A stretch of DNA of 64,000 nt from the IMG/VR virus record IMGVR_UViG_3300009614_000107, one strand, 5' to 3'. This document shows, one piece after another, positions 1 to 64,000 of this stretch (positions are counted from its first letter, which is position 1; every line of letters begins with the position of its first letter). The DNA comes from a virus (lineage: Duplodnaviria > Heunggongvirae > Uroviricota > Caudoviricetes). The notes under the pieces are model-generated. The model had not been told where the DNA came from. It ran no database searches and saw only the letters and a list, made by a program, of their open reading frames with translations. Position numbers and translations under genes: made by a program.

Positions 1-44
1 CTGCAACTATGATTACTACTCTACTGACATCAATTGGTTCAGCG

Positions 45-491
45 TCACTCAACTTTCTTTACCACACCTTTGAATAGGTTATCTATTGTTTCCTTAGAAA
101 CAGAGACAATAGAACCATTTAGATTAACTTCAAGACTTTGCGTTTCTATATTGGCTGAGATATCCCAATGTTCTGGCCGACCATTTGGAAAATCGATTCC
201 ATAGTTACCTGTGTCTGTTTTGCTAGGTTGATAATCTAGTGTAATTGTGTTTTGGCTTGCACAGGCAAGTAGAACAATTGCAGTGATTAGCAATAGTATG
301 GTTATTGAGAGATTGATATAGAAGTCTGAAACAAAATTTACTTGTGTAGTCATTGATGTATAAACACCATATAGTAAATAGTTACTATATGTATAGTAAG
401 CTGCAAGTGCTGTTATTAATCCATAGAACATAAAAAGCAAGAATACAATGATGTATAGCTTTTTATTCAGTATTTTTGTATGTTTTGGCAT
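45..491 (-). CDS. hypothetical membrane protein (2 TM)
   Basis: 148 aa ORF, two hydrophobic segments, in operon with 491..772. Confidence 0.6.
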   Translation of the reverse strand: MPKHTKILNKKLYIIVFLLFMFYGLITALAAYYTYSNYLLYGVYTSMTTQVNFVSDFYINLSITILLLITAIVLLACASQNTITLDYQPSKTDTGNYGIDFPNGRPEHWDISANIETQSLEVNLNGSIVSVSKETIDNLFKGVVKKVE

Positions 492-772
492 TACTTTTCA
501 TCCTCAAGATCTGTTGGCTCATATCCCATAGCTTTTATGTATTCTTCAATTGTGTTTGGCTGACCAACTTCGAAATCAAAATCATCATTGAACGGACACA
601 TTTTGCACTGAGAATCGTCATCCTCACCACCCTGATTTGCTTGTTCTATAATTTCCGTCAATGCACCAACAACCGAGTTTTTGTACATTCGTATCGTAAA
701 GATGAATCCAAATACCAGTCCTACTGCTATTCCAACTACTATTGCTGAGACTGTATCAAGTTGTAGGCTCAA
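491..772 (-). CDS. hypothetical single-TM protein
   Basis: 93 aa ORF, N-terminal TM, acidic tail with CxxC. Confidence 0.55.
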   Translation of the reverse strand: MSLQLDTVSAIVVGIAVGLVFGFIFTIRMYKNSVVGALTEIIEQANQGGEDDDSQCKMCPFNDDFDFEVGQPNTIEEYIKAMGYEPTDLEDEK

Positions 773-1235
773 ATGTCTGTTCCTCCTCTACTTCTGGCTG
801 TAATCCCATTAGATATCCCATCGGACCAACCGAAAATGTCCAGTTCCAAAGGAATGCTGTGAGTATCGCCAGTCCATTTGCCATAAATAATGGAAAGATT
901 GTCACAGTACCATAAAGAACGAACATATTAATTATTACTCCAACTCCAGCAACTATAGCATAATTGACCAGAGACATATACCTAACATACAAATCTGCAA
1001 TTTGTGAATAATTGTCCTTGGTCACTTGGTGTAAGATATCTAATACAAGAGCTGGAAAGTACTTTAAACCGACACGCTTTTTGATTCTTTTTGTAACAAC
1101 AACTTTGGCTTTAAGTGCATCACGTAGTTTTGAATTTGTAAGTTCAAGTTTTTGAATTTCTCCGTGAAGCGACTCTATCTCTGCTGTTAGCTCGATTTCT
1201 GTCGGTGTTGGAACTCGTTTACTCAATATCATCAC
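756..1235 (-). CDS. GtrA-like lipid-linked sugar flippase with N-terminal coiled coil
   Basis: C-terminal YAIVAGVGVIINMFVLY...ANGLAILTAFLWNW pattern resembles GtrA; near a GT2 gene; GGTGA RBS. Confidence 0.6.
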   Translation of the reverse strand: MMILSKRVPTPTEIELTAEIESLHGEIQKLELTNSKLRDALKAKVVVTKRIKKRVGLKYFPALVLDILHQVTKDNYSQIADLYVRYMSLVNYAIVAGVGVIINMFVLYGTVTIFPLFMANGLAILTAFLWNWTFSVGPMGYLMGLQPEVEEEQTFEPTT

Positions 1236-1434
1236 CCACTGGTTTTGGAGTATCCTATAATATCAATCTAAGGGGATAATGCAAAATTTATAAATATTAT
1301 CTATTTTTTGATACATTACTCTTGTATTTTTGCTACGATCCAATCGTAAAGTTCCCAAAGATCGAGAAGCATTTGATGTAGTGATTCCCATATCCAATGC
1401 AACCACTCTTCAATTGATGGAAGATCATCTAGAT

Positions 1435-2088
1435 TTACCAACCTATACACATCCAAAGCAATTCTTTTATTATCTTTAATCCAACCTTAGTGGTTGTCTT
1501 TGATTTTCCTTCGGTTCTTTCAGTGAATGTTATTGGTATTTCTTTTAATGTAGGCTTTGCCTTCAATTCAACCTCTAAGCAAGTTTTCCAGGTGATCGGT
1601 TTAAATTGAACACGTTTGAGAACATCCCTTCGGATACCAAAGTATCCAGACATAGGATCAGATAGATTTGTTCCAGCAATATTTGCCAATTTTATACATC
1701 CCCAAGAGATTAGTTTACGGTAAAAAGAAGAATTGAACTCACTGCCCTCAATGAATCTGGAACCAACAACCATTTCATATGTATCAAGTGCTTTCCAGAA
1801 CTCTGGTATATGTTCTGGTGGATGTGAAGAGTCTGCATCCATAACAATAATTTTGTCACCTTTGGAATGAGAGAACCCATTAAGTATCGAGCGTTCTAGA
1901 GAATCACCATATGTCCACACTGTTTTCTGGTGTGGCATCTGTTGATATGGATAGAACTTCTTTTCTCTATCCCCCTGGACAACGATTATTTCATATTGGT
2001 CTGGAATGTCTGTCATAATCTCGTGTAGTGTAAGTAAGAATGCCTCTAGTTTTGGCTCATCCTTAACTGGCACTATCACTGATAACAT
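1435..2088 (-). CDS. GT2 polyprenol/dolichol-phosphate mannose synthase (DPM1-like)
   Basis: LSVIVPVKDE, VMDADSSHPP (DxD), MVVGSRF, SDPMSGYFGIR, PITFTERTEGKSK motifs. Confidence 0.9.
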   Translation of the reverse strand: MLSVIVPVKDEPKLEAFLLTLHEIMTDIPDQYEIIVVQGDREKKFYPYQQMPHQKTVWTYGDSLERSILNGFSHSKGDKIIVMDADSSHPPEHIPEFWKALDTYEMVVGSRFIEGSEFNSSFYRKLISWGCIKLANIAGTNLSDPMSGYFGIRRDVLKRVQFKPITWKTCLEVELKAKPTLKEIPITFTERTEGKSKTTTKVGLKIIKELLWMCIGW

Positions 2089-2666
2089 TAACTTTCTTCC
2101 TTGTTTTCTACCTCAAAGACAACGTTTTGCTTTCTCAACCATTCAGCAAACATTTCTGGGTCTTTGAACTTAATTGTCTCTTTGGGAACCTTTGGTAATC
2201 CTGTAATCCAAAGATAATCAATTAATATAAATCCAATCGCCATCGTCAAAATTGGGGCATATATTGGTGCTGTAATAAATAAAACAATTGTAGAAAGTAC
2301 CATTCCAAATAAAAGAAATGCAGCAAGAACTCTTTTTATTTGTCTAAAATGTGGTATTGATTTAAATTTGAATCTTTCTTGGTAACTTCTAAGTTTTACT
2401 GGTCTACGTGGTGGGAGATGAACTGCCTGTGCCTTTTGTGGTGCTGGTTTTACATTGGCAGTCGGAACGAGAACTTCTGCTTTTTTTGCAGGCCGTCCAC
2501 GTCCACGCCTTGTTTCTTGAGTTTCTGTAACCGTTGCCTGACCATTAACCGTGGGTTGGGTCTTTTTCTTCCACTCCTCTGGGATCCTTGACAGTGGGTC
2601 ATCTGGTTTCTCCTTTGGTTTAAAAAGGAAGGCGAGTGGGTTCTTTATTCTAAACTTCTTTCTCAA
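2088..2666 (-). CDS. basic membrane protein with AT-hook-like RGRGRP motif
   Basis: 192 aa, RRGRGRPAKK, two C-terminal TM segments. Confidence 0.55.
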   Translation of the reverse strand: MRKKFRIKNPLAFLFKPKEKPDDPLSRIPEEWKKKTQPTVNGQATVTETQETRRGRGRPAKKAEVLVPTANVKPAPQKAQAVHLPPRRPVKLRSYQERFKFKSIPHFRQIKRVLAAFLLFGMVLSTIVLFITAPIYAPILTMAIGFILIDYLWITGLPKVPKETIKFKDPEMFAEWLRKQNVVFEVENKEES

Positions 2667-3106
2667 AGAATGTCCCTCAAGAGACTTGTTACTTCTTCAA
2701 CCATATCTCCCCAAAGTATCCTCTCAGGTGTTCGAATTTCAATTGCGTGTGCTATGAAGAACGGAGCTGGAATGAACATGTTTTTATGAAGTTGAAGCAT
2801 ATGGAATCTGTTTACTATCCAATCTGGGTGTTGTCTATGTAATCTATCATAAATTCTGTCAAACCCAACATCTCGATGGGTATGAACTATAAACAGTTTT
2901 GAGTAGTTGTTTACACTAACTTTTTGTAGAGTCCAAGACCAGAAGAATATTTTTCTTTCCTTTACTTCCTCTGGGATAGAATCGTAATCATCAACTTTGA
3001 TTGTTTTTAGCATATTCTTTTGGCGAAGTTCTATTTCCTTTCTTCTCCAAGGTGGTAAATTATTCATTTCTGTATGTCTATGTCCATTACTTTTTCCATT
3101 ACCCAT
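2663..3106 (-). CDS. hypothetical protein
   Basis: 147 aa ORF, 4-nt overlap with the next gene, AGGTGA RBS. Confidence 0.55.
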   Translation of the reverse strand: MGNGKSNGHRHTEMNNLPPWRRKEIELRQKNMLKTIKVDDYDSIPEEVKERKIFFWSWTLQKVSVNNYSKLFIVHTHRDVGFDRIYDRLHRQHPDWIVNRFHMLQLHKNMFIPAPFFIAHAIEIRTPERILWGDMVEEVTSLLRDIL

Positions 3107-3116
3107 CTGACATCAC

Positions 3117-3989
3117 CTATTGTGTACTTGCTACCTTTTTAGGTTTAGCTGGAACCATCATACATATGACCATAATTGCACCTGTTGTGACAACTTTACA
3201 AAGTGTGTTTAACATATGAACCCAATAATCAGGAACATAGAATGGATATCCTGCTGCTATTCCATCATTGTGTAAATGTACTGCATAGAATGTTTGTGGG
3301 AACATATTACTTGATGTCCACGGACCCCAATCTGTCTGAACTGTTATGTGTGCTGCTGGAACTGGATAGAATATCCAGAGAAGCCAAAGTCCTATTGCAG
3401 AGAATACGACTATCCATTTCTTCCAATTCATCTCTATTTTATATCTACACGTGTATAGGTAGAGAAGTGTGAGTATCCCGACTGCTGTCCAGGAATAGAA
3501 ACTAAAGAGATTTGTCCATTGTTTTGGGGCAAATGTAATTGCCCAAGGTTGGTTCTGGAAGTAAGCATACGAGCGATTCCACATTGTTTCGAAAATGCCA
3601 ATATTCATCAGGGAAAGAATTGCCGAACAGAGGAAATTCATTGATTTGTGGATGCCAACTTTTTCAAAATGATATGATAGTATGACGAATGCTATACCAT
3701 AAATTACAGGTGCTGAGAAGTGATTGTCAATACCATAATAATACATTGATGCTTCACGAATTTGTTCTAAGGTCATAGAACCAGTTAGGAACTTCGGAAG
3801 ATCTTGCCAAAAAACATTTAGTTGACCCCAAGTAGAGTCAAACCCTAGCGCAAACCAAGCTGCTGTAGCAATCATAACAACTACTAGGAAATATTGCCTC
3901 CAGCCCTTTGGATTTGAAATCCAACCAATTAGATCAAACTTCCAAACTTTAAAATGAAGTTTGTCTAACTTATCGAAGATAGAGTCCAT
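3117..3989 (-). CDS. multi-pass membrane protein
   Basis: 290 aa, about 7 hydrophobic segments. Confidence 0.7.
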   Translation of the reverse strand: MDSIFDKLDKLHFKVWKFDLIGWISNPKGWRQYFLVVVMIATAAWFALGFDSTWGQLNVFWQDLPKFLTGSMTLEQIREASMYYYGIDNHFSAPVIYGIAFVILSYHFEKVGIHKSMNFLCSAILSLMNIGIFETMWNRSYAYFQNQPWAITFAPKQWTNLFSFYSWTAVGILTLLYLYTCRYKIEMNWKKWIVVFSAIGLWLLWIFYPVPAAHITVQTDWGPWTSSNMFPQTFYAVHLHNDGIAAGYPFYVPDYWVHMLNTLCKVVTTGAIMVICMMVPAKPKKVASTQ

Positions 3990-4187
3990 AATTCATTATA
4001 TATCATTATAATGGTATGATAAAAGCGTTTTATATTTTCTGGCGTTTTTCACATTCTTTTATATAATCTTCTGCCAAAGAACGTGACTTGAAACTCTTCT
4101 TTATGCGCCATAATCCTTTACCACTGTCTGGTGCATCGAAAACGACATACATCTTAGACTTTACATTTCTTTTTATTTTTAACAAAC

Positions 4188-4319
4188 TCAGTTGCCTCTC
4201 CTAGACTTGGTTTCTTTACCGTAGTAATACTTTCTAGATGCTCTGCGCCACTGAGCACGGAGTCTATTTAGTTCGGCATTGGAACTTTTCTTTCTTGGTC
4301 TACCACGTGGTTTTGCCAT
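4188..4319 (-). CDS. small basic AT-hook protein (43 aa; not in ORF track)
   Basis: Hand translation MAKPRGRPRKKSSNAELNRLRAQWRRASRKYYYGKETKSRRGN; GGTGA RBS upstream. Confidence 0.7.
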   Translation of the reverse strand: MAKPRGRPRKKSSNAELNRLRAQWRRASRKYYYGKETKSRRGN

Positions 4320-4329
4320 TCATATCACC

Positions 4330-4617
4330 TTAGAATGACCATCTTTTATGTTTAATCGTTTTCTTGTCTTGGATTCTGTGTTTTGCAGCATCAATAGAGT
4401 CTACTTTATGGCTAGTTTGGACTTCTAATTCGGAGAGATAGTTAGTCAGATATACAATCTGCTTTCTGTTATTCTTTCCTTTATATTCCTCTTTACCCTG
4501 GGAAACCAGATATCTACGATGTCTAATTTCTTCAATAATCTTCTTGCGCTTCTTTTCAAAGGCTTCCTTTACAGCCCTCTTGCGCTTCTCTGCTTGTGCT
4601 GTTACTTGACTGACCAA
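4330..4617 (-). CDS. basic hypothetical protein
   Basis: 95 aa Lys/Arg-rich; preceded by the TTATCATAA-type promoter motif. Confidence 0.55.
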   Translation of the reverse strand: MVSQVTAQAEKRKRAVKEAFEKKRKKIIEEIRHRRYLVSQGKEEYKGKNNRKQIVYLTNYLSELEVQTSHKVDSIDAAKHRIQDKKTIKHKRWSF

Positions 4618-4708
4618 TGTCGTTCTGTATGATAATTCGTTGAATGGGAATAAAAAGATTATGATAATTCTGTGAGGCTGAAAATTAAAAATTAACTAAC
4701 TCTGACTT

Positions 4709-4966
4709 CTATTTCTTTCTGCCAGAATGTTTCTTTGCCACGTGTCCCTCATATTTATTAATATAGAGGTTCCAGATATCCTTACTAAATTTTGACTTTG
4801 CTGGTATTTTTCTGTATCTAAAATCCCTCTTTGGGTTCATTTTCTCAAGAAATTTCTTCCTCTGTTGCAGTTCTTTGAGGGAATAGAACGTATCTTCAAG
4901 CCTATAAGCAACATTGTCTATATGTATTAGACCAAAATCGGGATCCCATCCTCTTCCTCTATACAT
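4709..4966 (-). CDS. basic hypothetical protein
   Basis: 85 aa Lys/Arg-rich ORF. Confidence 0.5.
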   Translation of the reverse strand: MYRGRGWDPDFGLIHIDNVAYRLEDTFYSLKELQQRKKFLEKMNPKRDFRYRKIPAKSKFSKDIWNLYINKYEGHVAKKHSGRKK

Positions 4967-5014
4967 TTGAAATTCCTTCGTTGTGTTATCTTTTTTATGA
5001 TGATTTTTGTGAGG

Positions 5015-6157
5015 CTACTCTACTGCTCTCTTGGTTGAAGGAGAACGAAGAATAGGCTCTGGTGGAGAAGAACGAAGAATAGGAGAAGGACCCGCACGGA
5101 TTTCAGGAGGAGAGATTCGTTCTGGCATACCTGTGTGTACCGTCTGTAGTCCAGACTTAGATTGGAACTTTGCCTCTGCTGCTGATTTGCCAGATGGTGA
5201 TTTGTAGTAACTATGTGTTATGTTTGAGTAGTAACCACCGCCAGCTATATCCTTTGATATTCCTGGTCCCTGAACAACTTGTGACTCTTTTGGCGATCTA
5301 GTACTACCAAAATCAATTGGTCCTTTAGGTGGACTTATTGGATTGCCTATATTTATTGGAACACTGCCACCACCATAGACGTAGCCACCACTCTTATTTA
5401 CACCAACCCACGCTGGCTCTTCTGCCACAGATCTATCTAGATAAAGGGAAATTCCCTTATGCTCTGCTTTTGCTTGTCTTGCGAGTTTACGTAATGCTAA
5501 ACTGTTGTCAAATGATGGCTCTGAGAAATCCATTATGTCATAGACTTCTGGATAGAAGTTCTTTATTGTTGTACGTGCTGCGTTTCTCTTGATTCTGTCT
5601 GATGAATAGGCAGCGTTAATCAGTTTTCTAACGTTTTCCTGTTCAACCTTACTCACATATTCTGTGGCTGTTGCCTTGAGTGCCTGAGCTCCAGCTTTGG
5701 TTCCTTTCTTTGCAACATCAAAAGCAACGTTTCCACCCTTAACAGCATATTTTGCACCAAGTTTGACTGCTGTTTCTCCGTGCTTTCTGATTGCCTGGAC
5801 TCCTCTTGTGGCTGCTTCCTTGGCTGTGTTTCCTATGAATGATAGGACTGAACTTATTGATGGGTCAATGAGATCAACTGCTATTGGTGTTCTTCTGCTA
5901 GTACGCTCTTCGTATGCCTCATCAAGTGCAGAAGCATATGAATCTGCAATAACTACAACTGATTCTCCGTCATCTTTCTTGTTTGAATAGATGAAATTGG
6001 CTGTAAAAGCCTTTGGTCCAATTGCCATTGCTGGCCCACCTTTTTTGGTTTTTACAACTTTTCCACCAGCACCACGTTTATATGTGCGTACTATAGTACC
6101 ATCTGTTTTCTTGTGTCCTTTTACAATGTGCTTTATCGGGTGCTTTCTTCCAGCCAT
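5015..6157 (-). CDS. basic protein with N-terminal HxVxxH tag and shared beta-beta-alpha-beta module (putative virion protein)
   Basis: N-terminus KHIVKGHKKTDGTIVRTYKRGAG; module FTANFIY...VVVIADSYASALDEAYEER; Pro/Ser-rich tail. Confidence 0.65.
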   Translation of the reverse strand: MAGRKHPIKHIVKGHKKTDGTIVRTYKRGAGGKVVKTKKGGPAMAIGPKAFTANFIYSNKKDDGESVVVIADSYASALDEAYEERTSRRTPIAVDLIDPSISSVLSFIGNTAKEAATRGVQAIRKHGETAVKLGAKYAVKGGNVAFDVAKKGTKAGAQALKATATEYVSKVEQENVRKLINAAYSSDRIKRNAARTTIKNFYPEVYDIMDFSEPSFDNSLALRKLARQAKAEHKGISLYLDRSVAEEPAWVGVNKSGGYVYGGGSVPINIGNPISPPKGPIDFGSTRSPKESQVVQGPGISKDIAGGGYYSNITHSYYKSPSGKSAAEAKFQSKSGLQTVHTGMPERISPPEIRAGPSPILRSSPPEPILRSPSTKRAVE

Positions 6158-6165
6158 TTTTTAGA

Positions 6166-6717
6166 TCATCCCAGAATGTTTACTTTTCCACCGTTATAGT
6201 AGTACTCAAAAGTATCTCCATCTTTTCCGATTACCCTATAATATGGAGCATAGTTATGAATTCCTGCTTGTGTCTGGTAGTAGTTTACATCATCGTAGAA
6301 GTCAATGAGTCTGAATTCCTTGAAGCTGTCAAGAACATTCTCCTCACGATAGCCGAAGGGGTTGTTTACTCTCTCCTTGCCTGACTTGCCCTTCCACTGA
6401 TCTAGAAGGAAATCTAGCCCTTTCTTGTTTTGTTCTGCTGTTAGTTTAAAACCCTCTCCATCCTCTGGCCAAGGTATATCATCATACTTTATTCTACCAG
6501 CATTGAGCCTATTTTTCCATAACTTCAAATCACTCTCAGAGACTACTCTGCCTTCTGTGCTGACAGATCTCTTCAAGTAGTGTGGAATTGTAATAGTTCT
6601 CTTGCTAGGCATTCCGTGACCACTGATGTAGTTTCTAACGTGAATTACTTTACCATCAACGTGTCTAGTATGTGAACTTACCTTGTGCTGGACTGGTGAC
6701 TTTCTTCCCATACGCAA
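6166..6717 (-). CDS. protein with N-terminal HxVxxHxR tag (putative virion protein)
   Basis: QHKVSSHTRHVDGKVIHVRNYISGHG. Confidence 0.65.
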   Translation of the reverse strand: MRMGRKSPVQHKVSSHTRHVDGKVIHVRNYISGHGMPSKRTITIPHYLKRSVSTEGRVVSESDLKLWKNRLNAGRIKYDDIPWPEDGEGFKLTAEQNKKGLDFLLDQWKGKSGKERVNNPFGYREENVLDSFKEFRLIDFYDDVNYYQTQAGIHNYAPYYRVIGKDGDTFEYYYNGGKVNILG

Positions 6718-6740
6718 TCCTCTATGGTGAGAATGTATGG

Positions 6741-6766
6741 AGCTGAATATAAAAGGTTTATGATAA
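6741..6766 (-). promoter_or_regulatory. second promoter class TTATCATAA-N4-TTTATAT/TTTATT (copies at 4649-4667, 7169-7194, 58141-58161, 63374-63399)
   Basis: Interrupted palindrome TTAT-S-ATAA at fixed spacing before a TATA-like run; found upstream of putative structural genes. Confidence 0.65.
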
Positions 6767-6777
6767 ATAAAGGACTT

Positions 6778-7140
6778 CTAGTCCTCATCATCTGTGACTC
6801 TAGTCACAAAATGCACAGCAAGATCGTCTGCTGTCCAAGTTTCGCCCTGTCTGAGGGAAAGTATCTTCATTATATCCTCTGGATCATATCCCTTATCCAT
6901 TGTGAAGAACTCTGCATTGACGAAACGCTGTTGTGGCTTGTAGTAACCGCTTCCCCATACTGCAAGGTAGTCTTTCTTTTCCTTATTAACACCACCATAA
7001 TCGAGATATCTGGACGGTAAACCGACCTCTCTTCTTGGTTTGAATCCCTGACCACGATAGTGTCTATGAACATAAACTTTGTGTCCATCTACAAGTCTGG
7101 TATGTGCCTGGACAACGTGTCTTGTTACTTTCTTTGCCAC
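6778..7140 (-). CDS. protein with N-terminal HxVxxHxR tag (putative virion protein)
   Basis: RHVVQAHTRLVDGHKVYVHRHYRGQG; GTG start. Confidence 0.65.
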   Translation of the reverse strand: MAKKVTRHVVQAHTRLVDGHKVYVHRHYRGQGFKPRREVGLPSRYLDYGGVNKEKKDYLAVWGSGYYKPQQRFVNAEFFTMDKGYDPEDIMKILSLRQGETWTADDLAVHFVTRVTDDED

Positions 7141-7200
7141 ACTGTGTCGCCTTTGCAGAGAATATGGTAGCTGAATATAAAAAGTTTATGATAATTAATC

Positions 7201-7611
7201 TTACTTCTTCATCACAGCAGTTCCAACTGCTGCTCCGATTATGAGGCAGACTATAACAGACCAGAACATACACTGCTGGATTGAAGCTGGTGCAAGCATT
7301 GCATCTGTTAGATAGCCTTCATTATGTAGTGCATTGAGAAGGAATGCAACACTTACTCCTATTCCACCGAAAGCAGCAACAACAAAAATTGGGCTGTCAC
7401 TGGACTTTGTTAGAAGGAAGAGACTGATCATTAGAGCAAAGATGAAAGGGAATACATTGATCAGGCTTTTTGACATAGCATCTGTAAACCCAAATGCTGG
7501 ACCATATAGGATTAAGAACATTATGATTACTATTACAACTAACACTATTACAGCAAATGTTCCTACTCCTCTGAGATCTCCCATATCAAATCCACGTTTA
7601 TGTCTGCCCAT
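7201..7611 (-). CDS. 4-TM membrane protein
   Basis: 136 aa, four hydrophobic helices. Confidence 0.65.
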   Translation of the reverse strand: MGRHKRGFDMGDLRGVGTFAVIVLVVIVIIMFLILYGPAFGFTDAMSKSLINVFPFIFALMISLFLLTKSSDSPIFVVAAFGGIGVSVAFLLNALHNEGYLTDAMLAPASIQQCMFWSVIVCLIIGAAVGTAVMKK

Positions 7612-7949
7612 TACCTATTTCTCCTTCTAAATACTACTATGTATAATGCTACCACAACCACACCTATAAATATCACCCACCAAGGGAAGCCCCCTGTGCC
7701 AACTACATTAATAATAGATGTAGATGTGTAGAGTGTTGTGCATGTTGTAAAATTATTAAATGTACTAGTTGTGTTCAGTGTTGCTGTAGTTACATAAGTT
7801 GTCACAGTTGATGATAATATAGCTGTGGCAGTTTCTGTTATGGTTGTATCAGTCGTGGTTGTTGTATCACAGAAGCAAATAATAGGAAATGTTCTAATTA
7901 AAAATATTATGAGAACAAATATTCCTAATAATTTTTTAATTTTTACCAT
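7611..7949 (-). CDS. short Thr-rich exported protein with GGFPWW-TM-RRR C-terminal anchor
   Basis: Signal peptide, poly-Thr, C-terminus GTGGFPWWVIFIGVVVVALYIVVFRRRNR. Confidence 0.7.
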   Translation of the reverse strand: MVKIKKLLGIFVLIIFLIRTFPIICFCDTTTTTDTTITETATAILSSTVTTYVTTATLNTTSTFNNFTTCTTLYTSTSIINVVGTGGFPWWVIFIGVVVVALYIVVFRRRNR

Positions 7950-7951
7950 AC

Positions 7952-10900
7952 TTATCTACGCCTTCTTTCCCTTGCCATGATTGCAACCGCTAAAACTATT
8001 ACTCCTATGAAGATTATCCACCAAGGGAACCCTCCACCACCACTAATAACGCCTGTGGTTGATGTAAGTTCTGTAATTGTTGTAGTTAATATTATTGAAC
8101 TTTCGGTAGAAGTTGCTGTGATTGTTGCTGTTGAGGTGTCAACCGCAGATGTAGAAGTGAATGTTATGTAGGCTGTAATCGTGGTGCTCACGATGAAATA
8201 TGTGGCAGTTTGAGTGGTACTTGTTGTTGTGCTTTCAAATGATGTTGACATACAGGTCATTGTTGTGCTATCAGATATTGTTGCACAAGTTGTGGTTGTT
8301 GTTGCTATTACATATGTTGATGTATCACATGTTGTTGTACAAGTAACTTTAAGAATTAACTGAGTAAATGTATCACATGATGTTGTGCTAGTTAATGTTG
8401 TAAATATAAATGTATCACATGTTGTTGTTGAAGTGTAATTTATTATTGTATCTGTTTCACAATATGTGGTGTAAGTTTCGCTTGTTTCAATAGATGTATA
8501 GCATGTTGTTGTACGTGTGGAAGTAACAGAAGTTTCTGTTGTACAACTTGATGTACATGTAGTTGTAACTGAGATTGTTGTACTACATGTTGTTGTTGAT
8601 GTTATGGTAATTGAAACAAATGTACTACATGTTGTTGTACAAGAAGTTGTAACAGATGTAAATGTACTGCATGTTGTCTCACAAGTTGTGGTTATTGATG
8701 TTTGTGTTTCAGATGTTGTTGTACAGGTTGTTGTGGATGTTATACTAACAGATGTTGAACATGTTGTGGAACATGTAATTGAAGTAGAAATAGAAGTACT
8801 ACATGTTGTTGTGCAAGTGTTTGATGTAAATACACTAGTGGTACATGTTGAAGTACAAGTTAGTGATGTGAAAACTGATGTAGTACAGGTTGATGTACAT
8901 GTGGTAGTAATAGAAGTGAATGTACTACAAGTAGAAGTGCATGTAGTTGTAATGCTAGTTTCAGTAGATGTTGTACATGTTGTTGTAGATGTTGTTGTTA
9001 CTGAAGTAAATGTACTACAGGATGATGTACAAGTTGTTGTGATGCTTGTAAAAGTACTACAGGTAGAGGTACATGTTGTACTGATAGAAGTTGATGTACT
9101 ACATGTTGTTGTTGAAGTTAGTGATGTAGATACAGATGTGGTACAAGTTGTAGTACAAGTTACACTTGTAGAAATAGATGTGGTACATGTTGTAGTACTA
9201 GTTGTAGTTATACTTGTAAATGTAGAGCATGTAGTGGTACATGTTAATAAATTAGAGATAGAAGTTGAACATGTTGTTGTGCATGTATTATATGTTGAGA
9301 AAGATGTTGTGCATGTAGTTGTTGTTGTTTTTGATGTTTCAAAAGATGTTGTACAGGTTGTAGTGCAAGTAATGCTTGTAGAAATTGATGTAATACATGT
9401 TGTCTCACAAGTTGTAGTGCTAGATGCAGCAAATATTTGTAATTTTAGTTCTATATAATCTATGTAGAGAACATGCCCAGCATTACCATTGCTAAGGTGG
9501 TTGATTCTAAAGAAAGCATTACCAGCACCATTCACAAAATCATCATGATCTAATCCAACTGTAGAATTATACCAAACATCTGCTGGTTGGTTAGTAAGTC
9601 TTAAACCATCATTTACCCAAGTTAGTCCAATCCCAGGTTCCTGATAGTAGAACTGGTTTTCAACATCATGTTGGTTGCTCCCAGCGTAGTGTCCATAAAT
9701 GTTAATCCTTGCATTAAAACAATCAGGAACAGCAGTAAAATTATATGGAACTATTAGGACAGGTGCTACACCACCTGACTCATCAACTATGTAATAATGT
9801 CCGTCTTTTGTCTGGACGGACTGGAGATTACCAGATACATAGACTCCTGCTGCCACTGTGATTTTGCTTGGAACCATTGTAAAGAACTGACCACCAGTTA
9901 CTGTCGTTATTGTAGATGTAATTGAGGTTGTTGTGGTTGTTTCTGATGTTGTACATGTTGTGGTAGAGGTTTCTGTTGTTGATTTCATGGTGGAAGAAGT
10001 ACTACAGGACGTTGTGCATGTTGTGGTTACAGATGTTGTAGTGGAACAACTTGAAGTACAAGTTGTAGTTATAGAAGTGAAAGTGCTACAGGTTGAGGTA
10101 CATGTAGTAGTTATAGATGTTGTTGTTGAACAAGAAGAAGTACATGTTGTTGTTGTTGTCTGAGATGTCAATATTGAAGTTGTGCATGTCGTTGTACTTG
10201 TTGTAGTTATAGAAGTAAATGTTGAACATGTAGTAGTACACGTAGTTGTTGTTGTTTTTGATGTTTCTGTTGATGTTTCACAAGTTGTTGTACATGTTGT
10301 AGTAACACTTGTGAATGTAGAACAAGTCGTTGTACATGTAGTATTAACTGAAGTAGATGTACTGCATGTTGTGGTAGAAGTTGTTGTTATAGAAGTAGAT
10401 GTACTACATGTAGTAGTACATGTTAATGATGTAGAAACTGATGTTGTGCATGTAGTTGTACAAGTAACATTAGTTGAGACAGAAGTTGAACATGTTGTTG
10501 TACATGTTAATGATGTAGAAACTGAAGTAGTACACGTTGTAGTACTTGTTGTGGTGATATTTGTTAAAGTTAAACATGTAGTTGTTGATGTTGTTGTTAT
10601 AGAAGTAGATGTACTACATGTAGTGGTAGAAGTTGTATCAATAGATGTTGATGTACTACAACTTGAAGTACATGTTGTGGTTGTTGTTTGTGTAGTTGAA
10701 ATTGATGTAGTACAAGTTGATGTACAGGTTGTAGTTATAGAGGTAGATGTTTCACAGCTAGTTGTGCATGTAGTTGTCACAGATGTGTTTGTTAAACAGG
10801 ATGTGGTGCATGTAGTTGTAACTGAACTTTCTGTCTCACAGGTTGTAGTTGTTGTTTCACTAATTTCTGTCCGTGTCGAACATGTAGTTGTACACGTTAA

Positions 10901-12886
10901 ACTTAATTCTGTTTGTGTCGAACACGAAGTTGTACAGGTTAGTATCTGATTTGTGAATGTTGATGTGGTACAGGTTGTCTCAAAGCCCGTTAAAGTTCCA
11001 GCGGCAGGGACAGTAATATATGCCGTACCAGAAAACGTAGCAAATATTTGTATGGATTGTGTAAGCCATGTTGTACATGTGGCTACATAACTTGTCCATA
11101 AATAGGTTGCTGTAAATGAACGACCAACAGTAGAGGTTACTACAAAACTAGTTAAAATTTGTGTGTATTGATTTGTAACTAAGTTACCACCAGAGAAAAT
11201 TGTCTCTGTCCATATACCAGTTACAAGTACGTTAGAGGTAAATATGGCTGTCGTACTTGTTGTTCCAACCATAACAATTACGTTGGAAGTTATTAAACTA
11301 CTTGTTACAGAGGTTGTTTTTGCCAACCAAGAAGTAACTGTTGTAGTGCGAATGGTTGTTGACATTGTTGAGGAAGTTGAAGGTGATACTGTTGTACAAC
11401 TTGATGTCACTGATGATGATTGTGTTGAACTAACTGCTGTTACTGGTAGCACATAAGATACCCACAATGTTGGTGGTGGATTTACACCGCCCTGAGCAGC
11501 TGTGTAGAATCGTGAATTCCAAGTTGCACCAGTATAAGTAGCTGAGAAACCCAAAGCAAACCATGTTGGATGAAGTCTAATTGCTGACTGTAAATCTGTA
11601 ACTGCTAATGCTCCAAGAATGGCTTCCTGATTTGTGGATGCTACTGGAAATACAGCAGATGAATAATACAAATTTCCAGCCCTAGCATCGTTATATATTA
11701 CTCCATTACCAGTAGGTGTATCTGGTTGTGCGGATGGCTGACTCACCATATCATAGATGTTGACTGTTTGACCACCATTAACATTACCATCATAATCAAA
11801 CCTGACATCAAAAATTGCTGCACCAGATGGTATTGAGGATACATCCCATTCAACGGTTCCTACATAAGTGTAGAAAAGTGTTGAACTATAACCAATTTGT
11901 ATATAGGTTGTTATTGTACGTGTGTAAACAGCACCATTTTGGTTCGTTATATAAGGAGAAAAAGTAGGAGAATTTAGTATGGCAGTATCTGGGTCAATTT
12001 TTAGGCTCTGCCCAAAAGTTAATGTATAATCTCCAAATGTATATGTGATCCTTTTGCTTGTGAAATCTATGTATCCATTTTGTAAACATTGACTTGTGAG
12101 TACAGTTCCGCTTGGAGAGTAATAGGAAATACTTTGATCTTCAATAAGTGTGCAATCATTTGAACCCAAACCACAAATATATATTGGTGATTTTTCTAAT
12201 TTTGTGGATGTTATAACACCGTCAATTGTCTTGACTCTATCAAAATTTGTAGTTTGAACTTGTTTAACTTGTACAGTAATCCTTGATGATGTGGTGGAAA
12301 CCCACATAACTGTGTGTTTTAGTGGTACACCAATACAAAATGAATATATTATCTTTAAAATCCCAGATGGATTGGTTGTTGTTTGTTGTCTAGTTACATA
12401 AACACCTGTACTATTTTGAATAGATGCCCAAGTTATTGTTGGATTTAATGTGGCTTTTATACCATTACACCAAACTTCCCAAGTCTCAAATGCAACTTTA
12501 TTTTTCAGATTCGGGTCATAAAATACGGCTGTACCATTGTTATAGATTTTTGCACTTATAACTCCCGTTTGAACTATATAACATTTAGCTGTATTATCTA
12601 TAGAATACGCATATGGAACATAATTTGTTCCATCAAAAACCCATGCTGGTTGTGATGCCCAAGCATATGTATTTGTGCCTGTTTGATGAATGGTCATTGA
12701 ATTAAAATTTCGTGAAACAACTTTCCAACCTGTTGGAACGTTATATGTAACATTTGGTGATATTAATGGTGATTGATAGTTGGGATTGTTTGGATCATAT
12801 ACTTCTGCATAAATTGGAATATATATTTGAATAATGAACAATACCAAAAGTAACATACTAAATAATTTCTTTTGATTAATGTTCAT
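7952..12886 (-). CDS. giant Thr/Cys-repeat surface protein (1644 aa)
   Basis: Signal peptide; globular N-terminal region with DVSSIPSGAAI (DNRLRE/CBM96-like); two blocks of 14-aa (C/S)TTTCxTxTSITTT repeats around a globular domain; C-terminus GGGFPWWIIFIGVIVLAVAIMARERRRR. Confidence 0.85.
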   Translation of the reverse strand: MNINQKKLFSMLLLVLFIIQIYIPIYAEVYDPNNPNYQSPLISPNVTYNVPTGWKVVSRNFNSMTIHQTGTNTYAWASQPAWVFDGTNYVPYAYSIDNTAKCYIVQTGVISAKIYNNGTAVFYDPNLKNKVAFETWEVWCNGIKATLNPTITWASIQNSTGVYVTRQQTTTNPSGILKIIYSFCIGVPLKHTVMWVSTTSSRITVQVKQVQTTNFDRVKTIDGVITSTKLEKSPIYICGLGSNDCTLIEDQSISYYSPSGTVLTSQCLQNGYIDFTSKRITYTFGDYTLTFGQSLKIDPDTAILNSPTFSPYITNQNGAVYTRTITTYIQIGYSSTLFYTYVGTVEWDVSSIPSGAAIFDVRFDYDGNVNGGQTVNIYDMVSQPSAQPDTPTGNGVIYNDARAGNLYYSSAVFPVASTNQEAILGALAVTDLQSAIRLHPTWFALGFSATYTGATWNSRFYTAAQGGVNPPPTLWVSYVLPVTAVSSTQSSSVTSSCTTVSPSTSSTMSTTIRTTTVTSWLAKTTSVTSSLITSNVIVMVGTTSTTAIFTSNVLVTGIWTETIFSGGNLVTNQYTQILTSFVVTSTVGRSFTATYLWTSYVATCTTWLTQSIQIFATFSGTAYITVPAAGTLTGFETTCTTSTFTNQILTCTTSCSTQTELSLTCTTTCSTRTEISETTTTTCETESSVTTTCTTSCLTNTSVTTTCTTSCETSTSITTTCTSTCTTSISTTQTTTTTCTSSCSTSTSIDTTSTTTCSTSTSITTTSTTTCLTLTNITTTSTTTCTTSVSTSLTCTTTCSTSVSTNVTCTTTCTTSVSTSLTCTTTCSTSTSITTTSTTTCSTSTSVNTTCTTTCSTFTSVTTTCTTTCETSTETSKTTTTTCTTTCSTFTSITTTSTTTCTTSILTSQTTTTTCTSSCSTTTSITTTCTSTCSTFTSITTTCTSSCSTTTSVTTTCTTSCSTSSTMKSTTETSTTTCTTSETTTTTSITSTITTVTGGQFFTMVPSKITVAAGVYVSGNLQSVQTKDGHYYIVDESGGVAPVLIVPYNFTAVPDCFNARINIYGHYAGSNQHDVENQFYYQEPGIGLTWVNDGLRLTNQPADVWYNSTVGLDHDDFVNGAGNAFFRINHLSNGNAGHVLYIDYIELKLQIFAASSTTTCETTCITSISTSITCTTTCTTSFETSKTTTTTCTTSFSTYNTCTTTCSTSISNLLTCTTTCSTFTSITTTSTTTCTTSISTSVTCTTTCTTSVSTSLTSTTTCSTSTSISTTCTSTCSTFTSITTTCTSSCSTFTSVTTTSTTTCTTSTETSITTTCTSTCSTFTSITTTCTSTCTTSVFTSLTCTSTCTTSVFTSNTCTTTCSTSISTSITCSTTCSTSVSITSTTTCTTTSETQTSITTTCETTCSTFTSVTTSCTTTCSTFVSITITSTTTCSTTISVTTTCTSSCTTETSVTSTRTTTCYTSIETSETYTTYCETDTIINYTSTTTCDTFIFTTLTSTTSCDTFTQLILKVTCTTTCDTSTYVIATTTTTCATISDSTTMTCMSTSFESTTTSTTQTATYFIVSTTITAYITFTSTSAVDTSTATITATSTESSIILTTTITELTSTTGVISGGGGFPWWIIFIGVIVLAVAIMARERRRR
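8200..9425 (-). repeat. coding 42-nt (14-aa) Thr/Cys repeat block 2
   Basis: Nearly thirty degenerate units such as CTSTCSTFTSITTT; boundaries approximate. Confidence 0.85.
9900..10975 (-). repeat. coding 42-nt (14-aa) Thr/Cys repeat block 1
   Basis: About two dozen degenerate units such as CTTSCETSTSITTT; boundaries approximate. Confidence 0.85.
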
Positions 12887-13104
12887 CTAGAGAACCTTCT
12901 TCTTTCGCTCGTTTCGCCAAATTCTCATATATTCCTTATGGTAAGTTTGAGGATCCACGCAACTACGTACCTCAATTGCCTTATCTCTATGTTTGTACTG
13001 ACGATGGTACAAGAGTGGTGATATCTTTTAACGCTGTACAATATAAAAGTAATTGTATAAAAAAGAGTTAAAGAGGAATATGATAATACTACTTTTTTAT
13101 ATTA

Positions 13105-14454
13105 TTAGAATACTCTTACTAATCCTATCGGGAAGAACCAGAAGAAGAATATGATAGTTATTGTTAAGTGTATCACCATAGCCTCATATTTGTACTTTGG
13201 TAGGACTTTAGACCAGAACCACGGAATACCAACACATAAGCAGGGTATTGTAAATAAGAAGTAATGGTTAAATGGCATATTCATCTTAAACGGTTCCCAC
13301 AGTAGCCAAGGCAGATAATTTCCACCAATCCAAGCCAATATAAATTTTGATATATCTTCTTTGAAGTTTATGAATGCCAGTATTACGAGTGGAATGGTCA
13401 TCCACCAGATTGGGAAAGTAGACTCTGCTCTATAGTAGACTATTGGGTATGAACTCACACCGTTTGAGACAGTTGTTTCTAGGTAAACGGGTGGGTTGTT
13501 CCAATTCTCACCGATTGGTAAAATCCAGCTCCACGGTGGACGCCAGGTTGAAGTTACTTGTGGAATTGCACCATTAAGTCCTGTAAAATATGTAAACATA
13601 AACCAAACATGAGAGAATGGATCTGTTATGTATTTGTAGCTAAGTATCGTTGATAGTGAAGTTGTTGTTGTAGTTACATTTGCGCCATTGATAACTATCA
13701 CATTTGCAACAACATTGGCAGATGTGCTGGAACTTGGCTTCCAAATCATATCTGAAATGAATAAACCACCACCCCCTACTAAGATACAAATCAAAAGGAA
13801 GATTCCTGTGTTCTTTATAAGCAAGTTCTTTGGAAGAGATGCTTTCAAATCCTTCCAATGGAACTTTGTCATTAATTGGTAGAAGAACATTCCCAAAAGA
13901 ACATAGAGTGCCTTTTCATTACAGAGGAATCCTAGACCAATCATAACGGCAGAAATGAAGTATTTCTTCTTTACAAAGTAATATGCAAATGCTAGTGAGA
14001 ACGTCAGAGCTGGCATTTCGAGCATATAGATATTACCGTGAATGAACCAAATTATATCAAAGCAAGTGAATGATGCTGCAATTAATGCCATCTTCTCATC
14101 TTTCAGGAATGCCTTGGCCAGAAGATAGAAAACGTAGGTTCCAGCTAGTGCAAAGATAACAATTGGGAATCTCCAAGCAAACCAGTAGTCACCAAAGACT
14201 TTCATAAAGATTAATCCAATTATTTTGGTTAAAGGTGGATGCTCTGCGTTTGCTGCAACACCTTGAAGCATTGATTCCGTTGCTTTAACATAATGTACTT
14301 CGTCAAAGATCATACCCCCATCGCTGGGGATTGTCATACAAAAAAATCGAATAATAGCATCTAGCAAAATTATATGCCAAATGTTTATCTTATTAAAAAT
14401 TCCAGTCATTAATTTTATCGGGTTAGGTATCTGGAACTTCCAGTTCACTTCCAT
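13105..14454 (-). CDS. protein O-mannosyltransferase-like GT-C (PMT/GT39) glycosyltransferase
   Basis: FDEVHYV (DE motif), NAEHPPLTK, WR, multi-TM, SxPWSW-like RPPWSW, HYFL. Confidence 0.8.
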   Translation of the reverse strand: MEVNWKFQIPNPIKLMTGIFNKINIWHIILLDAIIRFFCMTIPSDGGMIFDEVHYVKATESMLQGVAANAEHPPLTKIIGLIFMKVFGDYWFAWRFPIVIFALAGTYVFYLLAKAFLKDEKMALIAASFTCFDIIWFIHGNIYMLEMPALTFSLAFAYYFVKKKYFISAVMIGLGFLCNEKALYVLLGMFFYQLMTKFHWKDLKASLPKNLLIKNTGIFLLICILVGGGGLFISDMIWKPSSSTSANVVANVIVINGANVTTTTTSLSTILSYKYITDPFSHVWFMFTYFTGLNGAIPQVTSTWRPPWSWILPIGENWNNPPVYLETTVSNGVSSYPIVYYRAESTFPIWWMTIPLVILAFINFKEDISKFILAWIGGNYLPWLLWEPFKMNMPFNHYFLFTIPCLCVGIPWFWSKVLPKYKYEAMVIHLTITIIFFFWFFPIGLVRVF

Positions 14455-14801
14455 ATCAAGACCTCCATAAGTTTAGGAATGTAGACTAATGTAGCTACTA
14501 GTACTGCTATAACGCATAGAAAAAGAACTGCTCCAGCAGACATATCTTTTACCAACTTAATATCATAATCCCTGTTGATGGTAATTCTATCACACAAATG
14601 CTCGATGGCAGTATTAAACATCTCCGCAGAATATACCATTCCAGCACAGATTAATGTGGTTGCAGACGATGCTACATCTATCGACAGAACCACATTGACC
14701 ATATAAATGCCAACTAGAGCCAACAAAAACCACTTGAGTTTTGTGTTTGCTGCTAGGGCATATCTTATTCCAAAAATCGCTTCTTTAAACATACTTTGCA
14801 C
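14445..14801 (-). CDS. dgkA: diacylglycerol/undecaprenol kinase family protein
   Basis: EMFNTAIEHLCD...KLVKDMSAGAVL signature, 3 TM. Confidence 0.85.
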   Translation of the reverse strand: MQSMFKEAIFGIRYALAANTKLKWFLLALVGIYMVNVVLSIDVASSATTLICAGMVYSAEMFNTAIEHLCDRITINRDYDIKLVKDMSAGAVLFLCVIAVLVATLVYIPKLMEVLIWK

Positions 14802-15210
14802 CCTTCTTGACTAACTCCTTATAGAACACATCATTGACAATATCTGTTGGGATACGAATGATTGTCCAACCAATTGATTTGAGTAGATGATCTCTAATTT
14901 TATCTCTTTCCGTCCAGTCTGGTTCGTTGTGATGCCACCCGTCAATTTCAATATCTAATTTAGATTCTGGGAAGCAAATATCCATCTCGTATGGTCCGAT
15001 CTTCCGACCAAAGTCATTGAATGGACCAAAGACACAATTAGCGTAGAAATCACCAGTATGCTTTACTGATCTGTAGAGTCCCTTATTATAGTATTCCCCA
15101 ATTCTAGTTACTTGACCTTTTTTATATCCCATTTTTTGCATTAATTTAACCATTATTCTTTCAGGATTTGATGGCCGTCTACCATAATATGGAACCAAGT
15201 TAAACACCAT
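14785..15210 (-). CDS. DUF559/Vsr-like endonuclease
   Basis: YEMDICF...IEIDGWHH...RDKIRDHLLKSIGWTIIRI. Confidence 0.75.
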   Translation of the reverse strand: MVFNLVPYYGRRPSNPERIMVKLMQKMGYKKGQVTRIGEYYNKGLYRSVKHTGDFYANCVFGPFNDFGRKIGPYEMDICFPESKLDIEIDGWHHNEPDWTERDKIRDHLLKSIGWTIIRIPTDIVNDVFYKELVKKGAKYV

Positions 15211-16120
15211 AATAATAACTTATCAGTCTCTCGATTCCACTTGGAAGAGATATAAAGTCTTTCTTACCCAAACAAGCCTTCATTCTACCCGTATCTGCCT
15301 GGGTGACTTCCACATAGTTATTGAGATTCTTTGGCTGAAGATAGGATGGCTCTATTGACTTTCCAAGTTTGTTGTTTATCAACCACACTAATTCATTCAA
15401 ACTTATAGTGATTCCTGTACCAACATTAATTACAGATGGTAATGGATGCTGTTTTAACAATTTTTCCATAGCTATTAGGAAGCACTCGACTACATCATCC
15501 ACATACACAAAGTCTCTTGTTTGTTCACCCTTGAAGTAAAGAACTGGATTTCTATCTTCCATCATATCTAGTAGGAATTGGGTTACTAGGTTTGCATATT
15601 TTCCTTTGGATTTCTCTCTAGGACCATAGACTGAAAACAGACGCAAACCAACAGACTTTACATCATAGAGGTGGTCATAAAGTTCAAACAATCTCTCGAT
15701 AGCATATCTGGTTTCTGTGTAGTAGTCTGTCACCATAATGCTTGAAAACTCATCAGATGGAACCATACTTTTATTGTATAGGCTTGATGTTGAGGCAAAG
15801 ACTACTGGAATTTGGTGATCTTTGGCATATTCCATAACTCTTAAAGAATCACTAATTGCGCTTGCAACTAATTGTGGTTTTTCTTTATACATTGGTGACG
15901 AGCTCGGCATTCCAAGATGATATATACAATCTAGTCTCAACTTATCTATTTTTGAATAATCTGTATCAATACTAGTAATATATTTTTGGTTTAAAGGAAG
16001 ATTGTTTGTATTACCAGTTGAAAAATTATCAATTATACTAACAAAATCCTTTTTGTCGAGATGTTTTTTGACTATATGACTACCTATGAAGCCAGCACCG
16101 CCTGTAACTAAAACATTCAT
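15200..16120 (-). CDS. NAD-dependent sugar epimerase/dehydratase
   Basis: VTGGAGFIGSH, FASTSS, YxxxR, RLFSVYGP, TRDFVYVDD. Confidence 0.92.
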   Translation of the reverse strand: MNVLVTGGAGFIGSHIVKKHLDKKDFVSIIDNFSTGNTNNLPLNQKYITSIDTDYSKIDKLRLDCIYHLGMPSSSPMYKEKPQLVASAISDSLRVMEYAKDHQIPVVFASTSSLYNKSMVPSDEFSSIMVTDYYTETRYAIERLFELYDHLYDVKSVGLRLFSVYGPREKSKGKYANLVTQFLLDMMEDRNPVLYFKGEQTRDFVYVDDVVECFLIAMEKLLKQHPLPSVINVGTGITISLNELVWLINNKLGKSIEPSYLQPKNLNNYVEVTQADTGRMKACLGKKDFISLPSGIERLISYYYGV

Positions 16121-16231
16121 TTTTTTACACGTCCTCTACCTGTAACTTGATAGTGTCCATTTCTGGCACGAACCTTGTCACCCTTTCCTTTATGCAAAGG
16201 CTCATTGGGTGAGTTGAAATCCCTACGTTCC

Positions 16232-16705
16232 TCATCGTTTGTTGCTCCTGAATTTGTACCCATTGAAGATGAATCTCCTCTTCGTTTTTTCCAACTTGAA
16301 AAAAGGTGAAGTGAGTTTTTCCAAATCTCCCTGGTTAAATTTGCTTATGTGATCTGGATTTCCCTTTATGGCATCTCTGAACCTGAGTGCCAACATTCTG
16401 GCTATAAAAAGTGAGAAATCATTTGGGTCAACTATGACCATACAACCGTTTGGCTTGAGAACTCTATATGCTTCCTTTATAGCTTCTAGTGGTTTCTTAC
16501 AGTGTTCTAACGTATCTAGAAGGAACAAATTAGCAAACTGACTGTCGTGAAAAAAGTGTAAATCTTCTGCTTCTAGACATAAGTCTGGTTTGTTCTTAGT
16601 TCCCTCAAATTCTAAAAATCTATCAACTCCTATACAGTCCCTGATTTTGTTGGTGTATCGTTTATCACCACAACCAACATCTATGTTAGGGCTATCCTGA
16701 TCCAT
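16232..16705 (-). CDS. class I SAM-dependent methyltransferase (type 11)
   Basis: IDVGCG, DTLEH, EAYRVLKPNG. Confidence 0.85.
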   Translation of the reverse strand: MDQDSPNIDVGCGDKRYTNKIRDCIGVDRFLEFEGTKNKPDLCLEAEDLHFFHDSQFANLFLLDTLEHCKKPLEAIKEAYRVLKPNGCMVIVDPNDFSLFIARMLALRFRDAIKGNPDHISKFNQGDLEKLTSPFFKLEKTKRRFIFNGYKFRSNKR

Positions 16706-16745
16706 TAGAGAAAGAACTGCATTTAATTTGGTGTTGTAAACCCAT

Positions 16746-17714
16746 TCATCGATCAGATTTTGCCACCTCTATGAACATATTCTCAAGCTGGTCAATTACC
16801 TTAACTTTATCAAATTTTTCAGCTTGCTTGAAGAGAATTTGTGCGTATATTTGATAAATTCCACTATCCCACATTTCCTTGATTTCTAAGATCCTTCGGT
16901 GTGCTGATTCTGCTGTGTCTGCGTAAAATAATGGCAATCCAAGTGCTCTATGTGCTAGAACTGAGGAAACTAAAGGAATCGACTTACCCCATAACACAGC
17001 TTCGATTATGGAGAGTCCGAATGTGTCAACTCTTGCTGGTACAAAGATTATATGACAATCATCATAAAATTGGGCAAGTTGTTTGTCTGTCAATCCACCC
17101 GTTTCCATTGTTTTGATGTTGTCCTTCTCTAAAATTGGTTTTAGTTGATTCCAGACATCGTAGCCTTTCGACCAGGTTTTTCTTGAAGCAAATCCTACTG
17201 TAAACTGTTTTGGTTTGTTTCCTGATGGAATATGATATGATGAATCAACAAAGTTTGGGATAGATATCACGTTTGGATGATTAATATGGTACTCATCCAA
17301 TGGTGTATGAACAGCTTTGAACTTTCCTAATTCATATTTGGATGTGAACCAATTTACAACTATTGCTAAATTCGGGAGTAAACCGTATGACCAAGAGAGT
17401 GGTTTCCAATAAGCATTTGAGTGCATTCCAGCTATTTTCTTTCCGTGAATAACCCAGAAATTGAGCCAGTTAAGTGGGTGATATACTATGTACACCACAT
17501 CTGCGTCAATTATGTGAAAGTAGCCTTCGTGGTATGGAATTGATCCCAATTCTTTTTTGGGATCCAGTTTGCCACCATCTTCCAAGAGAAATGGTAGGCA
17601 GTATATTTCAACATCGTGTCCTCTGGCAACGAGTTCCTTGGATAGTTGAATTATCCACCTTTCGCCACCCCCACCATAACGAAGGGAGAGGCCACTACAG
17701 AAGGCTATACGCAC
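16746..17714 (-). CDS. GT4 glycosyltransferase
   Basis: GGGERWIIQL, IPNFVD, RKTWSKG, DTFGLSIIEA. Confidence 0.85.
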   Translation of the reverse strand: MRIAFCSGLSLRYGGGGERWIIQLSKELVARGHDVEIYCLPFLLEDGGKLDPKKELGSIPYHEGYFHIIDADVVYIVYHPLNWLNFWVIHGKKIAGMHSNAYWKPLSWSYGLLPNLAIVVNWFTSKYELGKFKAVHTPLDEYHINHPNVISIPNFVDSSYHIPSGNKPKQFTVGFASRKTWSKGYDVWNQLKPILEKDNIKTMETGGLTDKQLAQFYDDCHIIFVPARVDTFGLSIIEAVLWGKSIPLVSSVLAHRALGLPLFYADTAESAHRRILEIKEMWDSGIYQIYAQILFKQAEKFDKVKVIDQLENMFIEVAKSDR

Positions 17715-17745
17715 GGTAAGTTTAGATCGATAGAATTTATAAATA

Positions 17746-17952
17746 TTAGTCGATTCTTGGTGGCTCTTCTATCCTATTTTTGCCATATCTATGTCTGCTC
17801 TGCTCTCTGACCTTATTACCACAAAATGGACAAAGACGCATACCCTTGGGATTTATTCTCTCTTCTCCGTGTTTGATCCATCCATCGTGTGGACCACAAC
17901 CTCTAGTACAATAATAATGTGTTTTGTATGTGTATGTAATATAGTAAGACAT
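17746..17952 (-). CDS. Zn-ribbon protein (paralog A)
   Basis: YKTHYYCTRGCGP...GWIKHG...CPFCG; tandem paralog of 17954..18157. Confidence 0.7.
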   Translation of the reverse strand: MSYYITYTYKTHYYCTRGCGPHDGWIKHGEERINPKGMRLCPFCGNKVREQSRHRYGKNRIEEPPRID

Positions 17953-17953
17953 T

Positions 17954-18157
17954 TTAACTTACCCTCATTGGTTCTTCTTTTCTATGTGCTCCAAATGCCC
18001 AACGACTCTTTAGTCTAAGATCTCTTCCACAGATTGGACATATTTTACAGCCATTTTTTGCCAATTTTTCTTGACCGTGTTTAATCCATCCTTTGTCTGG
18101 ACCACAGCCTCTTGAGCAGTAGTAGTGTGTTTTGTACGTATATTTTGGAACATTCAC
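17954..18157 (-). CDS. Zn-ribbon protein (paralog B)
   Basis: YKTHYYCSRGCGP...GWIKHG...CPICG. Confidence 0.7.
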   Translation of the reverse strand: MNVPKYTYKTHYYCSRGCGPDKGWIKHGQEKLAKNGCKICPICGRDLRLKSRWAFGAHRKEEPMRVS

Positions 18158-18687
18158 TTCTTATCACACTTCTCATCGTGATGAATAACACCAACTGTTG
18201 GATATCCTGTCCAATTTGGTGGATCAAAGACTATAACTATGCTTGGGAACGGGGCTGGTGTAAGTTTAGTTGGATCAAGAGGATTAATGAACTTCACTCG
18301 ACCCTTAATGAATAGAAGTCTAGAAGCGTGTCCAATTATGTTATGAAACCATCTTGTATCTGTTCTAGCTGGAACTAAGAGAACTGTTATTGTTCTATCT
18401 GAACAGCTTTGGTGTAAATCTCCCCACCAAGATTCAGTATGTGCTTTCTCAGCCCACTTATTCACATTAGTGTATGGTGGATTTATGAAAACAGATTTAC
18501 CTCTCCAAGACTTTGTAAGACCATCATTCTCTTTGGTATAGAAGTTTTTGCATTTTGTGTTTCCAGGTGTAGCACAGGGGTCAAGATCGAAATGATAGTC
18601 TGAGTCAAGCATCTCATATAACCAAGGTGGTGTAATCCACTCATCGGATAAGTGGCTAAAAAGTGCTTTTCTGTCATTATCATTCAT
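18154..18687 (-). CDS. phage-type DNA N6-adenine methyltransferase (Dam family)
   Basis: EWITP, FDLDPCA, DGL..SW, FINPPY, LVPARTDTRWF, KGRVKF, APFPS. Confidence 0.9.
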   Translation of the reverse strand: MNDNDRKALFSHLSDEWITPPWLYEMLDSDYHFDLDPCATPGNTKCKNFYTKENDGLTKSWRGKSVFINPPYTNVNKWAEKAHTESWWGDLHQSCSDRTITVLLVPARTDTRWFHNIIGHASRLLFIKGRVKFINPLDPTKLTPAPFPSIVIVFDPPNWTGYPTVGVIHHDEKCDKK

Positions 18688-18983
18688 TTAACTAGCCTCT
18701 TTGCAAGTTCCACTTCAGATTCACAGTCAACTACTTTACCATTCATTGTCTTGTGAACACCGACTGCAACTATAGTCATATCGTGATCCATTAACCAGCA
18801 TTCAAGATGTAGTGGCTCTCCGTTGATTACAAATATCTTGACATATTGCTGCCCAGCAGTTATTGGTTCAGAGCAACTGGCACAAATGCCAATGTTCCTT
18901 CTTGCTGTGTGTAGTTCTCCATTTACTGTATTAGATGGAATTTCTCTGCCATTTAGCATATATGTACGCTTTTGATACTTCAT
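18684..18983 (-). CDS. Zn-finger-like hypothetical protein
   Basis: CASC...HLEC. Confidence 0.5.
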   Translation of the reverse strand: MKYQKRTYMLNGREIPSNTVNGELHTARRNIGICASCSEPITAGQQYVKIFVINGEPLHLECWLMDHDMTIVAVGVHKTMNGKVVDCESEVELAKRLVK

Positions 18984-18984
18984 T

Positions 18985-19242
18985 TTATTCTAACCTTGGA
19001 ATTACTATCTTCTCATCTATACGTTCTACAGCATTAAAAAGGACTTCGCAGTCACAATACCCACCATATTTTTTAACCATATCTTCTACAGTTTTAAAAT
19101 TTAACTTATTATCATCACAGAATTGTTTTGTGAAAGTAAGTTGACCATCACAATTCCAGATTATCTCCCCATCTGACTTTCTCTTTCTAAAATTACATTT
19201 TTCCTCAAGATACTTGAATAAATTATCATAGGTTATTGACAT
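18985..19242 (-). CDS. DUF2695-like protein
   Basis: CD..L.FT...GGYCDCEVLFN. Confidence 0.7.
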   Translation of the reverse strand: MSITYDNLFKYLEEKCNFRKRKSDGEIIWNCDGQLTFTKQFCDDNKLNFKTVEDMVKKYGGYCDCEVLFNAVERIDEKIVIPRLE

Positions 19243-19248
19243 TTTGTG

Positions 19249-20409
19249 TCACTCCTCAAACTTGATTAGGAATTCTGGATTCATAATTTTGAAGCTAATC
19301 ATACCAGTCCTATTTGTGCCACCAACAAGAGCAAACTCTGGGTCAATTATGGTTTTTAATGGACGAATGACCATTCCCTCTTCCCACACATCAGAGTTGA
19401 GTGTACTCTTTCTGGTTGCCATATTGACTAGGAAGTCAACATTACCTGAGAGAGTGAACTTCTTGGAAATAACAGGAACCATAGGTATGCCCATTATTGT
19501 GAGCAGTTCCTTCATTTCCTCAAAGTCTAGGAATCTCTCGACATCCATATCATAGATACTATAGACTGAGTATTTCAATCCAATTAACTTGTATTTATTG
19601 CCCTGTATTGGGTGGCCACCAGCACTTCCGTGCATCTCCCCTTGGAGAGCAAGATGACGTTTTAAGGCACGTAATTTTTTTTCGATATCGAGTTGGTTTG
19701 TGGCAACCCAGAAGAGGTTTCTATCTGAGAGCTTGAGATCTAGGTTTCGAGAGCAGACACCATACTCTTCATTCTTATTGAGATAGGAAGTACAGGGTTG
19801 ACCATCAATCTTCTCAGTTGCATAACATAGAGTACCTTTGTATTTCTCCAAGATTTCTGGACAAGCCTGAACACGAACTTCATCTGTCTTGGGAATATAA
19901 TCTGGGAAGGTTCCTTTTGCATCAATTGAGATACTTTCTATGATCTCATATTTGGTAACACCAAGGATTTCTGTGAGATCGGTTCCCTCATCTATAATGT
20001 GATTATTATAAAAATCCTCAAGTTCCTTGAGTGTTGGGATTTTTGACCAGTCATTCTTTACTAATTTTGGCTTGAAGTATGTGCTAAGAGGAAGTAATAG
20101 ACCTTGGGAAATTTGACCACGAAGCCTAATTGTCCTTATCCTAAGTCCTTCTACACCTGTGTCAGGATGCTTCTTGAAGGAGTACTTGCGAAGGAACTCG
20201 ACCTCTGGAGTCATTGGAATAAAGCTATCTATCTCAAAATAAATAGCAAGATCACCAACTTGGAACTCATTTTTTTGGACTACAACCTTCCATCCAAGAA
20301 CGTGCGCTATCTCCAAGTTATCAGAATTCTGACAGGGTTCGATAGCAACAATCTTCTGGACAGAAGCAAGTTTCCTAGTTGTATCGTTTATTGTTGGGAC
20401 TAGTCTCAT
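19249..20409 (-). CDS. ATP-dependent RNA ligase, DRB0094 (Rnl5) family
   Basis: N-terminal RKLASVQKI...LGWKVVV...GDLAIYFEIDSFIP; motifs TEKIDG, QGE, YD, EGMV, SFKI. Confidence 0.88.
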   Translation of the reverse strand: MRLVPTINDTTRKLASVQKIVAIEPCQNSDNLEIAHVLGWKVVVQKNEFQVGDLAIYFEIDSFIPMTPEVEFLRKYSFKKHPDTGVEGLRIRTIRLRGQISQGLLLPLSTYFKPKLVKNDWSKIPTLKELEDFYNNHIIDEGTDLTEILGVTKYEIIESISIDAKGTFPDYIPKTDEVRVQACPEILEKYKGTLCYATEKIDGQPCTSYLNKNEEYGVCSRNLDLKLSDRNLFWVATNQLDIEKKLRALKRHLALQGEMHGSAGGHPIQGNKYKLIGLKYSVYSIYDMDVERFLDFEEMKELLTIMGIPMVPVISKKFTLSGNVDFLVNMATRKSTLNSDVWEEGMVIRPLKTIIDPEFALVGGTNRTGMISFKIMNPEFLIKFEE

Positions 20410-20455
20410 ATCACATCTGTGTAATATGATTTGTTTTTATTTATAAATATTATGA

Positions 20456-21376
20456 TTAGGGGGTTTCTTGCTCTTGCTCAGGTTCTAGGTACTCACCACG
20501 CCTTGCATTTGCTATTAGGCTTAGGACGAGCGCAATGATACCACAAGCAACTGCCACCCAAACATAGAACATATCTGCATCCTTGCCAGATGCCCCAGTT
20601 GCTCCTATTGCACCAGTCGCTCCTGTTGCGCCTGTATCTCCTTTAGGACCAAGGGGTCCTATTGCACCTGTGTTTCCCTGTGGTCCTTGTGGGCCTTGGG
20701 GTCCCATTCCACCCGTAGCACCTGTAGCACCGTTTGTTCCAGCAGTTCCCTGTGTACCCTTGAGGTTTGCAATGAGTGTCCATCCTGCTGTTACCTTAGT
20801 ATAGACATCACCAGTCGATTTGTTGAGGAAGTAATCACCAATTGCACCTGTGGCATTGGTTGGGACAACTGTTCCAGATGTCCACTTAGTGCCTGGAGCA
20901 CCTTTTACATATGCAAAGAAGTCTGGAGGAAGATTTAGCCACCAGTCTGATGGAAGTGCTGTAGCATCTGTAATTGTAAAGGTAGCGGTTTTGGTTGATT
21001 GTGTGCCATCATTTACATCCTCTAATATGACCTTAATCGTGTGATCTCCAGGTGTCTGATACTTGGTCATTGAACTAGGAACAACAAATGAATAATCTAA
21101 TGAACGAATATATCCACTCGTTGTATTGCCTAGAAAAATGGAGTTTGTAATCAAATCATCATCATAGAAGATATAATAATGAAGATTTTGTGTTAAAGAT
21201 ACCTTGGGTGTAACACGAATCATCAAAAATATTGATGATGTTGATGTGCCTGAAGTGGGTGTGACATTAATCGTCCAGTTTGTTGGGACGGTTGCGAATG
21301 CTCCCATCATTGGAAGGGAGAGCATAACGATCAATAAGCCAATCACGGCTATGTTCTTTCTCAAGTCTTTCACCAT
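20456..21376 (-). CDS. membrane-anchored collagen-like surface protein
   Basis: Signal peptide, 20 uninterrupted G-X-Y triplets (20579..20758), C-terminal TM followed by RR. Confidence 0.8.
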   Translation of the reverse strand: MVKDLRKNIAVIGLLIVMLSLPMMGAFATVPTNWTINVTPTSGTSTSSIFLMIRVTPKVSLTQNLHYYIFYDDDLITNSIFLGNTTSGYIRSLDYSFVVPSSMTKYQTPGDHTIKVILEDVNDGTQSTKTATFTITDATALPSDWWLNLPPDFFAYVKGAPGTKWTSGTVVPTNATGAIGDYFLNKSTGDVYTKVTAGWTLIANLKGTQGTAGTNGATGATGGMGPQGPQGPQGNTGAIGPLGPKGDTGATGATGAIGATGASGKDADMFYVWVAVACGIIALVLSLIANARRGEYLEPEQEQETP

Positions 21377-21421
21377 ATGACTGTTAGATAATACGATATA
21401 TTGTATTTATAAATATTGTGG

Positions 21422-21961
21422 TCACTGAACCATCGTGACCCTAATGCCACGTTCCTTGATAATTTCCTTGAACAGCTTATAAATATCTGCCTGGTACTGT
21501 TCATCATTTGGACGTTTGGGGTCATCGTAGAGTGCCTTGATTTCACAGAAATAGATTTCATTGTATGTGAGCATTTTGTCTAAGTATCCTGAGATCAGTG
21601 AATCAATTGTGTGAAGTTCAGCGTCTGTCACAACTCCTTTGCGGTTCATATATGTCATATAAACAAGGGAGTCCCAGATTGAACGGTCACAGAGTTCAAA
21701 GACATATGGTGGATGCTTTTCTTTTGCTATTATGGCAAGCACCTTCTCAGTGTATTCCTCATCACGAATCTGCTCGTGAACCATCCACTCCTGAGCTTTG
21801 AATGATTGAAGAGGGTGTGGACACATTCTAGCCTTCTCGATAACCACCCTGTTTGGAATACGTGAATCACTTAACATTCGTGAAACACGGTTGACAGTTG
21901 TTGTCTTTCCTGAACCCTGAGCTCCAATCCAAGCCAGTTTGATAAGTTCGGTTTCTGACAT
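21422..21961 (-). CDS. P-loop nucleotide/nucleoside kinase-like protein (AAA_28/NadR-like)
   Basis: GAQGSGKTT Walker A, CDRSIWD, DD.KR lid. Confidence 0.75.
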   Translation of the reverse strand: MSETELIKLAWIGAQGSGKTTTVNRVSRMLSDSRIPNRVVIEKARMCPHPLQSFKAQEWMVHEQIRDEEYTEKVLAIIAKEKHPPYVFELCDRSIWDSLVYMTYMNRKGVVTDAELHTIDSLISGYLDKMLTYNEIYFCEIKALYDDPKRPNDEQYQADIYKLFKEIIKERGIRVTMVQ

Positions 21962-22446
21962 TATCCATCTATCTCCTCTATTATTACAGTATCTGCTCCA
22001 CTATCATAGTCTGTGACTTTAAATGTCTTTCCCCCATAGTGGAATGGGGTATAATAGTGAACATAGAGTGGAAATGCGTACACATATGCTCCAATACCAG
22101 TTGTACAAGCAAATGTGAATGTAGGTGTTGCCATACCGTTCCATTCAGAGGATCCTGTAAATGTTAATGTTATTGAACCAGAAACTACAAACGCATCTCC
22201 ATTTCTAAGATTACGTATAACAGGTTCATTTGACACAGTTGTTGTGGCATTAACCTGTGGTGAATGATAAAAAGTAAGAGTAATTATTCCTGCAAATACT
22301 GCAATAAGTGAAAGTGCAAGAATTACGTTGTATGTTCTACTTGGCATTCTTACCACTTTCCAATTGCTCCACCACCGCCTGAGTGTCCACCACCGAATCC
22401 CCCACCACCGCCTGAGTGACCGCCTGAACTGGAACCACCTGACCAA
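21961..22446 (-). CDS. single-TM exported protein (true start probably downstream of the ORF-track start)
   Basis: TM followed by a beta-rich domain; first about 30 codons overlap the Gly-rich tail of the TPM gene. Confidence 0.5.
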   Translation of the reverse strand: MVRWFQFRRSLRRWWGIRWWTLRRWWSNWKVVRMPSRTYNVILALSLIAVFAGIITLTFYHSPQVNATTTVSNEPVIRNLRNGDAFVVSGSITLTFTGSSEWNGMATPTFTFACTTGIGAYVYAFPLYVHYYTPFHYGGKTFKVTDYDSGADTVIIEEIDG

Positions 22447-23129
22447 GAACTTCCACTATCACCATCACTATCTCCTGATGTAATTATCACGAGTACTATG
22501 ATAACAGCGATAACATGTATGGCAATCCAGAACCAAGGAATATCATTTGTTGTTGATGTGTCTGTTCCTGTTGTAATTAATGTAGTTCCTGAGTTGTCGG
22601 TACTATCTGTAGTTGTTGAAACAGTAACTGTCTTGTATCCAAGTTTCGCTGCAACAGCTACCATACCATCGTAGAGTCCTTCACCAAACTTTCCTTGCTG
22701 GAAGAGAGGTGTCATAACATCTCTGCCGATTCTACCACACTCAGCATCTGTAAGGTTGCCCTCAACCCCATATCCTGTCTCAAATGCCCAGTCGTGTGTA
22801 TCCATAACAATTAGAATCAGGACACCGTTGTTTTTCTCAGCCTTGCCAATTCCCTTGACACCATCAAGTGGAACACTGTTAAAGTAATCTACTTTGGCTT
22901 GGTCAACTGTAGTACCATTAAGGCTTTTAAGAGTCACTATCACTATTTCGGCTGTAGTTGCATTGTCAACACTATGACCGAAATCATTGATCTTTGCCTT
23001 CCAGGTGGCATCTACAACACCAGCATTGTCATAAATATAATTTGGACGATATGCAAATGCCGATGCCATTGGAAGCATAAGAAGAACCAATAAAAGAATA
23101 CATAACTTTGTTTTCATTTTAATCACCAT
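22350..23129 (-). CDS. TPM domain (DUF477) membrane protein with Gly-rich tail
   Basis: YIYDNAGVV, EIVIVT..SL, GIG..EKNNGVLILI, GYGVEG.LTD, GGGFGGGHSGGGGA.G.W. Confidence 0.9.
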   Translation of the reverse strand: MVIKMKTKLCILLLVLLMLPMASAFAYRPNYIYDNAGVVDATWKAKINDFGHSVDNATTAEIVIVTLKSLNGTTVDQAKVDYFNSVPLDGVKGIGKAEKNNGVLILIVMDTHDWAFETGYGVEGNLTDAECGRIGRDVMTPLFQQGKFGEGLYDGMVAVAAKLGYKTVTVSTTTDSTDNSGTTLITTGTDTSTTNDIPWFWIAIHVIAVIIVLVIITSGDSDGDSGSSWSGGSSSGGHSGGGGGFGGGHSGGGGAIGKW

Positions 23130-23311
23130 TAATCATCATCAATAAATAGCGTAAACGTAATAACAGCAATTGTTATTCCACCCCAAAATAGCTTTGTAAC
23201 CATATCAAAGCCATTTGCCCAAGCAGCAGAATATGTTACAGCAATTCCAATAGAAATTCCTATTCTAATTGGATTTCTCCAAACTGTTCTATAGTTTGTC
23301 ATATTGATCAT
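23129..23311 (-). CDS. small 2-TM protein
   Basis: 60 aa, between lemA and the TPM gene with overlapping stop/start codons. Confidence 0.5.
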   Translation of the reverse strand: MINMTNYRTVWRNPIRIGISIGIAVTYSAAWANGFDMVTKLFWGGITIAVITFTLFIDDD

Positions 23312-23910
23312 CCTATCGGGACAGTCGGATTGGTATCTGCACCAGTGTTAGCAGTATAGTTGGGATATGGTGTGAAACCATTCATACCAGCCACAATATT
23401 GTTAGGGAACATTCTGATATTTGTATTGTATGCCTGAATATCCAATATGTAGCGACCACGAGCGACAGCAACACGGTTCTGAGTGCCAGCAAGTTCATCC
23501 ATAAGCCCCATTACAAGAGTGTCTGCTTTTAGTTGAGGATATGCCTCTGGATTAGCAATCACAAGCAAACGATTAGCAAGTGAATCTATTTCACCCTGAG
23601 TAGCCATTTGCTGATTCTTATCACCCGATGCTAAAGCAGCACCCCATTGTGAACGCAAAGCGGTAACTTCTGTAAGAACCGACTTCTCATAGTTGATATA
23701 CATCTTAGTTGAATTTACGAGCTGGGGGATTAAATCAAACCTACGCTGGTATTGATTTTGAACCTCAGACCAACTAGCATCAACAGCAACACGCTGTTGA
23801 ACAAGTGAGTTGTATGTACCAAAGTACCAAAGAGCACCCATTAATGCAATAAATATAATTACTGCAAACACTGCCAAAACTGCCACAACAGCAGCAATTC
23901 CTTTTCTCAT
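23308..23910 (-). CDS. lemA: LemA family protein
   Basis: YNSLV...WSEVQNQYQRRFDLIPQLV...EAYPQLKAD...L..TQNRVAVAR..Y...YN..IR.FP. Confidence 0.93.
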   Translation of the reverse strand: MRKGIAAVVAVLAVFAVIIFIALMGALWYFGTYNSLVQQRVAVDASWSEVQNQYQRRFDLIPQLVNSTKMYINYEKSVLTEVTALRSQWGAALASGDKNQQMATQGEIDSLANRLLVIANPEAYPQLKADTLVMGLMDELAGTQNRVAVARGRYILDIQAYNTNIRMFPNNIVAGMNGFTPYPNYTANTGADTNPTVPIG

Positions 23911-23949
23911 ACGTACCGTATGAGTTGACTGCGTTTAGATTTATAAATA

Positions 23950-24270
23950 TTATGATAATTTGATTTTTTCTGGTTCTAATTGCCCTTTTGGTTTACCATC
24001 AGAAAATGGACAAAATGGACAGTTCAAAGTTTGTGCATAACTAGTCGGATAGGTTACAACATAGCCATGATCCTTACATTTGATTGCGTAAAAATCAATC
24101 AGACCTCTGCCATACAAGTCTATTGAAAATATTTTCACATAGCCTTTTAGAGACAGTATTGCTTTCTGGGTAAAACTGAGTTTATATCCATTCTTGTAGT
24201 ACTCGTCCTTAAAAGACAAACAAACCACAATAAGAATAAGTAGCAATCGAGTATAAGAGGTTTTATTCAA
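23950..24270 (-). CDS. Zn-binding hypothetical protein
   Basis: C..HG...CPFC. Confidence 0.5.
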   Translation of the reverse strand: MNKTSYTRLLLILIVVCLSFKDEYYKNGYKLSFTQKAILSLKGYVKIFSIDLYGRGLIDFYAIKCKDHGYVVTYPTSYAQTLNCPFCPFSDGKPKGQLEPEKIKLS

Positions 24271-24538
24271 GATCTGGATAATCTACTGGTTTTCTCTCAA
24301 GATTAAAGTTATCTTTGAGGCTTTGTTCACCATACACATTTATGGCATATTTTCTAACCCAGCGATTGTCAGATTCTCTCTGAACCCAAAACCCACGAAC
24401 TACTCCCAAGGTTTCAAGTTCACCAACATATTTGGCTACATCTTTTTTTGGGAGTTTTAGATTTTGTGTTAAATCAGTCAGTGTGTACCCATCTGGGAAA
24501 CTGCTGATCTCAAGAAGAACCCTGTGTTCAGCCTTCAT
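24263..24538 (-). CDS. winged-helix DNA-binding protein
   Basis: TLTDLTQNLKLPKKDVAKYVGELETLGVV...RKYAI. Confidence 0.7.
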   Translation of the reverse strand: MKAEHRVLLEISSFPDGYTLTDLTQNLKLPKKDVAKYVGELETLGVVRGFWVQRESDNRWVRKYAINVYGEQSLKDNFNLERKPVDYPDLE

Positions 24539-24689
24539 CCTTCTTTACCTCTTCTACTATACAGTTATCGGATAAACATATTGGACACTGTAATTTAAAC
24601 TTAAATGTGGGTGGGTCATCTGCAAAATAAACAGATTCATATAAATCCCCTCTATGACCACAATTTTTACAGACTACTTCTCTTGGCAT
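24528..24689 (-). CDS. Zn-ribbon protein (53 aa; not in ORF track)
   Basis: Hand translation MPREVVCKNCG...QCPICLS. Confidence 0.6.
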   Translation of the reverse strand: MPREVVCKNCGHRGDLYESVYFADDPPTFKFKLQCPICLSDNCIVEEVKKDEG

Positions 24690-24691
24690 AT

Positions 24692-25024
24692 TTAGGCTCT
24701 CCTAACAAACGGATAACTACAATATGGACAACTCATAGGATGAGTGTGCATATTAAAACATCCTTCAGTTACTTCCTGTGAGAAATCTCCACCACAGTTT
24801 GGGCATCTGACTTCTCTAGTGTACTTAAATGTCGTTCCTCTGGACTTTGATCCACTTTGATTAAGAAGTTTGAACCCAGGCTCACCTGTATATGGATTTG
24901 TTAATGCCCATTCGTCCCATTCTTTTAATTCTTTAATGAATAGTTCTTCATTAAATTTCTCATAGCAGGAATCCCAGTACTTCTGATCGAACTTCTGTGG
25001 CCGTCTAGGTCGAGTTGATTTCAC
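24692..25024 (-). CDS. Zn-ribbon protein
   Basis: CPNCG...CPYCS. Confidence 0.55.
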   Translation of the reverse strand: MKSTRPRRPQKFDQKYWDSCYEKFNEELFIKELKEWDEWALTNPYTGEPGFKLLNQSGSKSRGTTFKYTREVRCPNCGGDFSQEVTEGCFNMHTHPMSCPYCSYPFVRRA

Positions 25025-25163
25025 GGAAATTTCCCCCTTTCTTCATCCTTGAGTGCTATACGAACTACTACTGTTGGCAATGGACAGATATAGATTACCC
25101 TCTTCTGTTGATTATAAAAAACTCCCATCCAGAGATCAAACCAAGCAAAATGGAAAGAGACAT

Positions 25164-25565
25164 TCATTTAGAATCGCTTCCTACTGGGATTCTATGGAGA
25201 TTGAGATAATAAATGGTGTAAATGAAATTTGGCATATCTTTTGAATCGTATGGTAGTTTTGTGTTTTTAAAGTAAAGTTCAAGACCGAAAAAGGCAGTTG
25301 CTATGTTTCCAAGCACCTTTGCATTGTTTACATCTTCACCTTTTTTCATCAAAACTATGCCATAATTCAGGAGAAATGGGACAATCTCGCTGTTTAGCCT
25401 GTTTGCCATTTTTAGTTGTTGCCATTTGTTTGGTGGATGTTCACGTAAAGTAAAAATGGCTTTTTCAAATTCTAACGAATGTGTATAATTTCCATCAACT
25501 ATTCTAACTAAACCGAGAGAAATCATCTTCTTTAGAAGATCTTCTGAAGGTGGAACTAGGCTCAT
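25164..25565 (-). CDS. hypothetical protein
   Basis: 133 aa ORF just after a TATA motif. Confidence 0.55.
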   Translation of the reverse strand: MSLVPPSEDLLKKMISLGLVRIVDGNYTHSLEFEKAIFTLREHPPNKWQQLKMANRLNSEIVPFLLNYGIVLMKKGEDVNNAKVLGNIATAFFGLELYFKNTKLPYDSKDMPNFIYTIYYLNLHRIPVGSDSK

Positions 25566-25597
25566 TGGTTAAAACGAGTTATAAGGATTTATAAATA

Positions 25598-25900
25598 TTA
25601 TGAGATTAATAAAATGTCAATTGGATCAGCAAATAGGTTAGAAAATGGAGTGGCATAAATTATCTTGTATGTTTTACCAGTGTCTACACTCACTTGTCCA
25701 CCAAATGTAACTATTGTTGGGTCACTACCAATAGTTGTAAAAGTAACAACGGTACACGGATAAGGAGGAGTAGTATTGTATTGAACCTGAACTACCTTAC
25801 CCTCTATAGTAGTTGGGAAAGTCTGATCCCATTTCACAAGACAAGATAAGGAAATTATCACTATTATAATTATAGCAAATGCCCTGTCAAACGATTCCAA
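25598..25900 (-). CDS. single-TM exported beta-rich protein
   Basis: 100 aa, N-terminal TM, TATA upstream. Confidence 0.5.
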   Translation of the reverse strand: MESFDRAFAIIIIVIISLSCLVKWDQTFPTTIEGKVVQVQYNTTPPYPCTVVTFTTIGSDPTIVTFGGQVSVDTGKTYKIIYATPFSNLFADPIDILLIS

Positions 25901-26202
25901 TATTATTTCACCAAGAGGTAATATATGTATAAGTTTATAAATATTTAGAAATTATAGTTCATATTCTTGGATGTTTTATACCAAAAACAAGTATAAAACG
26001 TACAAAAAATGGAACTAAATTGTAACATAAATTATTGTTGGTGGTTTTGTGTCAAAGTAAACTTTGGCAACATCACAACCATCTGTTCGACATTTGTAAC
26101 CACTATGTGAATTATGTGGGGCAGACAGAAGTCTGCCACATTTTGGGCAATGACGATCCACTGTTTTGAGTAGTCTAGTTGGTGTTGTCAATTTTAATCA
26201 AC

Positions 26203-26601
26203 CTAATCAAAAATACCTGGAAACTGAGCATCTAATAATACACAGACAGTAAAGACTATGAATGATACTATCCCAAGCCAAATATTTGATACAATTGAAA
26301 GAAATACAGAACCGCCAATGATTACAGAAAACTGGAATATGAGGATTTTGTACCAGTCTTTATCGTGCAACCATTCAGCCTTGTCAAACATTTTAACTTA
26401 CTTTCCTAATTTTTTGTTTATCCATTCAATTGTCTTTTCTAATGGAGAGGTTCCAGTAGTTGGCACAATTTTAGAAACATCTGGTATAGTTAATGCTAGT
26501 TCAATTTCGTGTATATTTTCTTCTATGAACCAGCCATTATTTTCCTTTATTTGTTTAACTATGTTTTGTATTACTGCCAATCGTTGTTCTGGAGTTGACA
26601 T
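26203..26601 (-). other. two small ORFs downstream of ro60 (26398..26601; 26203..26391, 2 TM)
   Basis: ORF track; tight spacing suggests co-transcription with ro60. Confidence 0.5.
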
Positions 26602-26604
26602 TTA

Positions 26605-28161
26605 TTAACTCTCTTCCTCTTGAACAATTTCTGGGATGGGGTTGTACTTCTCGATAGCCTCAAGTACCTTGCTCCTGTCCTCTTCGAACCTCTTTATGAA
26701 GTCGAAGATGCGGTCACTGAAGCCACCGATGATGGCAACGTTTGGCTCTGTGTCTGGAATCTGAACTGTGCCGTAGCCAGCTAGGTCGAAGAGATAGAGT
26801 CTTACCTTTGGTTGCATTGTCTTGTACTTTAGGAACCACTTATAGAGGCTGTCCTGACTTCCAAATGCACCATATCTGCCATCGGTATCCCATAGCTGTT
26901 CATCAGTGAAGATCATTACACGATCTGTGAGGAGTCTGTTGTCCACTAGGTACTTGAATACTAGATAACCATTTGTTGCAGAGTCAGTGTCTGACATCAG
27001 TATCTTCTTGGCATCTCCTAGGATTGACTTGCCTGATATGTTGACGGTCATAAACCTAGTTCCGAATGCAGAGGCAACGGCAGCTTCACAGAAGCCATTT
27101 GCCATAGCACCCATCACAGCACCAATTTCACGCCTCTCTATCTTTGATCTTTCAGATACTGGTGACTGCATTGAACCTGAGTTGTCTACAGACACAAGTG
27201 TCCTTCCACCAAGGTTAGGGATATTGCTGACTGAGATTGACATTGCGGTTTCAAGAGCATTGAGTATTTTCTTACTGTCGAATGGATCAATGTTCTCTCC
27301 TGCATCTTCGATCATCTTGTAGGCAGAGAGGAATCTATATGGGAACTGCTTGCTATTAGCAACTGCCTTTGGATTAGTCAGGTGCTTTAGGACAGAATCT
27401 AGATCTGCCTTAGCCTGTGCAATGTTTCTGAGGTTACGTAGTTTGGCCATATAGCCCATCTTAGGAATGACTTCGTTCCAGGCTTCCTTGTTGTTGCCCT
27501 TGGCTGAGATTACGGTTTCCCAAGTCTCAGGGACAGCTAGAGTGCCAGTCCTAATCTTCTTGAAGAGTTCTGACTTCTCTGGAGTGTCTGGTACAGGATG
27601 TGTTAGTCTTAGAACGTCTGAGAGCTTGACGGACTTATCATCCATCTTGTATTTTCCAAAGTCATATTCACCGAAGTTATGGAAGGAATCGGCTATGCCT
27701 AACTTGAACTGATTAGGAAGGCTTGCTTTACCATTGCTACCAATCTCACCGTTCTTGTTGATGAAGCAAGAAAGCATCTCTGAGAGTTCGTCTGCTCTCT
27801 TGATTATGAATGGCATCCACCAACGGACATACTTTTTTGCCTCTGGATTAGTAAGTCCCTCAACTGTGAGGAACATTGGGGCAGAGCGCAAGTACATCTC
27901 ATTGCGGAGATATGAGGCTAGTTTGAATATGAATTCAGGATCCTGCTTTGAAACCTGAGCAATAAGTGCCTTGATATCTTCTGTCTCGGTTGCTTTGTCA
28001 CCGTAGAATTTTGGCTCACCAACGAGCCAAGTTGCAGCACGTAGATAGAGTTCGTTCTTGGCATTTGTCTTGAATGCCACACCACCCTCATAATTTGAGG
28101 TTATGTCTGGGTGGGATTCTACCTTTTTCCCTATCGAAGGGTTTCCGTTGAATTTCGGCAT
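26605..28161 (-). CDS. rsr: Ro60/TROVE domain ribonucleoprotein with vWA domain
   Basis: NYEGGVAF, DPEFIFKLASYLR.EMYLRSAP, RADEL, KY...VKLSDVLRLTHP, TWETVIS, MGYMAKLRNLRN, QFPYRF, vWA VDNSGSM and IFTD; start moved to MPKFNG after an AGGAGA RBS. Confidence 0.92.
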   Translation of the reverse strand: MPKFNGNPSIGKKVESHPDITSNYEGGVAFKTNAKNELYLRAATWLVGEPKFYGDKATETEDIKALIAQVSKQDPEFIFKLASYLRNEMYLRSAPMFLTVEGLTNPEAKKYVRWWMPFIIKRADELSEMLSCFINKNGEIGSNGKASLPNQFKLGIADSFHNFGEYDFGKYKMDDKSVKLSDVLRLTHPVPDTPEKSELFKKIRTGTLAVPETWETVISAKGNNKEAWNEVIPKMGYMAKLRNLRNIAQAKADLDSVLKHLTNPKAVANSKQFPYRFLSAYKMIEDAGENIDPFDSKKILNALETAMSISVSNIPNLGGRTLVSVDNSGSMQSPVSERSKIERREIGAVMGAMANGFCEAAVASAFGTRFMTVNISGKSILGDAKKILMSDTDSATNGYLVFKYLVDNRLLTDRVMIFTDEQLWDTDGRYGAFGSQDSLYKWFLKYKTMQPKVRLYLFDLAGYGTVQIPDTEPNVAIIGGFSDRIFDFIKRFEEDRSKVLEAIEKYNPIPEIVQEEES

Positions 28162-28220
28162 TTTCTTGTTTCTCCTTTCTGGTCTGAAAATGTCAATTCC
28201 AATCAACCCCTTTTGGGATT

Positions 28221-28288
28221 GAAGAGGAATGAGTCGCATCGGGAATTTCGGTTTTGGTGGTGAAGTATCCCGATACTACGCCATCTTC
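28221..28288 (-). ncRNA. Y-RNA-like element Y1 (minimal; in the ro60 leader)
   Basis: GAAGA-TGGCGTA-GTATCGGGA-TACTT...TCCCGATGC-GACTCATTCC-TCTTC; TATA at 28312-28319. Confidence 0.75.
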
Positions 28289-28336
28289 GGTATCTAAAAT
28301 AACAGTGCGCCTTTATAAATATTTGTATTATAAAAT

Positions 28337-28468
28337 TAGGCAAGAATTGTCATATGGGGAACATATACTGTGCAAATCTACACTACATCTGCCTTTCGGC
28401 AGACGCTGGGAGTCCCACCCAGTCTAGTACCTCCAGAGGGAAGTATCCCACATACTACGCTATGCCTA
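28337..28468 (-). ncRNA. Y RNA Y2 (YrlA-like permuted tRNA mimic)
   Basis: Terminal stem TAGGCA/TGCCTA; TAGCGTA; T-like arm CTGGG-TGGGACT-CCCAG; acceptor-like CGTCTGCC-GAAA-GGCAGATG; then TAGTGTAG D-like arm; own TATA at 28489. Confidence 0.85.
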
Positions 28469-28511
28469 TATTACAAATACAATATGTCTTTATAAATATT
28501 TGGAGAAAAGT

Positions 28512-28634
28512 GAGAAGGGATAACCGAGTCGAGAGTGACCTTACCATCGGTCAGTCACACCCTTTCGGGTGCGATTGGATTCGAACCAATATACACATCA
28601 TTGTAGTGAAGTATCTCGACTCCACGCCATTCTC
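28512..28634 (-). ncRNA. Y RNA Y3 (YrlA-like permuted tRNA mimic)
   Basis: GAGTCGAGA/TCTCGACTC stem; T arm ATTGG-TTCGAAT-CCAAT; 7-bp CGCACCC-GAAA-GGGTGTG; D arm TGACC-GATGGTAA-GGTCA; own TATA at 28658. Confidence 0.9.
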
Positions 28635-28668
28635 TGGTTGTAAAAACACAGAACGAATTTATAAATAT

Positions 28669-29144
28669 TTAGACTTTGACGAAACTAGATTTCTTAGATC
28701 CCCTAACGTTTTGTTGTGTTTGTGCTTCTTCTCTCTTGAAATATATTCTAATATTTGAACCATTTATCACAAGACAAGCACCTTCACCGTCTAAGCAAGC
28801 AATTGTTGAGTGTGGAAGAAGCGTAGTAAAAACAGATTCAAAAGTAGCCCTATCTGTTGTTTTTAACGTGGCATTATAAACATCCACGTGTGGAAATTCT
28901 ATTCCATTAACAAGTTCTCCTTGAATGTATGTTGCGTCAATCATATTGTTTATTCCTTCTTATTGACTGGATAGGTTTTGTATCCTACCATTTTGAGCAC
29001 ATCTGGCTCTTGTATGTTAAAAAGTTTCTTTAGGAATTTAGAAACTGACTCTTCAACACCAAGAGTAAAATATAAGGGATAAACAAAAACCTTTATCAAA
29101 AAGGTATAGAAGTTATCCCATTTTTTGCTATATGAGAATGTCAT
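28669..29144 (-). other. two small hypothetical ORFs (28669..28944; 28950..29144)
   Basis: ORF track, TATA at about 29185. Confidence 0.45.
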
Positions 29145-29203
29145 ATTGATACGCCTTTCTGTTAAATTAAATATATGCTTGTATTTATAAATATTATGAG
29201 AAT

Positions 29204-29797
29204 TTAGAAGGTAAGTGGATTCCTAGCTGTATTTGACGTGCAGATAGTGAAACTTCCGTCTATGAGCTTTTGCAGGATTGTTTCCTTGTCTAGACTGTCA
29301 ACATCCATTTCCATCCAGCTTGCTCGAAGCTGATAGGGCATATGTAGATCGTCTGAGGCATAGAAGTTCATACCCTGGAACTCGTCAAGATTATTTGATA
29401 TCTGAAGGATACCAGAATTGAACATCTCAAGACCGTTAATTGTTGGGAAGTTTCTCATTAGTACATCAATACTGGCAGATGTTAGATCTGACAGTCTGGG
29501 ATGGGATATCCATTTAACTCTACAGGACTCCCATATTTCGATAGGCATTCCTGTCGTTTTTGTTGGTTCTAATCCTAGGAGATGAGTCATACCATATGCA
29601 CTGTACTCGATTCCCTTGAACAGTAGGTATTTCTTCCTAAGTCCTTTCAGGTGAAGAGGGTGGGGAATAGTTAGAGTGTCGTGATCTGTTATGGCCACAA
29701 CTTGATATTTGGTTGTTAGAAGTTTGAGTAGGCTGTGAATATCCAGCTCGCCATCACTCATATTTGAGTGATTATGTAAACTAAGTGCTATGTGCAT
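29204..29797 (-). CDS. PHP-family metal-dependent phosphoesterase
   Basis: LHNHSNMSDG, AITDHD, GIEY, SHP, ASDDLH. Confidence 0.85.
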   Translation of the reverse strand: MHIALSLHNHSNMSDGELDIHSLLKLLTTKYQVVAITDHDTLTIPHPLHLKGLRKKYLLFKGIEYSAYGMTHLLGLEPTKTTGMPIEIWESCRVKWISHPRLSDLTSASIDVLMRNFPTINGLEMFNSGILQISNNLDEFQGMNFYASDDLHMPYQLRASWMEMDVDSLDKETILQKLIDGSFTICTSNTARNPLTF

Positions 29798-29847
29798 TAT
29801 TGATCATTACCAAAACTGTTGATGTCATTTATAAATATTGTGAATAT

Positions 29848-29950
29848 AGAGAGGAATAGTCCCATCGAGAGTTAGGAGGGAGTCGCACCCTCCAGATACC
29901 CCTTTCGGAATATCTCAAGGACAGAAGTATCTCGGTAGTACGCCATCTCT
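29848..29950 (-). ncRNA. Y-RNA-like element Y4
   Basis: AGAGA-TGGCGTA-CTACCGAGA-TACTT...GAAA hairpin, T-like arm GGAGGG-TGCGACT-CCCTCC...TCTCGATGG-GACTATTCC-TCTCT; TATA at 29972. Confidence 0.8.
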
Positions 29951-30189
29951 GCATAAGGAATACATTCTGAATTTATAAATATTAACTAAGCAATAACTTC
30001 CTTCACAGTAACTATATCATAATAGTTTGGTTTCACAACCTTTTCATTTCCGTGTGCTTTTCCAATATGAATAAAAAGTTTTCCAGATAGCTTGCTTCTA
30101 CACGCAGATACCAAAAGTGGTGAACCTGTATTATTCTGAATTTCAATTTCTTCAGACATAAACATCCACAGAATAAAATATGTTTGTAT

Positions 30190-30372
30190 TTATAAATATT
30201 TGGTAAGTACCTCCATTGCCCCTCCACAACGTGGGCATCCGTTTTTAACGTTAGAGTGGGAAACTCCCCAGTGCCACTGTGGGCCTTCTCTTCCGTTCCA
30301 TCTGTACCTACGGTTCCTACCTGTCCCGTAGTCATATCTAAACACACGTGTACCGCATTTGGTACACCTCAT
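30190..30372 (-). CDS. Zn-ribbon protein
   Basis: MRCTKCG...CPRCGG; start moved to the in-frame ATG at 30372. Confidence 0.6.
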   Translation of the reverse strand: MRCTKCGTRVFRYDYGTGRNRRYRWNGREGPQWHWGVSHSNVKNGCPRCGGAMEVLTKYL

Positions 30373-30465
30373 CAATATCTGTCTGGTTTGCAACTTATGT
30401 TCACACTAGCTCATAGCCAGAATCCGTGAACTTGGGACTCTAGCTTATGAACTAGTCATTCGTTG

Positions 30466-30540
30466 CCTTCACTCCTCTTCACCATACAGCACATCACTTT
30501 ACTATACTTGACTTCACAATACTATACTCCACTATACAGC
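30466..30540. repeat. 5-nt periodic tract (ACNNN)n, 15 units
   Basis: ccttc actcc tcttc accat acagc acatc acttt actat acttg acttc acaat actat actcc actat acagc. Confidence 0.85.
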
Positions 30541-30588
30541 ATCTGTAAAGTCTACCCCATTAGAATTTATAAAGATTTGTGAGAAGTC

Positions 30589-30667
30589 GGTGTGCATAGA
30601 GAACCAATGACCTACCCAGTGAGGCGAGAGCCACCCTATGCACACCTTTTTGAGTGAACGGCTCTCG
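30589..30667 (-). ncRNA. H-type pseudoknot RNA PK1
   Basis: S1 CGAGAGCC/GGCTCTCG interleaved with S2 GGTGTGCATAG/CTATGCACACC; own TATA at 30691. Confidence 0.7.
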
Positions 30668-30700
30668 TGTAAGAAACACACGTGTGTACGTTTATAAATA

Positions 30701-30823
30701 TTATGGATTACTAGTTCCTTTCTTGAGGCTTCTTCGATAAAGCCAAATAAGGAACCAGGCTGTAACAACAGCAGAAACATAGAAGGCTAGAACAACAGCC
30801 TCATCCCAAGACAATTCTATCAC
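30701..30823 (-). CDS. 40-aa single-TM peptide (not in ORF track)
   Basis: GTG start after an AAGG element; hand translation MIELSWDEAVVLAFYVSAVVTAWFLIWLYRRSLKKGTSNP. Confidence 0.55.
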   Translation of the reverse strand: MIELSWDEAVVLAFYVSAVVTAWFLIWLYRRSLKKGTSNP

Positions 30824-30833
30824 CTTGAATCTT

Positions 30834-30935
30834 GGTACGTGAGGTGGGAACTACTTTGTCTCTCTGTCGGGGCTTACTGTCGATGGGAACGGGATTCCTC
30901 ACGTACCCTTGACGATGCCTCTGCCGTTCCCAATC
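30834..30935 (-). ncRNA. H-type pseudoknot RNA PK2
   Basis: S1 TGGGAACGG/CCGTTCCCA interleaved with S2 GGTACGTGAGG/CCTCACGTACC; own TATA at 30953. Confidence 0.7.
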
Positions 30936-31003
30936 TGTACACGGTGTACCAGTTTATAAATTTTTGGGAATAGATGGATATTTTTCTGTATAAATTAAAA
31001 ATT

Positions 31004-31087
31004 TGAAGGGAATTGTCGCAAAGCGATATTGGCTTTCGCCAATCCAATTTTCAGTCAGATGAAGTATCGCTCGGCTACGCCACTTCA
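31004..31087 (-). ncRNA. Y-RNA-like element Y5
   Basis: TGAAG-TGGCGTA-GCCGAGCGA-TACTT...ATTGGC-GAAA-GCCAAT...TCGCTTTGC-GACAATTCC-CTTCA, then a T-run; TATA at 31108. Confidence 0.8.
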
Positions 31088-31132
31088 CCACAAGAATAGA
31101 CTGTGAATTTATAAATATTTGGGTTAAAAATT

Positions 31133-31211
31133 AGAAAGGAATTGTCGAAGGGGGAAACTGGCTTTCGCCATTCCATATACAGTAGAAGTATCCCCATTCT
31201 ACGCCATTTCT
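31133..31211 (-). ncRNA. Y-RNA-like element Y6
   Basis: AGAAA-TGGCGTA-GAATGGGGA-TACTT...TGGC-GAAA-GCCA...TCCCCCTTC-GACAATTCC-TTTCT, then a T-run; TATA at 31234. Confidence 0.8.
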
Positions 31212-31243
31212 GATCCTAAGAACACAATACGAATTTATAAATG

Positions 31244-32626
31244 TTATCCAAACCAATCATCCACAGGCTCTGGAGTGACTGGAATTACGGACTCAAGTCC
31301 ATATATCAGACGCTTTCCAATATAGGTAACAACTCGTGTTGTTACAGCATTTCCACACATTTTATAACGTTGTGTGTCTGATATCCTAACTTCTTTTCCA
31401 TCAACAATGCCTGTTGCTGTCCAATTGTCTGGGAAGGCTTGTAAGCGTTCACACTCGATTGGTGTCAAGCGTCTGATTCTGCGTTCAACATCTCCAACAG
31501 CTTCAGCATCTGCGACAAGAGGTAGATGCCCACCCCCTGCTGGAGTTCGAATAGTAGGTGAGTTCTCGATAGAAACTCTTGGCTTATCTTCACCAAATCC
31601 ACCGTAGATATTGTGAAGCATAACTAAGTTGTCCTTTGCTACGCCTGTAAGGTTGTTTGAGATCTCTTTGGGTGTTTCTAAGTTTCTACCAAGTCCAGCT
31701 TTGGTTCTGGTTCTATCAGCAACTATCATTATGCCCTGTGGCTCTTGCGCTGTAAGAGTGAATGAATCTTCACCATCTTCTTTTATTCGCTCACCGTTCT
31801 GTGTTTTCTTTAATCTATTTGGAGTAAGGACAGGCTGAATGATTAAAGGATTGTTGTTACCAGCATTTGAGGCTGGGATTGTTCTAACCTCATCTTGCAT
31901 ATGATATTGTTTCTTTACGTTTGGCTCTTTAGGGTTGGTTGAGGATATTGCCTTGACTTCATCTGATGCTATGACGGTTCTCTGAGCGTGATTGTCTACT
32001 CCTTTGAAGTAGTTTCCATCGATAGCGTGTGCGACTTCTCCCCATTCTTCAAGTTGTCCAATAGCCGTTTCACCGATGTCGATGAAAGGAAATACTGCTC
32101 TGGAACTTCCTTTTCCAAGATGTCCGACAATGAAGATCCTTTCACGGTTTTGGGGAACACCGAACCACTTAGTATTGAGAACTTGCCATTCGCATCTGTA
32201 TCCGATATGCCCCAATTCTTCCAAGATAATTCTAAAGGTATGTCCCTTATCGTGGTTGAGGAGTCCTTTGACATTTTCCAGAAGGAGTAACTGGGGTCGA
32301 TGATGTTCTGCAATTCTGACAATTTCCCGAAATAGAGTTCCACGTATGTCGTCAAATCCTTCCCTTCTACCAGCGACACTAAATGCTTGGCAAGGAAATC
32401 CACCACAGAGAAGATCGTGCTGTGGAACTTCTTCAGGAGATACGGTTCTGATATCTCTTGTATCGACTGTGGTTTCTGGGAATCTTGCTCTGTAGACGGA
32501 AGAGGCATACTTGTCCCACTCGTTTGCCCAGACACATTTGAAGGAACTGCTTGCTTGAGTGAGTCCGTAATGAAATCCTCCAATTCCTCCGAAGAGGTCA
32601 ATGAACCTGACTTCTTTGATTTGCAT
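31244..32626 (-). CDS. DNA cytosine-5 methyltransferase with extended multi-module variable region
   Basis: IDLFGGIGGF, GGFPCQAFS, LLLENVKGL, QNRERIFIV, RRLTPIECERLQAFPD, RYKMCGNAV. Confidence 0.93.
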   Translation of the reverse strand: MQIKEVRFIDLFGGIGGFHYGLTQASSSFKCVWANEWDKYASSVYRARFPETTVDTRDIRTVSPEEVPQHDLLCGGFPCQAFSVAGRREGFDDIRGTLFREIVRIAEHHRPQLLLLENVKGLLNHDKGHTFRIILEELGHIGYRCEWQVLNTKWFGVPQNRERIFIVGHLGKGSSRAVFPFIDIGETAIGQLEEWGEVAHAIDGNYFKGVDNHAQRTVIASDEVKAISSTNPKEPNVKKQYHMQDEVRTIPASNAGNNNPLIIQPVLTPNRLKKTQNGERIKEDGEDSFTLTAQEPQGIMIVADRTRTKAGLGRNLETPKEISNNLTGVAKDNLVMLHNIYGGFGEDKPRVSIENSPTIRTPAGGGHLPLVADAEAVGDVERRIRRLTPIECERLQAFPDNWTATGIVDGKEVRISDTQRYKMCGNAVTTRVVTYIGKRLIYGLESVIPVTPEPVDDWFG

Positions 32627-32937
32627 TGATCATCACTCACTGGTTCCACCACAAAGACTTGGTTCGTTCCGTGGGAACTGCCCTCTCTGATCGCTGGTGC
32701 AACATCCTTCAGGGTTTGATTCCGATTTTCCATCCCATCCCCAGCTTTGTGCTGGAAGTTGCTGGGTGCTATTATCATCGGAACGTGTCCTCCTCCTGTA
32801 CCCATAGCTTCTTTTAATGTTGGGACTAATCCCTCTCTTGATTTTACTCCTCCCTTCTCTTCTTGGGAACTTTGGTTCCATATGACGGTAGGTTCTTTTT
32901 TTGGGTTTTGGGGTGTGGAACACATTATATCACACAT
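31996..32937 (-). CDS. alternative-frame partner of the C5 methyltransferase (EcoHK31I beta-like) with extra TRD-like modules
   Basis: Open for 313 aa, overlapping the MTase by 631 nt; ends SWKNWG...SSLSDILEKEVPEQYFLS; N-terminal LVPTLKEAMGTGGGHVPMII resembles SPTIRTPAGGGHLPLV in the MTase; TATA directly upstream. Confidence 0.65.
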   Translation of the reverse strand: MCDIMCSTPQNPKKEPTVIWNQSSQEEKGGVKSREGLVPTLKEAMGTGGGHVPMIIAPSNFQHKAGDGMENRNQTLKDVAPAIREGSSHGTNQVFVVEPVSDDQCKSKKSGSLTSSEELEDFITDSLKQAVPSNVSGQTSGTSMPLPSTEQDSQKPQSIQEISEPYLLKKFHSTIFSVVDFLAKHLVSLVEGKDLTTYVELYFGKLSELQNIIDPSYSFWKMSKDSSTTIRDIPLELSWKNWGISDTDANGKFSILSGSVFPKTVKGSSLSDILEKEVPEQYFLSSTSVKRLLDNLKNGEKSHTLSMETTSKE

Positions 32938-32970
32938 AGGAATAGATTATAGATTATAAATATTTGGAGA

Positions 32971-33366
32971 TTATGATACACAGACCATAGGTATGCTTCT
33001 GTGCATTAAATATTTCTTATTAATTTCATCATTATGATATATTTTGTGTGTATAACACATTACAGGCATTGTTGCCTCTACATCTGCTGGTGTTTCTGGA
33101 CAGTGCCTACAAACATTAGTTGTGATTGCCACATAACCACACATTGGGCAAACACATTTTCCACTGCTACTCCAGTGTTCTTGAGGAATGCCTGGAGCGC
33201 ATAGATTTCTTGGCATAGAACTATCATATTTAAATTGGTTTTTAATTGTTTTTTCTCTAGTCCAACCCTCTTTAAGAACCCACTCTTCTAACTTCTTTCT
33301 TTCTTTCTGAGAAAGTCTTACTGAGCCACCGTGATAGTGTTTTGGAAGATCACTTACAGACATCAA
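32971..33366 (-). CDS. Cys-rich hypothetical protein
   Basis: CVCPMCG, CRHC, C..H. Confidence 0.5.
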   Translation of the reverse strand: MMSVSDLPKHYHGGSVRLSQKERKKLEEWVLKEGWTREKTIKNQFKYDSSMPRNLCAPGIPQEHWSSSGKCVCPMCGYVAITTNVCRHCPETPADVEATMPVMCYTHKIYHNDEINKKYLMHRSIPMVCVS

Positions 33367-33640
33367 TCAATTCCTCTATTGCCTTGATTATATCTTTGTA
33401 CTTATGACCACCTGATATGGAACCAATTGGCTTGGCATCTTTATAGACACAAAACATTGGCAGTTTACCATCATTATTTGGAAAATCTCCAATTATTTTG
33501 GTTGCAACCGTGTCTACTCCAAGATTGTAGTGGAAATAATGCCAATCCATCTTTTCTGCCATTATTCTCTCCCAAGCTGGTTGCATCATCATACAGATTC
33601 CGCATCCAGGTCGAGATATGAATATAACATCAATGTCCAT
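33350..33640 (-). CDS. thioredoxin-like protein
   Basis: PGCGICMMM.P, LPMFCVYKD.K.IG...G. Confidence 0.75.
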   Translation of the reverse strand: MDIDVIFISRPGCGICMMMQPAWERIMAEKMDWHYFHYNLGVDTVATKIIGDFPNNDGKLPMFCVYKDAKPIGSISGGHKYKDIIKAIEELIDVCK

Positions 33641-34254
33641 TAGATGTTCCTCCAGATTTTTATCTGGTTCTTAGGACTCCAGATTCCAAAGTCAACATAC
33701 GTCATATCAGGATCTCTCTCAAGTTTGTATGGCACACAACAGGGAATTGCAAGAACATCCCTATGTGGGGCATTGATATGGTCGAGCGTATTCTTTAAGG
33801 TTGCGTGTGAGTGAACACAGACAATAATTGTTCTTGAGTTGAACTTCAAATCCAACTCCTCTATCCTAGACTTGTAACAAGTCAATCTTTCAATTCCCCA
33901 ATCTGTCTTGGCCAGATTAGGATCAACTGAAATGCAGTTCCACCTTGTTCTCAGAGCAAATAACGCTGCGGTTCGTGGTTGCCTACCATCTCCAACCGAA
34001 ATCAGATTGATATCTTTGTAACCAAACTTTGTCATATCCCGTCCAAGGAGATATTTGGTTACTCCCCAGAATGCACCTTGAGATTCAGTGACTTCTTTTC
34101 CATCTGGGAATATCTTTCGAGAGGTTAGATCTGCTAGGCATTGGAGTCCCATAAACTCGTTAATGTACCTGAACAGAGCTGGGTTATAGTTGGTGTGAAT
34201 AATTAACATATCACTTGCCAAGTTGATAATCCTCCCAAGATTCTGTTGTTTCAT
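33640..34254 (-). CDS. putative SAM-dependent methyltransferase-fold protein
   Basis: LISVGDG..PRTAALFA...ISVDP, VCVHSH, PCC. Confidence 0.5.
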   Translation of the reverse strand: MKQQNLGRIINLASDMLIIHTNYNPALFRYINEFMGLQCLADLTSRKIFPDGKEVTESQGAFWGVTKYLLGRDMTKFGYKDINLISVGDGRQPRTAALFALRTRWNCISVDPNLAKTDWGIERLTCYKSRIEELDLKFNSRTIIVCVHSHATLKNTLDHINAPHRDVLAIPCCVPYKLERDPDMTYVDFGIWSPKNQIKIWRNI

Positions 34255-35598
34255 TTAGTGTTTTCTTTGCACCATAATTGTATTTAGTCTGACCTAAAAA
34301 TGTAAAGTACCAGAAATCCAATGTACCATTCGAGATGCTTGTTGTCTTTTTGACAAGCACATTCATAGAGAAAGCGTCTGTTCTATACACAATAGTATCT
34401 GTAACTACATAAACTGAGTTTAATGGTGGCATATTATGGAAACGAATGTAGAGGAATGTGCTGACTGTAAGAATAATTACAAGACCAGCCAACACTAAAT
34501 ATTTTGAGTCATCTTTGTGCTCATCATCATATACATTTAAAATACTCAAAGAATACCCCTCAGATTTTTGTGCTTCTTTATGTATTCTACTTCCTTCTCT
34601 GTGTACTCTGCATTGAAGTTAGTAATTGCTGATTTCAGAGCATCTTTTGCACTGTAGTGCATTGGTTTGTCTATTGTTGGGTGAGACTGGCTATAGTTTT
34701 GTCCAATGAAAACAACCTGTAAAATATAATAAAAGAACTTAGCAGATATATAAGCACCTAAGTCTCTCTCATTTTCTGGGTTCTTTTTATATTCTTCCTC
34801 ATAATATTGCTCACCTTTTGAAATCAGCATTATGAACCTTTCTTCTTCCATTTCACTTGGTTCAAACTCAAAACACCAATTTCCTTTCTCATTAAACCAG
34901 GCATTCATTCTTTTCTCACCATATGTTTATTGTGAATTGGAATGTCACAAATGTATTCAAATTTATATGGGCAAACAGGTGTTTCATTATTATGAACCTG
35001 TTTTATGACTTCTGGGTTCTCACAGAAAACCTGTATCGGAATGCCATTCTCATCTGTCTCTTCTTCATAGAATGGGCATCGACCAAGCCTGAATGTAGCG
35101 TTTGATTTTCCACTTTTACCCATCAAATCACCATTTGGCTATGTTTATACCAAACTTCTTTTTCTTTAGTGGGTCAACTTTCTTTATGTTTTGGAACGCT
35201 TCAAACTCCTTCATAGTCATCATTTTATGACCACAATATACACAGAAAGTTGCTGTATCTGGTATTTGTTTTCCACATTGTGTGCAATACATTTATTTTC
35301 TCTCCTCTGGCTGACCACAGTAGTCACAGGAATCTTCGTTTCCTTTGTCATAGTGACAATAATGATCTGGTGATTTTGGACACCACCAACCGAAATCGTG
35401 ACCACAAATGGCACATCTAACTATACCAACATCATCGTGAAACATATTCACTTCTAGTAGAGTATGTTTACAACTGTTTTTTATAGTCCATAATCTTCTT
35501 TGAAATCTATCTATTGTGATCGTTAAACTTGATATCTGTGCTCTAAGATAATCTTCGTCTTTTGTTAATTCTCTCTCCCTTTTCCAATCATCTTGCAT
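34211..35598 (-). other. run of small hypothetical ORFs (34211..34549, 34546..34908, 34905..35126, 35293..35598)
   Basis: Overlapping stop/start codons; several Cys clusters. Confidence 0.5.
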
Positions 35599-36801
35599 TT
35601 ACATCTCTCCTTTTCTCCTGAGATAGAGGCAGTAAGCATTGTAGACTGCCCCAGGTGACATCTTTGGGTGCATTTTGGTAAGAGTTGGCATTACCTTGGC
35701 TTTGTCATTGTAGGAGTCGAGTTTCATATTGTCTAGGTTGATCCAGACTTTGAATGTCTCTTGTGGGAAAGCGAAGTCAAGCTGCTCTCTAATCTTTGGA
35801 CCAGCAGTGTTGACTAATGTCTCTGGGTAGTCCTCAAGCAACTCCTGACGTGCGGTGTCCATCAGGTCATTGAAGGATTGGGTTGTCCTGATTCCCTCAA
35901 GTGCCTTGCGTACAGCCTTCTTGATCTCTGGGAGTTTGATCTGTCCTCCAGCCATTATGTAGGCTAGGTTCCTGCACTCCTCACATTTGATTTTTCCAAA
36001 GGCTTGGTCTTGTATGGATGAAACCCAAGACTTTGCAACCATTCCCTCTGAACCGTTGTCGATTCCGTACTTCTCGGCTGAACGCCTTACCATCCACTCA
36101 AGTTTGTCCTGAGTAAGGATCCCCTCCCACTCAAGGATGGGCATCTCGATTTGGTAGGTGTTGAAGAGTTTCTTCTTCTCAGCATAGGATAGGAACTTAT
36201 GTGTTTTTCTGTCAACTATGTCAAGTCCCTTTTGTGCGATTGGAATTGTATAGTGGACGTACTCACATGGATTCTCGTATCCGTAGAGCTCGGAGAAAAC
36301 AGTGTAATCGTCCTTGGCTAGTACCCTAATACATTGCATTTGCATAGTTTTTTCAGCAAGTTTAAGGAACTCGATTCCATTGAAGGCTGTCCCTGTAGCA
36401 TCTGGAGTTCCCCTAGTCTTTGTGAAGTACTGATTGATTGATGGCTCGAACCAAGTCCCAAGGTTAGTTCCATCTACCTTCTCCTCACACCAGACATACT
36501 GCTCCTGCATCTCAAAATCATCTGCGTAGGGAATTTTAGGATAAGCCCTGAGTACCTTTGCCTTTCCGTCTAGAAAGTAGAAGAGTGAACCAAACATCAA
36601 GTCTCGTCCTGGTCCGTAGGGAAGGTAAGAATATCCACGGTATGTGTGTCCGTTGACCTTAGTATTGAAGTATTTGAAGAGGTCAGGCAATCGTCCTGTG
36701 TTCTCACAGATTATAGCAAGCATCTTTGTCTTGCTTCTAATCCCCTGGAATGACTCCTCAATTGCCTTGAATTTGGATGCAACATCCTCTACGGGTTTCA
36801 T
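35599..36801 (-). CDS. ATP-dependent nucleotidyltransferase, probably an Rnl2/Rnl3-type RNA ligase
   Basis: YPKIPY, EEKVDGTN (motif I), FSELYG, LDI, EGMVAK, KIK, plus a helical C-terminal domain. Confidence 0.75.
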   Translation of the reverse strand: MKPVEDVASKFKAIEESFQGIRSKTKMLAIICENTGRLPDLFKYFNTKVNGHTYRGYSYLPYGPGRDLMFGSLFYFLDGKAKVLRAYPKIPYADDFEMQEQYVWCEEKVDGTNLGTWFEPSINQYFTKTRGTPDATGTAFNGIEFLKLAEKTMQMQCIRVLAKDDYTVFSELYGYENPCEYVHYTIPIAQKGLDIVDRKTHKFLSYAEKKKLFNTYQIEMPILEWEGILTQDKLEWMVRRSAEKYGIDNGSEGMVAKSWVSSIQDQAFGKIKCEECRNLAYIMAGGQIKLPEIKKAVRKALEGIRTTQSFNDLMDTARQELLEDYPETLVNTAGPKIREQLDFAFPQETFKVWINLDNMKLDSYNDKAKVMPTLTKMHPKMSPGAVYNAYCLYLRRKGEM

Positions 36802-36847
36802 TACTGTTCAGATAAGAAAGCGTGTTTGTGTTTATAAATATTGTGAA

Positions 36848-37258
36848 TTAGTCGTATATCTCAATGGTTGCACTAGACCAATCAAAATCAACTAAGTGTA
36901 TCAGTTTGTTATAAATATAAAAATCACCCATATCAGGATAAATTGTATAAGCAAAGTGGGCTGAACCAGACCAAACCTCAACTATAAATGTGCTTAGATA
37001 TCTGCCACCACCGTCATATCGACCACCGTAAATTAGATTTACATATCTTGTGTTTTCGTATGGACCATTGTTACCCATACTAAAAACATCTGTGCTTTGC
37101 CCCACCATTAAATTGACTGTCTTATATGTTGGCTGTTCGGTGGCATTCACTGGTTGAACAGTGAATATTTGCTTTTGGAATATCAATACAACAACAGTGG
37201 CAGATAGTGCCATAATTATAAGGACAGAGATTGCAATGTATTTGTTCATAATAATCAC
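36848..37258 (-). CDS. single-TM exported protein
   Basis: N-terminal TM, beta-rich domain. Confidence 0.5.
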   Translation of the reverse strand: MIIMNKYIAISVLIIMALSATVVVLIFQKQIFTVQPVNATEQPTYKTVNLMVGQSTDVFSMGNNGPYENTRYVNLIYGGRYDGGGRYLSTFIVEVWSGSAHFAYTIYPDMGDFYIYNKLIHLVDFDWSSATIEIYD

Positions 37259-37800
37259 TCCATTTTAGAACCAGTTCTGGTGCTGATTAGATCGGCTGCA
37301 CATAGGATTCCCTCAAGATATGTCTCTGGGAAAACTGAGGTCTTAGACCAGCCACCCATATGGCACAGTATAGCATTGCAGACTTCTTTTGGCAGAGCCT
37401 TGCCAGTTACTATCGGGTAGTTGATTATTGGGAAGAGAGAATGATCTGGACCCCTTGGAGTTACATATCTCCACTCGGTTAGTGGAAACTCTGGGTTTCG
37501 TTCATAATCGTCCAGCTTTCCAAAATCGTGAAGGAATGCAGAGGCTATGAGATAATCCTGGTTTACTGGATAGGTCACGCAACTTGAGATGTCGAGTGCC
37601 ATCTTCATTACTTCTGCTGTGTGTCGAATAAGACCACATTCCTGATTACCGTGGTGTCCTATTGATGCTGGCCATTTTCTGAACCTATCTTGATAATATG
37701 AAAAAAATAATATGCAACCCTCTTTCAGTTTTTCATCTTCTATTTTACCGAGAAGGTTAAGAATTCTTCTTGTGTACTCTTCGGCTAACTCTTCATACAT
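37255..37800 (-). CDS. HD-domain phosphohydrolase (YhaM-like)
   Basis: PAS..HH...GLIRHT, LHDFGK, H, HMG, AADLIS. Confidence 0.85.
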   Translation of the reverse strand: MYEELAEEYTRRILNLLGKIEDEKLKEGCILFFSYYQDRFRKWPASIGHHGNQECGLIRHTAEVMKMALDISSCVTYPVNQDYLIASAFLHDFGKLDDYERNPEFPLTEWRYVTPRGPDHSLFPIINYPIVTGKALPKEVCNAILCHMGGWSKTSVFPETYLEGILCAADLISTRTGSKME

Positions 37801-37802
37801 TT

Positions 37803-39095
37803 TTATTCCTCTACTATTTCTGCTTCTACTGTGATCTTGTATTTTATTTTTCTATTATACATATCATCTGGAAACATATTATGGAATGAAAAACCAGAGT
37901 TTTGATATTCTTGCCATTCTTTCCAGGCTTTACGTTCAGCCTTGGTTTTTAATTGTGTTGGCATATACTCTTTGGGTGGGGATATAGGATAAATTATACC
38001 TGTATCTTCTTCACCTGTAACAAGTTTTCCAGTTCCTTCAAACACTTTGTTGAACTTAGGTTTCATAGTAGATGGATGTGCGTTTTGCGTTTATAAATAT
38101 TTGGAAATTAAGATTTTAGAAATTTTATCCGTGACTCCAGCAGTATTGTTTTTTTAATTGATCTGCTAGTTCTTCATCATATTTGTTTGGGCTTTTGTGC
38201 ATATTTATTTCTCGATAAAAAGAATGAACGTGTACTTCTTTCTTGTGAATGGGGCAGTAGATTCTGTTGATCTCTGACTCCTTCATCATCACGCCTTGAA
38301 TTATACAACCACAGTCTGTGATCCATTGACTCACAGGTGGATCAAATGAATTTCTTGGCATAACATCAACACTGAATTAGAATTTTTTCTATTTTATTTG
38401 GAAAGAAAGATTTGTTGAATGGTTCGTACTCTTTTCCTTTTGGATCATAAAGTGTAACTACACCATTACCATTTACAGTAACAGACTTACACATAATTTC
38501 CTTTGGAAGAATTGACTTCTTCAGGGTAACAGTAACCTTCAATTTGAACCAATAAGATAGTGTAACTATCTTTTATAAATATTTGGACTATTCTGCATTT
38601 GTTTCTTGGGCTACCAAGAGATTATTCGCCCTGCATCTAGCCATATAGATATCATTCAATATCTTACAGCTTGGGCATTCTATTTCTTCTGGAACTTCGT
38701 TCCTGTACAACTTAAAACTGCCTGAAGGGATCTCCTTCTTGCAGAAACTACACACCATCGTGTCTGTCAACAATGTTCTGTTGGATTACCTTTGCGATTC
38801 TTGCGATAGTATGACAGTATGCGCTAGAAGATAAATATTATCATAATGAGTCGAGTTAAATTCTATCATCGTGTGGTCCTACACTCATAGTCCATAACCA
38901 CTTCCACTCTTTACATCTTGGATTATGATCGTGATAGAGTCCCTGGCATTCTGAACAAAGTGACCACATATCACATCCTGCAAAGTCGCACTTGTCGTTT
39001 GCGTGTAGTATGACAAACTCGTCATATGCTTCCTTTACCTTCTCTCTGAAGGATTCAATCTTTTTCAAAGTCGCTTCGGATAAAACGGTTGACAC
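37803..39095 (-). other. small hypothetical ORFs, several Zn-ribbon-like (37803..38066, 38125..38361, 38588..38773, 38856..39095)
   Basis: ORF track, TATA motifs between them. Confidence 0.5.
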
Positions 39096-39143
39096 AAGAT
39101 CAGCCTCAACCTAAACATAGGAAGTCAGTTAAAATACTTTTTG

Positions 39144-39296
39144 TCAAGACATACTCCTCATATCTGATTTTGCCTTGGCTTCATAAATGCACTTGCTGAT
39201 ATACTGTGAAAGGGAATATCCTTCTTCTCTGGCTTGTGCCTTCAGCCAGATCATAAGATTTGCATCAATGTAGGTTTGCGCTTTTAATTTGCTCAT
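39144..39296 (-). CDS. ribbon-helix-helix DNA-binding protein (not in ORF track)
   Basis: Hand translation MSKLKAQTYIDANLMIWLKAQAREEGYSLSQYISKCIYE... Confidence 0.65.
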   Translation of the reverse strand: MSKLKAQTYIDANLMIWLKAQAREEGYSLSQYISKCIYEAKAKSDMRSMS

Positions 39297-39735
39297 TTTT
39301 TAGCATACCTTATATTTTTATGATGATTGGGAACCCATCTTGTTCTGCTAAAAGAAATTCTATCACCAGATTGAGATATAAATGAAATGTGTGCTGTCTG
39401 TTTGTGCATACCAATTCTTTTTCTATTCATTTTTCTTTACAGCACTCTCTTCTTTTTTAACTGGGGTTCTTACCTGATCTTCACAAGAATGACAGAAATT
39501 ACACACACCACTTGGTTCCTTGTGAACACAATAATTATTTGGATTATAAAAATCTTTACAGTAATAAATCCAAACCATTTATTTTATACCCTTCTTCAGA
39601 TTTTCATTTTCAATGGCCAATCTTTCATTTGCATTTTCAAGTTTTTCTGCTTCAATTGCCATCTCTTCAAGCCAATCTCGTTTTCTATTATTTAGACGGT
39701 AAAGACGTTTCTCGTATCTTATTCTGGCACTGAGT

Positions 39736-40453
39736 TTAGCTGGCATTAATTTCACTTTTTTCCAGCCATTTTTTACAATATTTCAATCCTTGAGGTCTAA
39801 ATTCCATATTACCACCTCTAAGTGAAATGAAATCGTGCAGTTCTAATTCTCTAACTAGTTCTAGATTAAAAATATGTGCTCTTAAAAGCACACCGTCTAT
39901 GTGTAGCATACTATAAAGTATGAATTCGTGATCAGAGGTAATCCAAGGATGAAAAATGTGTTTAACATCAATCATTTTGAATCATCCTATTTGGCTGTGT
40001 TTCTCTAGGTCTGGTAATCTCAGTTGTACACCAAAGAAATGGGCGATTTTAGAACACAGGTTATTGTATAGGTACTCTAGACGATGTGTCACCCTCCCTC
40101 TCCTGATTGGAGTCTTTCTGTGACTTGTGCTCTCAATCCTTTTGAGTAGTATAGGCTTTCCCACTGTCCCACGCATACCCGAAACACAATCCGAATAGGA
40201 TATGTGATTAAAACTTATAAATATTTGGAAATTAGGGAATGGCTTTCCATTCAATATGATTGCATTCCTTGCAGCGATAGATTGAACAGTAGAAAGATTT
40301 TGTTTTAGATATTTTGCCACCACCACTAACGAGAGGAGTTGGCTTGCCCTTAACGTATGTAGTGATTATTATCGGACTTGAAGATTGACCTATGTATTCC
40401 ATCTCTGGGTGATTTTTGCATATTGGACAGGCACAACTTTCAGTTACCGACAT
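39736..40453 (-). other. small ORFs 39736..39975 and 40232..40453 (Zn ribbon)
   Basis: ORF track; CPIC...CKEC in the latter. Confidence 0.45.
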
Positions 40454-40556
40454 ATTCCTTCAATAAACTGAATACATTTCTGGATTTATAAATATTTTTA
40501 GAATATAAACAGACATTATAAGAATTTTAATATGTTTTAATCGGGAATGAGAATTG

Positions 40557-40693
40557 GGTGGGTGCTACCCACCACCAGAAGAGGTCCAGACCACGACTGT
40601 CCTACATCTACCGTCAACGTTAGCCAGGACGGTACGCTATCCCTTTCATTGGAGTAGGGCAACTCCATCCTTCGTCACGTGGTAGTTGAAGGC
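40557..40693 (-). ncRNA. candidate structured ncRNA
   Basis: Own TATA at 40715, no ORF; several stems, 5' loop ACCACG complementary to distal CGTGGT, 3' hairpin GGTGGGT/ACCCACC. Confidence 0.5.
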
Positions 40694-40732
40694 AATTTAA
40701 GAAGTGATTATGAATTTATAAATATTTGGAGT

Positions 40733-41487
40733 TTAGTGGATAATGAATGACACTGAATATCCACGTTTATAACATTCATCTAAAACAAGTATGCCAAAGG
40801 CACGACACATCTGCTCTCGAACCATACGATGCTCTGGACCATTTCCACTGAACGCATCCTGATCTATTCCATCTTCTTCAAAAGTACAAAAACCATCTTC
40901 AGTTGGAATCTCCTTATATCGAGCGATAAGTTCAGATAGTTTACAACTACATGGTAGATCTTCTTTTAAACCATATTCTACACATTTGGCATAAAGTGCT
41001 TCTTGACTGATGGACTTTGCAATTTCTTGAAGCTGTGCTCTAGAAATTTCCTGTGAATGTGTGAAAATGTAACCAGGCTCAATTAGAAAGCTAGTACCCA
41101 TTCATATCACAAAACTATCACAGTTTATGTTTATAAATATTATGATTTCTTCCTGAAAACACAGTTATGCCTAATTGATGACTTGCATTTCCTGCAATTC
41201 TTTCTAAGATTTGATCTTGGTGGACACATATTTGTTCAATATATATTGTATGTATGAACTTATAAATATTCGGATTGAATTTATTTTCTATATCTTATTA
41301 TTGTAAAGGAATATCTATTGTCTTTGACTGAATATTTATCTCCTGTTTTTAAAATACCATTTTTATACATATAATCAACCGATTGGTTATAATAACCCTG
41401 TAATTCCTTTTTTGGGATATCTATGATATTAGTGGAATCTGGATATCCAAATTGGGAAAGACGAACATTGAAATTAGTCTTTTTCAT
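40733..41487 (-). other. hypothetical ORFs 40733..41101 and 41281..41487
   Basis: ORF track. Confidence 0.5.
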
Positions 41488-41489
41488 CT

Positions 41490-42932
41490 TTACAACTCCT
41501 TGGCTCTCTTGAGAAGATATTCTCTGGTGTTCTTCTCAGGATCCTCAATGACTTCTTCTGCTAGAGTTTTGAGGACTCTTCCGACTTCTGGTCCTCTGAA
41601 GCCAAGTTCCATTATATCACCGCCACGGATTTTGAGTGAATGCACACCTGTTGGTTCCTTCTTGGCTCGAACTTCTTTGAGTGCTTCATTGAACTCTTTA
41701 CCAAATACTCTTGTTCTAGGAGTTCCTGAACCCTTAATATCAGCTATGTTGAAGGCAACCAGATCGTCAACAAGTTCTTTGTTACCAAGTCTGTTGATGT
41801 ATCGTCTGACATCTTTTGGTTTTATCTTCTTTGAATAGGAGAAGAAATCCATATGGTGTCCTACCATCTCCTTGAGGTATTCCTTCTCAGGTGTCGAGAG
41901 TTTGAGGTTATTTGCTATTTCCTCTGCACGTTTCTCTCCGAGCTCTGCGTGTTCTTGGCTTGGCTTCTCAATATCGTGTATGAGTCCAACAAGTCTGAGG
42001 ATTGGACGTTCCTTTGGAAGTGCTTCCATTGTTTTAATGCTGTGAGTGAGCACATCGTATTTGTGGTATTTCTTTTCCTGTGGCATACCGTCAAGTCTGG
42101 TGAGTCCTGGGATTACTGTTTCCATAAGCCCAGTGTCAACCATCATTCTGACTGATTTTCCAGCTCCGTCTGTTTCAAGTGATTTGAGTAGTTCGTCACG
42201 AACTCTCTCTGCTGGAATTTTGGTAAGCAGTTTGTTTTCATCTTTGATTGCCTGAACTGTCCTTGGATCAGGCTTTGCTCCAAATCGACCAGCGAATCTC
42301 ACAAAGCGCATCATACGGAGTGGATCTTCTCTGAAGCGTTTGTGTGGATCACCTACAGCACGAAGGACGTTATTCTGGATATCCTTCTGGCCACCGAATG
42401 GGTCAATGAATTTATCGTGAATTGGATCGTAGGCTATGGCGTTTATTGTAAAGTCTCTTCTTGAGAGGTCTTTCACGACATCTGTTTCCCATTTAACTGA
42501 GCCTGGGTGTCGAGAATCTTCATACTTGCCTTCTGAGCGATATGTGGTTATCTCTATTGGAGAACCATTGAAGAGGACTGTAATTGTTCCAAACTCTTCT
42601 CCAGTGGGAATTGCTTTATATCCCTTGCTCTGAAAAAGTTTAGTTACCTCTGATGGGGTAGCATTTGTGGTTATGTCTACATCGTGAATGGGATTGCCCA
42701 TTATGAAATCTCTGGTAGCCCCACCGACAACATAACCTTCATATCCAGCATCGTGGAGAATCTGTATTACATCTCTTCCTATGAGCATTTCGGCTGGTAG
42801 ACGGGAGGTGAAGTATTTTGGTATGGTGGCGAGAGGTCGCCTTGTCTCAGTGCCTCTAACGTAGGAATGTACTCGAATACGGTTTCCATTTGGAGTTGTC
42901 CTAACGTGGGATGAGACACGGTGCTTCAGCAC
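41490..42932 (-). CDS. cca: class II CCA tRNA nucleotidyltransferase with HD domain and N-terminal HxVxxHxR tag
   Basis: YVVGGATRD, DVDITT, DLSRRDFTINAIA, EDPLRMMR, ERVRDEL, H...IHDIEKP. Confidence 0.92.
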   Translation of the reverse strand: MLKHRVSSHVRTTPNGNRIRVHSYVRGTETRRPLATIPKYFTSRLPAEMLIGRDVIQILHDAGYEGYVVGGATRDFIMGNPIHDVDITTNATPSEVTKLFQSKGYKAIPTGEEFGTITVLFNGSPIEITTYRSEGKYEDSRHPGSVKWETDVVKDLSRRDFTINAIAYDPIHDKFIDPFGGQKDIQNNVLRAVGDPHKRFREDPLRMMRFVRFAGRFGAKPDPRTVQAIKDENKLLTKIPAERVRDELLKSLETDGAGKSVRMMVDTGLMETVIPGLTRLDGMPQEKKYHKYDVLTHSIKTMEALPKERPILRLVGLIHDIEKPSQEHAELGEKRAEEIANNLKLSTPEKEYLKEMVGHHMDFFSYSKKIKPKDVRRYINRLGNKELVDDLVAFNIADIKGSGTPRTRVFGKEFNEALKEVRAKKEPTGVHSLKIRGGDIMELGFRGPEVGRVLKTLAEEVIEDPEKNTREYLLKRAKEL

Positions 42933-42967
42933 ATCTACCAGCCTTGGGGTAAATAGGCTGTTTAAGT

Positions 42968-45210
42968 TTAAAAGACTTGTGAGTACTTGGGGGAATAACT
43001 TATCTTATTAAAGTACTCTGTTGTGATCGCTCGAATTAAATCTTCTTTATCTTTAATAGATATTTTATGATATATTATTGGCATTACACTGCCACAACAC
43101 TCTGACCAACCATCTCTTATTCCATACTCTAATCTGAGATATTGTATTCTACCACATTTTGGACAACGTACAACTGTATCAAGATCATATTTTAATATAT
43201 AATCAAAATGTTCAATATCACTTAGAGTGAGTGGTTTGTTTTCCAAATCTTCTTTCCATCTCCTCAAACATATCGTGTTTTCCGTGCTTGTATCCGTGGA
43301 TCATTGCCATTCTATAGTGCCAGCCAATCTTTTCAACAAGTTCTGGAGATATATTATCGTGTTCTAAGATTCCTTTAATATATGACCAGTGATCGGCTGT
43401 TCTCTTTTTAAAATCTGGATCATCTAGCAAAGTGCATTCCAGGCATTGGGCATATCTGGTCCAGTGAGGATTGTGAAGAGGGAATACCCTGTGTAAACAG
43501 GACCATCTTCCTCAACATATGTATCATATGACTTTACAAGAAGTTTGTAGTCATATGTTTCGAAGTCAAAGCTGTGACCCACCTCATCATCTGCATTGAT
43601 TCTTGTTGCCATTTCGTAGAACTGCTTTCGAAGTGCAGCGTGTTTGCAGTCAATATAGAACGTCTTTGGTTCATCAAAGAAGTGGAGCACATTCTTCACT
43701 GTGTTTGCAATAAGCCCAATTGAGTCCTCTAGCTCATAGAAGTGATCTCCGTGCTTGAATACCTTATATGCCTTGAACTGCTTCTCTGCTAGGATGAACT
43801 TCTGTACAGAGTTCTGTGCCTCTGCCCTGACATCAACTAGGTGTGGCTGGGAATAAAGGCTCTTCTCTAGGCTTGTGATGATTGGGTGCATTGCGTGTGC
43901 ATAGATGTTGTGCTTTCCAAGGAGATATGCCATATACCTTGGGTTAGTGTTCTCGGTAAACAGGATCTTGGATACATCCCATGTCTTTTCAATCTCGTCC
44001 ATCGACAAGGTTTATCGGACAAGAATAGGTGTGTTGGTTTATAAATATTTAGGCTACTTTGATTTGGAAAGCTGTTTCTTGTAATATTCCCAGAAGTCAT
44101 AACGGACAAAATTGAATAGGAAAAGGATTGTTGATGATATGATTGCTGGAAGGAATAATAATTGACCTGTTAGCACACCAAGACCGAATGTTATCAGACC
44201 GACAGTGATAAGCCAGAAAAAGACTTCAACAATTATTATTGTAACTATTGCAACAGATCTTGGATACTTACTCAATGGATTATCGTCTGACATTTTTACA
44301 CCACAATGTTTATGTTGGTTCCTTTCTGTTCAAGTTGCTTGACTTCAGCATTTTTTATGTGAACAACAACATAATCATTTTTGCCTTCGATTGTGAACCA
44401 AGTCTGCCCATCTTTCACGGTAAGTTTTGATACGTTCATTTCAATTCCTCTAAGTCCATACCTACCTTGGCTTTCCATATTAAGGTATCCTGTCTGCCAG
44501 TCTCTTTTAATGAATATCCTTTGATGAACCGTGAATCAGAGTTCAAATTCATACTGATTCTTCTGACTGGGATAGTTTTGTGATATTTTGTGTGAATGAT
44601 TGTGCTTAGTTTTCTAGATGTTAATCCCATTGGATTTAAACCTAGTATTTTATAACACAAATCATATAGTTCCGTATCGGTCAGGTTGCCTTTTCCGAGC
44701 TTGCCATATCCACAGTGTGTCAAATCTCTTGCCACCATACCTGACATCCATAAACAGTTTCATCTGTATCAAGAACGATTTTTGGTGTAGATGCTAATGC
44801 AAGTCTCTTTCCAATCTTCTCAATCATTGCTGGCATCTTATCTTCAGGAGGTGGAGAAATCCCGAACTTGGCTGCAAGACCGATAACATTTAAACAGTAT
44901 TTTTCCATTAGGATTTTTGTATTTGTCTCTTTGTAAATTGCCTTGTATGCCTCTATTAGGGGAATATTTCCAACATACTCGCCCTCACCAATATAAGTAT
45001 CTTTATCAATCCAAACTTTTACACGTGTCATTCTTGTGATTGCGCCTCTGCATTTGGGTGGTTGCAATATACACCCTTAACTTCCTTATCTCCATAATCA
45101 GCATCGTGGTAGTTGCATCGTTCATCTCCACGAACCCAACAACTGTTTGGGTTTATTCTCTTGCCTGTTTTTGGACAGATAATTGTGAGTTCGGCAATTA
45201 GAAGTTTCAT
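42968..45210 (-). other. run of hypothetical ORFs (42968..43267, 43218..43430, 43424..44008, 44054..44293, 44296..44478, 44436..44747 HTH-like, 44720..45067, 45028..45210)
   Basis: Overlapping ORFs on the minus strand. Confidence 0.5.
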
Positions 45211-45216
45211 TTTTTA

Positions 45217-46053
45217 TCACTCTGCAAATCTCACGAAATGGTGAATTCCACCCTTACGACAGTAAAGTGTGCCTGGGATCGGTTCCTGAGCATCATTCTG
45301 GAACTCTATGACTGCTTTAGGTTTATCATCAACCATTACAGGTGGATATTTTAAACCAAGCTGTTGTTGTCCACCATTTTCTCCGTGCCAATCTGTGGCA
45401 TCTGCTGCCATTGTTAGATCAAGGACGAAATGATATCCACCAGAGGTTTCAGTTATCATAAACCTTGGATAGGAAGCGGTGAAATCAAAGACATCTTTGC
45501 ATATATTGAGATCGGTTGTGTCAACATCAACTGTAACGAAGTGAGTTCCCTTTGCCTTGCTCTTGTGAAGTGCTCCAAAGAACCTAGAGTTCTCCATAGT
45601 CAGGGATATATTTGAACTTTCGTCACGTGAGAGCATATGTTGGATATTGTCTTTCATAACTAGTGTGATAGCCTGATAGACATTTCTTGGGCTAAGTGTG
45701 GCCAGAATGCCCATTGCTTCCTTTGGTATTCTTGGTATGGATTTCTTCTCGGTCTTGACATCATATTGACCATAGTGCTGGAGTATGGCTAAATTATGTA
45801 TTTTATCGAAGTATCTATCTCTCCAGTTGGCTTCCATTTCACCAACTGAGAGTTCAACACCACCAGAGTGCATTGTGGCACGAATGATATCACGCTCGAC
45901 TACAAGATCGCTAAGTTTGTAACCGAGTAGTTCCTTGACCTTCTTTGAACGGACACAGAGCATAGTAAGATGTACTGTGGGTGGTTCTGTGGATAGGTTT
46001 GGGAGTCGTGATATGAATTCTTTTACATCTGATTCAATATATTCTTCAGGCAT
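45217..46053 (-). CDS. AEP/primase-polymerase-like protein
   Basis: hDhD motif VTVDVDT followed by TETSGGYHF. Confidence 0.5.
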   Translation of the reverse strand: MPEEYIESDVKEFISRLPNLSTEPPTVHLTMLCVRSKKVKELLGYKLSDLVVERDIIRATMHSGGVELSVGEMEANWRDRYFDKIHNLAILQHYGQYDVKTEKKSIPRIPKEAMGILATLSPRNVYQAITLVMKDNIQHMLSRDESSNISLTMENSRFFGALHKSKAKGTHFVTVDVDTTDLNICKDVFDFTASYPRFMITETSGGYHFVLDLTMAADATDWHGENGGQQQLGLKYPPVMVDDKPKAVIEFQNDAQEPIPGTLYCRKGGIHHFVRFAE

Positions 46054-46293
46054 TTAGTTTTCCCTCATCTGCTGTCTCTGGCTGAAACGGACATCAGCAT
46101 CATAATGTAGTAGTATCAACAGATTTTGAACATTATTGTCAATTATATCTGTTTTAAAGCTATCATCTATACTTGCACCAGAAATAAGCATAGATATTTC
46201 ATCATAAAAATCGTCTAAGTCTTTTCCAATTTTATCATCTAAGAGTTTTCTCCACCTTTCCATTCTCTCTTCACTTGTTTCTGGGTTGTGCAT
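46054..46293 (-). CDS. hypothetical protein
   Basis: 79 aa acidic ORF. Confidence 0.45.
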   Translation of the reverse strand: MHNPETSEERMERWRKLLDDKIGKDLDDFYDEISMLISGASIDDSFKTDIIDNNVQNLLILLHYDADVRFSQRQQMREN

Positions 46294-46349
46294 TTAATCA
46301 CCATTCAGTTGTAATAAGAGACTATGTTAGTGTTTATAAACATTGTGAT

Positions 46350-46423
46350 TGGTGCTCTGTCTGGGAATTGAACCCAGCCTATCTGGTTGAGAGCCAGATG
46401 TCCTTCCGACAGACTCACAGAGC
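46350..46423 (-). tRNA. tRNA-Glu(CTC)
   Basis: Cloverleaf GCTCTGT...CT-CTC-AA...TTCAATT...ACAGAGC-ACCA. Confidence 0.92.
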
Positions 46424-46428
46424 TTGAA

Positions 46429-46502
46429 TGGCGGTCAGGACGGGATTCGAACCCGTAACGCCTGGTTGACAGCCAAGCAGTTTACCATTAGCCTACCAGA
46501 CC
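46429..46502 (-). tRNA. tRNA-Asp(GTC)
   Basis: Cloverleaf, loop CT-GTC-AA, G73-CCA; U.U mismatch in the acceptor stem. Confidence 0.9.
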
Positions 46503-46740
46503 ACTGCATCTAAGGAGATGTGTATGTGTTTATAAATTTTGTGATTTGTGATGAGCAGTCATTTCTTTATAGAGTCTCATATCATCTGTTTTTACTCTAT
46601 GTTTGCAGGACGCACCAAAGAAACATACACCATCACTCTCATTCATACATAATTTTCCACCATCTGTTTTTCTGCACTCAAAGACCATCATATGCTTTCA
46701 TACGCTTCAGGTATTGGGGTGCATATAAAACTTGTGAAAA

Positions 46741-46876
46741 TGGTGGCGAGTAAGGGATTCGAACCCTTGTTGGAACTCTACAGTGCCAGGTTTCTCCCGA
46801 AGCGGTCTTGAGCCTCACCTTTAGCCGACCCTCATCGTCCTAAGCCTGGTGCCTTCGACCACTCAGCAAACTCGCC
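46741..46876 (-). tRNA. tRNA-Leu(TAG) with 47-nt intron (46792..46838)
   Basis: Long variable arm, loop CT-TAG-G then intron then A; relaxed BHB. Confidence 0.88.
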
Positions 46877-46882
46877 TCATTT

Positions 46883-46957
46883 TGGTGGACGCAGACGGGA
46901 GTTGAACCCGTAATATCGCTTTGCAAGAGCGACAGTTTACCATTAGCTTACTGGCCC
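46883..46957 (-). tRNA. tRNA-Ala(TGC)
   Basis: Loop CT-TGC-AA, G3.U70; one extra nucleotide in the 3' acceptor strand. Confidence 0.85.
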
Positions 46958-46959
46958 AA

Positions 46960-47034
46960 TGGCGCACTCATATCAGAGTTGCACTGATCCACGAAGGTTC
47001 ACAGCCTCCTATGCTTCTGCTACATCAATGGTGC
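46960..47034 (-). tRNA. tRNA-His(GTG), atypical
   Basis: Loop CT-GTG-AA; TGC T-loop, bulged acceptor stem, no encoded G-1, G73. Confidence 0.75.
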
Positions 47035-47071
47035 AGAGGATATTATTCTTTTATCTTATTTATAAATAGTT

Positions 47072-47148
47072 TGGTCGGAATGGTGGGACTCGAACCCAAC
47101 TCCAGAGGTTCTACGGACCCCGATGCTAAACCCTTACACCACATCCCG
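47072..47148 (-). tRNA. tRNA-Tyr(GTA)
   Basis: C1-G72, short variable loop (archaeal/eukaryal type), loop CC-GTA-GA. Confidence 0.85.
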
Positions 47149-47149
47149 A

Positions 47150-47227
47150 TGGAGAGGACGGAGAGGTTTGCACTCTCGGTTTTACCCTTTTGCAGAGGGT
47201 TGCCTTTGACTACTCAGCCACATCCTC
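47150..47227 (-). tRNA. tRNA-Cys(GCA)
   Basis: Loop CT-GCA-AA, U73-CCA, TGC T-loop. Confidence 0.88.
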
Positions 47228-47230
47228 AAT

Positions 47231-47305
47231 TGGCGCAGAGGGAAGGATTCGGACCTTCACGATCTGCCTCAACAGGGCAGTGTTCTGCCATTAGACTACC
47301 TCTGC
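47231..47305 (-). tRNA. tRNA-Asn(GTT)
   Basis: Loop CT-GTT-GA, G73-CCA. Confidence 0.9.
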
Positions 47306-47339
47306 TCCAAGGTAGAGATAGTGTATTCGTTTATAAATT

Positions 47340-47735
47340 TTATGACTCAGATACACCTTTTTCAACGTCTTTTTTTAATTGCTCAAGTTCAAAATTCATA
47401 ATCTGTTTAGTAGTTGGTTGTAGTCTGTTGAGGCTTGCACTTAGACAACTGCCAAGGACAGATATTATATCTGCTGCCTCTAATTCAGTCATTTCTTTTA
47501 TATCAAAACCAGCATCAAAATCCAGACCATTTCTGCAAACACAAAGTCTAATTCTGTTAAACTTCTCGTGTACATCTTTTGGATCCTTTGGTTTTATGAT
47601 TATGCCAGAGCAGACATATTCATTTCCTATGCCATCCATACTTCCGCTTTCAGCAATGAAAAATATGTCACATTCCTTGCATTTTTCACATATCATCTGT
47701 TTTGGATACTCTTCTTTGGGCATATTATCATACAA
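47340..47735 (-). CDS. Cys-containing hypothetical protein inside the tRNA region
   Basis: 131 aa ORF between TATA motifs. Confidence 0.55.
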   Translation of the reverse strand: MYDNMPKEEYPKQMICEKCKECDIFFIAESGSMDGIGNEYVCSGIIIKPKDPKDVHEKFNRIRLCVCRNGLDFDAGFDIKEMTELEAADIISVLGSCLSASLNRLQPTTKQIMNFELEQLKKDVEKGVSES

Positions 47736-47769
47736 ATGAAGATCAGAGAAAAATTATAAATATTTAGAA

Positions 47770-47853
47770 TGGCGCAGAGGAGGGGAGTTGAACCCCCACG
47801 GTACAGGACCACTAGTTTTCAAGACTAGCGCATTGCCATTCTGCCACCTCTGC
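47770..47853 (-). tRNA. tRNA-Ser(TGA)
   Basis: Long variable arm, loop CT-TGA-AA, G73-CCA. Confidence 0.92.
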
Positions 47854-47856
47854 ACT

Positions 47857-47931
47857 TGGCGCAAAGGGAAGGACTTGAACCCTCAAACCCACCTTCGCAG
47901 GGTGGCGTTTTATCCATTAGACTACCTTTGC
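47857..47931 (-). tRNA. tRNA-Arg(GCG)
   Basis: Loop CT-GCG-AA, CCA encoded. Confidence 0.9.
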
Positions 47932-47933
47932 AC

Positions 47934-48007
47934 TGGTGTCCTAAGAGAGAATTGCACTCCCCCCTCAACCTCTTCAGGGTCGGATGCTCCTGCTACACCA
48001 TTAGGAC
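47934..48007 (-). tRNA. tRNA-Phe(GAA)
   Basis: Loop CT-GAA-GA, TGC T-loop. Confidence 0.88.
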
Positions 48008-48009
48008 TT

Positions 48010-48083
48010 TGGTGTCCATAGAACGAGTTGCACGTTCTCCCAATCTGTGTAAGAGACTGATGCTTCTGTTACACTATACGGAC
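48010..48083 (-). tRNA. tRNA-Val(TAC)
   Basis: Loop CT-TAC-AC, TGC T-loop. Confidence 0.88.
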
Positions 48084-48085
48084 AT

Positions 48086-48159
48086 TGGTGCGACTGCTGG
48101 GTATCGAACCCAGATTTTCGCCTTGGCAAGGCAGGGGTCTACCATTAGCCTACAGTCGC
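48086..48159 (-). tRNA. tRNA-Gly(GCC)
   Basis: Loop TT-GCC-AA, A73-CCA. Confidence 0.88.
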
Positions 48160-48161
48160 TC

Positions 48162-48318
48162 TGGTGCGTCTGTCGGGGATCGAACCCGAATCTTCAGCTT
48201 TCCTCCCCTGTGTTATTTCGACACTTTTCCCATACCGTCTGAGACTATTTGACGGATTTTGAGTCCACTGTTTGGGCAGGGATGGAGGGCTGGAGTGCTA
48301 CCATTACACTACAGACGC
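48162..48318 (-). tRNA. tRNA-Gly(TCC) with 83-nt intron (48200..48282)
   Basis: BHB central helix CCTC/GAGG with 3-nt bulges; intron at position 37/38. Confidence 0.85.
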
Positions 48319-48322
48319 TCTT

Positions 48323-48476
48323 TGGTGCTCTCTTTGGGATTCGAACCCAAGTTGATGGGTATCTTCGAGATGCCGAAACGCCCCACCAGGTTTTACTCGT
48401 CTTAGCGCAATGTTCCTCACGGATACATTCATCTCTTGAAAGCCCACCGTCCTTGACCTAGCTGAACGAAGAGAGC
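48323..48476 (-). tRNA. tRNA-Glu(TTC) with 76-nt intron (48361..48436)
   Basis: Strict BHB: CTTT/GAAG central helix, GAGATG/CATCTC outer helix. Confidence 0.9.
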
Positions 48477-48478
48477 TT

Positions 48479-48548
48479 TAGGACGGTAATCTAAAGGAAG
48501 TGCATAGTGCTGTGCAGTGTGCGGTTTTCCTTTGTGACTACCGTCCTA
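48479..48548 (-). ncRNA. 70-nt rod-like hairpin heading the tRNA operon
   Basis: TAGGACGGTA/TACCGTCCTA and AAAGGAA/TTCCTTT stems; between the TATA (48570) and tRNA-Glu. Confidence 0.55.
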
Positions 48549-48813
48549 TACGTAAAAAAACAGTATGCGTTTATAAATTTTATGCCGTCTTAGGTTCTAG
48601 CTTTTCCTTATCTTTCATCATATCTCTGATTTCTCTGAGATATGAGTTCATTGTACTGACCCTAATTAAGAGCCAGACTGATGCTCCAACAAATATTACA
48701 ACTGCTGGATATACCCAAGAGGCAAGAAGCCAGAATATAATTGTATCCGAGAACGCCAACGTTTTGTCGCCATACAGATAATATATAGTGTATTTATAAA
48801 GATTGTTGAATTT

Positions 48814-48887
48814 TGGTGGGATCGGGAAGAGTTGAACTTCCCTCTCGTGGTTCCAAGCCACGAAGCCTACCGATAGCCCACGATCCC
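48814..48887 (-). tRNA. tRNA-Pro(TGG)
   Basis: Loop CT-TGG-AA, CCA encoded. Confidence 0.92.
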
Positions 48888-48922
48888 ATTTATGGGTAGC
48901 TTCAATTTTTGTTCCGCTACCA

Positions 48923-48977
48923 CCTTTACTGCACTACACTTTACAGCACTTAACTTTACTATACTTCACTCATCTAC
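48923..48977. repeat. 5-nt periodic tract (ACNNN)n, about 11 units
   Basis: ccttt actgc actac acttt acagc actta acttt actat acttc actca tctac. Confidence 0.8.
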
Positions 48978-49037
48978 TTTAACCCAGCTTCAAAGTGCTG
49001 AGTATATTAGATTCTAAGCTAGGATTTATAAATATTG

Positions 49038-49541
49038 TTATTGAAAATCTCTTAGATGTGGATGATCATCTTTTTTATCCAATTTTTTAATCACAGCTTC
49101 AATATTTTTGCCGTTTGGCATTGCTAGATCTCCATCACCTAAAACAATTAGATGATCACCACCACCAAGGGCATTCATTATTAGGCTTAATCTTGGTGTT
49201 CTAATAAATTTGTGGTATAGAACTACTGGGAAGATATCGGACATCTTCTCAATTTTCTCAGGTATTTGTGGATAAGTGCCATCTTTATAATATTTTTCAA
49301 ATGAAACATTACCAACTTTGGTTGGAAGCATTTTGATTAGCCAATATTTCTTTGTCTCTTCTTTGACATAAGGAACTAATTGAAAATCAGCCATACCCAG
49401 AGTTTCACAACGGACTTGGAAGGCTTTGGCATCAATGCCTTTTATAATATATATGCTATCGTCTGGAAGAACAACATCAATGTGAAGATTTGCACACTGA
49501 TCCTCAAACTCCTTCAACTTCTTTTCTGACACAGATAGCAT
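49038..49541 (-). CDS. hypothetical protein
   Basis: 167 aa ORF after a TATA motif. Confidence 0.6.
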   Translation of the reverse strand: MLSVSEKKLKEFEDQCANLHIDVVLPDDSIYIIKGIDAKAFQVRCETLGMADFQLVPYVKEETKKYWLIKMLPTKVGNVSFEKYYKDGTYPQIPEKIEKMSDIFPVVLYHKFIRTPRLSLIMNALGGGDHLIVLGDGDLAMPNGKNIEAVIKKLDKKDDHPHLRDFQ

Positions 49542-49598
49542 ATGATCATCTATAACAAATAGAAATATGTGTATTTATAAATATTTGGACAGGATTGG

Positions 49599-49835
49599 CT
49601 ACTCTTTACGATTTGGGAATTCATACATATGGATCATATATATCCAGACTAAACCATCCTCAAACAGTGAGAAACCGATTGCAATCATAAGACCAGCGAA
49701 GCCTGGGGTGTGTGTGTTATTTTCCCATATATTTAGTCCAGTGAACCATAGACCGAAAGTCATAAAGTCTAGTCCTACTGCAAGGAGCAAGGCTAGATAT
49801 GTCTGGGAAACCCTGCTAAGTGTTTCTTTATACAT
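49599..49835 (-). CDS. small 2-TM protein
   Basis: 78 aa ORF. Confidence 0.5.
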   Translation of the reverse strand: MYKETLSRVSQTYLALLLAVGLDFMTFGLWFTGLNIWENNTHTPGFAGLMIAIGFSLFEDGLVWIYMIHMYEFPNRKE

Positions 49836-49879
49836 CTGTTGTCACTGTAAGAGAAGTAGTGTGTACGTTTATAAATATT

Positions 49880-49957
49880 TGGTAGAGTCAGAGAGATTCG
49901 GACTCTCGTCCCTGGGTTCAAAGCCCAGTGTCCTTGTCCAGGCTAAACGATGACTCT
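49880..49957 (-). tRNA. tRNA-Gln(TTG)
   Basis: Loop CT-TTG-AA; A1-U72 (archaeal GatDE identity element). Confidence 0.92.
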
Positions 49958-49961
49958 TCAT

Positions 49962-50037
49962 TGGTACTCCCACACAGGTTCGAACTGAGGTTTATGCCTT
50001 CAGGGGGCATCGTCCTTGACCACTGAACGATGGGAGT
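49962..50037 (-). tRNA. tRNA-Gln(CTG)
   Basis: Loop CC-CTG-AA; A1-U72. Confidence 0.85.
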
Positions 50038-50079
50038 CCTGAGTGCTATGTTAGATATTGAGATTATAAATATTTGGTA

Positions 50080-50685
50080 TTACACCAATCTCCAATCAAC
50101 TGTCTTATTTTCTGGCTTATTCTGGAAACTAAAGGAGAACATTGGTGTTGTTGTGATTTTATGAATTATCCAGATTGGCTGATAAATGGGATCCCAGCCA
50201 CCTAGAACATAAAGAGCATCAAGAATAAAGAATCCACTGAACCACATATAGGCATAAACACATAATGCTACTATTGGCAAAATTAGCTGTTTTTTGTCAA
50301 AAGTATATATCTTCCGTTTTCCGACCAAGAAATAAACTAAACCCACACCAACAAGGAAATTAAATACAAATCCATACCAGTATGGCTCAGGTAATCCTGA
50401 TGCTAGATGGGATAGAAGTTCCCAGACTAATCCAGAGGCATATAGACCTGTGATTATGAGTGCCAACGATAACAAGGAACGTCTAGGTTGAGAAACGTGC
50501 TGATATTGTTTGCACCCTATGTAGTACGATATCCCGATGAGGACAAAGGTGATGTTGTGCATTAGGTGGAAGGGAAAATCTGCGTACAGCCCAAAGGCAA
50601 CGAACCTGTAAATCCCATAGGAGAGTGTCAAGGCAAGCGGAATATAGAGAAGAATGAAATTAAGTTTCTTGTAATCGTTGAGCAC
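50080..50685 (-). CDS. multi-pass membrane protein
   Basis: 201 aa, 5-6 TM. Confidence 0.65.
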   Translation of the reverse strand: MLNDYKKLNFILLYIPLALTLSYGIYRFVAFGLYADFPFHLMHNITFVLIGISYYIGCKQYQHVSQPRRSLLSLALIITGLYASGLVWELLSHLASGLPEPYWYGFVFNFLVGVGLVYFLVGKRKIYTFDKKQLILPIVALCVYAYMWFSGFFILDALYVLGGWDPIYQPIWIIHKITTTPMFSFSFQNKPENKTVDWRLV

Positions 50686-50721
50686 GGATTAAAAAGACCG
50701 TGTGAGTTTATAAAGATTAGA

Positions 50722-53700
50722 TTAAATTGGTGCTCCTAGTCTCAGAGCATACATTATACGGAACACCATATCTATGACGAAATTCAAGACCCTGAAAAGT
50801 ATGTCTGTGATGTAGCCGATTACCCAAGTGATTATCTGTATATCATTGATGAGGACGTATAGGAAGCCCATACCTGATCTTCTGGTTCTGTCCTCAAGAG
50901 AGTCGAACCACCAGATTAATATGAATATTGGAACTATGCCAATCCAAACTGCTACATTTAAAGTTACCCATAAGTCACCAAGACCTGTTGAAACACCGTA
51001 GACTGATTGTGAGCCACCATTTACTAGTAGTCTCATAAAGTTAAAGATGTAGAGGAAGAGGTTAATCATTGCAACAAACCAATAGAATATGCTACCGAAA
51101 ATGAAGGTAATCATACTCATAATAGCCTGTATAATTGCAATTATGTTTGTAACACTGTATGTGAAATATGTGGCAAAAGCTGTAATCATTCCCTGAACCG
51201 TGGCAACAAAGTCCTTAATTCCGAATACTGAGAATGCCTGGTTGATGATTGCTACAACTGCAAAGAATGATGTTGTTCCAGCAGATAGAAGTGCCTGTAG
51301 GAGTGGCTTCATTACGCCTTCAGTCATCATTAACATCAGGGCTGTGAGGAATCCGTTTGACATAGTTGGTTGAACAGTTGGTGTGTAAACAGGTGTGTCG
51401 ATTCCAACATTTGCACCAACTTTTGCTGGAAGAGTCTGGAAGCCCAATGAGTCATAGTTGATTAACCTCCACTGGTGGCTATCACAATTTGTTGCTCCTC
51501 CACCTTTGGCTATCTTTGCAACTTTTGCCCAGACTTTGAAGAGTTGTATGTCGTTTACGCCTATGATGTTGCTGTTCTTGTCGAGTAGATCATCCTTGAA
51601 GAGTGAATCATCTGAAAGTCCCTTTATTGGGGACCAGCTAGAGAATGGACCCCAACCACCTTCCTGCATACCATAGTATTCTGCGTTTACACGACCAGCA
51701 GCGATTGATGAACCTTCTTCTCCACCAATCCATAAGTCGATGTGTAGTGCAAATTGTGTTGTTGTGTCTGTGTGGCTGATTGCTTCGTAATAGGCATATA
51801 TCTGGTCAGTTTTGACTAAAACACCTCTGTTATACCAAGAAACATCAAGCAGAACCCAAGCCTGGTTAGGTGAGGTTAGGTGTTCACCAGCATCTCCTTT
51901 TGCTACTTCAATGTGAACTTTCCAGCCTTCTATCCAAGCACCTTTAGTCCAGTAATCTACACCATATTCTATATAACCTGTATTGTTGTGTTCAGTTGGG
52001 CAATACCAAATATCATCACCTGGATAGCCATTTGTTGTGTTCTGGAATATGTGTACCAGAATGTTTACGTGCTGGAAATTGCGCCAAGTGACATTTTCTC
52101 TAGCATAACTTCCCAGAGTTGAGTTCTTTGCTTCGAGCTCCCAAACTGTGTTGCCAGGTATTACCTGACCGTCACCAGCAGTTTGGGTTTCTGTTAATCC
52201 ACCATAGTTGTAGATGTTGAAATAATTGAGTTGGTTGAGTTCTATACCATCGTGCTGTCCTGCAATTGTTGTGTTGCAGTACATATAGAGATCTACACCA
52301 AGGGCATCCTGAACGTTCTCTGCAACATAGGTTTCCCAATCCATATTGTAGTCGTTTCCTTCAGTTGAGTTTGTTACCTGTACTTTGTTAGCGTAATTAG
52401 ATGTTACTAAACCAGTGTTGCTAACTCTATTGAAACTTAGAGTTGTGAATGAAACACCATCTGAGAAAATAACGGCCATAAAGTTAAGTGGATATGATGA
52501 ATTCTGTCTAACGAATGTTCCTAAGAAGTGGTAACTCTGTCCTGAGAATACCCAGTTTCCTGCGTTCATATCAGTTATTGATGATACTAGGTTGTATGGG
52601 AATGGAGAGATTGGCTGGAACCTAATTGTTACAGTTTGTGTTCCTACTGGAACATAGTCTAATATACGAACTTCATCTAGCAGACCACTAAAGTGACTAC
52701 TTGTTGTGACTGATGCGCCTATGTAAACTGGGTTAGCGTTTGTGTTAATTGAACCGATTGTTGGTTGTGTTAGGATTAGAGTACCATTGACATAAAGATA
52801 AACATTTGAACCATCATAAGCACCAGCAACATAGCACCAATTTTTATTTGTGACATTTGAAACTGAATCTATATTTACAGCATCAATTGTCATTCTAAGT
52901 CCGTGATTGGACAGAAGTTCTAGACCATAACATCCCTGTTTGGTTATGATACCTTGAACTCCTGTGTTGTTTGATTTTATCCAAGCTGATAGGTAGATGT
53001 TAGTTGTAATATCTAATGATGGTGAATCTGTAACTGTAACGTTGCCAATTCCATTGAAACTAAGTCCACGTCCATAATATCCAAATCCAGTTCTTTTAAC
53101 AGTTAGTGCAATTACACCATTATTACCCTTTGTGCTTGAATCTTTTGCCGTTAATCCTACTTCATCATCAAATGACATAGAAAGTTGGGCATCAATTGTT
53201 ATTATTACTACAACATTTCCACTTGGATCATCCCTTGATACTGCACCATATGGTAGTCCTGTCGAAGATGTTAATATTGTTTCTGTTGTTAGTGAACTCA
53301 ATGTTAGTGAATCTGTGGTTGTTGTGGTAAGTGTGGTTGATGTTAATTGTGTGGTTGTTTCAGTGTTTGTTGTAACTGGAGTAACATCTGTAGTACAAGC
53401 ATTTGCACTTGTAGTTGTTTCTGTAATACATGATGTTGTATATGTTATTGTAGTTGTTGTCGTTGTTTTTGTCGTTGTTGTAACAGAGAATGTAACTGAA
53501 GTTGTTGCACATGTTGTACTTGTAGGTGTTGTTGTTTCAATGGTTGTTGTTGACCAAGTTTGCCAACCAGTTCCTAATGCTGATTCAACACCACCAGTTG
53601 CGCCAAGAACACCATCAGATGATGCGTAATACTGACCAGCGCATCCGTACAAGTATTCCCAAGCTGTTGTTTGGCATCCAGTTCTTGTTAGTGTTGTTAG

Positions 53701-56700
53701 AAGAACTGTTCTTGAAGAATCTGAATATATTTTAAGTGTTAGAGTTGTACCAGTCCTCTGCATTGTAAGATAATAATAAACATTTGGAGAAATTGAATAG
53801 CCTGTTCCACCAGCACCACCAACATCATTTAGACTTAGTGTATATGCTGAACCACCATCAAAACGGAAAACAGCACCTTGGTAGCTTGTTAGTGATTCTA
53901 ATCCACCTATTATGTTTGAGACACCACACATCATTATGTAGACACTGGCGTATGCTCCAGCATTGTCTAATCTAACAGTATCATAAATTGTATAGTCACC
54001 TGTGAACCAGTTTGCACCATAATCTTGGTAGAGGTACATATGGTTCTGTCTGTGGTAGACAATGCTGATCGATGTTGGGCTGTTAATTGTAAGTCTGTTG
54101 TTTGGGTCAACTTCAACCATATCATTGTAATTTATTGTATATGCTGAGTAGGATGATGCTGTAGAAGTAGTAACTAAATTAGTATCCAAACTTGTAATTG
54201 TGGTTCCTTCAATATCTGTGGATGTAACCAGATAAGTAGTTGTTGTGAGTGTTGTTGGTGTGGTTTCTATTGTGGTTGTTGTTAATGTTGTAGTATATGA
54301 TGTTGAAGAGTAACAAGTAGTTTCTGTTGTAAATGATACTGTTCCATCAGCAGCTAAGTGGAAGAAAACATGATATGTGTTGACCTGTACTGATGCTGGT
54401 GCATTGAAAGTTATATTAAAGAAGCCATTCTTTGGTGAGCCACTACCCACTGTTACATCAGATGCGTCCTCTATCTCGATTGCTGTGAATTCTGAGTCTG
54501 GTGGTGAAAGTGTGCTTGGTAGGTTGCTTGATGTTGTTAGAGCATATTTCACATAGCCTGTAAGTCTAACTGGGAAATTTACTGGAACATATGTGCAGTT
54601 TCCAACAAAGTTTGAGGTAATTATACGTGTTATTACATTGAAATAATTAGATTGAAGTGTTAAGAAACCAAGTGTTCCACTTCCAGTACTAATAACTTTG
54701 ACTGAAATGTCATTACCCATAGCCTGTGGATAAAGCCACTCAAATCTTATTGCAAGTGTTAAAGTTCCTGTATCTCCATTTTTACCCCAAGAGCACTGTG
54801 GGCCATTTAATGTTATGAGTGTGGTTCCTGTGAAGATTGTGAATGTTGGTGCTGTGTTTAAGTTGGTTCCTCTGATTTCAAATTGTGTTGAGCCAGATAA
54901 CACACCACGTAGATAGATATCCGTAACCGAGTTTATTCCTGTTGGATCATGAACTGTTACAATAAAGTTGTAATATCTTTTTGTTGCATAGCAGTTTGAT
55001 GTATCATCCATATTTGAAATTGATGCAGTTGCTGTGAATCCTTGGCTTGTAAAAGATGCTACAATTGTGTGTGCTTCATTAACATTTGTAAATAGATAAG
55101 ATGATACTACACCAACTGATACACCGTCAACAACAACATCTGATATTGAGTAGCCTGGACTTGCTGTAATTGTAAATCCTTGGTTAGCACCAGGTGTCAC
55201 TGGAATCGAGCCAGATGGACTTATTGTACCGCTACCACTACCAACACTTGCTTCAATATCATAGGTTGTTATAGACTGAATATAGAAGAGAGAAACATCA
55301 TCCACCCAGACTGGATTGTTGTTATTTCCGTTAAATTCTATTTGTGTAATTATTAAGCCAGGGGTGAAATCTGGAAATGTATAGTGACCCCAAGTTTTTG
55401 GTGAATCTGTAACTGAAAATGTTTGCACTTGTGTTGATGCGTCATTATATGTGATTGTAACTGTAATTGTTGCAAAACCAGCATCGTTGCGAAGTAACCA
55501 GAAGTTGAGATTGCCCTGAACTGTGTTTACATCAATGTTTAATGGCTGACTATAAAAGTTGGAATATGTGAAACCTGAACGAAGTCCAGTGTGTGCATAT
55601 TGTGTACTATAGTCAACACCAGCAGACCAAGCTAGATCATTTTCGAAGCCACCATTAATTATTCCCTGTGCAAGTCCACCTGTTAGCATAAAACTATAAA
55701 CAGTGCTAAGTCCAGCCTGATTGTAATCTAAGGCGTAGAAACCACTGTTGTAGACATCTGCTACTTCATCAAGCTGTAAGAATGTTGGGAAATCACCAGT
55801 TGTTGGTAAGTTTCCAATTTGGATAGGTGTCTGATACACACCAGATATTGTTGAGGAATAGTAAAGGTTTCCATTAAATGGATCCTGATAGAGAATTGTT
55901 TTCTCAAGTGTTTGTCCATTTATTGAAATTGTTGGCATTGCGCCAAAATCTACACTTACACCCATATCGTCTATGAGTGTTGCTGAACCCCAGCCAGAAT
56001 CGTATGTGTCTGCATAAACATCAACGTGGTTTGCATTTTTATAACCGAATGTTAAGTAGGATTTTCCACTTGGATCGGTTTCGGCAGCACCAACTGACCA
56101 AGCATTTGCCCTGATGTTATATCCGAGTATTTGTGAATTATGCCAACCGTTGTTGTTATCCCATTCCTCAGAATTTAATCTGGTTGTTAATGGATTTTGC
56201 CAAATTCCTAGGAATGTGTTGACACCTTCTGCAACTGCTGTCAATTTATCGTGTCCAGCAGCAGTTGTACCAGTAATTGTTGCTAAAACGGTATAAACCG
56301 CACCACCTGACCAAACACCATTGTTTAGTGTGTTTCTTGCTGCTGTAATTGTATCTGTTCCAGTTCCAGAACTGTCATAAACATCATAAAGCACAACATC
56401 ATAATAGTTGCTTGGAGTTACTTCTATTCTACAGACACTAACCGCCTGAATGTTGTTTATACCAGCATTGGATAGGACTTGCTGGTATGGATTATCCCAA
56501 GTTATTGTTCCATCAAAGTTTGGAACACCTGTTCTATATTCTATACATCCACTATAATTTATGTTATCAATGTAAACTAAAATTATTTTATTTGTTGTAA
56601 TATCATATCTAACATCAAATGTGAATGGTGTAGGACCAGCAATTGGAACTAGAATTGTGTAATCACTCCAATTTGGATCACCAATTGGTCTTGTCTGGAA

Positions 56701-58101
56701 TACAAGATCATTAAACTGATTGACCATAAAGTACCAGTTTAAGTTAGCAGCAGTAAATGAATCACGGTTATTTCCGTCTGGTAAAGAATCAGAGTCTTTT
56801 ATTAGAGTTGTTGCAATGTTTGGGAAATACTTAGCGTAAATTCCTGTTATTGCAACAGAACCATAGTTTACTTTTAGTGGACTAGTTGTTGTGCAAACAT
56901 AGTCAATTGATGATGTCATACCATTTGTTGTTGGCCATTCACTCCAACGAATACTTGGGTAATTAACAATTCCATCTGTTTTTATAGGTGCTGGTGTTCC
57001 CCAACCATTGTTGGTTGGTTTTGTGTTAAGCCAGACACAAAGATTTAGAGATGTTGCAGCACCATACCAGATAACATATAGAGTATTACTAGAATCAACT
57101 GCTATAGTTGGTGATAATTGTGCATTGGTTGACATTCCAGCATATGTACTTATACGAACTGGATCACTCCAACCACCACCTGTATTAGCTGAAAACCATA
57201 CTTGTTCTGCTGTAGTAAATCCAGTTGCTTTTCCATAGAAAACGACATAAATATAATTATTAGAGTCAAATGCAATAGAGCCTGGGGATTGATTGTATAA
57301 ATCCATCCCAGCATATGTACTTATGACTACAGGTGTTGACCAAGAACCAGTTGAGTACTCGGAATAGTTAATTCCCTCTGCTGATGGGTTTCCAGCCGAA
57401 ATACCAGTCCAGATGACATGAACATTATTATTACCATCAACTTCAACAGATGCTACATCTTGTGGATTTCCTACCATTCCAGCACCTGTGCTGATGTAAG
57501 CTGGTGTTTCCCAAACGCCAGCAGACAGGAATGTGAACCATATTTTATCTATGCCTGTGCCATCGTTTGCGCCATCCCAGACAAGGTAAACAATATTAGT
57601 TGAACTAACAGCAATTGATGGTCTATTCTGGTTGTTATATTCCATACCAGCATTTGTGCTTATACGAACAGGTGCTGTCCAAGCACCAGATGTGTATTCC
57701 GTGAAATATATTTGTTCGTTAGTTACCAGTGGTTCTGTTGCTAAACCAGCAAATACAACAAAGATATTATCAGAACTATCAACTGCAATGGCTGGTTGCC
57801 AATTTGTATAAAGACTCATTCCTGTTTTGGTGCTGAGTTTGTGTATATATATCCAAGTTATTCCACCATCATTACTGCTTGCAGAATAAATTTGTGGGGA
57901 TCCACCTGTTGTATAAACACTAACAAGTGTATCATTGCTTAATTTCACAATTTTTCTGCCATTAGAATATGCTGTTGCATCATTAGCTGTGACTGTATCG
58001 ATTGGGGTATCTATGGTTGCAAATACCTTTAAAACAGGAAGAACAACTTGTGCTAACATTAACACAAGAATGAGTGTGGCTAGAAACTTATGAGATAGCA
58101 A
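50722..58101 (-). CDS. giant exported multidomain protein (2459 aa): propeller-like repeats, InlB-B-repeat-like domain, Thr-rich stalks, LamG-like domain, C-terminal TM helices
   Basis: TTG start and signal peptide; repeated P.IAVDS.....VVW/F..W..P..IST; TISPSGSIPVTPGANQGFTIT; LSAWIK...WCYVAGAYDG..YLYVNG...LLDEVRI. Confidence 0.85.
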   Translation of the reverse strand: MLSHKFLATLILVLMLAQVVLPVLKVFATIDTPIDTVTANDATAYSNGRKIVKLSNDTLVSVYTTGGSPQIYSASSNDGGITWIYIHKLSTKTGMSLYTNWQPAIAVDSSDNIFVVFAGLATEPLVTNEQIYFTEYTSGAWTAPVRISTNAGMEYNNQNRPSIAVSSTNIVYLVWDGANDGTGIDKIWFTFLSAGVWETPAYISTGAGMVGNPQDVASVEVDGNNNVHVIWTGISAGNPSAEGINYSEYSTGSWSTPVVISTYAGMDLYNQSPGSIAFDSNNYIYVVFYGKATGFTTAEQVWFSANTGGGWSDPVRISTYAGMSTNAQLSPTIAVDSSNTLYVIWYGAATSLNLCVWLNTKPTNNGWGTPAPIKTDGIVNYPSIRWSEWPTTNGMTSSIDYVCTTTSPLKVNYGSVAITGIYAKYFPNIATTLIKDSDSLPDGNNRDSFTAANLNWYFMVNQFNDLVFQTRPIGDPNWSDYTILVPIAGPTPFTFDVRYDITTNKIILVYIDNINYSGCIEYRTGVPNFDGTITWDNPYQQVLSNAGINNIQAVSVCRIEVTPSNYYDVVLYDVYDSSGTGTDTITAARNTLNNGVWSGGAVYTVLATITGTTAAGHDKLTAVAEGVNTFLGIWQNPLTTRLNSEEWDNNNGWHNSQILGYNIRANAWSVGAAETDPSGKSYLTFGYKNANHVDVYADTYDSGWGSATLIDDMGVSVDFGAMPTISINGQTLEKTILYQDPFNGNLYYSSTISGVYQTPIQIGNLPTTGDFPTFLQLDEVADVYNSGFYALDYNQAGLSTVYSFMLTGGLAQGIINGGFENDLAWSAGVDYSTQYAHTGLRSGFTYSNFYSQPLNIDVNTVQGNLNFWLLRNDAGFATITVTITYNDASTQVQTFSVTDSPKTWGHYTFPDFTPGLIITQIEFNGNNNNPVWVDDVSLFYIQSITTYDIEASVGSGSGTISPSGSIPVTPGANQGFTITASPGYSISDVVVDGVSVGVVSSYLFTNVNEAHTIVASFTSQGFTATASISNMDDTSNCYATKRYYNFIVTVHDPTGINSVTDIYLRGVLSGSTQFEIRGTNLNTAPTFTIFTGTTLITLNGPQCSWGKNGDTGTLTLAIRFEWLYPQAMGNDISVKVISTGSGTLGFLTLQSNYFNVITRIITSNFVGNCTYVPVNFPVRLTGYVKYALTTSSNLPSTLSPPDSEFTAIEIEDASDVTVGSGSPKNGFFNITFNAPASVQVNTYHVFFHLAADGTVSFTTETTCYSSTSYTTTLTTTTIETTPTTLTTTTYLVTSTDIEGTTITSLDTNLVTTSTASSYSAYTINYNDMVEVDPNNRLTINSPTSISIVYHRQNHMYLYQDYGANWFTGDYTIYDTVRLDNAGAYASVYIMMCGVSNIIGGLESLTSYQGAVFRFDGGSAYTLSLNDVGGAGGTGYSISPNVYYYLTMQRTGTTLTLKIYSDSSRTVLLTTLTRTGCQTTAWEYLYGCAGQYYASSDGVLGATGGVESALGTGWQTWSTTTIETTTPTSTTCATTSVTFSVTTTTKTTTTTTITYTTSCITETTTSANACTTDVTPVTTNTETTTQLTSTTLTTTTTDSLTLSSLTTETILTSSTGLPYGAVSRDDPSGNVVVIITIDAQLSMSFDDEVGLTAKDSSTKGNNGVIALTVKRTGFGYYGRGLSFNGIGNVTVTDSPSLDITTNIYLSAWIKSNNTGVQGIITKQGCYGLELLSNHGLRMTIDAVNIDSVSNVTNKNWCYVAGAYDGSNVYLYVNGTLILTQPTIGSINTNANPVYIGASVTTSSHFSGLLDEVRILDYVPVGTQTVTIRFQPISPFPYNLVSSITDMNAGNWVFSGQSYHFLGTFVRQNSSYPLNFMAVIFSDGVSFTTLSFNRVSNTGLVTSNYANKVQVTNSTEGNDYNMDWETYVAENVQDALGVDLYMYCNTTIAGQHDGIELNQLNYFNIYNYGGLTETQTAGDGQVIPGNTVWELEAKNSTLGSYARENVTWRNFQHVNILVHIFQNTTNGYPGDDIWYCPTEHNNTGYIEYGVDYWTKGAWIEGWKVHIEVAKGDAGEHLTSPNQAWVLLDVSWYNRGVLVKTDQIYAYYEAISHTDTTTQFALHIDLWIGGEEGSSIAAGRVNAEYYGMQEGGWGPFSSWSPIKGLSDDSLFKDDLLDKNSNIIGVNDIQLFKVWAKVAKIAKGGGATNCDSHQWRLINYDSLGFQTLPAKVGANVGIDTPVYTPTVQPTMSNGFLTALMLMMTEGVMKPLLQALLSAGTTSFFAVVAIINQAFSVFGIKDFVATVQGMITAFATYFTYSVTNIIAIIQAIMSMITFIFGSIFYWFVAMINLFLYIFNFMRLLVNGGSQSVYGVSTGLGDLWVTLNVAVWIGIVPIFILIWWFDSLEDRTRRSGMGFLYVLINDIQIITWVIGYITDILFRVLNFVIDMVFRIMYALRLGAPI

Positions 58102-58178
58102 ACCTCACCCGATCCATCTAAGTCTATCTGTTATAACCTTAGAATAAAGCCTTTATCATACGATTAGCATATTTACGT

Positions 58179-61100
58179 CTAACTTTGTCTCGTTATCATC
58201 GTTTCTTTTGGTGGTAATCCACTCTTTCTGTTCTGTAATCCGAATATAAGAGCAGAGTGGAAGTTCTTTGCTTGTACAGTAACCTTCTCTTGTGCATTAG
58301 GATATTGGAATTTAACAAAGAATGTAACGGGTTCATCTTCTCTTACATCCTTTTTCTGTTCCTCTCTTTGCTGGTCTTGTAATTGCTTGATTCTGAACAT
58401 TGCTGGCTGTCCAATTCTGGCTTCAATGCGACTTAGTTGTGGATCTGTTAGTATTGTTGTTAATTTTGGTAGGACGAGTTCTATTGTGTCAACGTCTAAC
58501 TTCTCAAGGATACTTGTGATTGTTTCGGCATCTAAATCATCAATAACCTTGGGAATTAAATCTACATCTACTTTCTGAACAACATCATTGATAGTATCAA
58601 AGTCTAGTTTGTTTTTAGCTATGTTTAGAGTGTCTGCATCTACATCTACTATAAATTTGTTAAGTGTTGGTGTATCAAGATTAATTATTACTTTACTAAT
58701 AGTATCTGGACTGAGGTTTGGTACTATACGTGAAAGAGGTGTGTCGCTGAGTTTTGGAAGCATTGCATTTATTTCACCAGCAGTCATTGTTGGAACTATC
58801 AAAGATAGTGCCTTATCACTAAGTGCTGGCATATTAGCTATAACATTATCAACAGTTGGATTTACTAGAGCTGGCATAGCACGATTAATCTCAATTTGTG
58901 TCATACCAGTTGCTTTGAGAACTGCATTTAGACCATCACCAAGCGGTGTGTCTACCATTGCAATTCCAGCATAAGAAATGGCATTTAGGAATGCCTGTGT
59001 ATTCCCAGCATTTGCAACTATAAATTCTGTTTTTGTTGGACCAATAGTCATTAAAGATTGAGCGTATGTCATAGCATCTTTTTCAGACATTCCTTCGAGC
59101 ATTGCCTTCTGAGTGAATGCCTGGACTTTATCTAGCTGTTCTACTTGTGCGCCAACATACTTTGAAACTTCAGCATCTGATAATCCTTGCCCAGCTAATT
59201 CCTTAGCCATAGTTCCCGTACCAGTTGCTTTTGCAAGTGTATCTGCTGGTGCTTTGATAAGTCCCTGTTCTACAGCAGACTTTGTTGCGGAATCAACAAG
59301 TTTCTTAGCCAAATCATCAGAGACACCTTTCTTGATAAGTTCGTCTGTGAGTTTGCTTGCGTCTGCTCCTTCTGAAAGTGCCTGTACTAGACCGCTTTTA
59401 GCATCCTGTGACATTGTTCCAATTATCTTTAGTGTAGCATCTCCTTCACCTAGTGGAGGAAGTTGCTGGCCAAGTGTGAATGCTGTCTTTGTTGCAATTT
59501 TTGCATTTGCTTCGGCAATTGCTTCCTCTGGAGTTGCCCCATCTGCAACTAGTTTATCAGCAATTGATTGTGTTGCACCTAGTTCTGTTTTTGCTCTTGC
59601 AATCCAATCGCTGGCTTCACTTGGTGACATACCTTCCTTGAGCAATTGTAATGTGATTCTCTTTTCATCTATACCATTTTGTAGTCCCTGAATAAACTCT
59701 TGTGCCTTACCAGCATTAGTTCCTTCCTCTGGACTGCCACCTGAGAAAAGACTGTCAACAAATCCTTTCTCTCTGTCAACATAGTCAGAAAGATTCTTTA
59801 TCCAGTTTTTGCCTTCATCTGCTTCTAGACCAAGATTTTTCTCTAATGCCTTGATCTGTTCAGGTGTGTATTTCACACCAGCTTCTAGATCATCTGCAAT
59901 TTTTAATGCGTCTTTTTCTTCGAATGGACTACTTGTGATAAATTTGTCTACAAATGTCTTTTCTTCGTTGGCTTTGGCTAAGGCTTCGTTAATCCAATCT
60001 TCAGAAGCACCTGGACTCAAGCCTTCTTTCAGTAACTGGAGTCTAACGGTTTCTGCATCTGCTCCCTCTTTAAGTTGCTTGTAAAGATCGACAGCTTTGT
60101 CACCAGATACTGTCTGCTCTGGATATCCTACACCACTCCAAGGACCACCGACACCAAGTTCCTTATAGAAGGACTTGTTGATTGAATCAACTTCCTTCAG
60201 GACATCTTCTGGTGACATATTAGCTACGTCTAGTCCTCTGGAAACCAATTCATCTAGGGTGTCCTTGCCAAAAGCGTCTACAATTGCGCCTGTGAATTTA
60301 TCTGAAGATACAGCCTTGCCCTTCATTAATTCCTCAAAGGCATCTCCATAGTTACGAACTGCTGGTTCTGCTACACCATCACCCTCAAGCAATCCGTAAA
60401 GGTACTGATCTCCTGCAATTTTTGGGTTTTCTTCCGCTAGGAACTTAGCGATATCATTTGGAATCTCCTTTGATGTAAGTCCAAATTGGACTGTCTTGGT
60501 AATTGCTGTTCCTTCTGCACTACCACCTAGCTGTCCTACACCAAAGGTTGCACTCTTTGGAGAGTCGAGTGGAGTACGTGCAATTCCAGCAGCCTCATCT
60601 GTTGAAATACCACTTTTTACTAAGTTATCAAATGTTGTCTTGGCTACTGAACGTTCTATATTTGCTTGTTTTATAAGCTGTGATGCTTCATCTTTTGTGA
60701 ATCCTCTGTCGATTAAATCCTTTGTTGCAGCCTTCTCATCTATGCCTTTATTTAGATATTCAACTGTGTCTTGTGTGAATGAACCAGACTCTGTAGCTGT
60801 TTCTGCTCTAATTCTTGCACCTGATGCTGATGAGGCTGGTCTTAATAGTGACATACCTGACTCGATACCAGCAGTTGCACCAAGTAGGTTGCCTATATCG
60901 TGGGCAGCACTATTGATAATATCCTCTGGCTTTGTACCCTGTTGCATTTCCTTGTAAACTGTCCCTGCCTCATAACCAGCCATTGAACCCCAGAGCAGTG
61001 CTTGTGCAGCTTTTGGATTGGCTTGGATGAAACTTGATATTGTGGATATTAGTTTAGGTGTGGCTACTTCAATTCCTTTGTCTGCTAAACTCTTAGCAAC

Positions 61101-62354
61101 ACTTCCTGCTAAGTTTGAAGCACCCTGTAGAGTAACACCAACAGGAAGGAAAGCCAGATAACTACCAGCAAATGTAGCTGCCCCACCACCAATGCCAAGC
61201 GCAGCTTTCTGACCAGGAGATAAGTCTTGGAAGTACTGTAGATTTTGTGTGTCGATATCTCTAAGGTGCTCTAATGGCTGTTCACCTGGAATTACAGATG
61301 CCACGAGTCTATATGGAGCAAGTAGAGCCTTTGTGAAATCACCTACGATTGCACCGTAATATTGTGATTCTTTTCCTAAGAATGAGGTTGGTTCGAAGTG
61401 CTCCTTGCCATATTCATAGATCATCTTACCCAGACCTTCCTGCTCGTCAGGAATGTTGAAACCAACACTTTTTAGAGATGCAACCTGAGCATCTGTTAGC
61501 TGGTCAACTGGTCTTGTCAGTGAATATGTCTGTTTTCCTGAAGAATCTGTTGAGGAAGTTAAAAGTCCCTGGTATTTGAGACTATCAAGTTGGGCTATCT
61601 TATTATATTGTGCTAATTCATCTTTTGAAAGCCCAGTAAATTCACGTTCCTGAGCTCTGGTTTCCGATCCTGAAAGATCTGGATTGACTGGACTGATAAC
61701 GTATTCTGGTGCATTTGTTATGCTCTGTAAGGCAAATCCAGCACTTGTGTATTGCTGTATTCCACTTTTTGCAGAGGCAACATATGCACTGTAATCCTTA
61801 TCTGTTTGGGCTTTCTGTGCGTCAAGTTTTTGTAGTTCAGTTTGTGCTTTCTGAACATTGGCTTGATATCCAGAAAATCCACCTGGATATTTTGACCAAT
61901 CATATTTAGTCTGATTCTTTATGACATCGTTGCTGGTATTAAGGAATGTAACTAGGCTTGTTTTTGTGTTGTTATAGTTCTCGGTGAATTTCTGATAATT
62001 TTGTGTTGTTTTGTCTAAATCTGATTGTATTTGGCTTGCATCTGTTTTGTAAAGTGTGGTCTTTAGTCCAGCCTGATATTTAACATCAGTTGCTTGTTTA
62101 GCCTGTGCCTTTTCCTCTGCAATGTGCAAATCTACAGGTGGAGCAGGAGTTGCAGGAACTTCTGCTGCTTTTTGTGTTCTTAACTGTTCCACTGGAATTT
62201 CTGTAACAGTTTTTGGGGAAGATATGATAGTAGATATTGGTTTATTTGTTAGTTCAGCCTCACGCAGAGCCTCAACATTAATTTCTCCTGCTGGAATTAT
62301 TGGAGTAGTTTCACCTATTTTTGCCCCTCTAGCTGCCTGTTGTGCCTCTGACAT
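58179..62354 (-). CDS. large helical-repeat protein (1391 aa), putative virion-internal or tape-measure-like
   Basis: Repeated L..G.S.EEA helix pairs, 12-aa LD.DTI..V..K repeats, central hydrophobic Gly/Ala segment. Confidence 0.65.
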   Translation of the reverse strand: MSEAQQAARGAKIGETTPIIPAGEINVEALREAELTNKPISTIISSPKTVTEIPVEQLRTQKAAEVPATPAPPVDLHIAEEKAQAKQATDVKYQAGLKTTLYKTDASQIQSDLDKTTQNYQKFTENYNNTKTSLVTFLNTSNDVIKNQTKYDWSKYPGGFSGYQANVQKAQTELQKLDAQKAQTDKDYSAYVASAKSGIQQYTSAGFALQSITNAPEYVISPVNPDLSGSETRAQEREFTGLSKDELAQYNKIAQLDSLKYQGLLTSSTDSSGKQTYSLTRPVDQLTDAQVASLKSVGFNIPDEQEGLGKMIYEYGKEHFEPTSFLGKESQYYGAIVGDFTKALLAPYRLVASVIPGEQPLEHLRDIDTQNLQYFQDLSPGQKAALGIGGGAATFAGSYLAFLPVGVTLQGASNLAGSVAKSLADKGIEVATPKLISTISSFIQANPKAAQALLWGSMAGYEAGTVYKEMQQGTKPEDIINSAAHDIGNLLGATAGIESGMSLLRPASSASGARIRAETATESGSFTQDTVEYLNKGIDEKAATKDLIDRGFTKDEASQLIKQANIERSVAKTTFDNLVKSGISTDEAAGIARTPLDSPKSATFGVGQLGGSAEGTAITKTVQFGLTSKEIPNDIAKFLAEENPKIAGDQYLYGLLEGDGVAEPAVRNYGDAFEELMKGKAVSSDKFTGAIVDAFGKDTLDELVSRGLDVANMSPEDVLKEVDSINKSFYKELGVGGPWSGVGYPEQTVSGDKAVDLYKQLKEGADAETVRLQLLKEGLSPGASEDWINEALAKANEEKTFVDKFITSSPFEEKDALKIADDLEAGVKYTPEQIKALEKNLGLEADEGKNWIKNLSDYVDREKGFVDSLFSGGSPEEGTNAGKAQEFIQGLQNGIDEKRITLQLLKEGMSPSEASDWIARAKTELGATQSIADKLVADGATPEEAIAEANAKIATKTAFTLGQQLPPLGEGDATLKIIGTMSQDAKSGLVQALSEGADASKLTDELIKKGVSDDLAKKLVDSATKSAVEQGLIKAPADTLAKATGTGTMAKELAGQGLSDAEVSKYVGAQVEQLDKVQAFTQKAMLEGMSEKDAMTYAQSLMTIGPTKTEFIVANAGNTQAFLNAISYAGIAMVDTPLGDGLNAVLKATGMTQIEINRAMPALVNPTVDNVIANMPALSDKALSLIVPTMTAGEINAMLPKLSDTPLSRIVPNLSPDTISKVIINLDTPTLNKFIVDVDADTLNIAKNKLDFDTINDVVQKVDVDLIPKVIDDLDAETITSILEKLDVDTIELVLPKLTTILTDPQLSRIEARIGQPAMFRIKQLQDQQREEQKKDVREDEPVTFFVKFQYPNAQEKVTVQAKNFHSALIFGLQNRKSGLPPKETMITRQS

Positions 62355-63025
62355 TAACTAACCTCCTCAATGCTTATTACTTTACTACCATCTGGATTGA
62401 CACTCTTCAGAGCTAGTCTTATATTCTTTGCCATAATGTACTTTGGATCCCCGTTATCAATAATGATTTTAAATCTCCTGTCTTTGATAACCTCTTCATT
62501 TTTGTTGGCTATATCAATAACCATATCGTGAATTCTTTGGCTTTTGATACCGTTTGCAATATCTTCAAGTCTGTCTGGTGGGATTGCTCTCACTATTCCA
62601 CGAATGTCTGGACCATATGAGATTATATCCATAGCCTTTGATATTTCTAAGTTGTCGAGTTCTTGAACAACAACGTCTAGAACTCTCTGGGATACCTTTG
62701 TTATCTTTCTAGCAAGCATATCCCCAGTTGGCTCATTTAAAATTTCAACAGAAAGATTGATTTCTCCAGGGGTGAACCCTCTACCAGCTAAGTCACTTCT
62801 AACTTCCTCTTCTGTTTCATCAGGTTTGACTACATCCTCAACAACTGGTGGGTGTTCTTCTGTATCTTCGTTAGTTGGATTGCTTTTTTCTGTTGATTTC
62901 ACTGGCCCACCATAGGCAACTCTAGAGTCCTGTATTGGCTGGTTTGGAATAGGAAGAGGAAAGGTTGTGCCTGTGTGGTTCTTTGTAAGGTTGTCTGGAC
63001 CGCTTGGTGTGGAAGTAATGCTCAT
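62354..63025 (-). CDS. hypothetical protein with C-terminal shared module
   Basis: 223 aa; ends FKIIIDNG...IMAKNIRLALKS. Confidence 0.6.
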   Translation of the reverse strand: MSITSTPSGPDNLTKNHTGTTFPLPIPNQPIQDSRVAYGGPVKSTEKSNPTNEDTEEHPPVVEDVVKPDETEEEVRSDLAGRGFTPGEINLSVEILNEPTGDMLARKITKVSQRVLDVVVQELDNLEISKAMDIISYGPDIRGIVRAIPPDRLEDIANGIKSQRIHDMVIDIANKNEEVIKDRRFKIIIDNGDPKYIMAKNIRLALKSVNPDGSKVISIEEVS

Positions 63026-63345
63026 TGACTTAGACTCCTCAATGTAACCGATCTAACAGCATTTGTGTTCTTTCTCTCTGTAAAACTCTTGTCTAGGGCA
63101 TCTATGAAGGTCTTGGCATCTACATTAAGGTTCTCGGAGTCCTTCCCATCGTAGACTATCATAACATCGTAGCCTGTCCCATCTGGGGCTAGATAGTTAT
63201 TGATTCCAAGTTTGATTACTTTTGTCTTTGGTGGAGCACCGTGACCTCTAACATACTGTCTGACTGGTCTATTCTCCCTTACGTGTTTGTGAACTACGTG
63301 TTTTACAGGAGATTTTCTGTGCTTTGGAGGTGCAGGAAGGGACAT
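63022..63345 (-). CDS. HxVxxHxR-tag plus shared-module protein
   Basis: KHVVHKHVRENRPVRQYVRGHG; YDVMIVY...VDAKTFIDALDKSFTER. Confidence 0.65.
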   Translation of the reverse strand: MSLPAPPKHRKSPVKHVVHKHVRENRPVRQYVRGHGAPPKTKVIKLGINNYLAPDGTGYDVMIVYDGKDSENLNVDAKTFIDALDKSFTERKNTNAVRSVTLRSLSQ

Positions 63346-63419
63346 CTATACTCCTCTCTAGGAGTAGTGTGGGAGCTGAGAATAAAAAGATTATGATAAA
63401 TAAAAGGGGATTAAGTTAT

Positions 63420-63932
63420 CTAAGATACATTTGCTTGTACTATTATTTTATAAACACCATCATTAACAAAAGAGGCGTGTAGTAGTATTGGACAGTAGTT
63501 GTTTACATCTACAGTTACACCAAGTATCAGAGTATATGTGTTACTTCCACTATCATATGTAGCATCATACCATTGCTTTCCATTATTAAGTGAATATTGG
63601 AAAGCAACTACATCTGTTGTGCTATTAACATCTGGATTAGTATTTTTGGTAATCTGTGCGGTTAGTGATGTGACTGATTTTACATATCTTTGACCAGGAT
63701 ATGTGTTTGGATTAGTTAGTGAAACATTCCAGTGGAAAAGCTGATCATCTGTGTATATTGCCTTTGCAACTGTAAAATCTGGTGAAGAAACTACAAGATC
63801 AAGATTTGGTCGAGTAGTGACATTTAAGTTTGGAGATGTCCAAGCTGCCGTCAAAAGAGCATTAATACCCATTGTTGAAATAGCAATCGTTGCTATTAAA
63901 ACTAAACCAATTGTTCCTAACTTACTTACCAT
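63420..63932 (-). CDS. exported beta-rich protein
   Basis: 170 aa with N-terminal hydrophobic signal. Confidence 0.6.
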   Translation of the reverse strand: MVSKLGTIGLVLIATIAISTMGINALLTAAWTSPNLNVTTRPNLDLVVSSPDFTVAKAIYTDDQLFHWNVSLTNPNTYPGQRYVKSVTSLTAQITKNTNPDVNSTTDVVAFQYSLNNGKQWYDATYDSGSNTYTLILGVTVDVNNYCPILLHASFVNDGVYKIIVQANVS

Positions 63933-64000
63933 TTCATTCTCACCTTGTTCATTGCGTGATATATCAAGGGAGAGTGCGTATTTATAAATATTTGGATTAC

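Follow-up and report, generated by a model that had tools for sequence, protein, structure and literature searches.

The window analysed here, a stretch of 64,000 nt of DNA, contains five minus-strand open reading frames (ORFs) that all begin with a variant of one short peptide, hereafter the tag, at the coordinates given in the earlier note (Table 1). A search of its six frames for H-x-V-x-x-H-x-[RK] returned six matches, five of which are the N-termini of these ORFs and carry the full tag pattern, with the sixth (+ strand, 13902) lacking the second half of that pattern. The full pattern occurs five times in the window versus zero times in each of 100 codon-block shuffles. Profiles built from four tags recovered the fifth in every case (E 3.9e-10 to 1.6e-3, Z=3000), and a profile of all five gave 48-67 bits for its own members versus 6.8 bits for the runner-up stretch in the window and its flank. 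All five proteins also carry H-x-V-x-x-[HY]-x-[RK] ... [YFH]-x-[RKS]-G in roughly their first 40 residues, which is how the family was defined. The tag is thus a genuine protein module, not described before, of which the window has five copies.

Table 1. Tagged genes, their modules and associated features in the window
Feature	Coordinates	Strand	Details
Class-2 promoter-like element, weaker	4643..4665	-	3 mismatches; upstream of untagged 95-aa basic protein
380-aa tagged protein	5015..6157	-	Tag, linker, beta-beta-alpha-beta module, long low-complexity tail
Beta-beta-alpha-beta module of 380-aa protein	5870..6007	-	Residues 51-96
Tag of 380-aa protein	6065..6157	-	Residues 1-31; arm R-K-H-P
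181/183-aa tagged protein	6166..6717	-	ORF; cargo domain with mostly untagged homologues
Tag of 181/183-aa protein	6613..6711	-	Residues 1-33 from ATG at 6711; arm R-K-S-P
Class-2 promoter-like element	6742..6764	-	Upstream of 181- and 380-aa tagged genes
120-aa tagged protein	6778..7140	-	Acidic cargo, pI 4.7 beyond residue 40
Tag of 120-aa protein	7045..7140	-	Residues 1-32; degenerate arm K-K-V-T
Class-2 promoter-like element	7170..7192	-	Upstream of 120-aa tagged gene
Tagged class II CCA-adding enzyme	41490..42932	-	PolyA_pol head from residue 67, RNA-binding domain, HD
Tag of CCA-adding enzyme	42846..42932	-	Residues 1-29; hairpin core without R-K-S-P arm
Two giant proteins, 1391 aa and 2459 aa	50722..62354	-	Homologues downstream of small tagged protein in related elements
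Beta-beta-alpha-beta copy, C-terminus of 1391-aa protein	58185..58328	-	Residues 1343-1390; E 4.5e-9
107-aa tagged protein	63022..63345	-	Tag, disordered basic linker, beta-beta-alpha-beta domain (residues 56-107)
Tag of 107-aa protein	63238..63345	-	Residues 1-36; arm R-K-S-P
Class-2 promoter-like element	63375..63397	-	Upstream of 107-aa tagged gene and its operon

The tag is a module of about 30 residues that consists of an R-K-[ST]-P arm, a two-stranded hairpin with the consensus H-x-V-x-x-[HY]-x-R, variable turn, V-x-x-[YF]-x-R-G-x-G, and a Lys/Arg-rich linker, and its differences in length are confined to the turn. The arm is found in three of the window proteins, is degenerate in the 120-aa protein and is missing from the CCA-adding enzyme, in agreement with the earlier observation that RK(S/H)P(V/I) precedes three tags (those of the 380-, 183- and 107-aa ORFs). 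The peptide had also been described as a basic beta-hairpin, and both terms are supported. The net charge over the first 40 residues ranges from +7 to +12 and the pI from 11.3 to 11.9, the following linker has a mean net charge of +4.7, and AlphaFold predicts the hairpin with high confidence (pLDDT 84-90 in the context of the proteins and 91 for the tag alone) and the linker as disordered. The conserved Arg and Tyr/Phe residues are located on the strands. Zinc binding, whether as a ribbon or a knuckle, was rejected as a reading of the motif, as it has one invariant His only, a second position that may be His, Tyr or Phe, and no conserved Cys.

The remainder of each protein had been considered unrelated to the others, which is only partly correct, as the 380-aa and 107-aa proteins share a beta-beta-alpha-beta module after the linker. 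Tag-bearing homologues of the 380-aa protein were identified in three related contigs (L011, L124 and L133), and of 26 homologues of the cargo of the 181-aa protein few have the tag. The ATG at 6711, which yields 181 aa and matches the public gene call, is the more likely start of the 183-aa ORF. Nothing usable on either the 181-aa cargo or the 107-aa protein came from the ESM Atlas. The CCA-adding enzyme matches PF01743 (4.8e-39), PF12627 (1.3e-16) and, weakly, HD in Pfam, as well as phrog_2244 in PHROGs (2.6e-74). It is 38-47% identical to untagged homologues, those with names being bacterial, and by sequence its nearest untagged kin are ordinary bacterial-type enzymes. The statement that cellular CCA enzymes lack such an extension was borne out for 116 of the 120 closest homologues but not for the other four, which are tagged. 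The tagged CCA enzymes form two separate, well-supported clades in a midpoint-rooted tree from which a motif filter had dropped 16 rows. In two related contigs (L022 and L032) a tagged CCA enzyme is adjoined by a tagged protein with an HExxH motif, which was read by eye and has no family match.

The window belongs to a 197-kb contig, a virus-like element of peat archaea that encodes its own TFB and has no megablast match to known phages. Five tagged proteins is the correct number for the window but not for the genome, as nine further tagged genes lie 30-40 kb past the window's right end on the same contig and the element has at least 14 in the ~107 kb of its 197 kb that were scanned, piecewise. 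Tagged genes follow a distinct promoter-like motif: 13 of the 14 lie in units apparently headed by a promoter of a second type (class 2), and six of the eight class-2 sites stand directly before a tagged gene. The CCA gene is outside these units, in the main-promoter region. The upstream DNA of three tagged window genes aligns well, and across tag and upstream DNA the mean column identity is 53%. A role of the 5' coding region at the level of translation or RNA was rejected because the amino-acid pattern is kept though the DNA has diverged.

A motif-profile scan, which the earlier note had proposed, recovered the family in a large protein collection. The five-sequence profile identified 100 cluster representatives among 1.84 billion proteins (E<=1e-3), and the tag is at the extreme N-terminus in 95 of them. 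Related contigs were gathered with a degenerate DNA pattern demanding R-K-x-P; a related-locus search of IMG/VR with single tagged proteins found nothing. The 125 contigs fetched contain 198 copies of the tag, 184 of which begin no more than eight residues from a start codon, and gene arrays bring up to six tagged genes together. Within the tag, H9 and G27 are invariant and R3, K4, P6, V11, V21, R26 and G29 are conserved at 90% or more, and the R-G-x-G that precedes the flexible linker hardly varies. Of 178 aligned copies, a set chosen in part by the pattern demanding R-K-x-P, 164 have R-K-[ST]-P as their arm, and the R, K and P of the arm each reach at least 90% in the independent set A3.

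The tag moves between cargoes, as was implied when it was called portable: the 198 copies front 82 C-terminal parts that are unrelated by BLAST. Pfam searches with 82 representatives gave as recognisable cargoes a second CCA enzyme, PolX-type and other nucleotidyltransferases, ParB_N, wHTH, DUF5661 and LPD29. Nearly all carriers of the tag are viruses or mobile elements with a link to Bathyarchaeia. They include two complete DTR viruses from IMG/VR (G001 and G002, 34-41 kb) as well as contigs assigned to Bathyarchaeota, whereas only four of 301 Bathyarchaeia genomes have it, with one or two copies each, in one case within an orphan-gene island that is flanked by cellular genes. The N-terminal position has a few exceptions: two copies are C-terminal, including one from a Streptomyces protein, and a protein of 909 aa contains four hairpin cores internally. 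The hairpin core therefore also occurs in settings other than that of an address tag.

The 107-aa protein is a member of the commonest tagged family. Its gene is the first of an operon that also encodes proteins of 223, 1391 and 2459 aa, and the order of small tagged protein, giant protein A and giant protein B is conserved in G001, G002 and four other contigs (L011, L093, L115 and L133). Giant protein A terminates in a beta-beta-alpha-beta module that matches that of the small tagged protein, and one of the two giant proteins is a membrane-anchored surface glycoprotein; the 2459-aa protein has a signal peptide, BNR-like repeats, Thr-rich linkers, LamG and a C-terminal multi-pass membrane block. 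A fold search with the model of the 107-aa protein gave weak matches to its C-terminal domain only, the best to the eL20/LX N-domain (Z 7.1) and others to PurS, T7 Gp2 and phi29 p56, all of which were taken to reflect a common beta-beta-alpha-beta arrangement. A complex prediction pairing the 107-aa protein with an alignment of tags, that of the CCA enzyme first, scored 0.01, a value that speaks neither for nor against binding.

No family in Pfam, PHROGs or NCBIfam covers the tag, and a profile of 97 tags matched no PDB sequence at E<=10. A fold search of PDB sets with the 33-residue tag model likewise gave no match, that model being too small to inform. A word look-up with one typical tagged protein turned up no similar stretch in other genomes. 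Literature searches found nothing for the motif in connection with 'archaeal virus', and a survey of Bathyarchaeia viruses (PMC10848311) makes no mention of such a tag. Capsid, portal, terminase and maturation or prohead protease families were recognised neither in the window proteins tested nor in the complete viruses G001 and G002, although divergent archaeal virion genes could escape such searches; for this reason the 'particle' into which the earlier note suggested cargo is targeted is an assumption.

Shared N-terminal labels allow viruses and secretion systems to direct a variety of proteins to a common destination, and we know of no such label described for archaeal viruses. Our tentative preference is for a role of this kind, in which the hairpin would be a common address by which cargo is brought to a single viral target, possibly to be packaged together. 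By binding one shared target, the hairpin would collect all tagged proteins, at least 14 of them in this element, in one place. The likeliest target would be the element's DNA or nucleoprotein, or else an assembly built around the small protein with tag and beta-beta-alpha-beta domain and the adjoining giant proteins, and the CCA-adding enzyme and other enzymes would as a result be co-assembled and possibly co-packaged. That the tag binds, what it binds and whether its bearers are packaged are matters of inference. Circumstantial points for a common address are the strict N-terminal position, the gene arrays, the dedicated promoter class and the conserved place of the small tagged protein upstream of the giant proteins. 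The location of the CCA gene outside the class-2 units, the lack of an arm on its tag and the few copies away from the N-terminus count against a common address.

The high positive charge of the tag and its nucleic-acid-related cargoes fit plain binding of DNA or RNA equally well. The main rival reading, which we consider possible but less likely than not, is that the tag is a small general nucleic-acid-binding clamp in which the basic aromatic hairpin and a groove-binding R-K-[ST]-P arm raise the affinity of the cargo, with no part in targeting or packaging. The Arg and Tyr/Phe residues on the strands would suit such a clamp, as would the recognisable cargoes that act on nucleic acids (CCA enzyme, PolX, nucleotidyltransferases, ParB_N and wHTH) and the A+T content of the element's DNA (61%). 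However, DNA-binding add-ons are usually not bound to one terminus as the tag is in ~95% of cases, and its conservation is residue-specific, extending beyond basic composition to His, Val and Gly. The tag is also found on cargoes that have DNA-binding domains of their own and on acidic or unknown small cargoes, and the dedicated promoter class and gene arrays suggest a joint role. If DNA is the shared target, a clamp is compatible with an address tag.

Quite improbable, in our estimation, is a regulatory or processing signal: the tag would then serve as a degron at the N-terminus, be recognised and cut by a protease around R-G-x-G, or mediate self-association and thereby time the activity of co-expressed proteins. 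It would account for the extreme N-terminal position, the near-invariance of R-G-x-G and the flexible linker, and the apparent co-regulation of tagged genes, and the tagged HExxH protein beside a tagged CCA enzyme would fit it. Nevertheless, a structured and conserved hairpin of 30 residues exceeds the needs of known degrons and cleavage sites, and the elements have no conserved protease partner in common. A functionless tag, left over from the capture of genes downstream of a promoter-leader-start cassette that is used repeatedly, is highly improbable: promoter, leader and tag do recur jointly at six sites in the element and the upstream DNA of the three window genes is alike, but the amino-acid pattern has been kept while the tag DNA diverged and over more than 125 contigs of 33-56% G+C, the tag is present on the CCA gene of the main-promoter region and on intra-operon genes far from promoters, and partial evidence already points to purifying selection on it.

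Several known systems offer comparisons with the tag. The capsid targeting sequence (CTS) of T4 is common to diverse internal proteins, including IPI-III and Alt (PMC3012670). The likeness lies in a short N-terminal peptide that is the sole feature common to otherwise unrelated proteins of one virus and portable to foreign cargo, and in fast-evolving, often basic cargoes that include enzymes and anti-defence proteins. Searches of PHROGs, Pfam and NCBIfam revealed no sequence relatedness between the tag and the leaders of T-even internal proteins. The CTS has ~10 residues, is not known to form a conserved structured hairpin, and is cut off by the prohead protease in the scaffolded prohead of a tailed phage, whereas the module of the archaeal elements has ~30 residues, is predicted to be folded and comes with no recognised protease, scaffold or capsid gene. 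The PBCV-specific basic adaptor domain of chloroviruses (PF08789) is also a small, basic, virus-restricted module on unrelated catalytic domains. That domain is not known to be confined to the extreme N-terminus, chloroviruses differ from the tag-bearing elements in realm and in the domain of their hosts, and PF08789 had no match in the five window proteins (Pfam, E<=1) or the 82 representatives.

The arm resembles AT-hook (R-G-R-P) and SPKK motifs in being a flexible, Pro-bearing basic tetrapeptide that lies beside other DNA-contacting elements in an A+T-rich genome. However, it has a different core, is always coupled to the conserved N-terminal hairpin, and its binding to DNA is putative; identity with the AT-hook was rejected as R-K-[ST]-P does not match the R-G-R-P core. 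The polyvalent proteins of phages and conjugative elements, reportedly described by Iyer et al. in 2017, are said to string many domains into one giant delivered protein. A repertoire of ParB_N-like domains, nucleotidyltransferases, LPD29, DUF5661 and HExxH (the last by eye) is shared with them on the basis of a few weak-to-moderate Pfam hits, but the tagged system consists of separate small proteins that each have their own tag.

A more ambitious form of the address reading, which we regard as unlikely, is that the hairpin is a loading signal by which dozens of enzymes are packed into an archaeal virus particle and delivered with the genome, the dedicated promoter class perhaps being read by the element's own TFB. 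The delivered set would then include a bacterial-type CCA-adding enzyme, ParB-like proteins, nucleotidyltransferases and a putative metalloprotease, and, to our knowledge, no capsid-targeting signal of an archaeal virus would have been described before the hairpin. If the tag is only a DNA-binding add-on, it would still be a new small nucleic-acid-binding module. Being short, sharply defined, predicted to fold by itself and present on more than 80 cargo families, it is a simple handle on the uncultivated elements of Bathyarchaeia and can be used to list their accessory and effector proteins in metagenomes. Its link to a second promoter class in a TFB-bearing element also opens the timing of expression in such a giant archaeal element to direct test. 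No RNA run is listed among those with the element, whose DNA was detected again in six or more runs from peat or wetland, including three that may come from the window's own source samples.

The tag is a sharply conserved and portable N-terminal module, predicted to be structured, that is limited to mobile elements, and the genes carrying it stand in arrays behind a distinct promoter-like motif. The five tagged ORFs of the earlier note were confirmed, all lying on the minus strand with N-termini identical to the peptides it quoted. A six-frame scan of the window for H-x-V-x-x-H-x-[RK] gave six matches, five of which are these N-termini, each also having the second half, [YH]-x-[RKS]-G; the sixth is partial and unrelated. 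The full pattern occurred in none of 100 codon-block shuffles of the window, each tag was retrieved by a profile of the other four (E 3.9e-10 to 1.6e-3), and a five-tag profile scored its own members at 48–67 bits versus 6.8 bits for the runner-up stretch. Over the first 40 residues net charge is +7 to +12 and pI 11.3–11.9, independent of the charge downstream. For the 183-aa ORF, the ATG at 6711 is the probable start.

The database scan that the earlier note had called for, using a profile built from the five window tags only, matched 100 of 1.84 billion cluster representatives (E ≤ 1e-3). These proteins are 69–385 aa in total length, the motif being N-terminal in 95 and the invariant His falling inside the first 16 residues in 90. 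Their consensus is x-x-R-K-S-P-x-R-H-x-V-x-S-H-x-R-x(4-9)-V-x-S-Y-x-R-G-x-G, in which H9 and G27 are invariant and R3, K4, P6, V11, V21, R26 and G29 are conserved in at least 90%. Indels occur only between the two halves, in agreement with the hairpin predicted for the isolated tag by AlphaFold2 (97 sequences, pLDDT 91), part of another of the proposed checks. A model of the 107-aa protein (60-sequence alignment) likewise has a beta-hairpin with strands at residues 14–23 and 26–33 (pLDDT 84–90), followed by a disordered basic linker (residues 34–57) and a beta-beta-alpha-beta domain. Fold searches with this model matched the C-terminal domain alone, with scores usual for a widespread arrangement; the isolated tag, too small to match, gave no hit. 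A zinc site in the tag is unsupported, as there is a single invariant His and no conserved Cys.

What follows the tag is diverse. One family accounts for 41 of the 94 regions after the tag, and 49 of the remaining 53 are singletons. A degenerate DNA pattern collected two IMG/VR contigs, three Bathyarchaeota MAG contigs and at least 119 metagenome contigs, as well as one 1.1-kb contig binned with a Desulfobacterales MAG. Among the matches listed, a 97-tag profile identified 198 copies in 125 loci, 184 of which begin within eight residues of the start codon; the proteins are 38–758 aa, their genes form tandem arrays of up to six, and by BLAST their C-terminal parts sort into 82 mutually unrelated groups. 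Pfam names are available for few of the cargoes (a second CCA enzyme, PolX palm/thumb, NTP_transf_2, DUF6932, ParB_N, a MarR-type wHTH, DUF5661 and LPD29), and in two more families ParB-like and HExxH motifs were recognised by eye, with no family match. The tag itself had no match in Pfam, PHROG, NCBIfam or PDB sequences, and no account of it was found in curated libraries or in the literature searched. Diverse viral proteins with a common N-terminal label are already known as a kind; for this sequence family no prior description was found.

The window is the reverse complement of positions 69,113–133,112 on the 197,240-bp contig JAFMOA010002524.1 (JGI Ga0187878_1000020), on which one strand holds nearly all genes. 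At least six DNA runs from peat or wetland contain this element, and three of these may be from the samples that yielded the window. Its window portion also encodes RNA ligases, Ro60, a C5 DNA methylase, glycosylation enzymes and three giant proteins. Of the other carriers, the two IMG/VR records (40.9 and 34.1 kb, complete by terminal repeats) have two tags and one tag, respectively, and three Bathyarchaeota MAGs have one or two copies each. A tag match was found in only 4 of 301 sampled genomes of the class of these MAGs. On the 1-Mb Bathyarchaeota contig CAVQNT010000002.1, a chromosomal tag-ParB_N gene is part of a ~9-kb orphan-gene island flanked by glycoside hydrolase genes and, farther out, by a ribosomal protein gene and a DNA ligase gene; this island may be a degraded integrated element. 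The complete viruses, the rarity among class genomes and the orphan-gene island together show that the module is a property of Bathyarchaeia-linked mobile elements and not of the cellular core. The hairpin core motif is wider in occurrence than this archaeal N-terminal tag, since among three outliers (P0056, P0066 and P0078) two small proteins, one from Streptomyces (WP_384117689.1), have it C-terminally after a membrane helix, and a 909-aa metagenomic protein has four internal cores with no R-K-S-P arm.

Two matches from the exhaustive search were placed on the window's own contig, where nine more tagged genes, none with a precomputed Pfam family, occupy ~9 kb situated 30–40 kb past the window's right end. 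With these, tagged genes number at least 14 over the ~107 kb of the element that was scanned. Upstream of three tagged transcription units in the window is a motif different from the main promoter TTTATAAATATT (44 matches), with the core ATCATAA-N-C-N-TTTTAT-NN-TCAGC and often TTATTT just before it. This class-2 motif has four matches in the window against 0.04 expected, and a tagged gene is directly downstream of six of eight sites in the element. No main-promoter motif interrupts the class-2 units, and on this basis 13 of the 14 tagged genes are assigned to them, the exception being the CCA gene, which stands among main-promoter genes and whose tag is without the arm. Judged from motif positions, class-2 sequences appear to head almost all tagged-gene units and may mark a temporal class, perhaps one tied to the element's own TFB.

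Features of the tagged loci (L139, the window's contig outside the window; L022, L032 and L132, other tag-carrying contigs).
Feature	Position	Strand	Description
Tagged ORFs of the window	5015-6157, 6166-6717, 6778-7140, 41490-42932, 63022-63345	minus	380, 181/183, 120, 480 (CCA-adding enzyme) and 107 aa
Second tagged cluster	L139:3233-12115		nine genes, 127-267 aa; three operon-like runs among small orphan genes
Class-2 sites, window	7170-7192, 6742-6764, 63375-63397, 4643-4665	minus	motif match
Class-2 sites, second cluster	L139:2715, 3180, 8130, 9950		motif match
2459-aa protein	50722-58101	minus	signal peptide, BNR-like S-x-D-x-G-x-T-W repeats, long Thr-rich linkers, LamG, C-terminal multi-pass membrane block
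Beta-beta-alpha-beta module (~50 residues)	58185-58328, 5870-6007, 63025-63180		in 1391-aa (C-terminus), 380-aa and 107-aa proteins
170-aa protein	63420-63932	minus	
Tag-ParB_N island	L132:5288-14080		
Tagged 196-aa H-E-x-x-H genes	L022:893-1480, L032:1039-1626		adjoining tagged CCA genes L022:1502-2920, L032:1648-3135

The 107-aa gene is the first of an operon with genes for 223-aa, 1391-aa and 2459-aa proteins. From its domain content the 2459-aa protein has the look of a giant surface glycoprotein anchored in the membrane; portions of it are also conserved in the two small complete viruses, G001 and G002. A small protein combining the tag with the beta-beta-alpha-beta module, followed by homologues of both giants, occurs in both of these viruses and in four more contigs, one of them from a Bathyarchaeota MAG. 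The module recurs at the extreme C-terminus of the 1391-aa protein (E 4.5e-9) and right behind the tag in the 380-aa protein (E 3e-8), and was not detected by profile in the 223-aa protein. The 170-aa protein, whose gene lies immediately upstream of the class-2 promoter that precedes the 107-aa gene, has a short charged start and then an N-terminal hydrophobic segment, like a signal or pilin-type leader.

As a candidate role we tentatively favour a common address, for which the T4 capsid targeting sequence is a conceptual precedent (PMC3012670). Arguing for this are the tag's positional restriction and residue-specific conservation, its presence on cargoes needing no extra DNA-binding domain, a promoter class of its own, and the small adaptor-like protein conserved beside the giants, which are themselves probably structural. 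The main rival, that the tag is a plain nucleic-acid clamp, is less likely. The shared target of an address tag could well be DNA itself, in which case the clamp merges with the common-address reading. That the CCA enzyme is packaged and delivered at infection, as the earlier note proposed, is still a proposal, and a doubtful one. No virion gene was recognised among the window proteins tested or in G001 and G002, although divergent archaeal virion genes could escape such a search.

In the 480-aa protein, a class II CCA-adding enzyme of PolyA_pol-head type, the catalytic head starts only at residue 67. The claim that cellular CCA enzymes lack such an extension largely held: 116 of the 120 closest homologues are untagged, the tag being confined within this set to the top four (65–100% identity). 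Known archaeal CCA-adding enzymes are of class I. The named untagged relatives are bacterial (CPR, Margulisiibacteriota and WOR-1) and ~40% identical, which suggests that the gene was captured from bacteria. A second tagged CCA enzyme (L032 and L022) is only 43% identical to that of the window and falls in a separate, well-supported clade of a tag-trimmed, midpoint-rooted tree (46 rows; 16 removed by a motif filter), so at least two gains or losses of the tag are needed. Directly upstream of it in both contigs is a tagged 196-aa H-E-x-x-H protein, a possible metalloprotease by its motif, a reading for which there was no family match. The majority of homologues of the 181-aa cargo are untagged, and some (P0241, P0244, P0245 and P0251) have a different basic N-terminal extension, with an H-S/R-x-x-A-x-x-G-like motif in three of the four; alternative N-terminal tags may thus serve the same cargo in other elements.

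What the first reader, a model, noticed from the sequence alone, without database searches (positions are those of the whole stretch)
19249..50037. Self-contained tRNA supply and repair kit around Ro60
Seen: 18 tRNAs, a CCA enzyme with an HD domain, two different ATP-dependent ligases (DRB0094-type 19249-20409; Rnl2/3-type 35599-36801), a P-loop kinase-like protein (21422-21961), PHP (29204-29797) and HD (37255-37800) phosphoesterases, and Ro60 with Y RNAs. Established: ATP-dependent RNA ligases need 3'-OH and 5'-P ends, so a kinase and a phosphoesterase are needed to heal nuclease-cut tRNA (T4 Pnk/Rnl1 model). Bacterial Rsr and Y RNAs are often linked to RtcB-type repair. Inference: this element replaces the RtcB pairing with a heal-and-seal route to counter host tRNA-cleaving defences. 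No RtcB gene was seen in the window.
Basis: partly seen in the sequence, partly recalled or inferred. Interest (0 to 1): 0.72.

Follow-up and report, generated by a model that had tools for sequence, protein, structure and literature searches.

The report
Archaeal virus tRNA and RNA-maintenance gene region
A large virus-like element of peat archaea carries its own tRNAs, a CCA-adding enzyme, two RNA ligases and a Ro60 protein with six Y RNAs, much as giant phages do, but the enzyme that would make it a complete "heal-and-seal" tRNA repair kit is not there.

Summary
There are 17 solid tRNA genes plus one doubtful tRNA-His. There is a class II CCA enzyme, an Rnl5 (DRB0094/NgrRnl-type) ligase and a second, rare RNA ligase with an Rnl1/Rnl3-like fold. 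There is a YhaM-type HD protein, a small PHP protein, and Ro60 with six Y RNAs confirmed by covariation and linkage. The window has no RtcB.

The heal-and-seal reading is only partly supported:
- The P-loop protein is a small-molecule kinase (NadR-RNK/dNK/TMPK fold, Z 16 against about 9 for polynucleotide kinases).
- It sits in a LemA-TPM transcription unit, and that unit is missing from the closest relative, which keeps all the other RNA genes in the same order.
- Ro60-bearing viruses rarely carry these ligases (6 of 49 records).

New points found here:
- Three tRNAs carry archaeal bulge-helix-bulge introns, so the set depends on a splicing endonuclease that the window does not encode.
- All 18 tRNAs encode CCA.
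- The genes have separate promoters.

The region is an archaeal-virus version of the RNA-repair and tRNA repertoire already described for jumbo phages. Other notes of this scan cover the Y RNAs, the CCA enzyme and the promoters of this same element.

The parts
46350..50037 (-). tRNA gene array: 17 solid tRNAs plus a doubtful tRNA-His at 46960-47034, in several short units that each follow a TTTATAAA-type box. All have an encoded CCA end.
48323..48476 (-). tRNA-Glu(UUC) with a 76-nt intron at 37/38 in a canonical bulge-helix-bulge motif (central helix CUUU/GAAG, bulges CAA and AUA)
   Evidence: pairing read by hand from the sequence
48162..48318 (-). Intron-bearing tRNA (81-nt intron). ARAGORN calls it Arg(CCG). 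The BHB register (CCUC/GAGG helix, bulges CAU and AAA) and the Gly-like acceptor stem make Gly(UCC) more likely.
   Evidence: inference from the sequence
46741..46876 (-). Intron-bearing tRNA-Leu (47-nt intron, relaxed BHB). ARAGORN calls UAA; the BHB register gives UAG with G37.
41490..42932 (-). Class II (bacterial/eukaryal-type) CCA-adding enzyme with a C-terminal HD-motif region and a 50-residue N-terminal extension. It is the third gene of a unit starting at the box near 44046.
35599..36801 (-). Ligase 2: ATP-dependent RNA ligase of a rare clade (9 relatives found). It has an N-terminal segment, a nucleotidyltransferase domain and an all-helical C-terminal domain. The fold is tied between T4 Rnl1, archaeal Rnl3 and the Trl1 ligase domain. 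It has its own promoter box at 36839.
37255..37800 (-). Stand-alone HD phosphohydrolase resembling the HD domain of the 3'-5' exoribonuclease YhaM, and common in phages (phrog_5889). It lies in a unit with an 87-aa ORF and a membrane-anchored 136-aa ORF.
29204..29797 (-). Compact PHP-family metal phosphoesterase (short PHP plus PHP_C type). Its N-terminus weakly resembles RNase AM/RNM and pAp phosphatase. It has its own promoter, and a Y RNA gene lies directly upstream here and in the relative.
28218..31214 (-). Six Y RNA genes (31130-31214, 31001-31090, 29845-29953, 28509-28637, 28334-28471, 28218-28291). They share a closing stem, the motifs UGGCGUA / GACAAUUCC and GAUACUUC, and a C-GAAA-G hairpin. 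Some carry T-arm-like modules.
26605..28206 (-). Ro60 (TROVE plus vWA). The last Y RNA lies in its 5' leader. The best solved relative is Ro60 of Thermus phage phiLo.
   Evidence: PMC12135203
19249..20409 (-). Ligase 1: Rnl5-type (DraRnl/NgrRnl) nick-sealing RNA ligase with an N-terminal OB module, motif I TEKIDG, and its own promoter box at 20448
21422..21961 (-). P-loop kinase of the NadR-RNK/dNK/TMPK kind, last gene of the unit LemA (23308-23910), TPM (22350-23129), ORF161, kinase. Probably not part of the RNA set.

Best explanation
The 31-kb stretch is the RNA-maintenance and translation-support part of the accessory genome of a roughly 197-kb archaeal virus-like element. It holds independent, separately promoted genes.

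Proposed roles:
- It supplies 17-18 tRNAs. Three of them must first be spliced by an archaeal-type endonuclease, presumably the host's.
- A class II CCA enzyme rebuilds damaged 3' ends. Because every tRNA gene already encodes CCA, repair rather than maturation is the likely role.
- Two ATP-dependent RNA ligases reseal RNA breaks that already carry 5'-phosphate and 3'-OH ends. Rnl5 acts on nicks held in a duplex. The Rnl1/Rnl3-like enzyme acts on single-stranded or loop breaks.
- Ro60 with six Y RNAs forms RNPs that bind aberrant RNAs and probably recruit an exonuclease.
- The HD (YhaM-like) and PHP proteins are candidate RNA-end trimming or dephosphorylating enzymes.

Shown here: the families, the intact catalytic motifs, the Y RNA structure and its linkage to Ro60, the introns, and the synteny in a relative. 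Inferred: all substrates, and the purpose, namely keeping translation running against host or rival RNases. It is not a self-contained heal-and-seal pathway, because no polynucleotide 5'-kinase is present in the window.
For: Families and motifs.
Ligase 2 fold: Z 16.9 to T4 Rnl1 (233 residues aligned, rmsd 3.7), 16.4 to MthRnl, 15.4 to the Trl1 ligase domain, 13.6 to Rnl2, and 11.5 or less to DNA ligases.
Y RNAs: 12 of 18 pairs show compensatory change. The model hits directly upstream of Ro60 in L001, L002 and L003, in 46 of 80 further Ro60 loci, and four times in the close relative.
tRNAs: BHB introns and encoded CCA on all tRNAs.
Synteny: CCA, ligase 2, PHP, Ro60 and Rnl5 are 79-88% identical in a 45.6-kb relative, while many intervening genes differ.
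Literature: the same repertoire of tRNAs, RNA ligases and CCA enzyme, with occasional TROVE proteins, is described for jumbo phages as a counter to RNase attack (PMC7824862, section 3.4.9). A phage Ro60 with its own Y RNAs binds host PNPase (PMC12135203).
Against: No substrate has been tested. No RNA data were available. The genes have separate promoters and are interleaved with unrelated genes: two DNA methylases, LemA/TPM, a collagen-like protein and many unknowns. Ro60 and ligases rarely co-occur in other viral records. Rnl5 enzymes have no established physiological substrate (PMC5397189). [quoted passage not shown]
Confidence: 0.5

Rival explanations
1. One reading: a complete virus-encoded heal-and-seal pathway. 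The kinase phosphorylates 5'-OH ends, the PHP, HD or CCA-HD domains remove 2',3'-cyclic phosphate, a ligase seals, and the Ro60-Y RNP acts as scaffold. This replaces RtcB and counters tRNA-cleaving defences.
For: Two intact RNA ligases, three phosphoesterase-type domains and one P-loop kinase lie within 31 kb of the tRNAs and Ro60. HD domains can act as 2',3'-phosphoesterases (E. coli CCA enzyme and Runella HD-Pnk, from my own knowledge). The window has no RtcB.
Against: The kinase fold and profile match NadR-RNK, dNK and TMPK far better than polynucleotide kinases (Z 16 against 8-9). It sits in a LemA-TPM unit and is absent from the closest relative, which keeps all the other RNA genes. No HAD or 2H healing domain was found. 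Ro60 is not generally linked to ligases. About two thirds of the element was not readable.
Confidence: 0.1
2. The ligases serve the element's own RNA processing rather than repair. They would join the exon halves of its three BHB-intron tRNAs after end healing by host enzymes, or circularise excised introns, Y RNAs or other small RNAs, as Rnl3 enzymes do in vitro.
For: There are three intron-bearing tRNAs. Ligase 2 is nearest by sequence profile to archaeal Rnl3 (5d1o 8e-7), and MthRnl circularises single-stranded RNA (PMC4797309).
Against: Archaeal tRNA splicing uses RtcB directly on 2',3'>P / 5'-OH ends (established knowledge; PMC4090602 reviews the pathway). No kinase or Tpt1 was found in the window. 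No tRNAs were found in the 30.7 kb read of the relative's 45.6-kb contig, which still keeps both ligases; its tRNAs may lie in the unread part.
Confidence: 0.12
3. There is no common pathway, only co-resident accessory genes with separate jobs. Ro60-Y RNA redirects a host exonuclease such as the exosome. Rnl5 seals RNA-containing nicks in duplex nucleic acid during replication or repair. The kinase feeds nucleotide or NAD salvage. HD and PHP are nucleotide or nucleic-acid hydrolases unrelated to tRNA.
For: The genes have separate promoters and are interleaved with unrelated genes. Co-occurrence across viruses is weak. DraRnl loss sensitises Deinococcus to radiation, and Rnl5 substrates are duplex nicks (PMC5397189, PMC1807946). 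Ro60 of phage phiLo forms a complex with host PNPase (PMC12135203).
Against: The same five or six RNA genes are retained in order in the relative while their neighbours turn over. They sit beside the tRNA array and the CCA enzyme. The same combination recurs in jumbo phages (PMC7824862).
Confidence: 0.22

Closest known systems
RNA-repair and tRNA repertoire of jumbo phages (Iyer, Anantharaman, Krishnan, Burroughs, Aravind 2021, PMC7824862, section 3.4.9)
   Same: Many tRNA genes, more than one ATP-dependent RNA ligase, a CCA-adding enzyme and, in a minority, a TROVE/Ro60 protein with a tRNA-like RNA partner. These are read as counter-measures to RNase effectors.
   Different: The host domain is archaeal (TATA-type boxes, BHB-intron tRNAs, and TFB and MCM genes in relatives). 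The ligases are Rnl5 plus a rare Rnl1/Rnl3-like clade instead of Rnl1 and Rnl2. No Pnk, HAD or 2H healing enzymes and no RlaP were found in the window. There are six Y RNAs.
T4 Pnkp + Rnl1 repair of PrrC-cleaved tRNA-Lys
   Same: A viral ATP-dependent RNA ligase whose nucleotidyltransferase fold matches Rnl1 (Z 16.9).
   Different: There is no polynucleotide kinase/3'-phosphatase. The only P-loop protein is of the dNK/NadR-RNK kind. Sequence identity to Rnl1 is about 14-16%.
Rnl5 ligases DraRnl (DRB0094) and NgrRnl (PDB 5cot)
   Same: N-terminal OB module plus nucleotidyltransferase domain. PDB match 1.6e-46 over residues 11-351.
   Different: It scores below the TIGR02306 equivalog cut-off (140.4 against 151.15 bits). 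It is encoded by a virus-like element (phrog_968).
Bacterial and phage Ro60-Y RNA RNPs (D. radiodurans Rsr/Yrn1; Salmonella rsr-yrlBA-rtcBA; Thermus phage phiLo Ro60 with Yrl1 and Yrl2, PMC12135203; Y RNAs in more than 250 bacteria and phages, PMC4201824)
   Same: A TROVE plus vWA protein with Y RNA genes directly adjacent on the same strand, a closing stem with a conserved internal loop, tRNA-like modules, and a CGAA(A) hairpin.
   Different: No Rfam Y RNA family matches, even at E<=1. There are six paralogues. The setting is archaeal, where there is no PNPase. There is no RtcB next to it.
Asgard-archaeal Nidhogg viruses (bioRxiv 10.1101/2021.07.29.454249) and haloarchaeal virus HGTV-1 (PMC13532342)
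   Same: Archaeal viruses reported with Ro60 plus an RNA ligase (Nidhogg), or with many tRNA genes, one of them intron-bearing (HGTV-1: 34 tRNAs, 143.9 kb).
   Different: Here all of these features occur together in one element of about 197 kb, with Y RNAs identified and a class II CCA enzyme. Kinship to those viruses was not tested.

Membership tests
T4-type heal-and-seal RNA repair (Pnkp + ATP-dependent ligase) | ATP-dependent RNA ligase with intact motifs I, III, IV and V | tested here: met
   Ligase 2 has KVDGTN, FSELYG, EGMVAK and GKIK. Ligase 1 has TEKIDG and EEGMVIR. RNA ligase folds outrank DNA ligases.
T4-type heal-and-seal RNA repair (Pnkp + ATP-dependent ligase) | Polynucleotide 5'-hydroxyl kinase | tested here: not met
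   The only Walker-A ORF models at pLDDT 96. It matches NadR RNK at Z 16.3, dNK at 16.2 and TMPK at 14.5, against Pnkp1 9.3, T4 Pnk 8.9 and CthPnkp 8.1. Its profile hits TMPK, dGK and NadR. It is absent from the closest relative. Only the 64-kb window could be searched.
T4-type heal-and-seal RNA repair (Pnkp + ATP-dependent ligase) | 2',3'-cyclic phosphodiesterase / 3'-phosphatase acting on RNA ends | tested here: inconclusive
   No HAD (DxDxT) or 2H candidate was found. The HD protein, the PHP protein and the HD region of the CCA enzyme have intact metal-binding motifs, but their substrates are unknown.
Rnl5 (DraRnl/NgrRnl) nick-sealing RNA ligases | N-terminal OB module fused to the nucleotidyltransferase domain, with no C-terminal domain | tested here: met
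   PF21189 1.6e-35 at residues 14-108 and PF09414 at 196-354. NgrRnl match 1.6e-46 over residues 11-351 of 386. The TIGR02306 score is below its equivalog cut-off.
Rnl3 (Pab1020/MthRnl) archaeal RNA ligases | Sequence membership (TIGR01209) and the Rnl3 domain layout | tested here: inconclusive
   TIGR01209 scores 21.3 bits against a cut-off of 136.9. The family profile hits 3qwu at 1.5e-7 and 5d1o at 8e-7. Structural Z is 16.4 to MthRnl, tied with 16.9 to T4 Rnl1. Dimerisation was not tested.
Ro60-Y RNA ribonucleoprotein | TROVE ring protein with a vWA domain | tested here: met
   PF05731 2e-30 and PF25045 1.5e-6. PDB 9l5y/9kop 1e-30, Rsr 6.6e-5, Xenopus Ro60 1.4e-4.
Ro60-Y RNA ribonucleoprotein | Adjacent small RNA genes whose 5' and 3' ends form a conserved stem (the Ro-binding helix) | tested here: met
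   Six units; 18 consensus pairs, 12 with compensatory change. The model hits next to Ro60 on the same strand in L001-L003, in 46 of 80 further loci and in L168. Rfam's own Y RNA families do not match. Binding to Ro60 cannot be tested here.
Class II CCA-adding enzyme | Pol-beta head domain with GGxxRD, DxD, RRD and EDxxR motifs, plus an RNA-binding body | tested here: met
   PF01743 4.8e-39 and PF12627 1.3e-16. GGATRD, DVDITT, RRDFTINA and EDPLRMMR were read. PRK13299 scores 267.9 bits, just under its 290 cut-off.
Archaeal BHB-intron tRNA genes | Intron at 37/38 flanked by two 3-nt bulges separated by a 4-bp helix | tested here: met
   tRNA-Glu(UUC) has the canonical motif. The other two fit with one mismatch or a shifted anticodon call. 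All were read by hand from the sequences. Cleavage was not tested.

The most novel reading that the evidence does not exclude
In a domain that lacks PNPase, this element builds its own Ro60-based RNA-processing machine. The six Y RNAs, graded from tRNA-like to minimal, would tether Ro60 to element-encoded end-processing enzymes: the PHP protein, whose gene keeps a Y RNA gene directly upstream in both relatives, the YhaM-type HD protein, or the rare Rnl1/Rnl3-like ligase. That would give a viral RNP that trims and reseals damaged or intron-derived tRNA ends without RtcB.
Probability: 0.1. Interest if true: 0.75.

Novelty: new variant of a known kind. Interest (0 to 1): 0.45.

Why it matters
Virus-encoded tRNA-supply and RNA-repair repertoires are well described for jumbo phages but hardly at all for archaeal viruses. 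This element shows the same strategy assembled from different parts: an Rnl5 ligase, a rare RNA ligase clade with only nine detectable relatives, a bacterial-type CCA enzyme, and Ro60 with six Y RNAs that Rfam misses.

It also carries tRNAs that depend on archaeal splicing. This gives a concrete system for two questions. What do Ro60-Y RNPs do where there is no PNPase? Can ATP-dependent ligases work on tRNA breaks in archaea?

The Y RNA covariance model built here finds partners next to Ro60 in 46 of the 80 metagenomic Ro60 loci searched, so it could improve Y RNA annotation. The negative result also matters: the 'kinase' should not be annotated as a polynucleotide kinase.

Tried and rejected
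- No near match in 50,697 phage records, and no exact match in IMG/VR.
- No whole genome is held for the window, and the window's own contig could not be fetched. RtcB, Pnk/Clp1, EndA and Tpt1 therefore could not be sought in the other roughly 133 kb.
- Loci from the look-up of encoding contigs cannot be used as handles for whole-record searches.
- Rfam at E<=1 gave no Y RNA family.
- Ligase 2 alone gave no PDB sequence hit. A family profile was needed.
- Pfam and PHROGs gave nothing for about 25 small or unknown ORFs in the region. ORF136, between the HD gene and ligase 2, is membrane-anchored and not a kinase.
- Context look-ups for kinase homologues hit only contigs of about 1 kb.
- Sequencing runs: only DNA holders from peat and wetland metagenomes were listed; no RNA holder was listed.
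- Complex prediction was not used, because no direct protein-protein contact is claimed.
- The 19th ARAGORN call ('Gly' with a 16-nt intron, inside ORF 49038-49541, 31.5% GC) was rejected as false.
- The ARAGORN anticodon calls Arg(CCG) and Leu(UAA) were set aside in favour of Gly(UCC) and Leu(UAG), on the BHB register read by hand.

Full report
**Setting.** The window is about 39% G+C with nearly all genes on the minus strand. It has no near match in phage records or IMG/VR. Its Ro60 protein is on record from one contig of 197,232 bp. Peat and wetland metagenomes hold the DNA.

An archaeal virus-like nature is supported here in three ways:
- Reiterated TTTATAAA-type boxes stand in front of genes, tRNAs and small RNAs.
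- Three tRNA genes carry bulge-helix-bulge introns.
- Relatives that carry the same Ro60 clade also carry TFIIB/TFB, MCM and PTH2 genes.

Earlier notes of this scan say the same about the element. I used them as leads only.

**Checking the observation.** ARAGORN finds 14 tRNAs by default, and Rfam finds 16, two of them abnormally long. With introns allowed there are 17. At a relaxed threshold a tRNA-His(GUG)-like gene appears at 46960-47034 with three acceptor-stem mismatches. Rfam does not score it even at E<=1. All 18 end in a genomically encoded CCA.

The listed enzymes are all present:
- Rnl5-type ligase at 19249-20409: PF21189 OB module plus PF09414, NgrRnl 1.6e-46.
- Second ligase at 35599-36801: PF09414 3.3e-10 with all nucleotidyltransferase motifs intact.
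- Class II CCA enzyme at 41490-42932 with the GGATRD, DVD, RRD and EDPLR motifs. An H..HD..HH..D region scores just under Pfam's HD cut-off.
- HD protein at 37255-37800.
- PHP protein at 29204-29797. Its Pfam score is weak, but all its metal ligands are present.
- AAA_28 P-loop protein at 21422-21961.
- Ro60 with TROVE and vWA domains.
- No RtcB in the window.

**The Y RNAs are real.** Rfam reports no Y RNA family. Six minus-strand units between 28218 and 31214, each behind its own promoter box, align over their ends. RNAalifold gives a closing stem of 18 pairs, 12 of which show compensatory changes among the six paralogues.

A covariance model built from them gives these hits:
- Directly upstream of the Ro60 gene, on the same strand, in three independent relatives whose Ro60 is only 52-63% identical (L001, L002, L003).
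- In 46 of 80 further metagenomic Ro60 loci, often several per locus.
- Four times in the closest relative, including one directly upstream of the PHP gene, as in the window.

All six units carry a C-GAAA-G hairpin, the motif used to find the Y-like RNAs of Thermus phage phiLo (PMC12135203). That phage's Ro60 is also the best solved match to this Ro60 (1e-30).

**The ligases.** Ligase 1 belongs with DraRnl and NgrRnl, enzymes that seal 3'-OH/5'-PO4 nicks in duplexes whose 3'-OH strand is RNA (PMC4408790, PMC1807946). Their physiological role is uncharted (PMC5397189).

Ligase 2 is rare: nine relatives among 5.8 billion clustered proteins. A profile of the family reaches archaeal Rnl3-type structures (3qwu 1.5e-7, MthRnl 8e-7). 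The model has pLDDT 84. Its structural alignments are:

| Target | Z | Note |
|---|---|---|
| T4 Rnl1 | 16.9 | 233 residues aligned, rmsd 3.7 |
| MthRnl (Rnl3) | 16.4 | |
| Fungal Trl1 ligase domain | 15.4 | 279 residues aligned |
| Rnl2 | 13.6 | |
| DNA ligases | 11.5 or less | |

Ligase 2 is therefore an RNA ligase with an all-helical C-terminal domain, of the kind seen in ligases that act on tRNA or single-stranded RNA. Assignment to Rnl1 or Rnl3 stays open, so 'Rnl2/3-type' is only roughly right.

**The kinase is the weak link.** The P-loop protein models at pLDDT 96. An all-against-representatives structural search gives:

| Target | Z |
|---|---|
| NadR ribosylnicotinamide-kinase domain | 16.3 (rmsd 2.3) |
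| Deoxynucleoside kinases | 16.2, 15.9 |
| Thymidylate kinases | 14.5 |
| Pnkp1 | 9.3 |
| T4 Pnk | 8.9 |
| CthPnkp | 8.1 |

Further evidence points the same way:
- A profile of 46 family members matches thymidylate kinase (6.3e-9), deoxyguanosine kinase and NadR over full length, and no polynucleotide kinase.
- PHROGs calls it thymidylate kinase.
- It has no promoter box of its own. It is the last gene of a unit that begins with LemA and a TPM-domain protein.
- It is the only Walker-A ORF in the window.

**The closest relative.** A 45.6-kb contig was read over 30.7 kb. It keeps the following genes in the same order:

| Gene | Identity to window |
|---|---|
| CCA enzyme | 79% |
| Ligase 2 | 88% |
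| HD paralogue | 34% |
| PHP | 85% |
| Ro60 (with four Y RNAs) | 86% |
| Collagen-like gene | 43% |
| Rnl5 | 81% |
| Dam methylase | 84% |

The LemA-TPM-ORF161-kinase unit is missing from it. Many other intervening genes differ: HNH endonucleases, a radical-SAM enzyme, a signal-peptide peptidase, FeoA and LuxS. The RNA genes thus form a conserved backbone, and the kinase does not belong to it.

**Phosphoesterases.** The HD protein resembles the HD domain of the 3'-5' exoribonuclease YhaM (PDB 9o7t 4.4e-6). Its structural neighbours are OB+HD proteins at TM 0.85, and it belongs to a phage-common family. The PHP protein belongs to a short PHP plus PHP_C family. Its N-terminus weakly resembles RNase AM/RNM and pAp phosphatase. 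Either could trim or dephosphorylate RNA ends, but nothing here shows it. No HAD or 2H enzyme was found.

**Is Ro60 linked to ligases elsewhere?** Whole-record searches of 49 Ro60-bearing IMG/VR records gave PF09414 ligases in 6, RtcB in 1 and CCA enzymes in 6. Within 10 kb of 163 Ro60 genes:
- An Rnl5-like ligase occurs in 5 loci, representing three different elements. In one of these elements (loci L112, L113, L130) it lies immediately downstream of Ro60.
- A CCA enzyme occurs in 3 loci and a PHP homologue in 1.
- Ligase 2, HD and kinase homologues occur in none.
- RtcB lies near Ro60 in L036 and L157, with a weak hit in L025.

Ro60 with its Y RNAs therefore behaves as an independent module. 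The occasional Ro60-Rnl5 adjacency is a lead, not a rule.

**The introns change the picture.** tRNA-Glu(UUC) has a textbook hBHBh' motif at position 37/38. The other two fit relaxed versions. The BHB register suggests Gly(UCC) rather than ARAGORN's Arg(CCG), and Leu(UAG) rather than Leu(UAA) (hand analysis). These pre-tRNAs need the archaeal splicing endonuclease. That enzyme leaves 2',3'-cyclic phosphate and 5'-OH ends, which archaea join with RtcB (PMC4090602). The tRNA supply therefore depends on enzymes that the window does not encode.

Because all the tRNA genes encode CCA, the class II CCA enzyme is more likely a 3'-end repair enzyme than a maturation enzyme.

**Comparison with what is known.** The combination of many tRNAs, several RNA ligases, a CCA enzyme and sometimes a TROVE protein has been described and interpreted for jumbo phages (PMC7824862). 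Ro60 plus an RNA ligase has been noted in Asgard-archaeal viruses. An intron-bearing tRNA occurs among the 34 tRNA genes of haloarchaeal virus HGTV-1.

What is new here is the archaeal assembly of all these parts in one element, the rare ligase clade, the six Y RNAs that Rfam misses, and the absence of the usual healing enzymes.

**Verdict.** The region is best read as a conserved but loosely organised RNA-maintenance repertoire, not a self-contained heal-and-seal kit.

Noticed in passing
window 46960-47034 (-): A tRNA-His(GUG)-like gene starts at the predicted transcription start of its own promoter box and ends in CCA. Its acceptor stem pairs only if one 3'-strand A is bulged, as if one base were missing from the 5' strand. 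It may be a pseudogene or an unusual tRNA.
   Followed up: partly
window 48888-49030 (-) and 30400-30575 (-): Two promoter-proximal stretches share a purine-rich core of about 50 nt (AAGTATAGTAAAGT..GTGCTGTA..). One forms the 5' leader of tRNA-Pro; the other lies upstream of ORF 30033-30347. This may be a second small-RNA or leader family.
   Followed up: partly
window 48480-48560 (-): A long hairpin (arms GGACGGTAGTCACAAAGGAA / TTCCTTTAGATTACCGTCC) lies between a promoter box and the intron-bearing tRNA-Glu. Its function is unknown.
   Followed up: no
window 45217-46053 (-): A 278-aa ORF with no family hit carries DVD and SGGYH motifs reminiscent of archaeo-eukaryotic primase (PrimPol) motifs I and II. 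It sits between the tRNA array and the CCA unit.
   Followed up: no
window 33640-34254 (-): A 204-aa protein with no Pfam hit is a phage-common class I methyltransferase near Methyltransf_32/TRM13 by ESM-Atlas features and structure. It may be an RNA or tRNA methyltransferase.
   Followed up: partly
window 42783-42932 (-): The CCA enzyme has an N-terminal extension of about 50 residues (HRVSSHVR...VHSYVRG). The extension is conserved in the relative, although the gene caller there starts the gene after it. Another note of the scan reports the same tag on other proteins.
   Followed up: partly
L168 17013-17654: In the close relative, a Cys-rich HNH-type endonuclease gene is inserted directly upstream of the Rnl5 ligase, overlapping its start. 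It is absent from the window.
   Followed up: partly
L112 9718-13205 (also L113, L130): An unrelated, higher-GC element has the order Y RNA, Ro60, about 560 nt of spacer, Rnl5-like ligase (3e-81). This is a compact Ro60-Rnl5 neighbourhood worth a separate look.
   Followed up: partly
L036 / G033 (IMG/VR record of 193,979 bp): This viral record carries Ro60, a PF09414 ligase, a CCA enzyme and an RtcB whose match is split within a 712-aa open frame, which suggests an intein.
   Followed up: no

What the first reader, a model, noticed from the sequence alone, without database searches (positions are those of the whole stretch)
28221..31211. Six individually promoted Y-RNA-like genes beside an archaeal-element Ro60, graded from full tRNA mimic to minimal hairpin
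Seen: six minus-strand units (28221-28288, 28337-28468, 28512-28634, 29848-29950, 31004-31087, 31133-31211), each about 22-30 nt after its own TTTATAAA. All share one layout: 5-6-bp terminal stem, TGGCGTA (variants TAGCGTA, TGGCGTG), about 9-bp stem ending GA, TACTT, a variable module, the complementary strand, GAC(A/T)N(N)TTCC-like (GGTTATCCC in Y3), terminal stem. The stems differ in sequence but still pair (covariation). Y2 and Y3 carry T-arm, GAAA-capped acceptor stem, D-arm in that order. Y4 has a GAAA hairpin then a T-like arm, Y5 and Y6 only a GAAA hairpin, and Y1 nothing. Established: Ro60/Rsr binds Y RNAs, and bacterial YrlA RNAs lie next to rsr with this permuted tRNA-like domain. 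From memory, the YrlA 5'-strand motif is GNCGAAN0-1G, close to the GGCGUAG here. Inference: one Ro60 uses a panel of interchangeable Y RNAs, with a constant Ro-binding handle and variable effector ends, to tether different partners or act as decoys. I know of no described archaeal or archaeal-virus Y RNA panel like this.
Basis: partly seen in the sequence, partly recalled or inferred. Interest (0 to 1): 0.95.

Follow-up and report, generated by a model that had tools for sequence, protein, structure and literature searches.

The report
Six Y RNAs beside archaeal-virus Ro60
A large virus-like DNA element of a peat archaeon carries a Ro60 protein gene preceded by six small RNA genes that belong to the known bacterial and phage Y RNA (YrlA/YrlB) family, so the pairing is ordinary but its archaeal setting, with a promoter for each RNA, is a modest extension.

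Summary
All six minus-strand units exist at the stated coordinates and share one bulged stem ("handle"). Each starts 20-23 nt after a TTTATAAA box. A covariance model built from four units recovers the other two and nothing else in the 64-kb window.

The same model finds more than 350 same-strand sites beside Ro60 genes in bacteria, phages and archaeal element contigs. Covariation is strong: 91% of cells paired against 42-56% in slid controls. In five whole bacterial genomes, all six hits lie beside a Ro60 gene.

Rfam's YrlA model gives sub-threshold hits on family members, including one in an archaeal-element relative, but none in this window. Y3 is a true circularly permuted tRNA mimic. Y2 and Y4 are degenerate mimics. 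Y1, Y5 and Y6 are short, YrlB-like forms.

Mixed panels of 2-8 units are common elsewhere, so the "graded panel" is a property of the family. The scan has already noted Ro60/Y-like RNA modules on many other genomes, including another archaeal virus.

Verdict: new members of a known kind (YrlA/YrlB-type Y RNAs). What I found described nowhere is the archaeal-element context with one TATA promoter per RNA. Y1 is the exception, because it shares its promoter with ro60. Ro60 binding and expression are inferred, not shown.

The parts
26605..28161 (-). ro60 gene (518 aa; TROVE + Ro60-type vWA domains). The real start is the ATG at 28161, behind a GGAGA; the mechanically listed ORF start at 28239 lies inside Y1.
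   Evidence: Pfam TROVE 2e-30 and vWA_Ro60 1.5e-6. The best solved homolog is Thermus phage phiLo Ro60, 9KOP/9L5Y, E 9e-31.
28221..28288 (-). Y1: handle plus a roughly 22-nt loop with no effector module. It lies 59 nt upstream of the ro60 ATG with no TATA box or T5 run between, so it is probably the 5' leader of the ro60 transcript.
   Evidence: R1 54.4 bits, E 6e-14, although not used to build the model. Fold z -2.8. Flanks.
28312..28319 (-). TATA box (TTTATAAA) serving Y1 and, by inference, ro60.
   Evidence: 23 nt to the first base of Y1.
28337..28468 (-). Y2: handle (AG...CU variant, with one extra base in the stem) plus three hairpins in T-like / GAAA-capped / third-hairpin order. It is a degenerate tRNA mimic.
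   Evidence: R1 38.1 bits, E 5e-9, although not used to build the model. Fold z -3.75. The permuted form was not called a tRNA by ARAGORN. TATA box at 28489-28496, 20 nt upstream.
28512..28634 (-). Y3: handle plus a full circularly permuted tRNA-like domain (V region, T-arm GGUUCGAAUCC, 8-bp GAAA-capped acceptor-like stem, D-arm with GG).
   Evidence: Fold z -4.2. Weak Rfam tRNA match of 18.4 bits. After permutation at the GAAA loop, with the handle replaced by an artificial loop, ARAGORN calls a cloverleaf. TATA box at 28658-28665, 23 nt upstream.
29848..29950 (-). Y4: handle plus a GAAA-capped 9-bp hairpin and a 6-bp hairpin with the 7-nt loop UGCGACU. No T-run follows; the next promoter abuts it.
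   Evidence: TATA box at 29972-29979, 21 nt upstream.
31004..31087 (-). Y5: handle plus one GAAA-capped hairpin (short, YrlB-like). A T5 run starts 2 nt after the 3' end.
   Evidence: TATA box at 31108-31115, 20 nt upstream.
31133..31211 (-). Y6: handle plus one GAAA-capped hairpin (short, YrlB-like). A T5 run starts 2 nt after the 3' end.
   Evidence: TATA box at 31234-31241, 22 nt upstream.
29204..29797 (-). PHP-domain phosphoesterase-like gene lying among the Y RNA genes (context only; weak match).
   Evidence: Pfam PHP, E 0.0031, below the curated cut-off.

Best explanation
The six units are genes for Y RNAs of the bacterial/phage YrlA/YrlB type, carried with their partner protein Ro60 by a roughly 197-kb archaeal virus-like element.

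Each RNA pairs its 5' and 3' ends into a conserved bulged stem: 5 bp, U, G-N, C, G-U, A, G, a 9-bp stem, then UACUUC. This stem is the inferred Ro60-binding handle. At the far end each RNA carries a variable module:
- a full permuted tRNA mimic in Y3;
- degenerate mimics in Y2 and Y4;
- a single GAAA hairpin in Y5 and Y6;
- nothing in Y1.

Y2-Y6 are each transcribed from their own archaeal TATA promoter. Y1 is transcribed with ro60 as its leader.

By analogy with Deinococcus, Salmonella and Thermus phage phiLo, the RNAs would gate Ro60 and tether it to partner enzymes. Here that would be part of the element's tRNA/RNA repair kit: two RNA ligases, a CCA enzyme, an HD phosphoesterase and 16 tRNA genes by Rfam (14 by ARAGORN).

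Shown here: the anatomy, the paralogy, covariation of the handle, strict genetic linkage to Ro60 genes, and the tRNA-like fold of Y3. Inferred: transcription, Ro60 binding and partner tethering.
For: - Model R1, built from Y3-Y6, recovers Y1, Y2 and a unit 46 nt upstream of a 63%-identical Ro60 gene. An exhaustive search of the window finds nothing else.
- R1 finds 134 sites in metagenome Ro60 loci and 54 in IMG/VR loci at E <= 1, and 165 sites in GTDB genome loci at E <= 0.01. All but one are on the Ro60 strand and most lie beside the Ro60 gene.
- In five whole bacterial genomes, all 6 hits lie within about 1.5 kb of a Ro60 gene, including a second paralog.
- Covariation is strong. In 43 units, 91.3% of cells are paired against 45-52% in slid controls, and 238 cells change on both sides against 29-48. 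In 110 bacterial units the figures are 91.2% against 42-56%, and 540 against 59-106.
- The N of GNCG covaries with the 3' strand (GG/CC, AG/CU, GC/GC, GU/AC).
- G-U pairs make the signal strand-specific, which points to RNA rather than DNA.
- Rfam YrlA (RF02553) overlaps family members below its threshold: Fibrisoma limi at 32 bits, archaeal-element relative L245 at 33 bits and Gordonia phage Rabbitrun at 31.5 bits.
- Y3 permuted at its GAAA loop is called a tRNA by ARAGORN. Its V-T-AS-D layout matches Chen et al. 2014.
- The closest solved homolog of the protein, phiLo Ro60, binds two Y-like RNAs encoded upstream of its gene through a CGAA motif (PMC12135203).
- Relatives with 51-58% identical Ro60 proteins sit among MCM, TFIIB and XPF genes. 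Each has a unit upstream of the Ro60 gene on its strand, 42-51 nt upstream in L243 and L244 and about 240 nt upstream in L245.
Against: - Rfam YrlA and Y_RNA give no match to the six units even at E <= 10.
- The 5' motif is GGCGUAG, not the published GNCGAA(N)G. In phiLo Yrl2, the A-to-U change at that position lowered affinity about four-fold.
- There is no expression or binding evidence for this element.
- Archaea lack PNPase, so the best-known Y RNA effector cannot be the partner here.
Confidence: 0.85

Rival explanations
1. The tRNA-like units (Y3, perhaps Y2) are circularly permuted pre-tRNA genes. Archaeal splicing endonuclease and ligase would process them into functional tRNAs, so they would not act as Ro60 partners.
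For: Permuted Y3 is called a cloverleaf by ARAGORN. Permuted tRNA genes exist in algae and one archaeon, and Wang et al. raised this possibility for YrlA. The element carries RNA ligases and a CCA enzyme.
Against: The handle has no bulge-helix-bulge motif (3-nt bulges separated by 4 bp). Its bulges are U, C against a 4-nt loop, and A opposite G. Four of the six units have no tRNA-like domain yet share the same handle. The handle, not the tRNA part, is the conserved and covarying element across about 150 units.
Confidence: 0.03
2. The units are structured RNAs that act without Ro60, for example as decoys for host tRNA-targeting nucleases or as partners of another neighbouring protein. In that case the adjacency to ro60 reflects only a shared RNA-repair neighbourhood.
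For: No binding data exist for this element. The units lie among other genes (a PHP-like gene and small ORFs) and near tRNA and RNA-repair genes. An earlier scan note reports a tRNA-mimic RNA with a non-Ro60 partner on other DNA.
Against: Across several hundred loci, the one constant neighbour is the Ro60 gene, on the same strand and usually within 1.5 kb. Whole-genome searches place all hits beside Ro60 genes. Homologous phage and bacterial RNAs are bound by Ro60 experimentally (PMC4201824, PMC12135203).
Confidence: 0.08
3. Y1 alone is mainly a cis-acting leader through which Ro60 controls its own mRNA, rather than a free Y RNA.
For: There is no TATA box and no T5 run between Y1 and the ro60 ATG. 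In at least six relatives shown here, one unit lies 42-62 nt upstream of the Ro60 start (L002, L247, L243, L244, L083, L095). Y1 has no effector module.
Against: Bacterial Y RNAs are also co-transcribed with rsr and then processed (rsr-yrlBA-rtcBA), so co-transcription does not show regulation. This reading is compatible with the main explanation rather than opposed to it.
Confidence: 0.3
4. The repeats act at the DNA level, as protein-binding sites or recombination sites.
For: They are dispersed direct repeats close to promoters.
Against: Compensatory changes preserve RNA pairing, with many G-U pairs that would be C-A mismatches on the other strand. The antisense strand scores 9 bits or less, and primary sequence in the stems is not conserved.
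Confidence: 0.01

Closest known systems
Bacterial YrlA and YrlB Y RNAs with Rsr/Ro60 (Salmonella, Mycobacterium smegmatis and more than 250 species; Chen et al. 2014, PMC4201824; Rfam RF02553)
   Same: - Encoded within 4 kb of Ro60 on the same strand.
- The 5' and 3' ends pair into a stem carrying a GNCG(A/U)AG motif.
- A conserved YUAY-like element (UACUUC) opens the variable region.
- One RNA (Y3) carries V, T, acceptor-like and D elements in the permuted order.
- Shorter partners lack the tRNA domain, as YrlB does.
   Different: - The motif is CGUA rather than CGAA.
- The genes lie upstream of ro60, and each has an archaeal TATA promoter instead of being processed from an operon.
- There are six copies.
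- The host is archaeal.
- The Rfam model does not score them.
Thermus phage phiLo Ro60 with Yrl1 and Yrl2 (PMC12135203; PDB 9KOP, 9L5Y)
   Same: It is a viral Ro60 and the best solved homolog of this protein (E 9e-31). Its Y-like RNA genes lie upstream of the Ro60 gene, and their stem-bulge-stem carries the CGAA-type motif needed for binding.
   Different: It has two RNAs rather than six, and no tRNA-like module is reported. It recruits host PNPase, which archaea lack. It is a bacterial virus.
Deinococcus radiodurans Yrn1-Rsr-PNPase (RYPER) complex
   Same: A Y RNA acts as a tether, with one end on Ro60 and the other on an effector. It has a T-arm-like element.
   Different: It is a different Y RNA lineage and has a different module order. 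The effector, PNPase, is absent from archaea.
Vertebrate Y RNAs (hY1, hY3, hY4, hY5)
   Same: They form a small panel of paralogous RNAs, each with its own promoter. They share a Ro60-binding bulged terminal stem and differ in their loops.
   Different: They are Pol III genes with no tRNA mimicry. No Rfam Y_RNA match is found here, and they are not homologous at the sequence level.

Membership tests
YrlA/YrlB-type Y RNAs (Chen et al. 2014) | Encoded within 4 kb of a Ro60 ortholog on the same DNA strand | tested here: met
   The units lie 59 nt to 3.05 kb upstream of ro60, all on the minus strand.
YrlA/YrlB-type Y RNAs (Chen et al. 2014) | 5' motif GNCGAAN0-1G | tested here: inconclusive
   The units read GGCGUAG (Y1, Y4-Y6), AGCGUAG (Y2) and GGCGUGG (Y3), one base away from the published motif. 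The same CGUA form is in 109 of 110 bacterial units. It is also in the Fibrisoma unit that Rfam YrlA hits. The Gordonia phage has both GCGUAG and GCGAAG forms.
YrlA/YrlB-type Y RNAs (Chen et al. 2014) | Stem formed by pairing of the 5' and 3' ends | tested here: met
   The handle has 18 pairs with 91% of cells paired and strong compensatory change.
YrlA/YrlB-type Y RNAs (Chen et al. 2014) | At least one RNA per genome with a tRNA-like domain in the order (V) - T - acceptor-like stem - D | tested here: met
   Y3 meets this: canonical T-loop and D-loop sequences, and ARAGORN calls the permuted form a tRNA. Y2 has the topology only.
YrlA/YrlB-type Y RNAs (Chen et al. 2014) | Conserved YUAY at the start of the V region | tested here: inconclusive
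   The window has AUAC within the invariant UACUUC, and many relatives have UUAC. The position matches; the first base does not match in the window.
Rfam RF02553 YrlA | Score at or above the gathering threshold (69 bits) | tested here: not met
   There is no match in the window at gathering or at E <= 10. Relatives reach only 31-33 bits. This bears on the Rfam model, which even a Bacteroidota YrlA fails, and not on the mechanism.
Y RNA in general | Bound by Ro60 in vivo or in vitro | not testable with these tools
   This needs EMSA or co-immunoprecipitation. Homologs are bound experimentally (PMC4201824, PMC12135203).
Ro60/Rsr protein | TROVE (HEAT-repeat ring) domain plus a Ro60-type vWA domain | tested here: met
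   Pfam PF05731, 2e-30, and PF25045, 1.5e-6. PDB homologs are 9KOP/9L5Y, 2NVO and 1YVP.
Metazoan Y_RNA (Rfam RF00019) | Match to the covariance model | tested here: not met
   No match at E <= 10.

The most novel reading that the evidence does not exclude
An archaeal virus uses one Ro60 with a six-member Y RNA panel whose different modules direct it to different partners: host tRNA enzymes or the exosome, or the element's own ligases and CCA enzyme. This would be an RNA-repair or counter-defence device. The handle in the ro60 leader would set protein output to match RNA supply. It would be the first Y RNA system working in archaeal cells.
Probability: 0.25. Interest if true: 0.6.

Novelty: new member of a known kind. 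Interest (0 to 1): 0.4.

Why it matters
It extends the Ro60/Y RNA particle, so far studied in animals, bacteria and phages, to mobile elements of archaea, where the usual bacterial effector PNPase is absent. This gives a concrete set of six RNAs and one protein to test.

The handle-only covariance model also finds the short YrlB-like partners that Chen et al. said escaped their bioinformatic search. It shows that mixed arrays of tRNA-like and short Y RNAs are the rule beside Ro60 genes.

The finding does not reveal a new kind of system.

Tried and rejected
- Rfam at gathering and at E <= 10 on 28000-31400 gave no YrlA or Y_RNA match, only chance-level snoRNA and CRISPR-DR matches and an 18-bit tRNA match in Y3.
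- A single-protein scan of IMG/VR found no close relative. The alignment-based scans worked.
- No whole genome is held for the window, so the rest of the 197-kb element could not be searched for more units.
- Sequencing runs: ten DNA holders, peat and wetland metagenomes, were listed. No RNA holder was listed for the 3.2-kb stretch or for Y1-Y3.
- The supplement of Chen et al. 2014 and the 2020 Annual Review (PMC10870794) are not held. Published YrlA coordinates could not be compared directly.
- P0002's contig (83% identical Ro60) gave no DNA.
- A permuted Y2 construct was not called a tRNA by ARAGORN. My construct was approximate, so this only says that Y2 is not a canonical mimic.
- MAFFT alignment of all six units mis-registered Y1 and Y2. 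I therefore used the four that aligned cleanly and let the model align the rest.
- Complex prediction was not used, because it does not take RNA.
- Rejected readings: DNA-level repeat, CRISPR repeat, and kink-turn (no tandem G-A pairs in the handle).
Full report
**Observation**

The minus strand between 28221 and 31211 carries six units at the coordinates given. Each begins 20-23 nt after the last base of a TTTATAAA box. That octamer occurs 38 times in the window against 3.3 expected, and it is the element's standard TATA promoter.

All six fold into the same design:
- a 5-bp terminal stem;
- a bulged U;
- two pairs (GG:CC, or AG:CU in Y2);
- an internal loop of C against 4-5 nt;
- two pairs (GU:AC, or wobble pairs in Y3);
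- an A or G opposite G;
- a 9-bp stem ending GA:UC;
- the hexamer UACUUC and a variable insert.

I built covariance model R1 from Y3-Y6 only, giving it just these 18 pairs. It recovered Y1 (E 6e-14) and Y2 (E 5e-9). In an exhaustive search without filters, the six score 38-100 bits and the next best site in 64 kb scores 11.8 bits. The antisense strands of the units score 9 bits or less. Among the six, 105 of 108 cells are standard pairs and 14 of 18 pairs use at least two pair types.

**The neighbouring gene**

The ORF at 26605-28161 encodes a 518-aa protein with TROVE and Ro60-type vWA domains. Its best solved homolog is the Ro60 of Thermus phage phiLo (9KOP/9L5Y, E 9e-31), ahead of Deinococcus Rsr and Xenopus Ro60. 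The mechanically listed start at 28239 lies inside Y1. The plausible start is the ATG at 28161, behind a GGAGA.

**Family and linkage**

Homologs of this Ro60 are numerous in metagenomes. I collected 240 Ro60 loci from species genomes, metagenomes and IMG/VR. I also fetched contigs for some close homologs. R1 found the following:
- 134 sites in the metagenome loci and 54 in the viral loci, both at E <= 1;
- 165 sites in the genome loci at E <= 0.01, mostly Bacteroidota.

All but one of these sites are on the Ro60 strand, and most lie directly upstream or downstream of the Ro60 gene. Every close relative whose upstream DNA could be read has a unit on the Ro60 strand ahead of the gene. In L002, L247, L243 and L244 it lies 42-62 nt upstream, and in L245 about 240 nt upstream. 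L245 also has a divergent second unit with a full tRNA-like domain.

In five whole bacterial genomes of 4.6-7.6 Mb, all six R1 hits lie within about 1.5 kb of a Ro60 gene. The one apparently remote hit sits beside a second Ro60 paralog. One caveat applies: the first-look filter scored only 150 candidates per genome.

**Covariation**

Two alignments were counted. The controls are the same alignments with every 3' partner slid by 1-3 columns.

| Alignment | Units | Cells paired | Slid controls | Cells changed on both sides | Slid controls |
|---|---|---|---|---|---|
| A5 (archaeal-element-like and viral loci) | 43 | 91.3% | 45-52% | 238 | 29-48 |
| A6 (bacterial genomes) | 110 | 91.2% | 42-56% | 540 | 59-106 |

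These alignments were fitted to the model, which favours the structure, but the margin is large. The variable base of the GNCG motif covaries with the 3' strand: GG with CC, AG with CU, GC with GC, and GU with AC. Frequent G-U pairs make the signal specific to the transcribed strand. This is an RNA structure, not a DNA repeat.

**Relation to published Y RNAs**

Chen et al. 2014 define YrlA by four features (PMC4201824):
- proximity to Ro60 on the same strand;
- a 5' GNCGAAN0-1G motif;
- a conserved YUAY that opens the V region;
- V, T, acceptor-like and D elements in that order.

The family consensus here is U-G-N-C-G-U-A-G ... (A/U)UACUUC. That is one base away from the published motif, and the YUAY-like element is in the right place.

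Rfam holds YrlA (RF02553), but its model is narrow. It gives no match in the window. Elsewhere it gives only sub-threshold matches:
- 32 bits on a Fibrisoma limi unit that carries the same GCCGUAG...GGUUACUUC handle;
- 33 bits on the tRNA-like unit of archaeal-element relative L245;
- 31.5 bits in Gordonia phage Rabbitrun, where R1 finds flanking units with both GCGUAG and GCGAAG.

These overlaps link the window's units to the published family through intermediates. I therefore file them as members of the YrlA/YrlB kind. I note that the Rfam threshold test fails and the motif test is met only approximately.

**The modules**

- Y3 has a canonical T-arm, an 8-bp GAAA-capped stem and a D-arm with GG. 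Cut at the GAAA loop, with the handle replaced by an artificial 7-nt loop, it is called a cloverleaf tRNA by ARAGORN. The anticodon in that call is my insert and means nothing.
- Y2 has the same three-hairpin order, but its loops are not canonical, and ARAGORN did not call the permuted form.
- Y2 and Y4 share a hairpin with the loop UGNGACU.
- Y5 and Y6 keep only a GAAA-capped hairpin.
- Y1 has none.

This grading is not special to the window. Among 153 family units, a T-loop-like sequence occurs in 65 of 92 units of 90 nt or more and in 2 of 61 shorter ones. Of the 46 loci with two or more units, 29 mix both types. At looser thresholds, some bacterial or phage loci carry 7-8 units.

**What is particular to the archaeal setting**

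The element is archaeal in character:
- TATA promoters;
- 16 tRNA genes by Rfam and 14 by ARAGORN, two of them with introns;
- relatives with 51-58% identical Ro60 proteins that sit among MCM, TFIIB and XPF genes.

Earlier scan notes describe the element as a roughly 197-kb virus-like replicon of a peat archaeon with its own TFB. I did not re-test that.

A TATA-like box 24-36 nt upstream precedes 22 of 43 units in the archaeal-element/viral set, but only 3 of 110 bacterial units. One promoter per RNA therefore looks like the archaeal way of expressing a family that bacteria transcribe in operons. Y1 is the exception. No TATA box and no T5 run separate it from the ro60 start 59 nt downstream, and this arrangement is conserved in relatives. 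Y1 is probably the leader of the ro60 transcript, either processed out or used for feedback. That is inference.

**Mechanism**

By homology, the handle binds the outer face of the Ro60 ring and the distal module recruits or mimics something else. Three experimental systems support this by analogy:
- In Deinococcus and Salmonella, the partner is PNPase.
- In phage phiLo, two upstream Y-like RNAs bind the phage Ro60 through the CGAA motif and form a complex with host PNPase.
- YrlA is handled by tRNA enzymes.

Here the surrounding genes point to an RNA repair or tRNA maintenance role during infection. They include two RNA ligases, a class II CCA-adding enzyme, an HD protein and the tRNA array. 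Archaea lack PNPase, so the partner must differ. I cannot test which partner it is.

UACUUC is the most invariant element of all, conserved in 108-110 of 110 bacterial units at each position. It is kept even in units with no tRNA-like module, so it probably belongs to the protein-binding part and not to the mimic.

**Novelty and score**

Phage Ro60 with Y RNAs has been known since 2014 and was studied structurally in 2025. Ro60 genes have been noted in haloarchaeal virus HGTV-1, Asgard Nidhogg viruses and Borgs, but without Y RNAs. I found no paper in the library that describes archaeal Y RNAs.

This scan has itself noted Ro60/Y-like RNA modules on many other genomes, including an archaeal virus. 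The finding is real and well supported. It is a new member of a known kind, not a new kind of system. I score interest at 0.4.

Noticed in passing
L248 4846-4931 (Halogranum tailed virus 1, NC_021328): A weak R1 match (13 bits, E 0.05) containing GGAUACUUC lies in the 133-nt gap directly upstream of the TROVE gene gp239 of this cultured haloarchaeal virus. An RtcB ligase gene lies 4 kb away. It is a possible Y-like RNA in an isolate that could be tested at the bench.
   Followed up: partly
L249 2403-2515 and 2635-2798 (Gordonia phage Rabbitrun, NC_060133): At least three Y-like units lie upstream of the phage Ro60 gene: R1 matches at 2403-2515 and 2818-2894, and an Rfam YrlA match at 2635-2798. 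The unit at 2403-2515 lies inside the annotated hypothetical CDS gp093, and the YrlA match covers most of gp094, so these CDSs are probably mis-called.
   Followed up: partly
L245 7500-7637 minus strand: ARAGORN calls a tRNA-Asn here, but the stretch is the tRNA-like domain of a YrlA-type unit with a full handle. Permuted mimics can therefore be mis-annotated as tRNAs.
   Followed up: partly
L123 9690-15210: A 195-kb metagenome contig has more than 40 tRNA genes downstream of its Ro60 gene, with about seven Y-like units interspersed among them.
   Followed up: no
L250 3080-4597 and 5860-5967 (genome G001, complete Chitinophagaceae chromosome): This genome has two Ro60 paralogs about 4 Mb apart, each followed by its own Y-like units.
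   Followed up: partly
window 30573-30953 minus strand: Two further promoter-driven, GC-richer non-coding stretches lie between Y4 and Y5. R1 does not recognise them, so they are not Y-like. Another first-stage note reads them as pseudoknots.
   Followed up: no
window 29848-29835: Y4 has no T-run after it, and the TATA box of the PHP-like gene follows 12 nt after its 3' end. How Y4 transcription ends is unclear.
   Followed up: no
window 41490-42932: The element's CCA-adding enzyme has the class II (bacterial/eukaryal PolyA_pol head) type, like its bacterial-type Y RNAs and Ro60. This suggests that a block of RNA-handling genes was acquired from the bacterial or phage world.
   Followed up: no
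contigs of close Ro60 homologs (L002, L247, L083, L084, L087): Several metagenome contigs end within a few hundred bases upstream of the Ro60 gene. Repeated Y units and promoters may be breaking the assemblies there.
   Followed up: no
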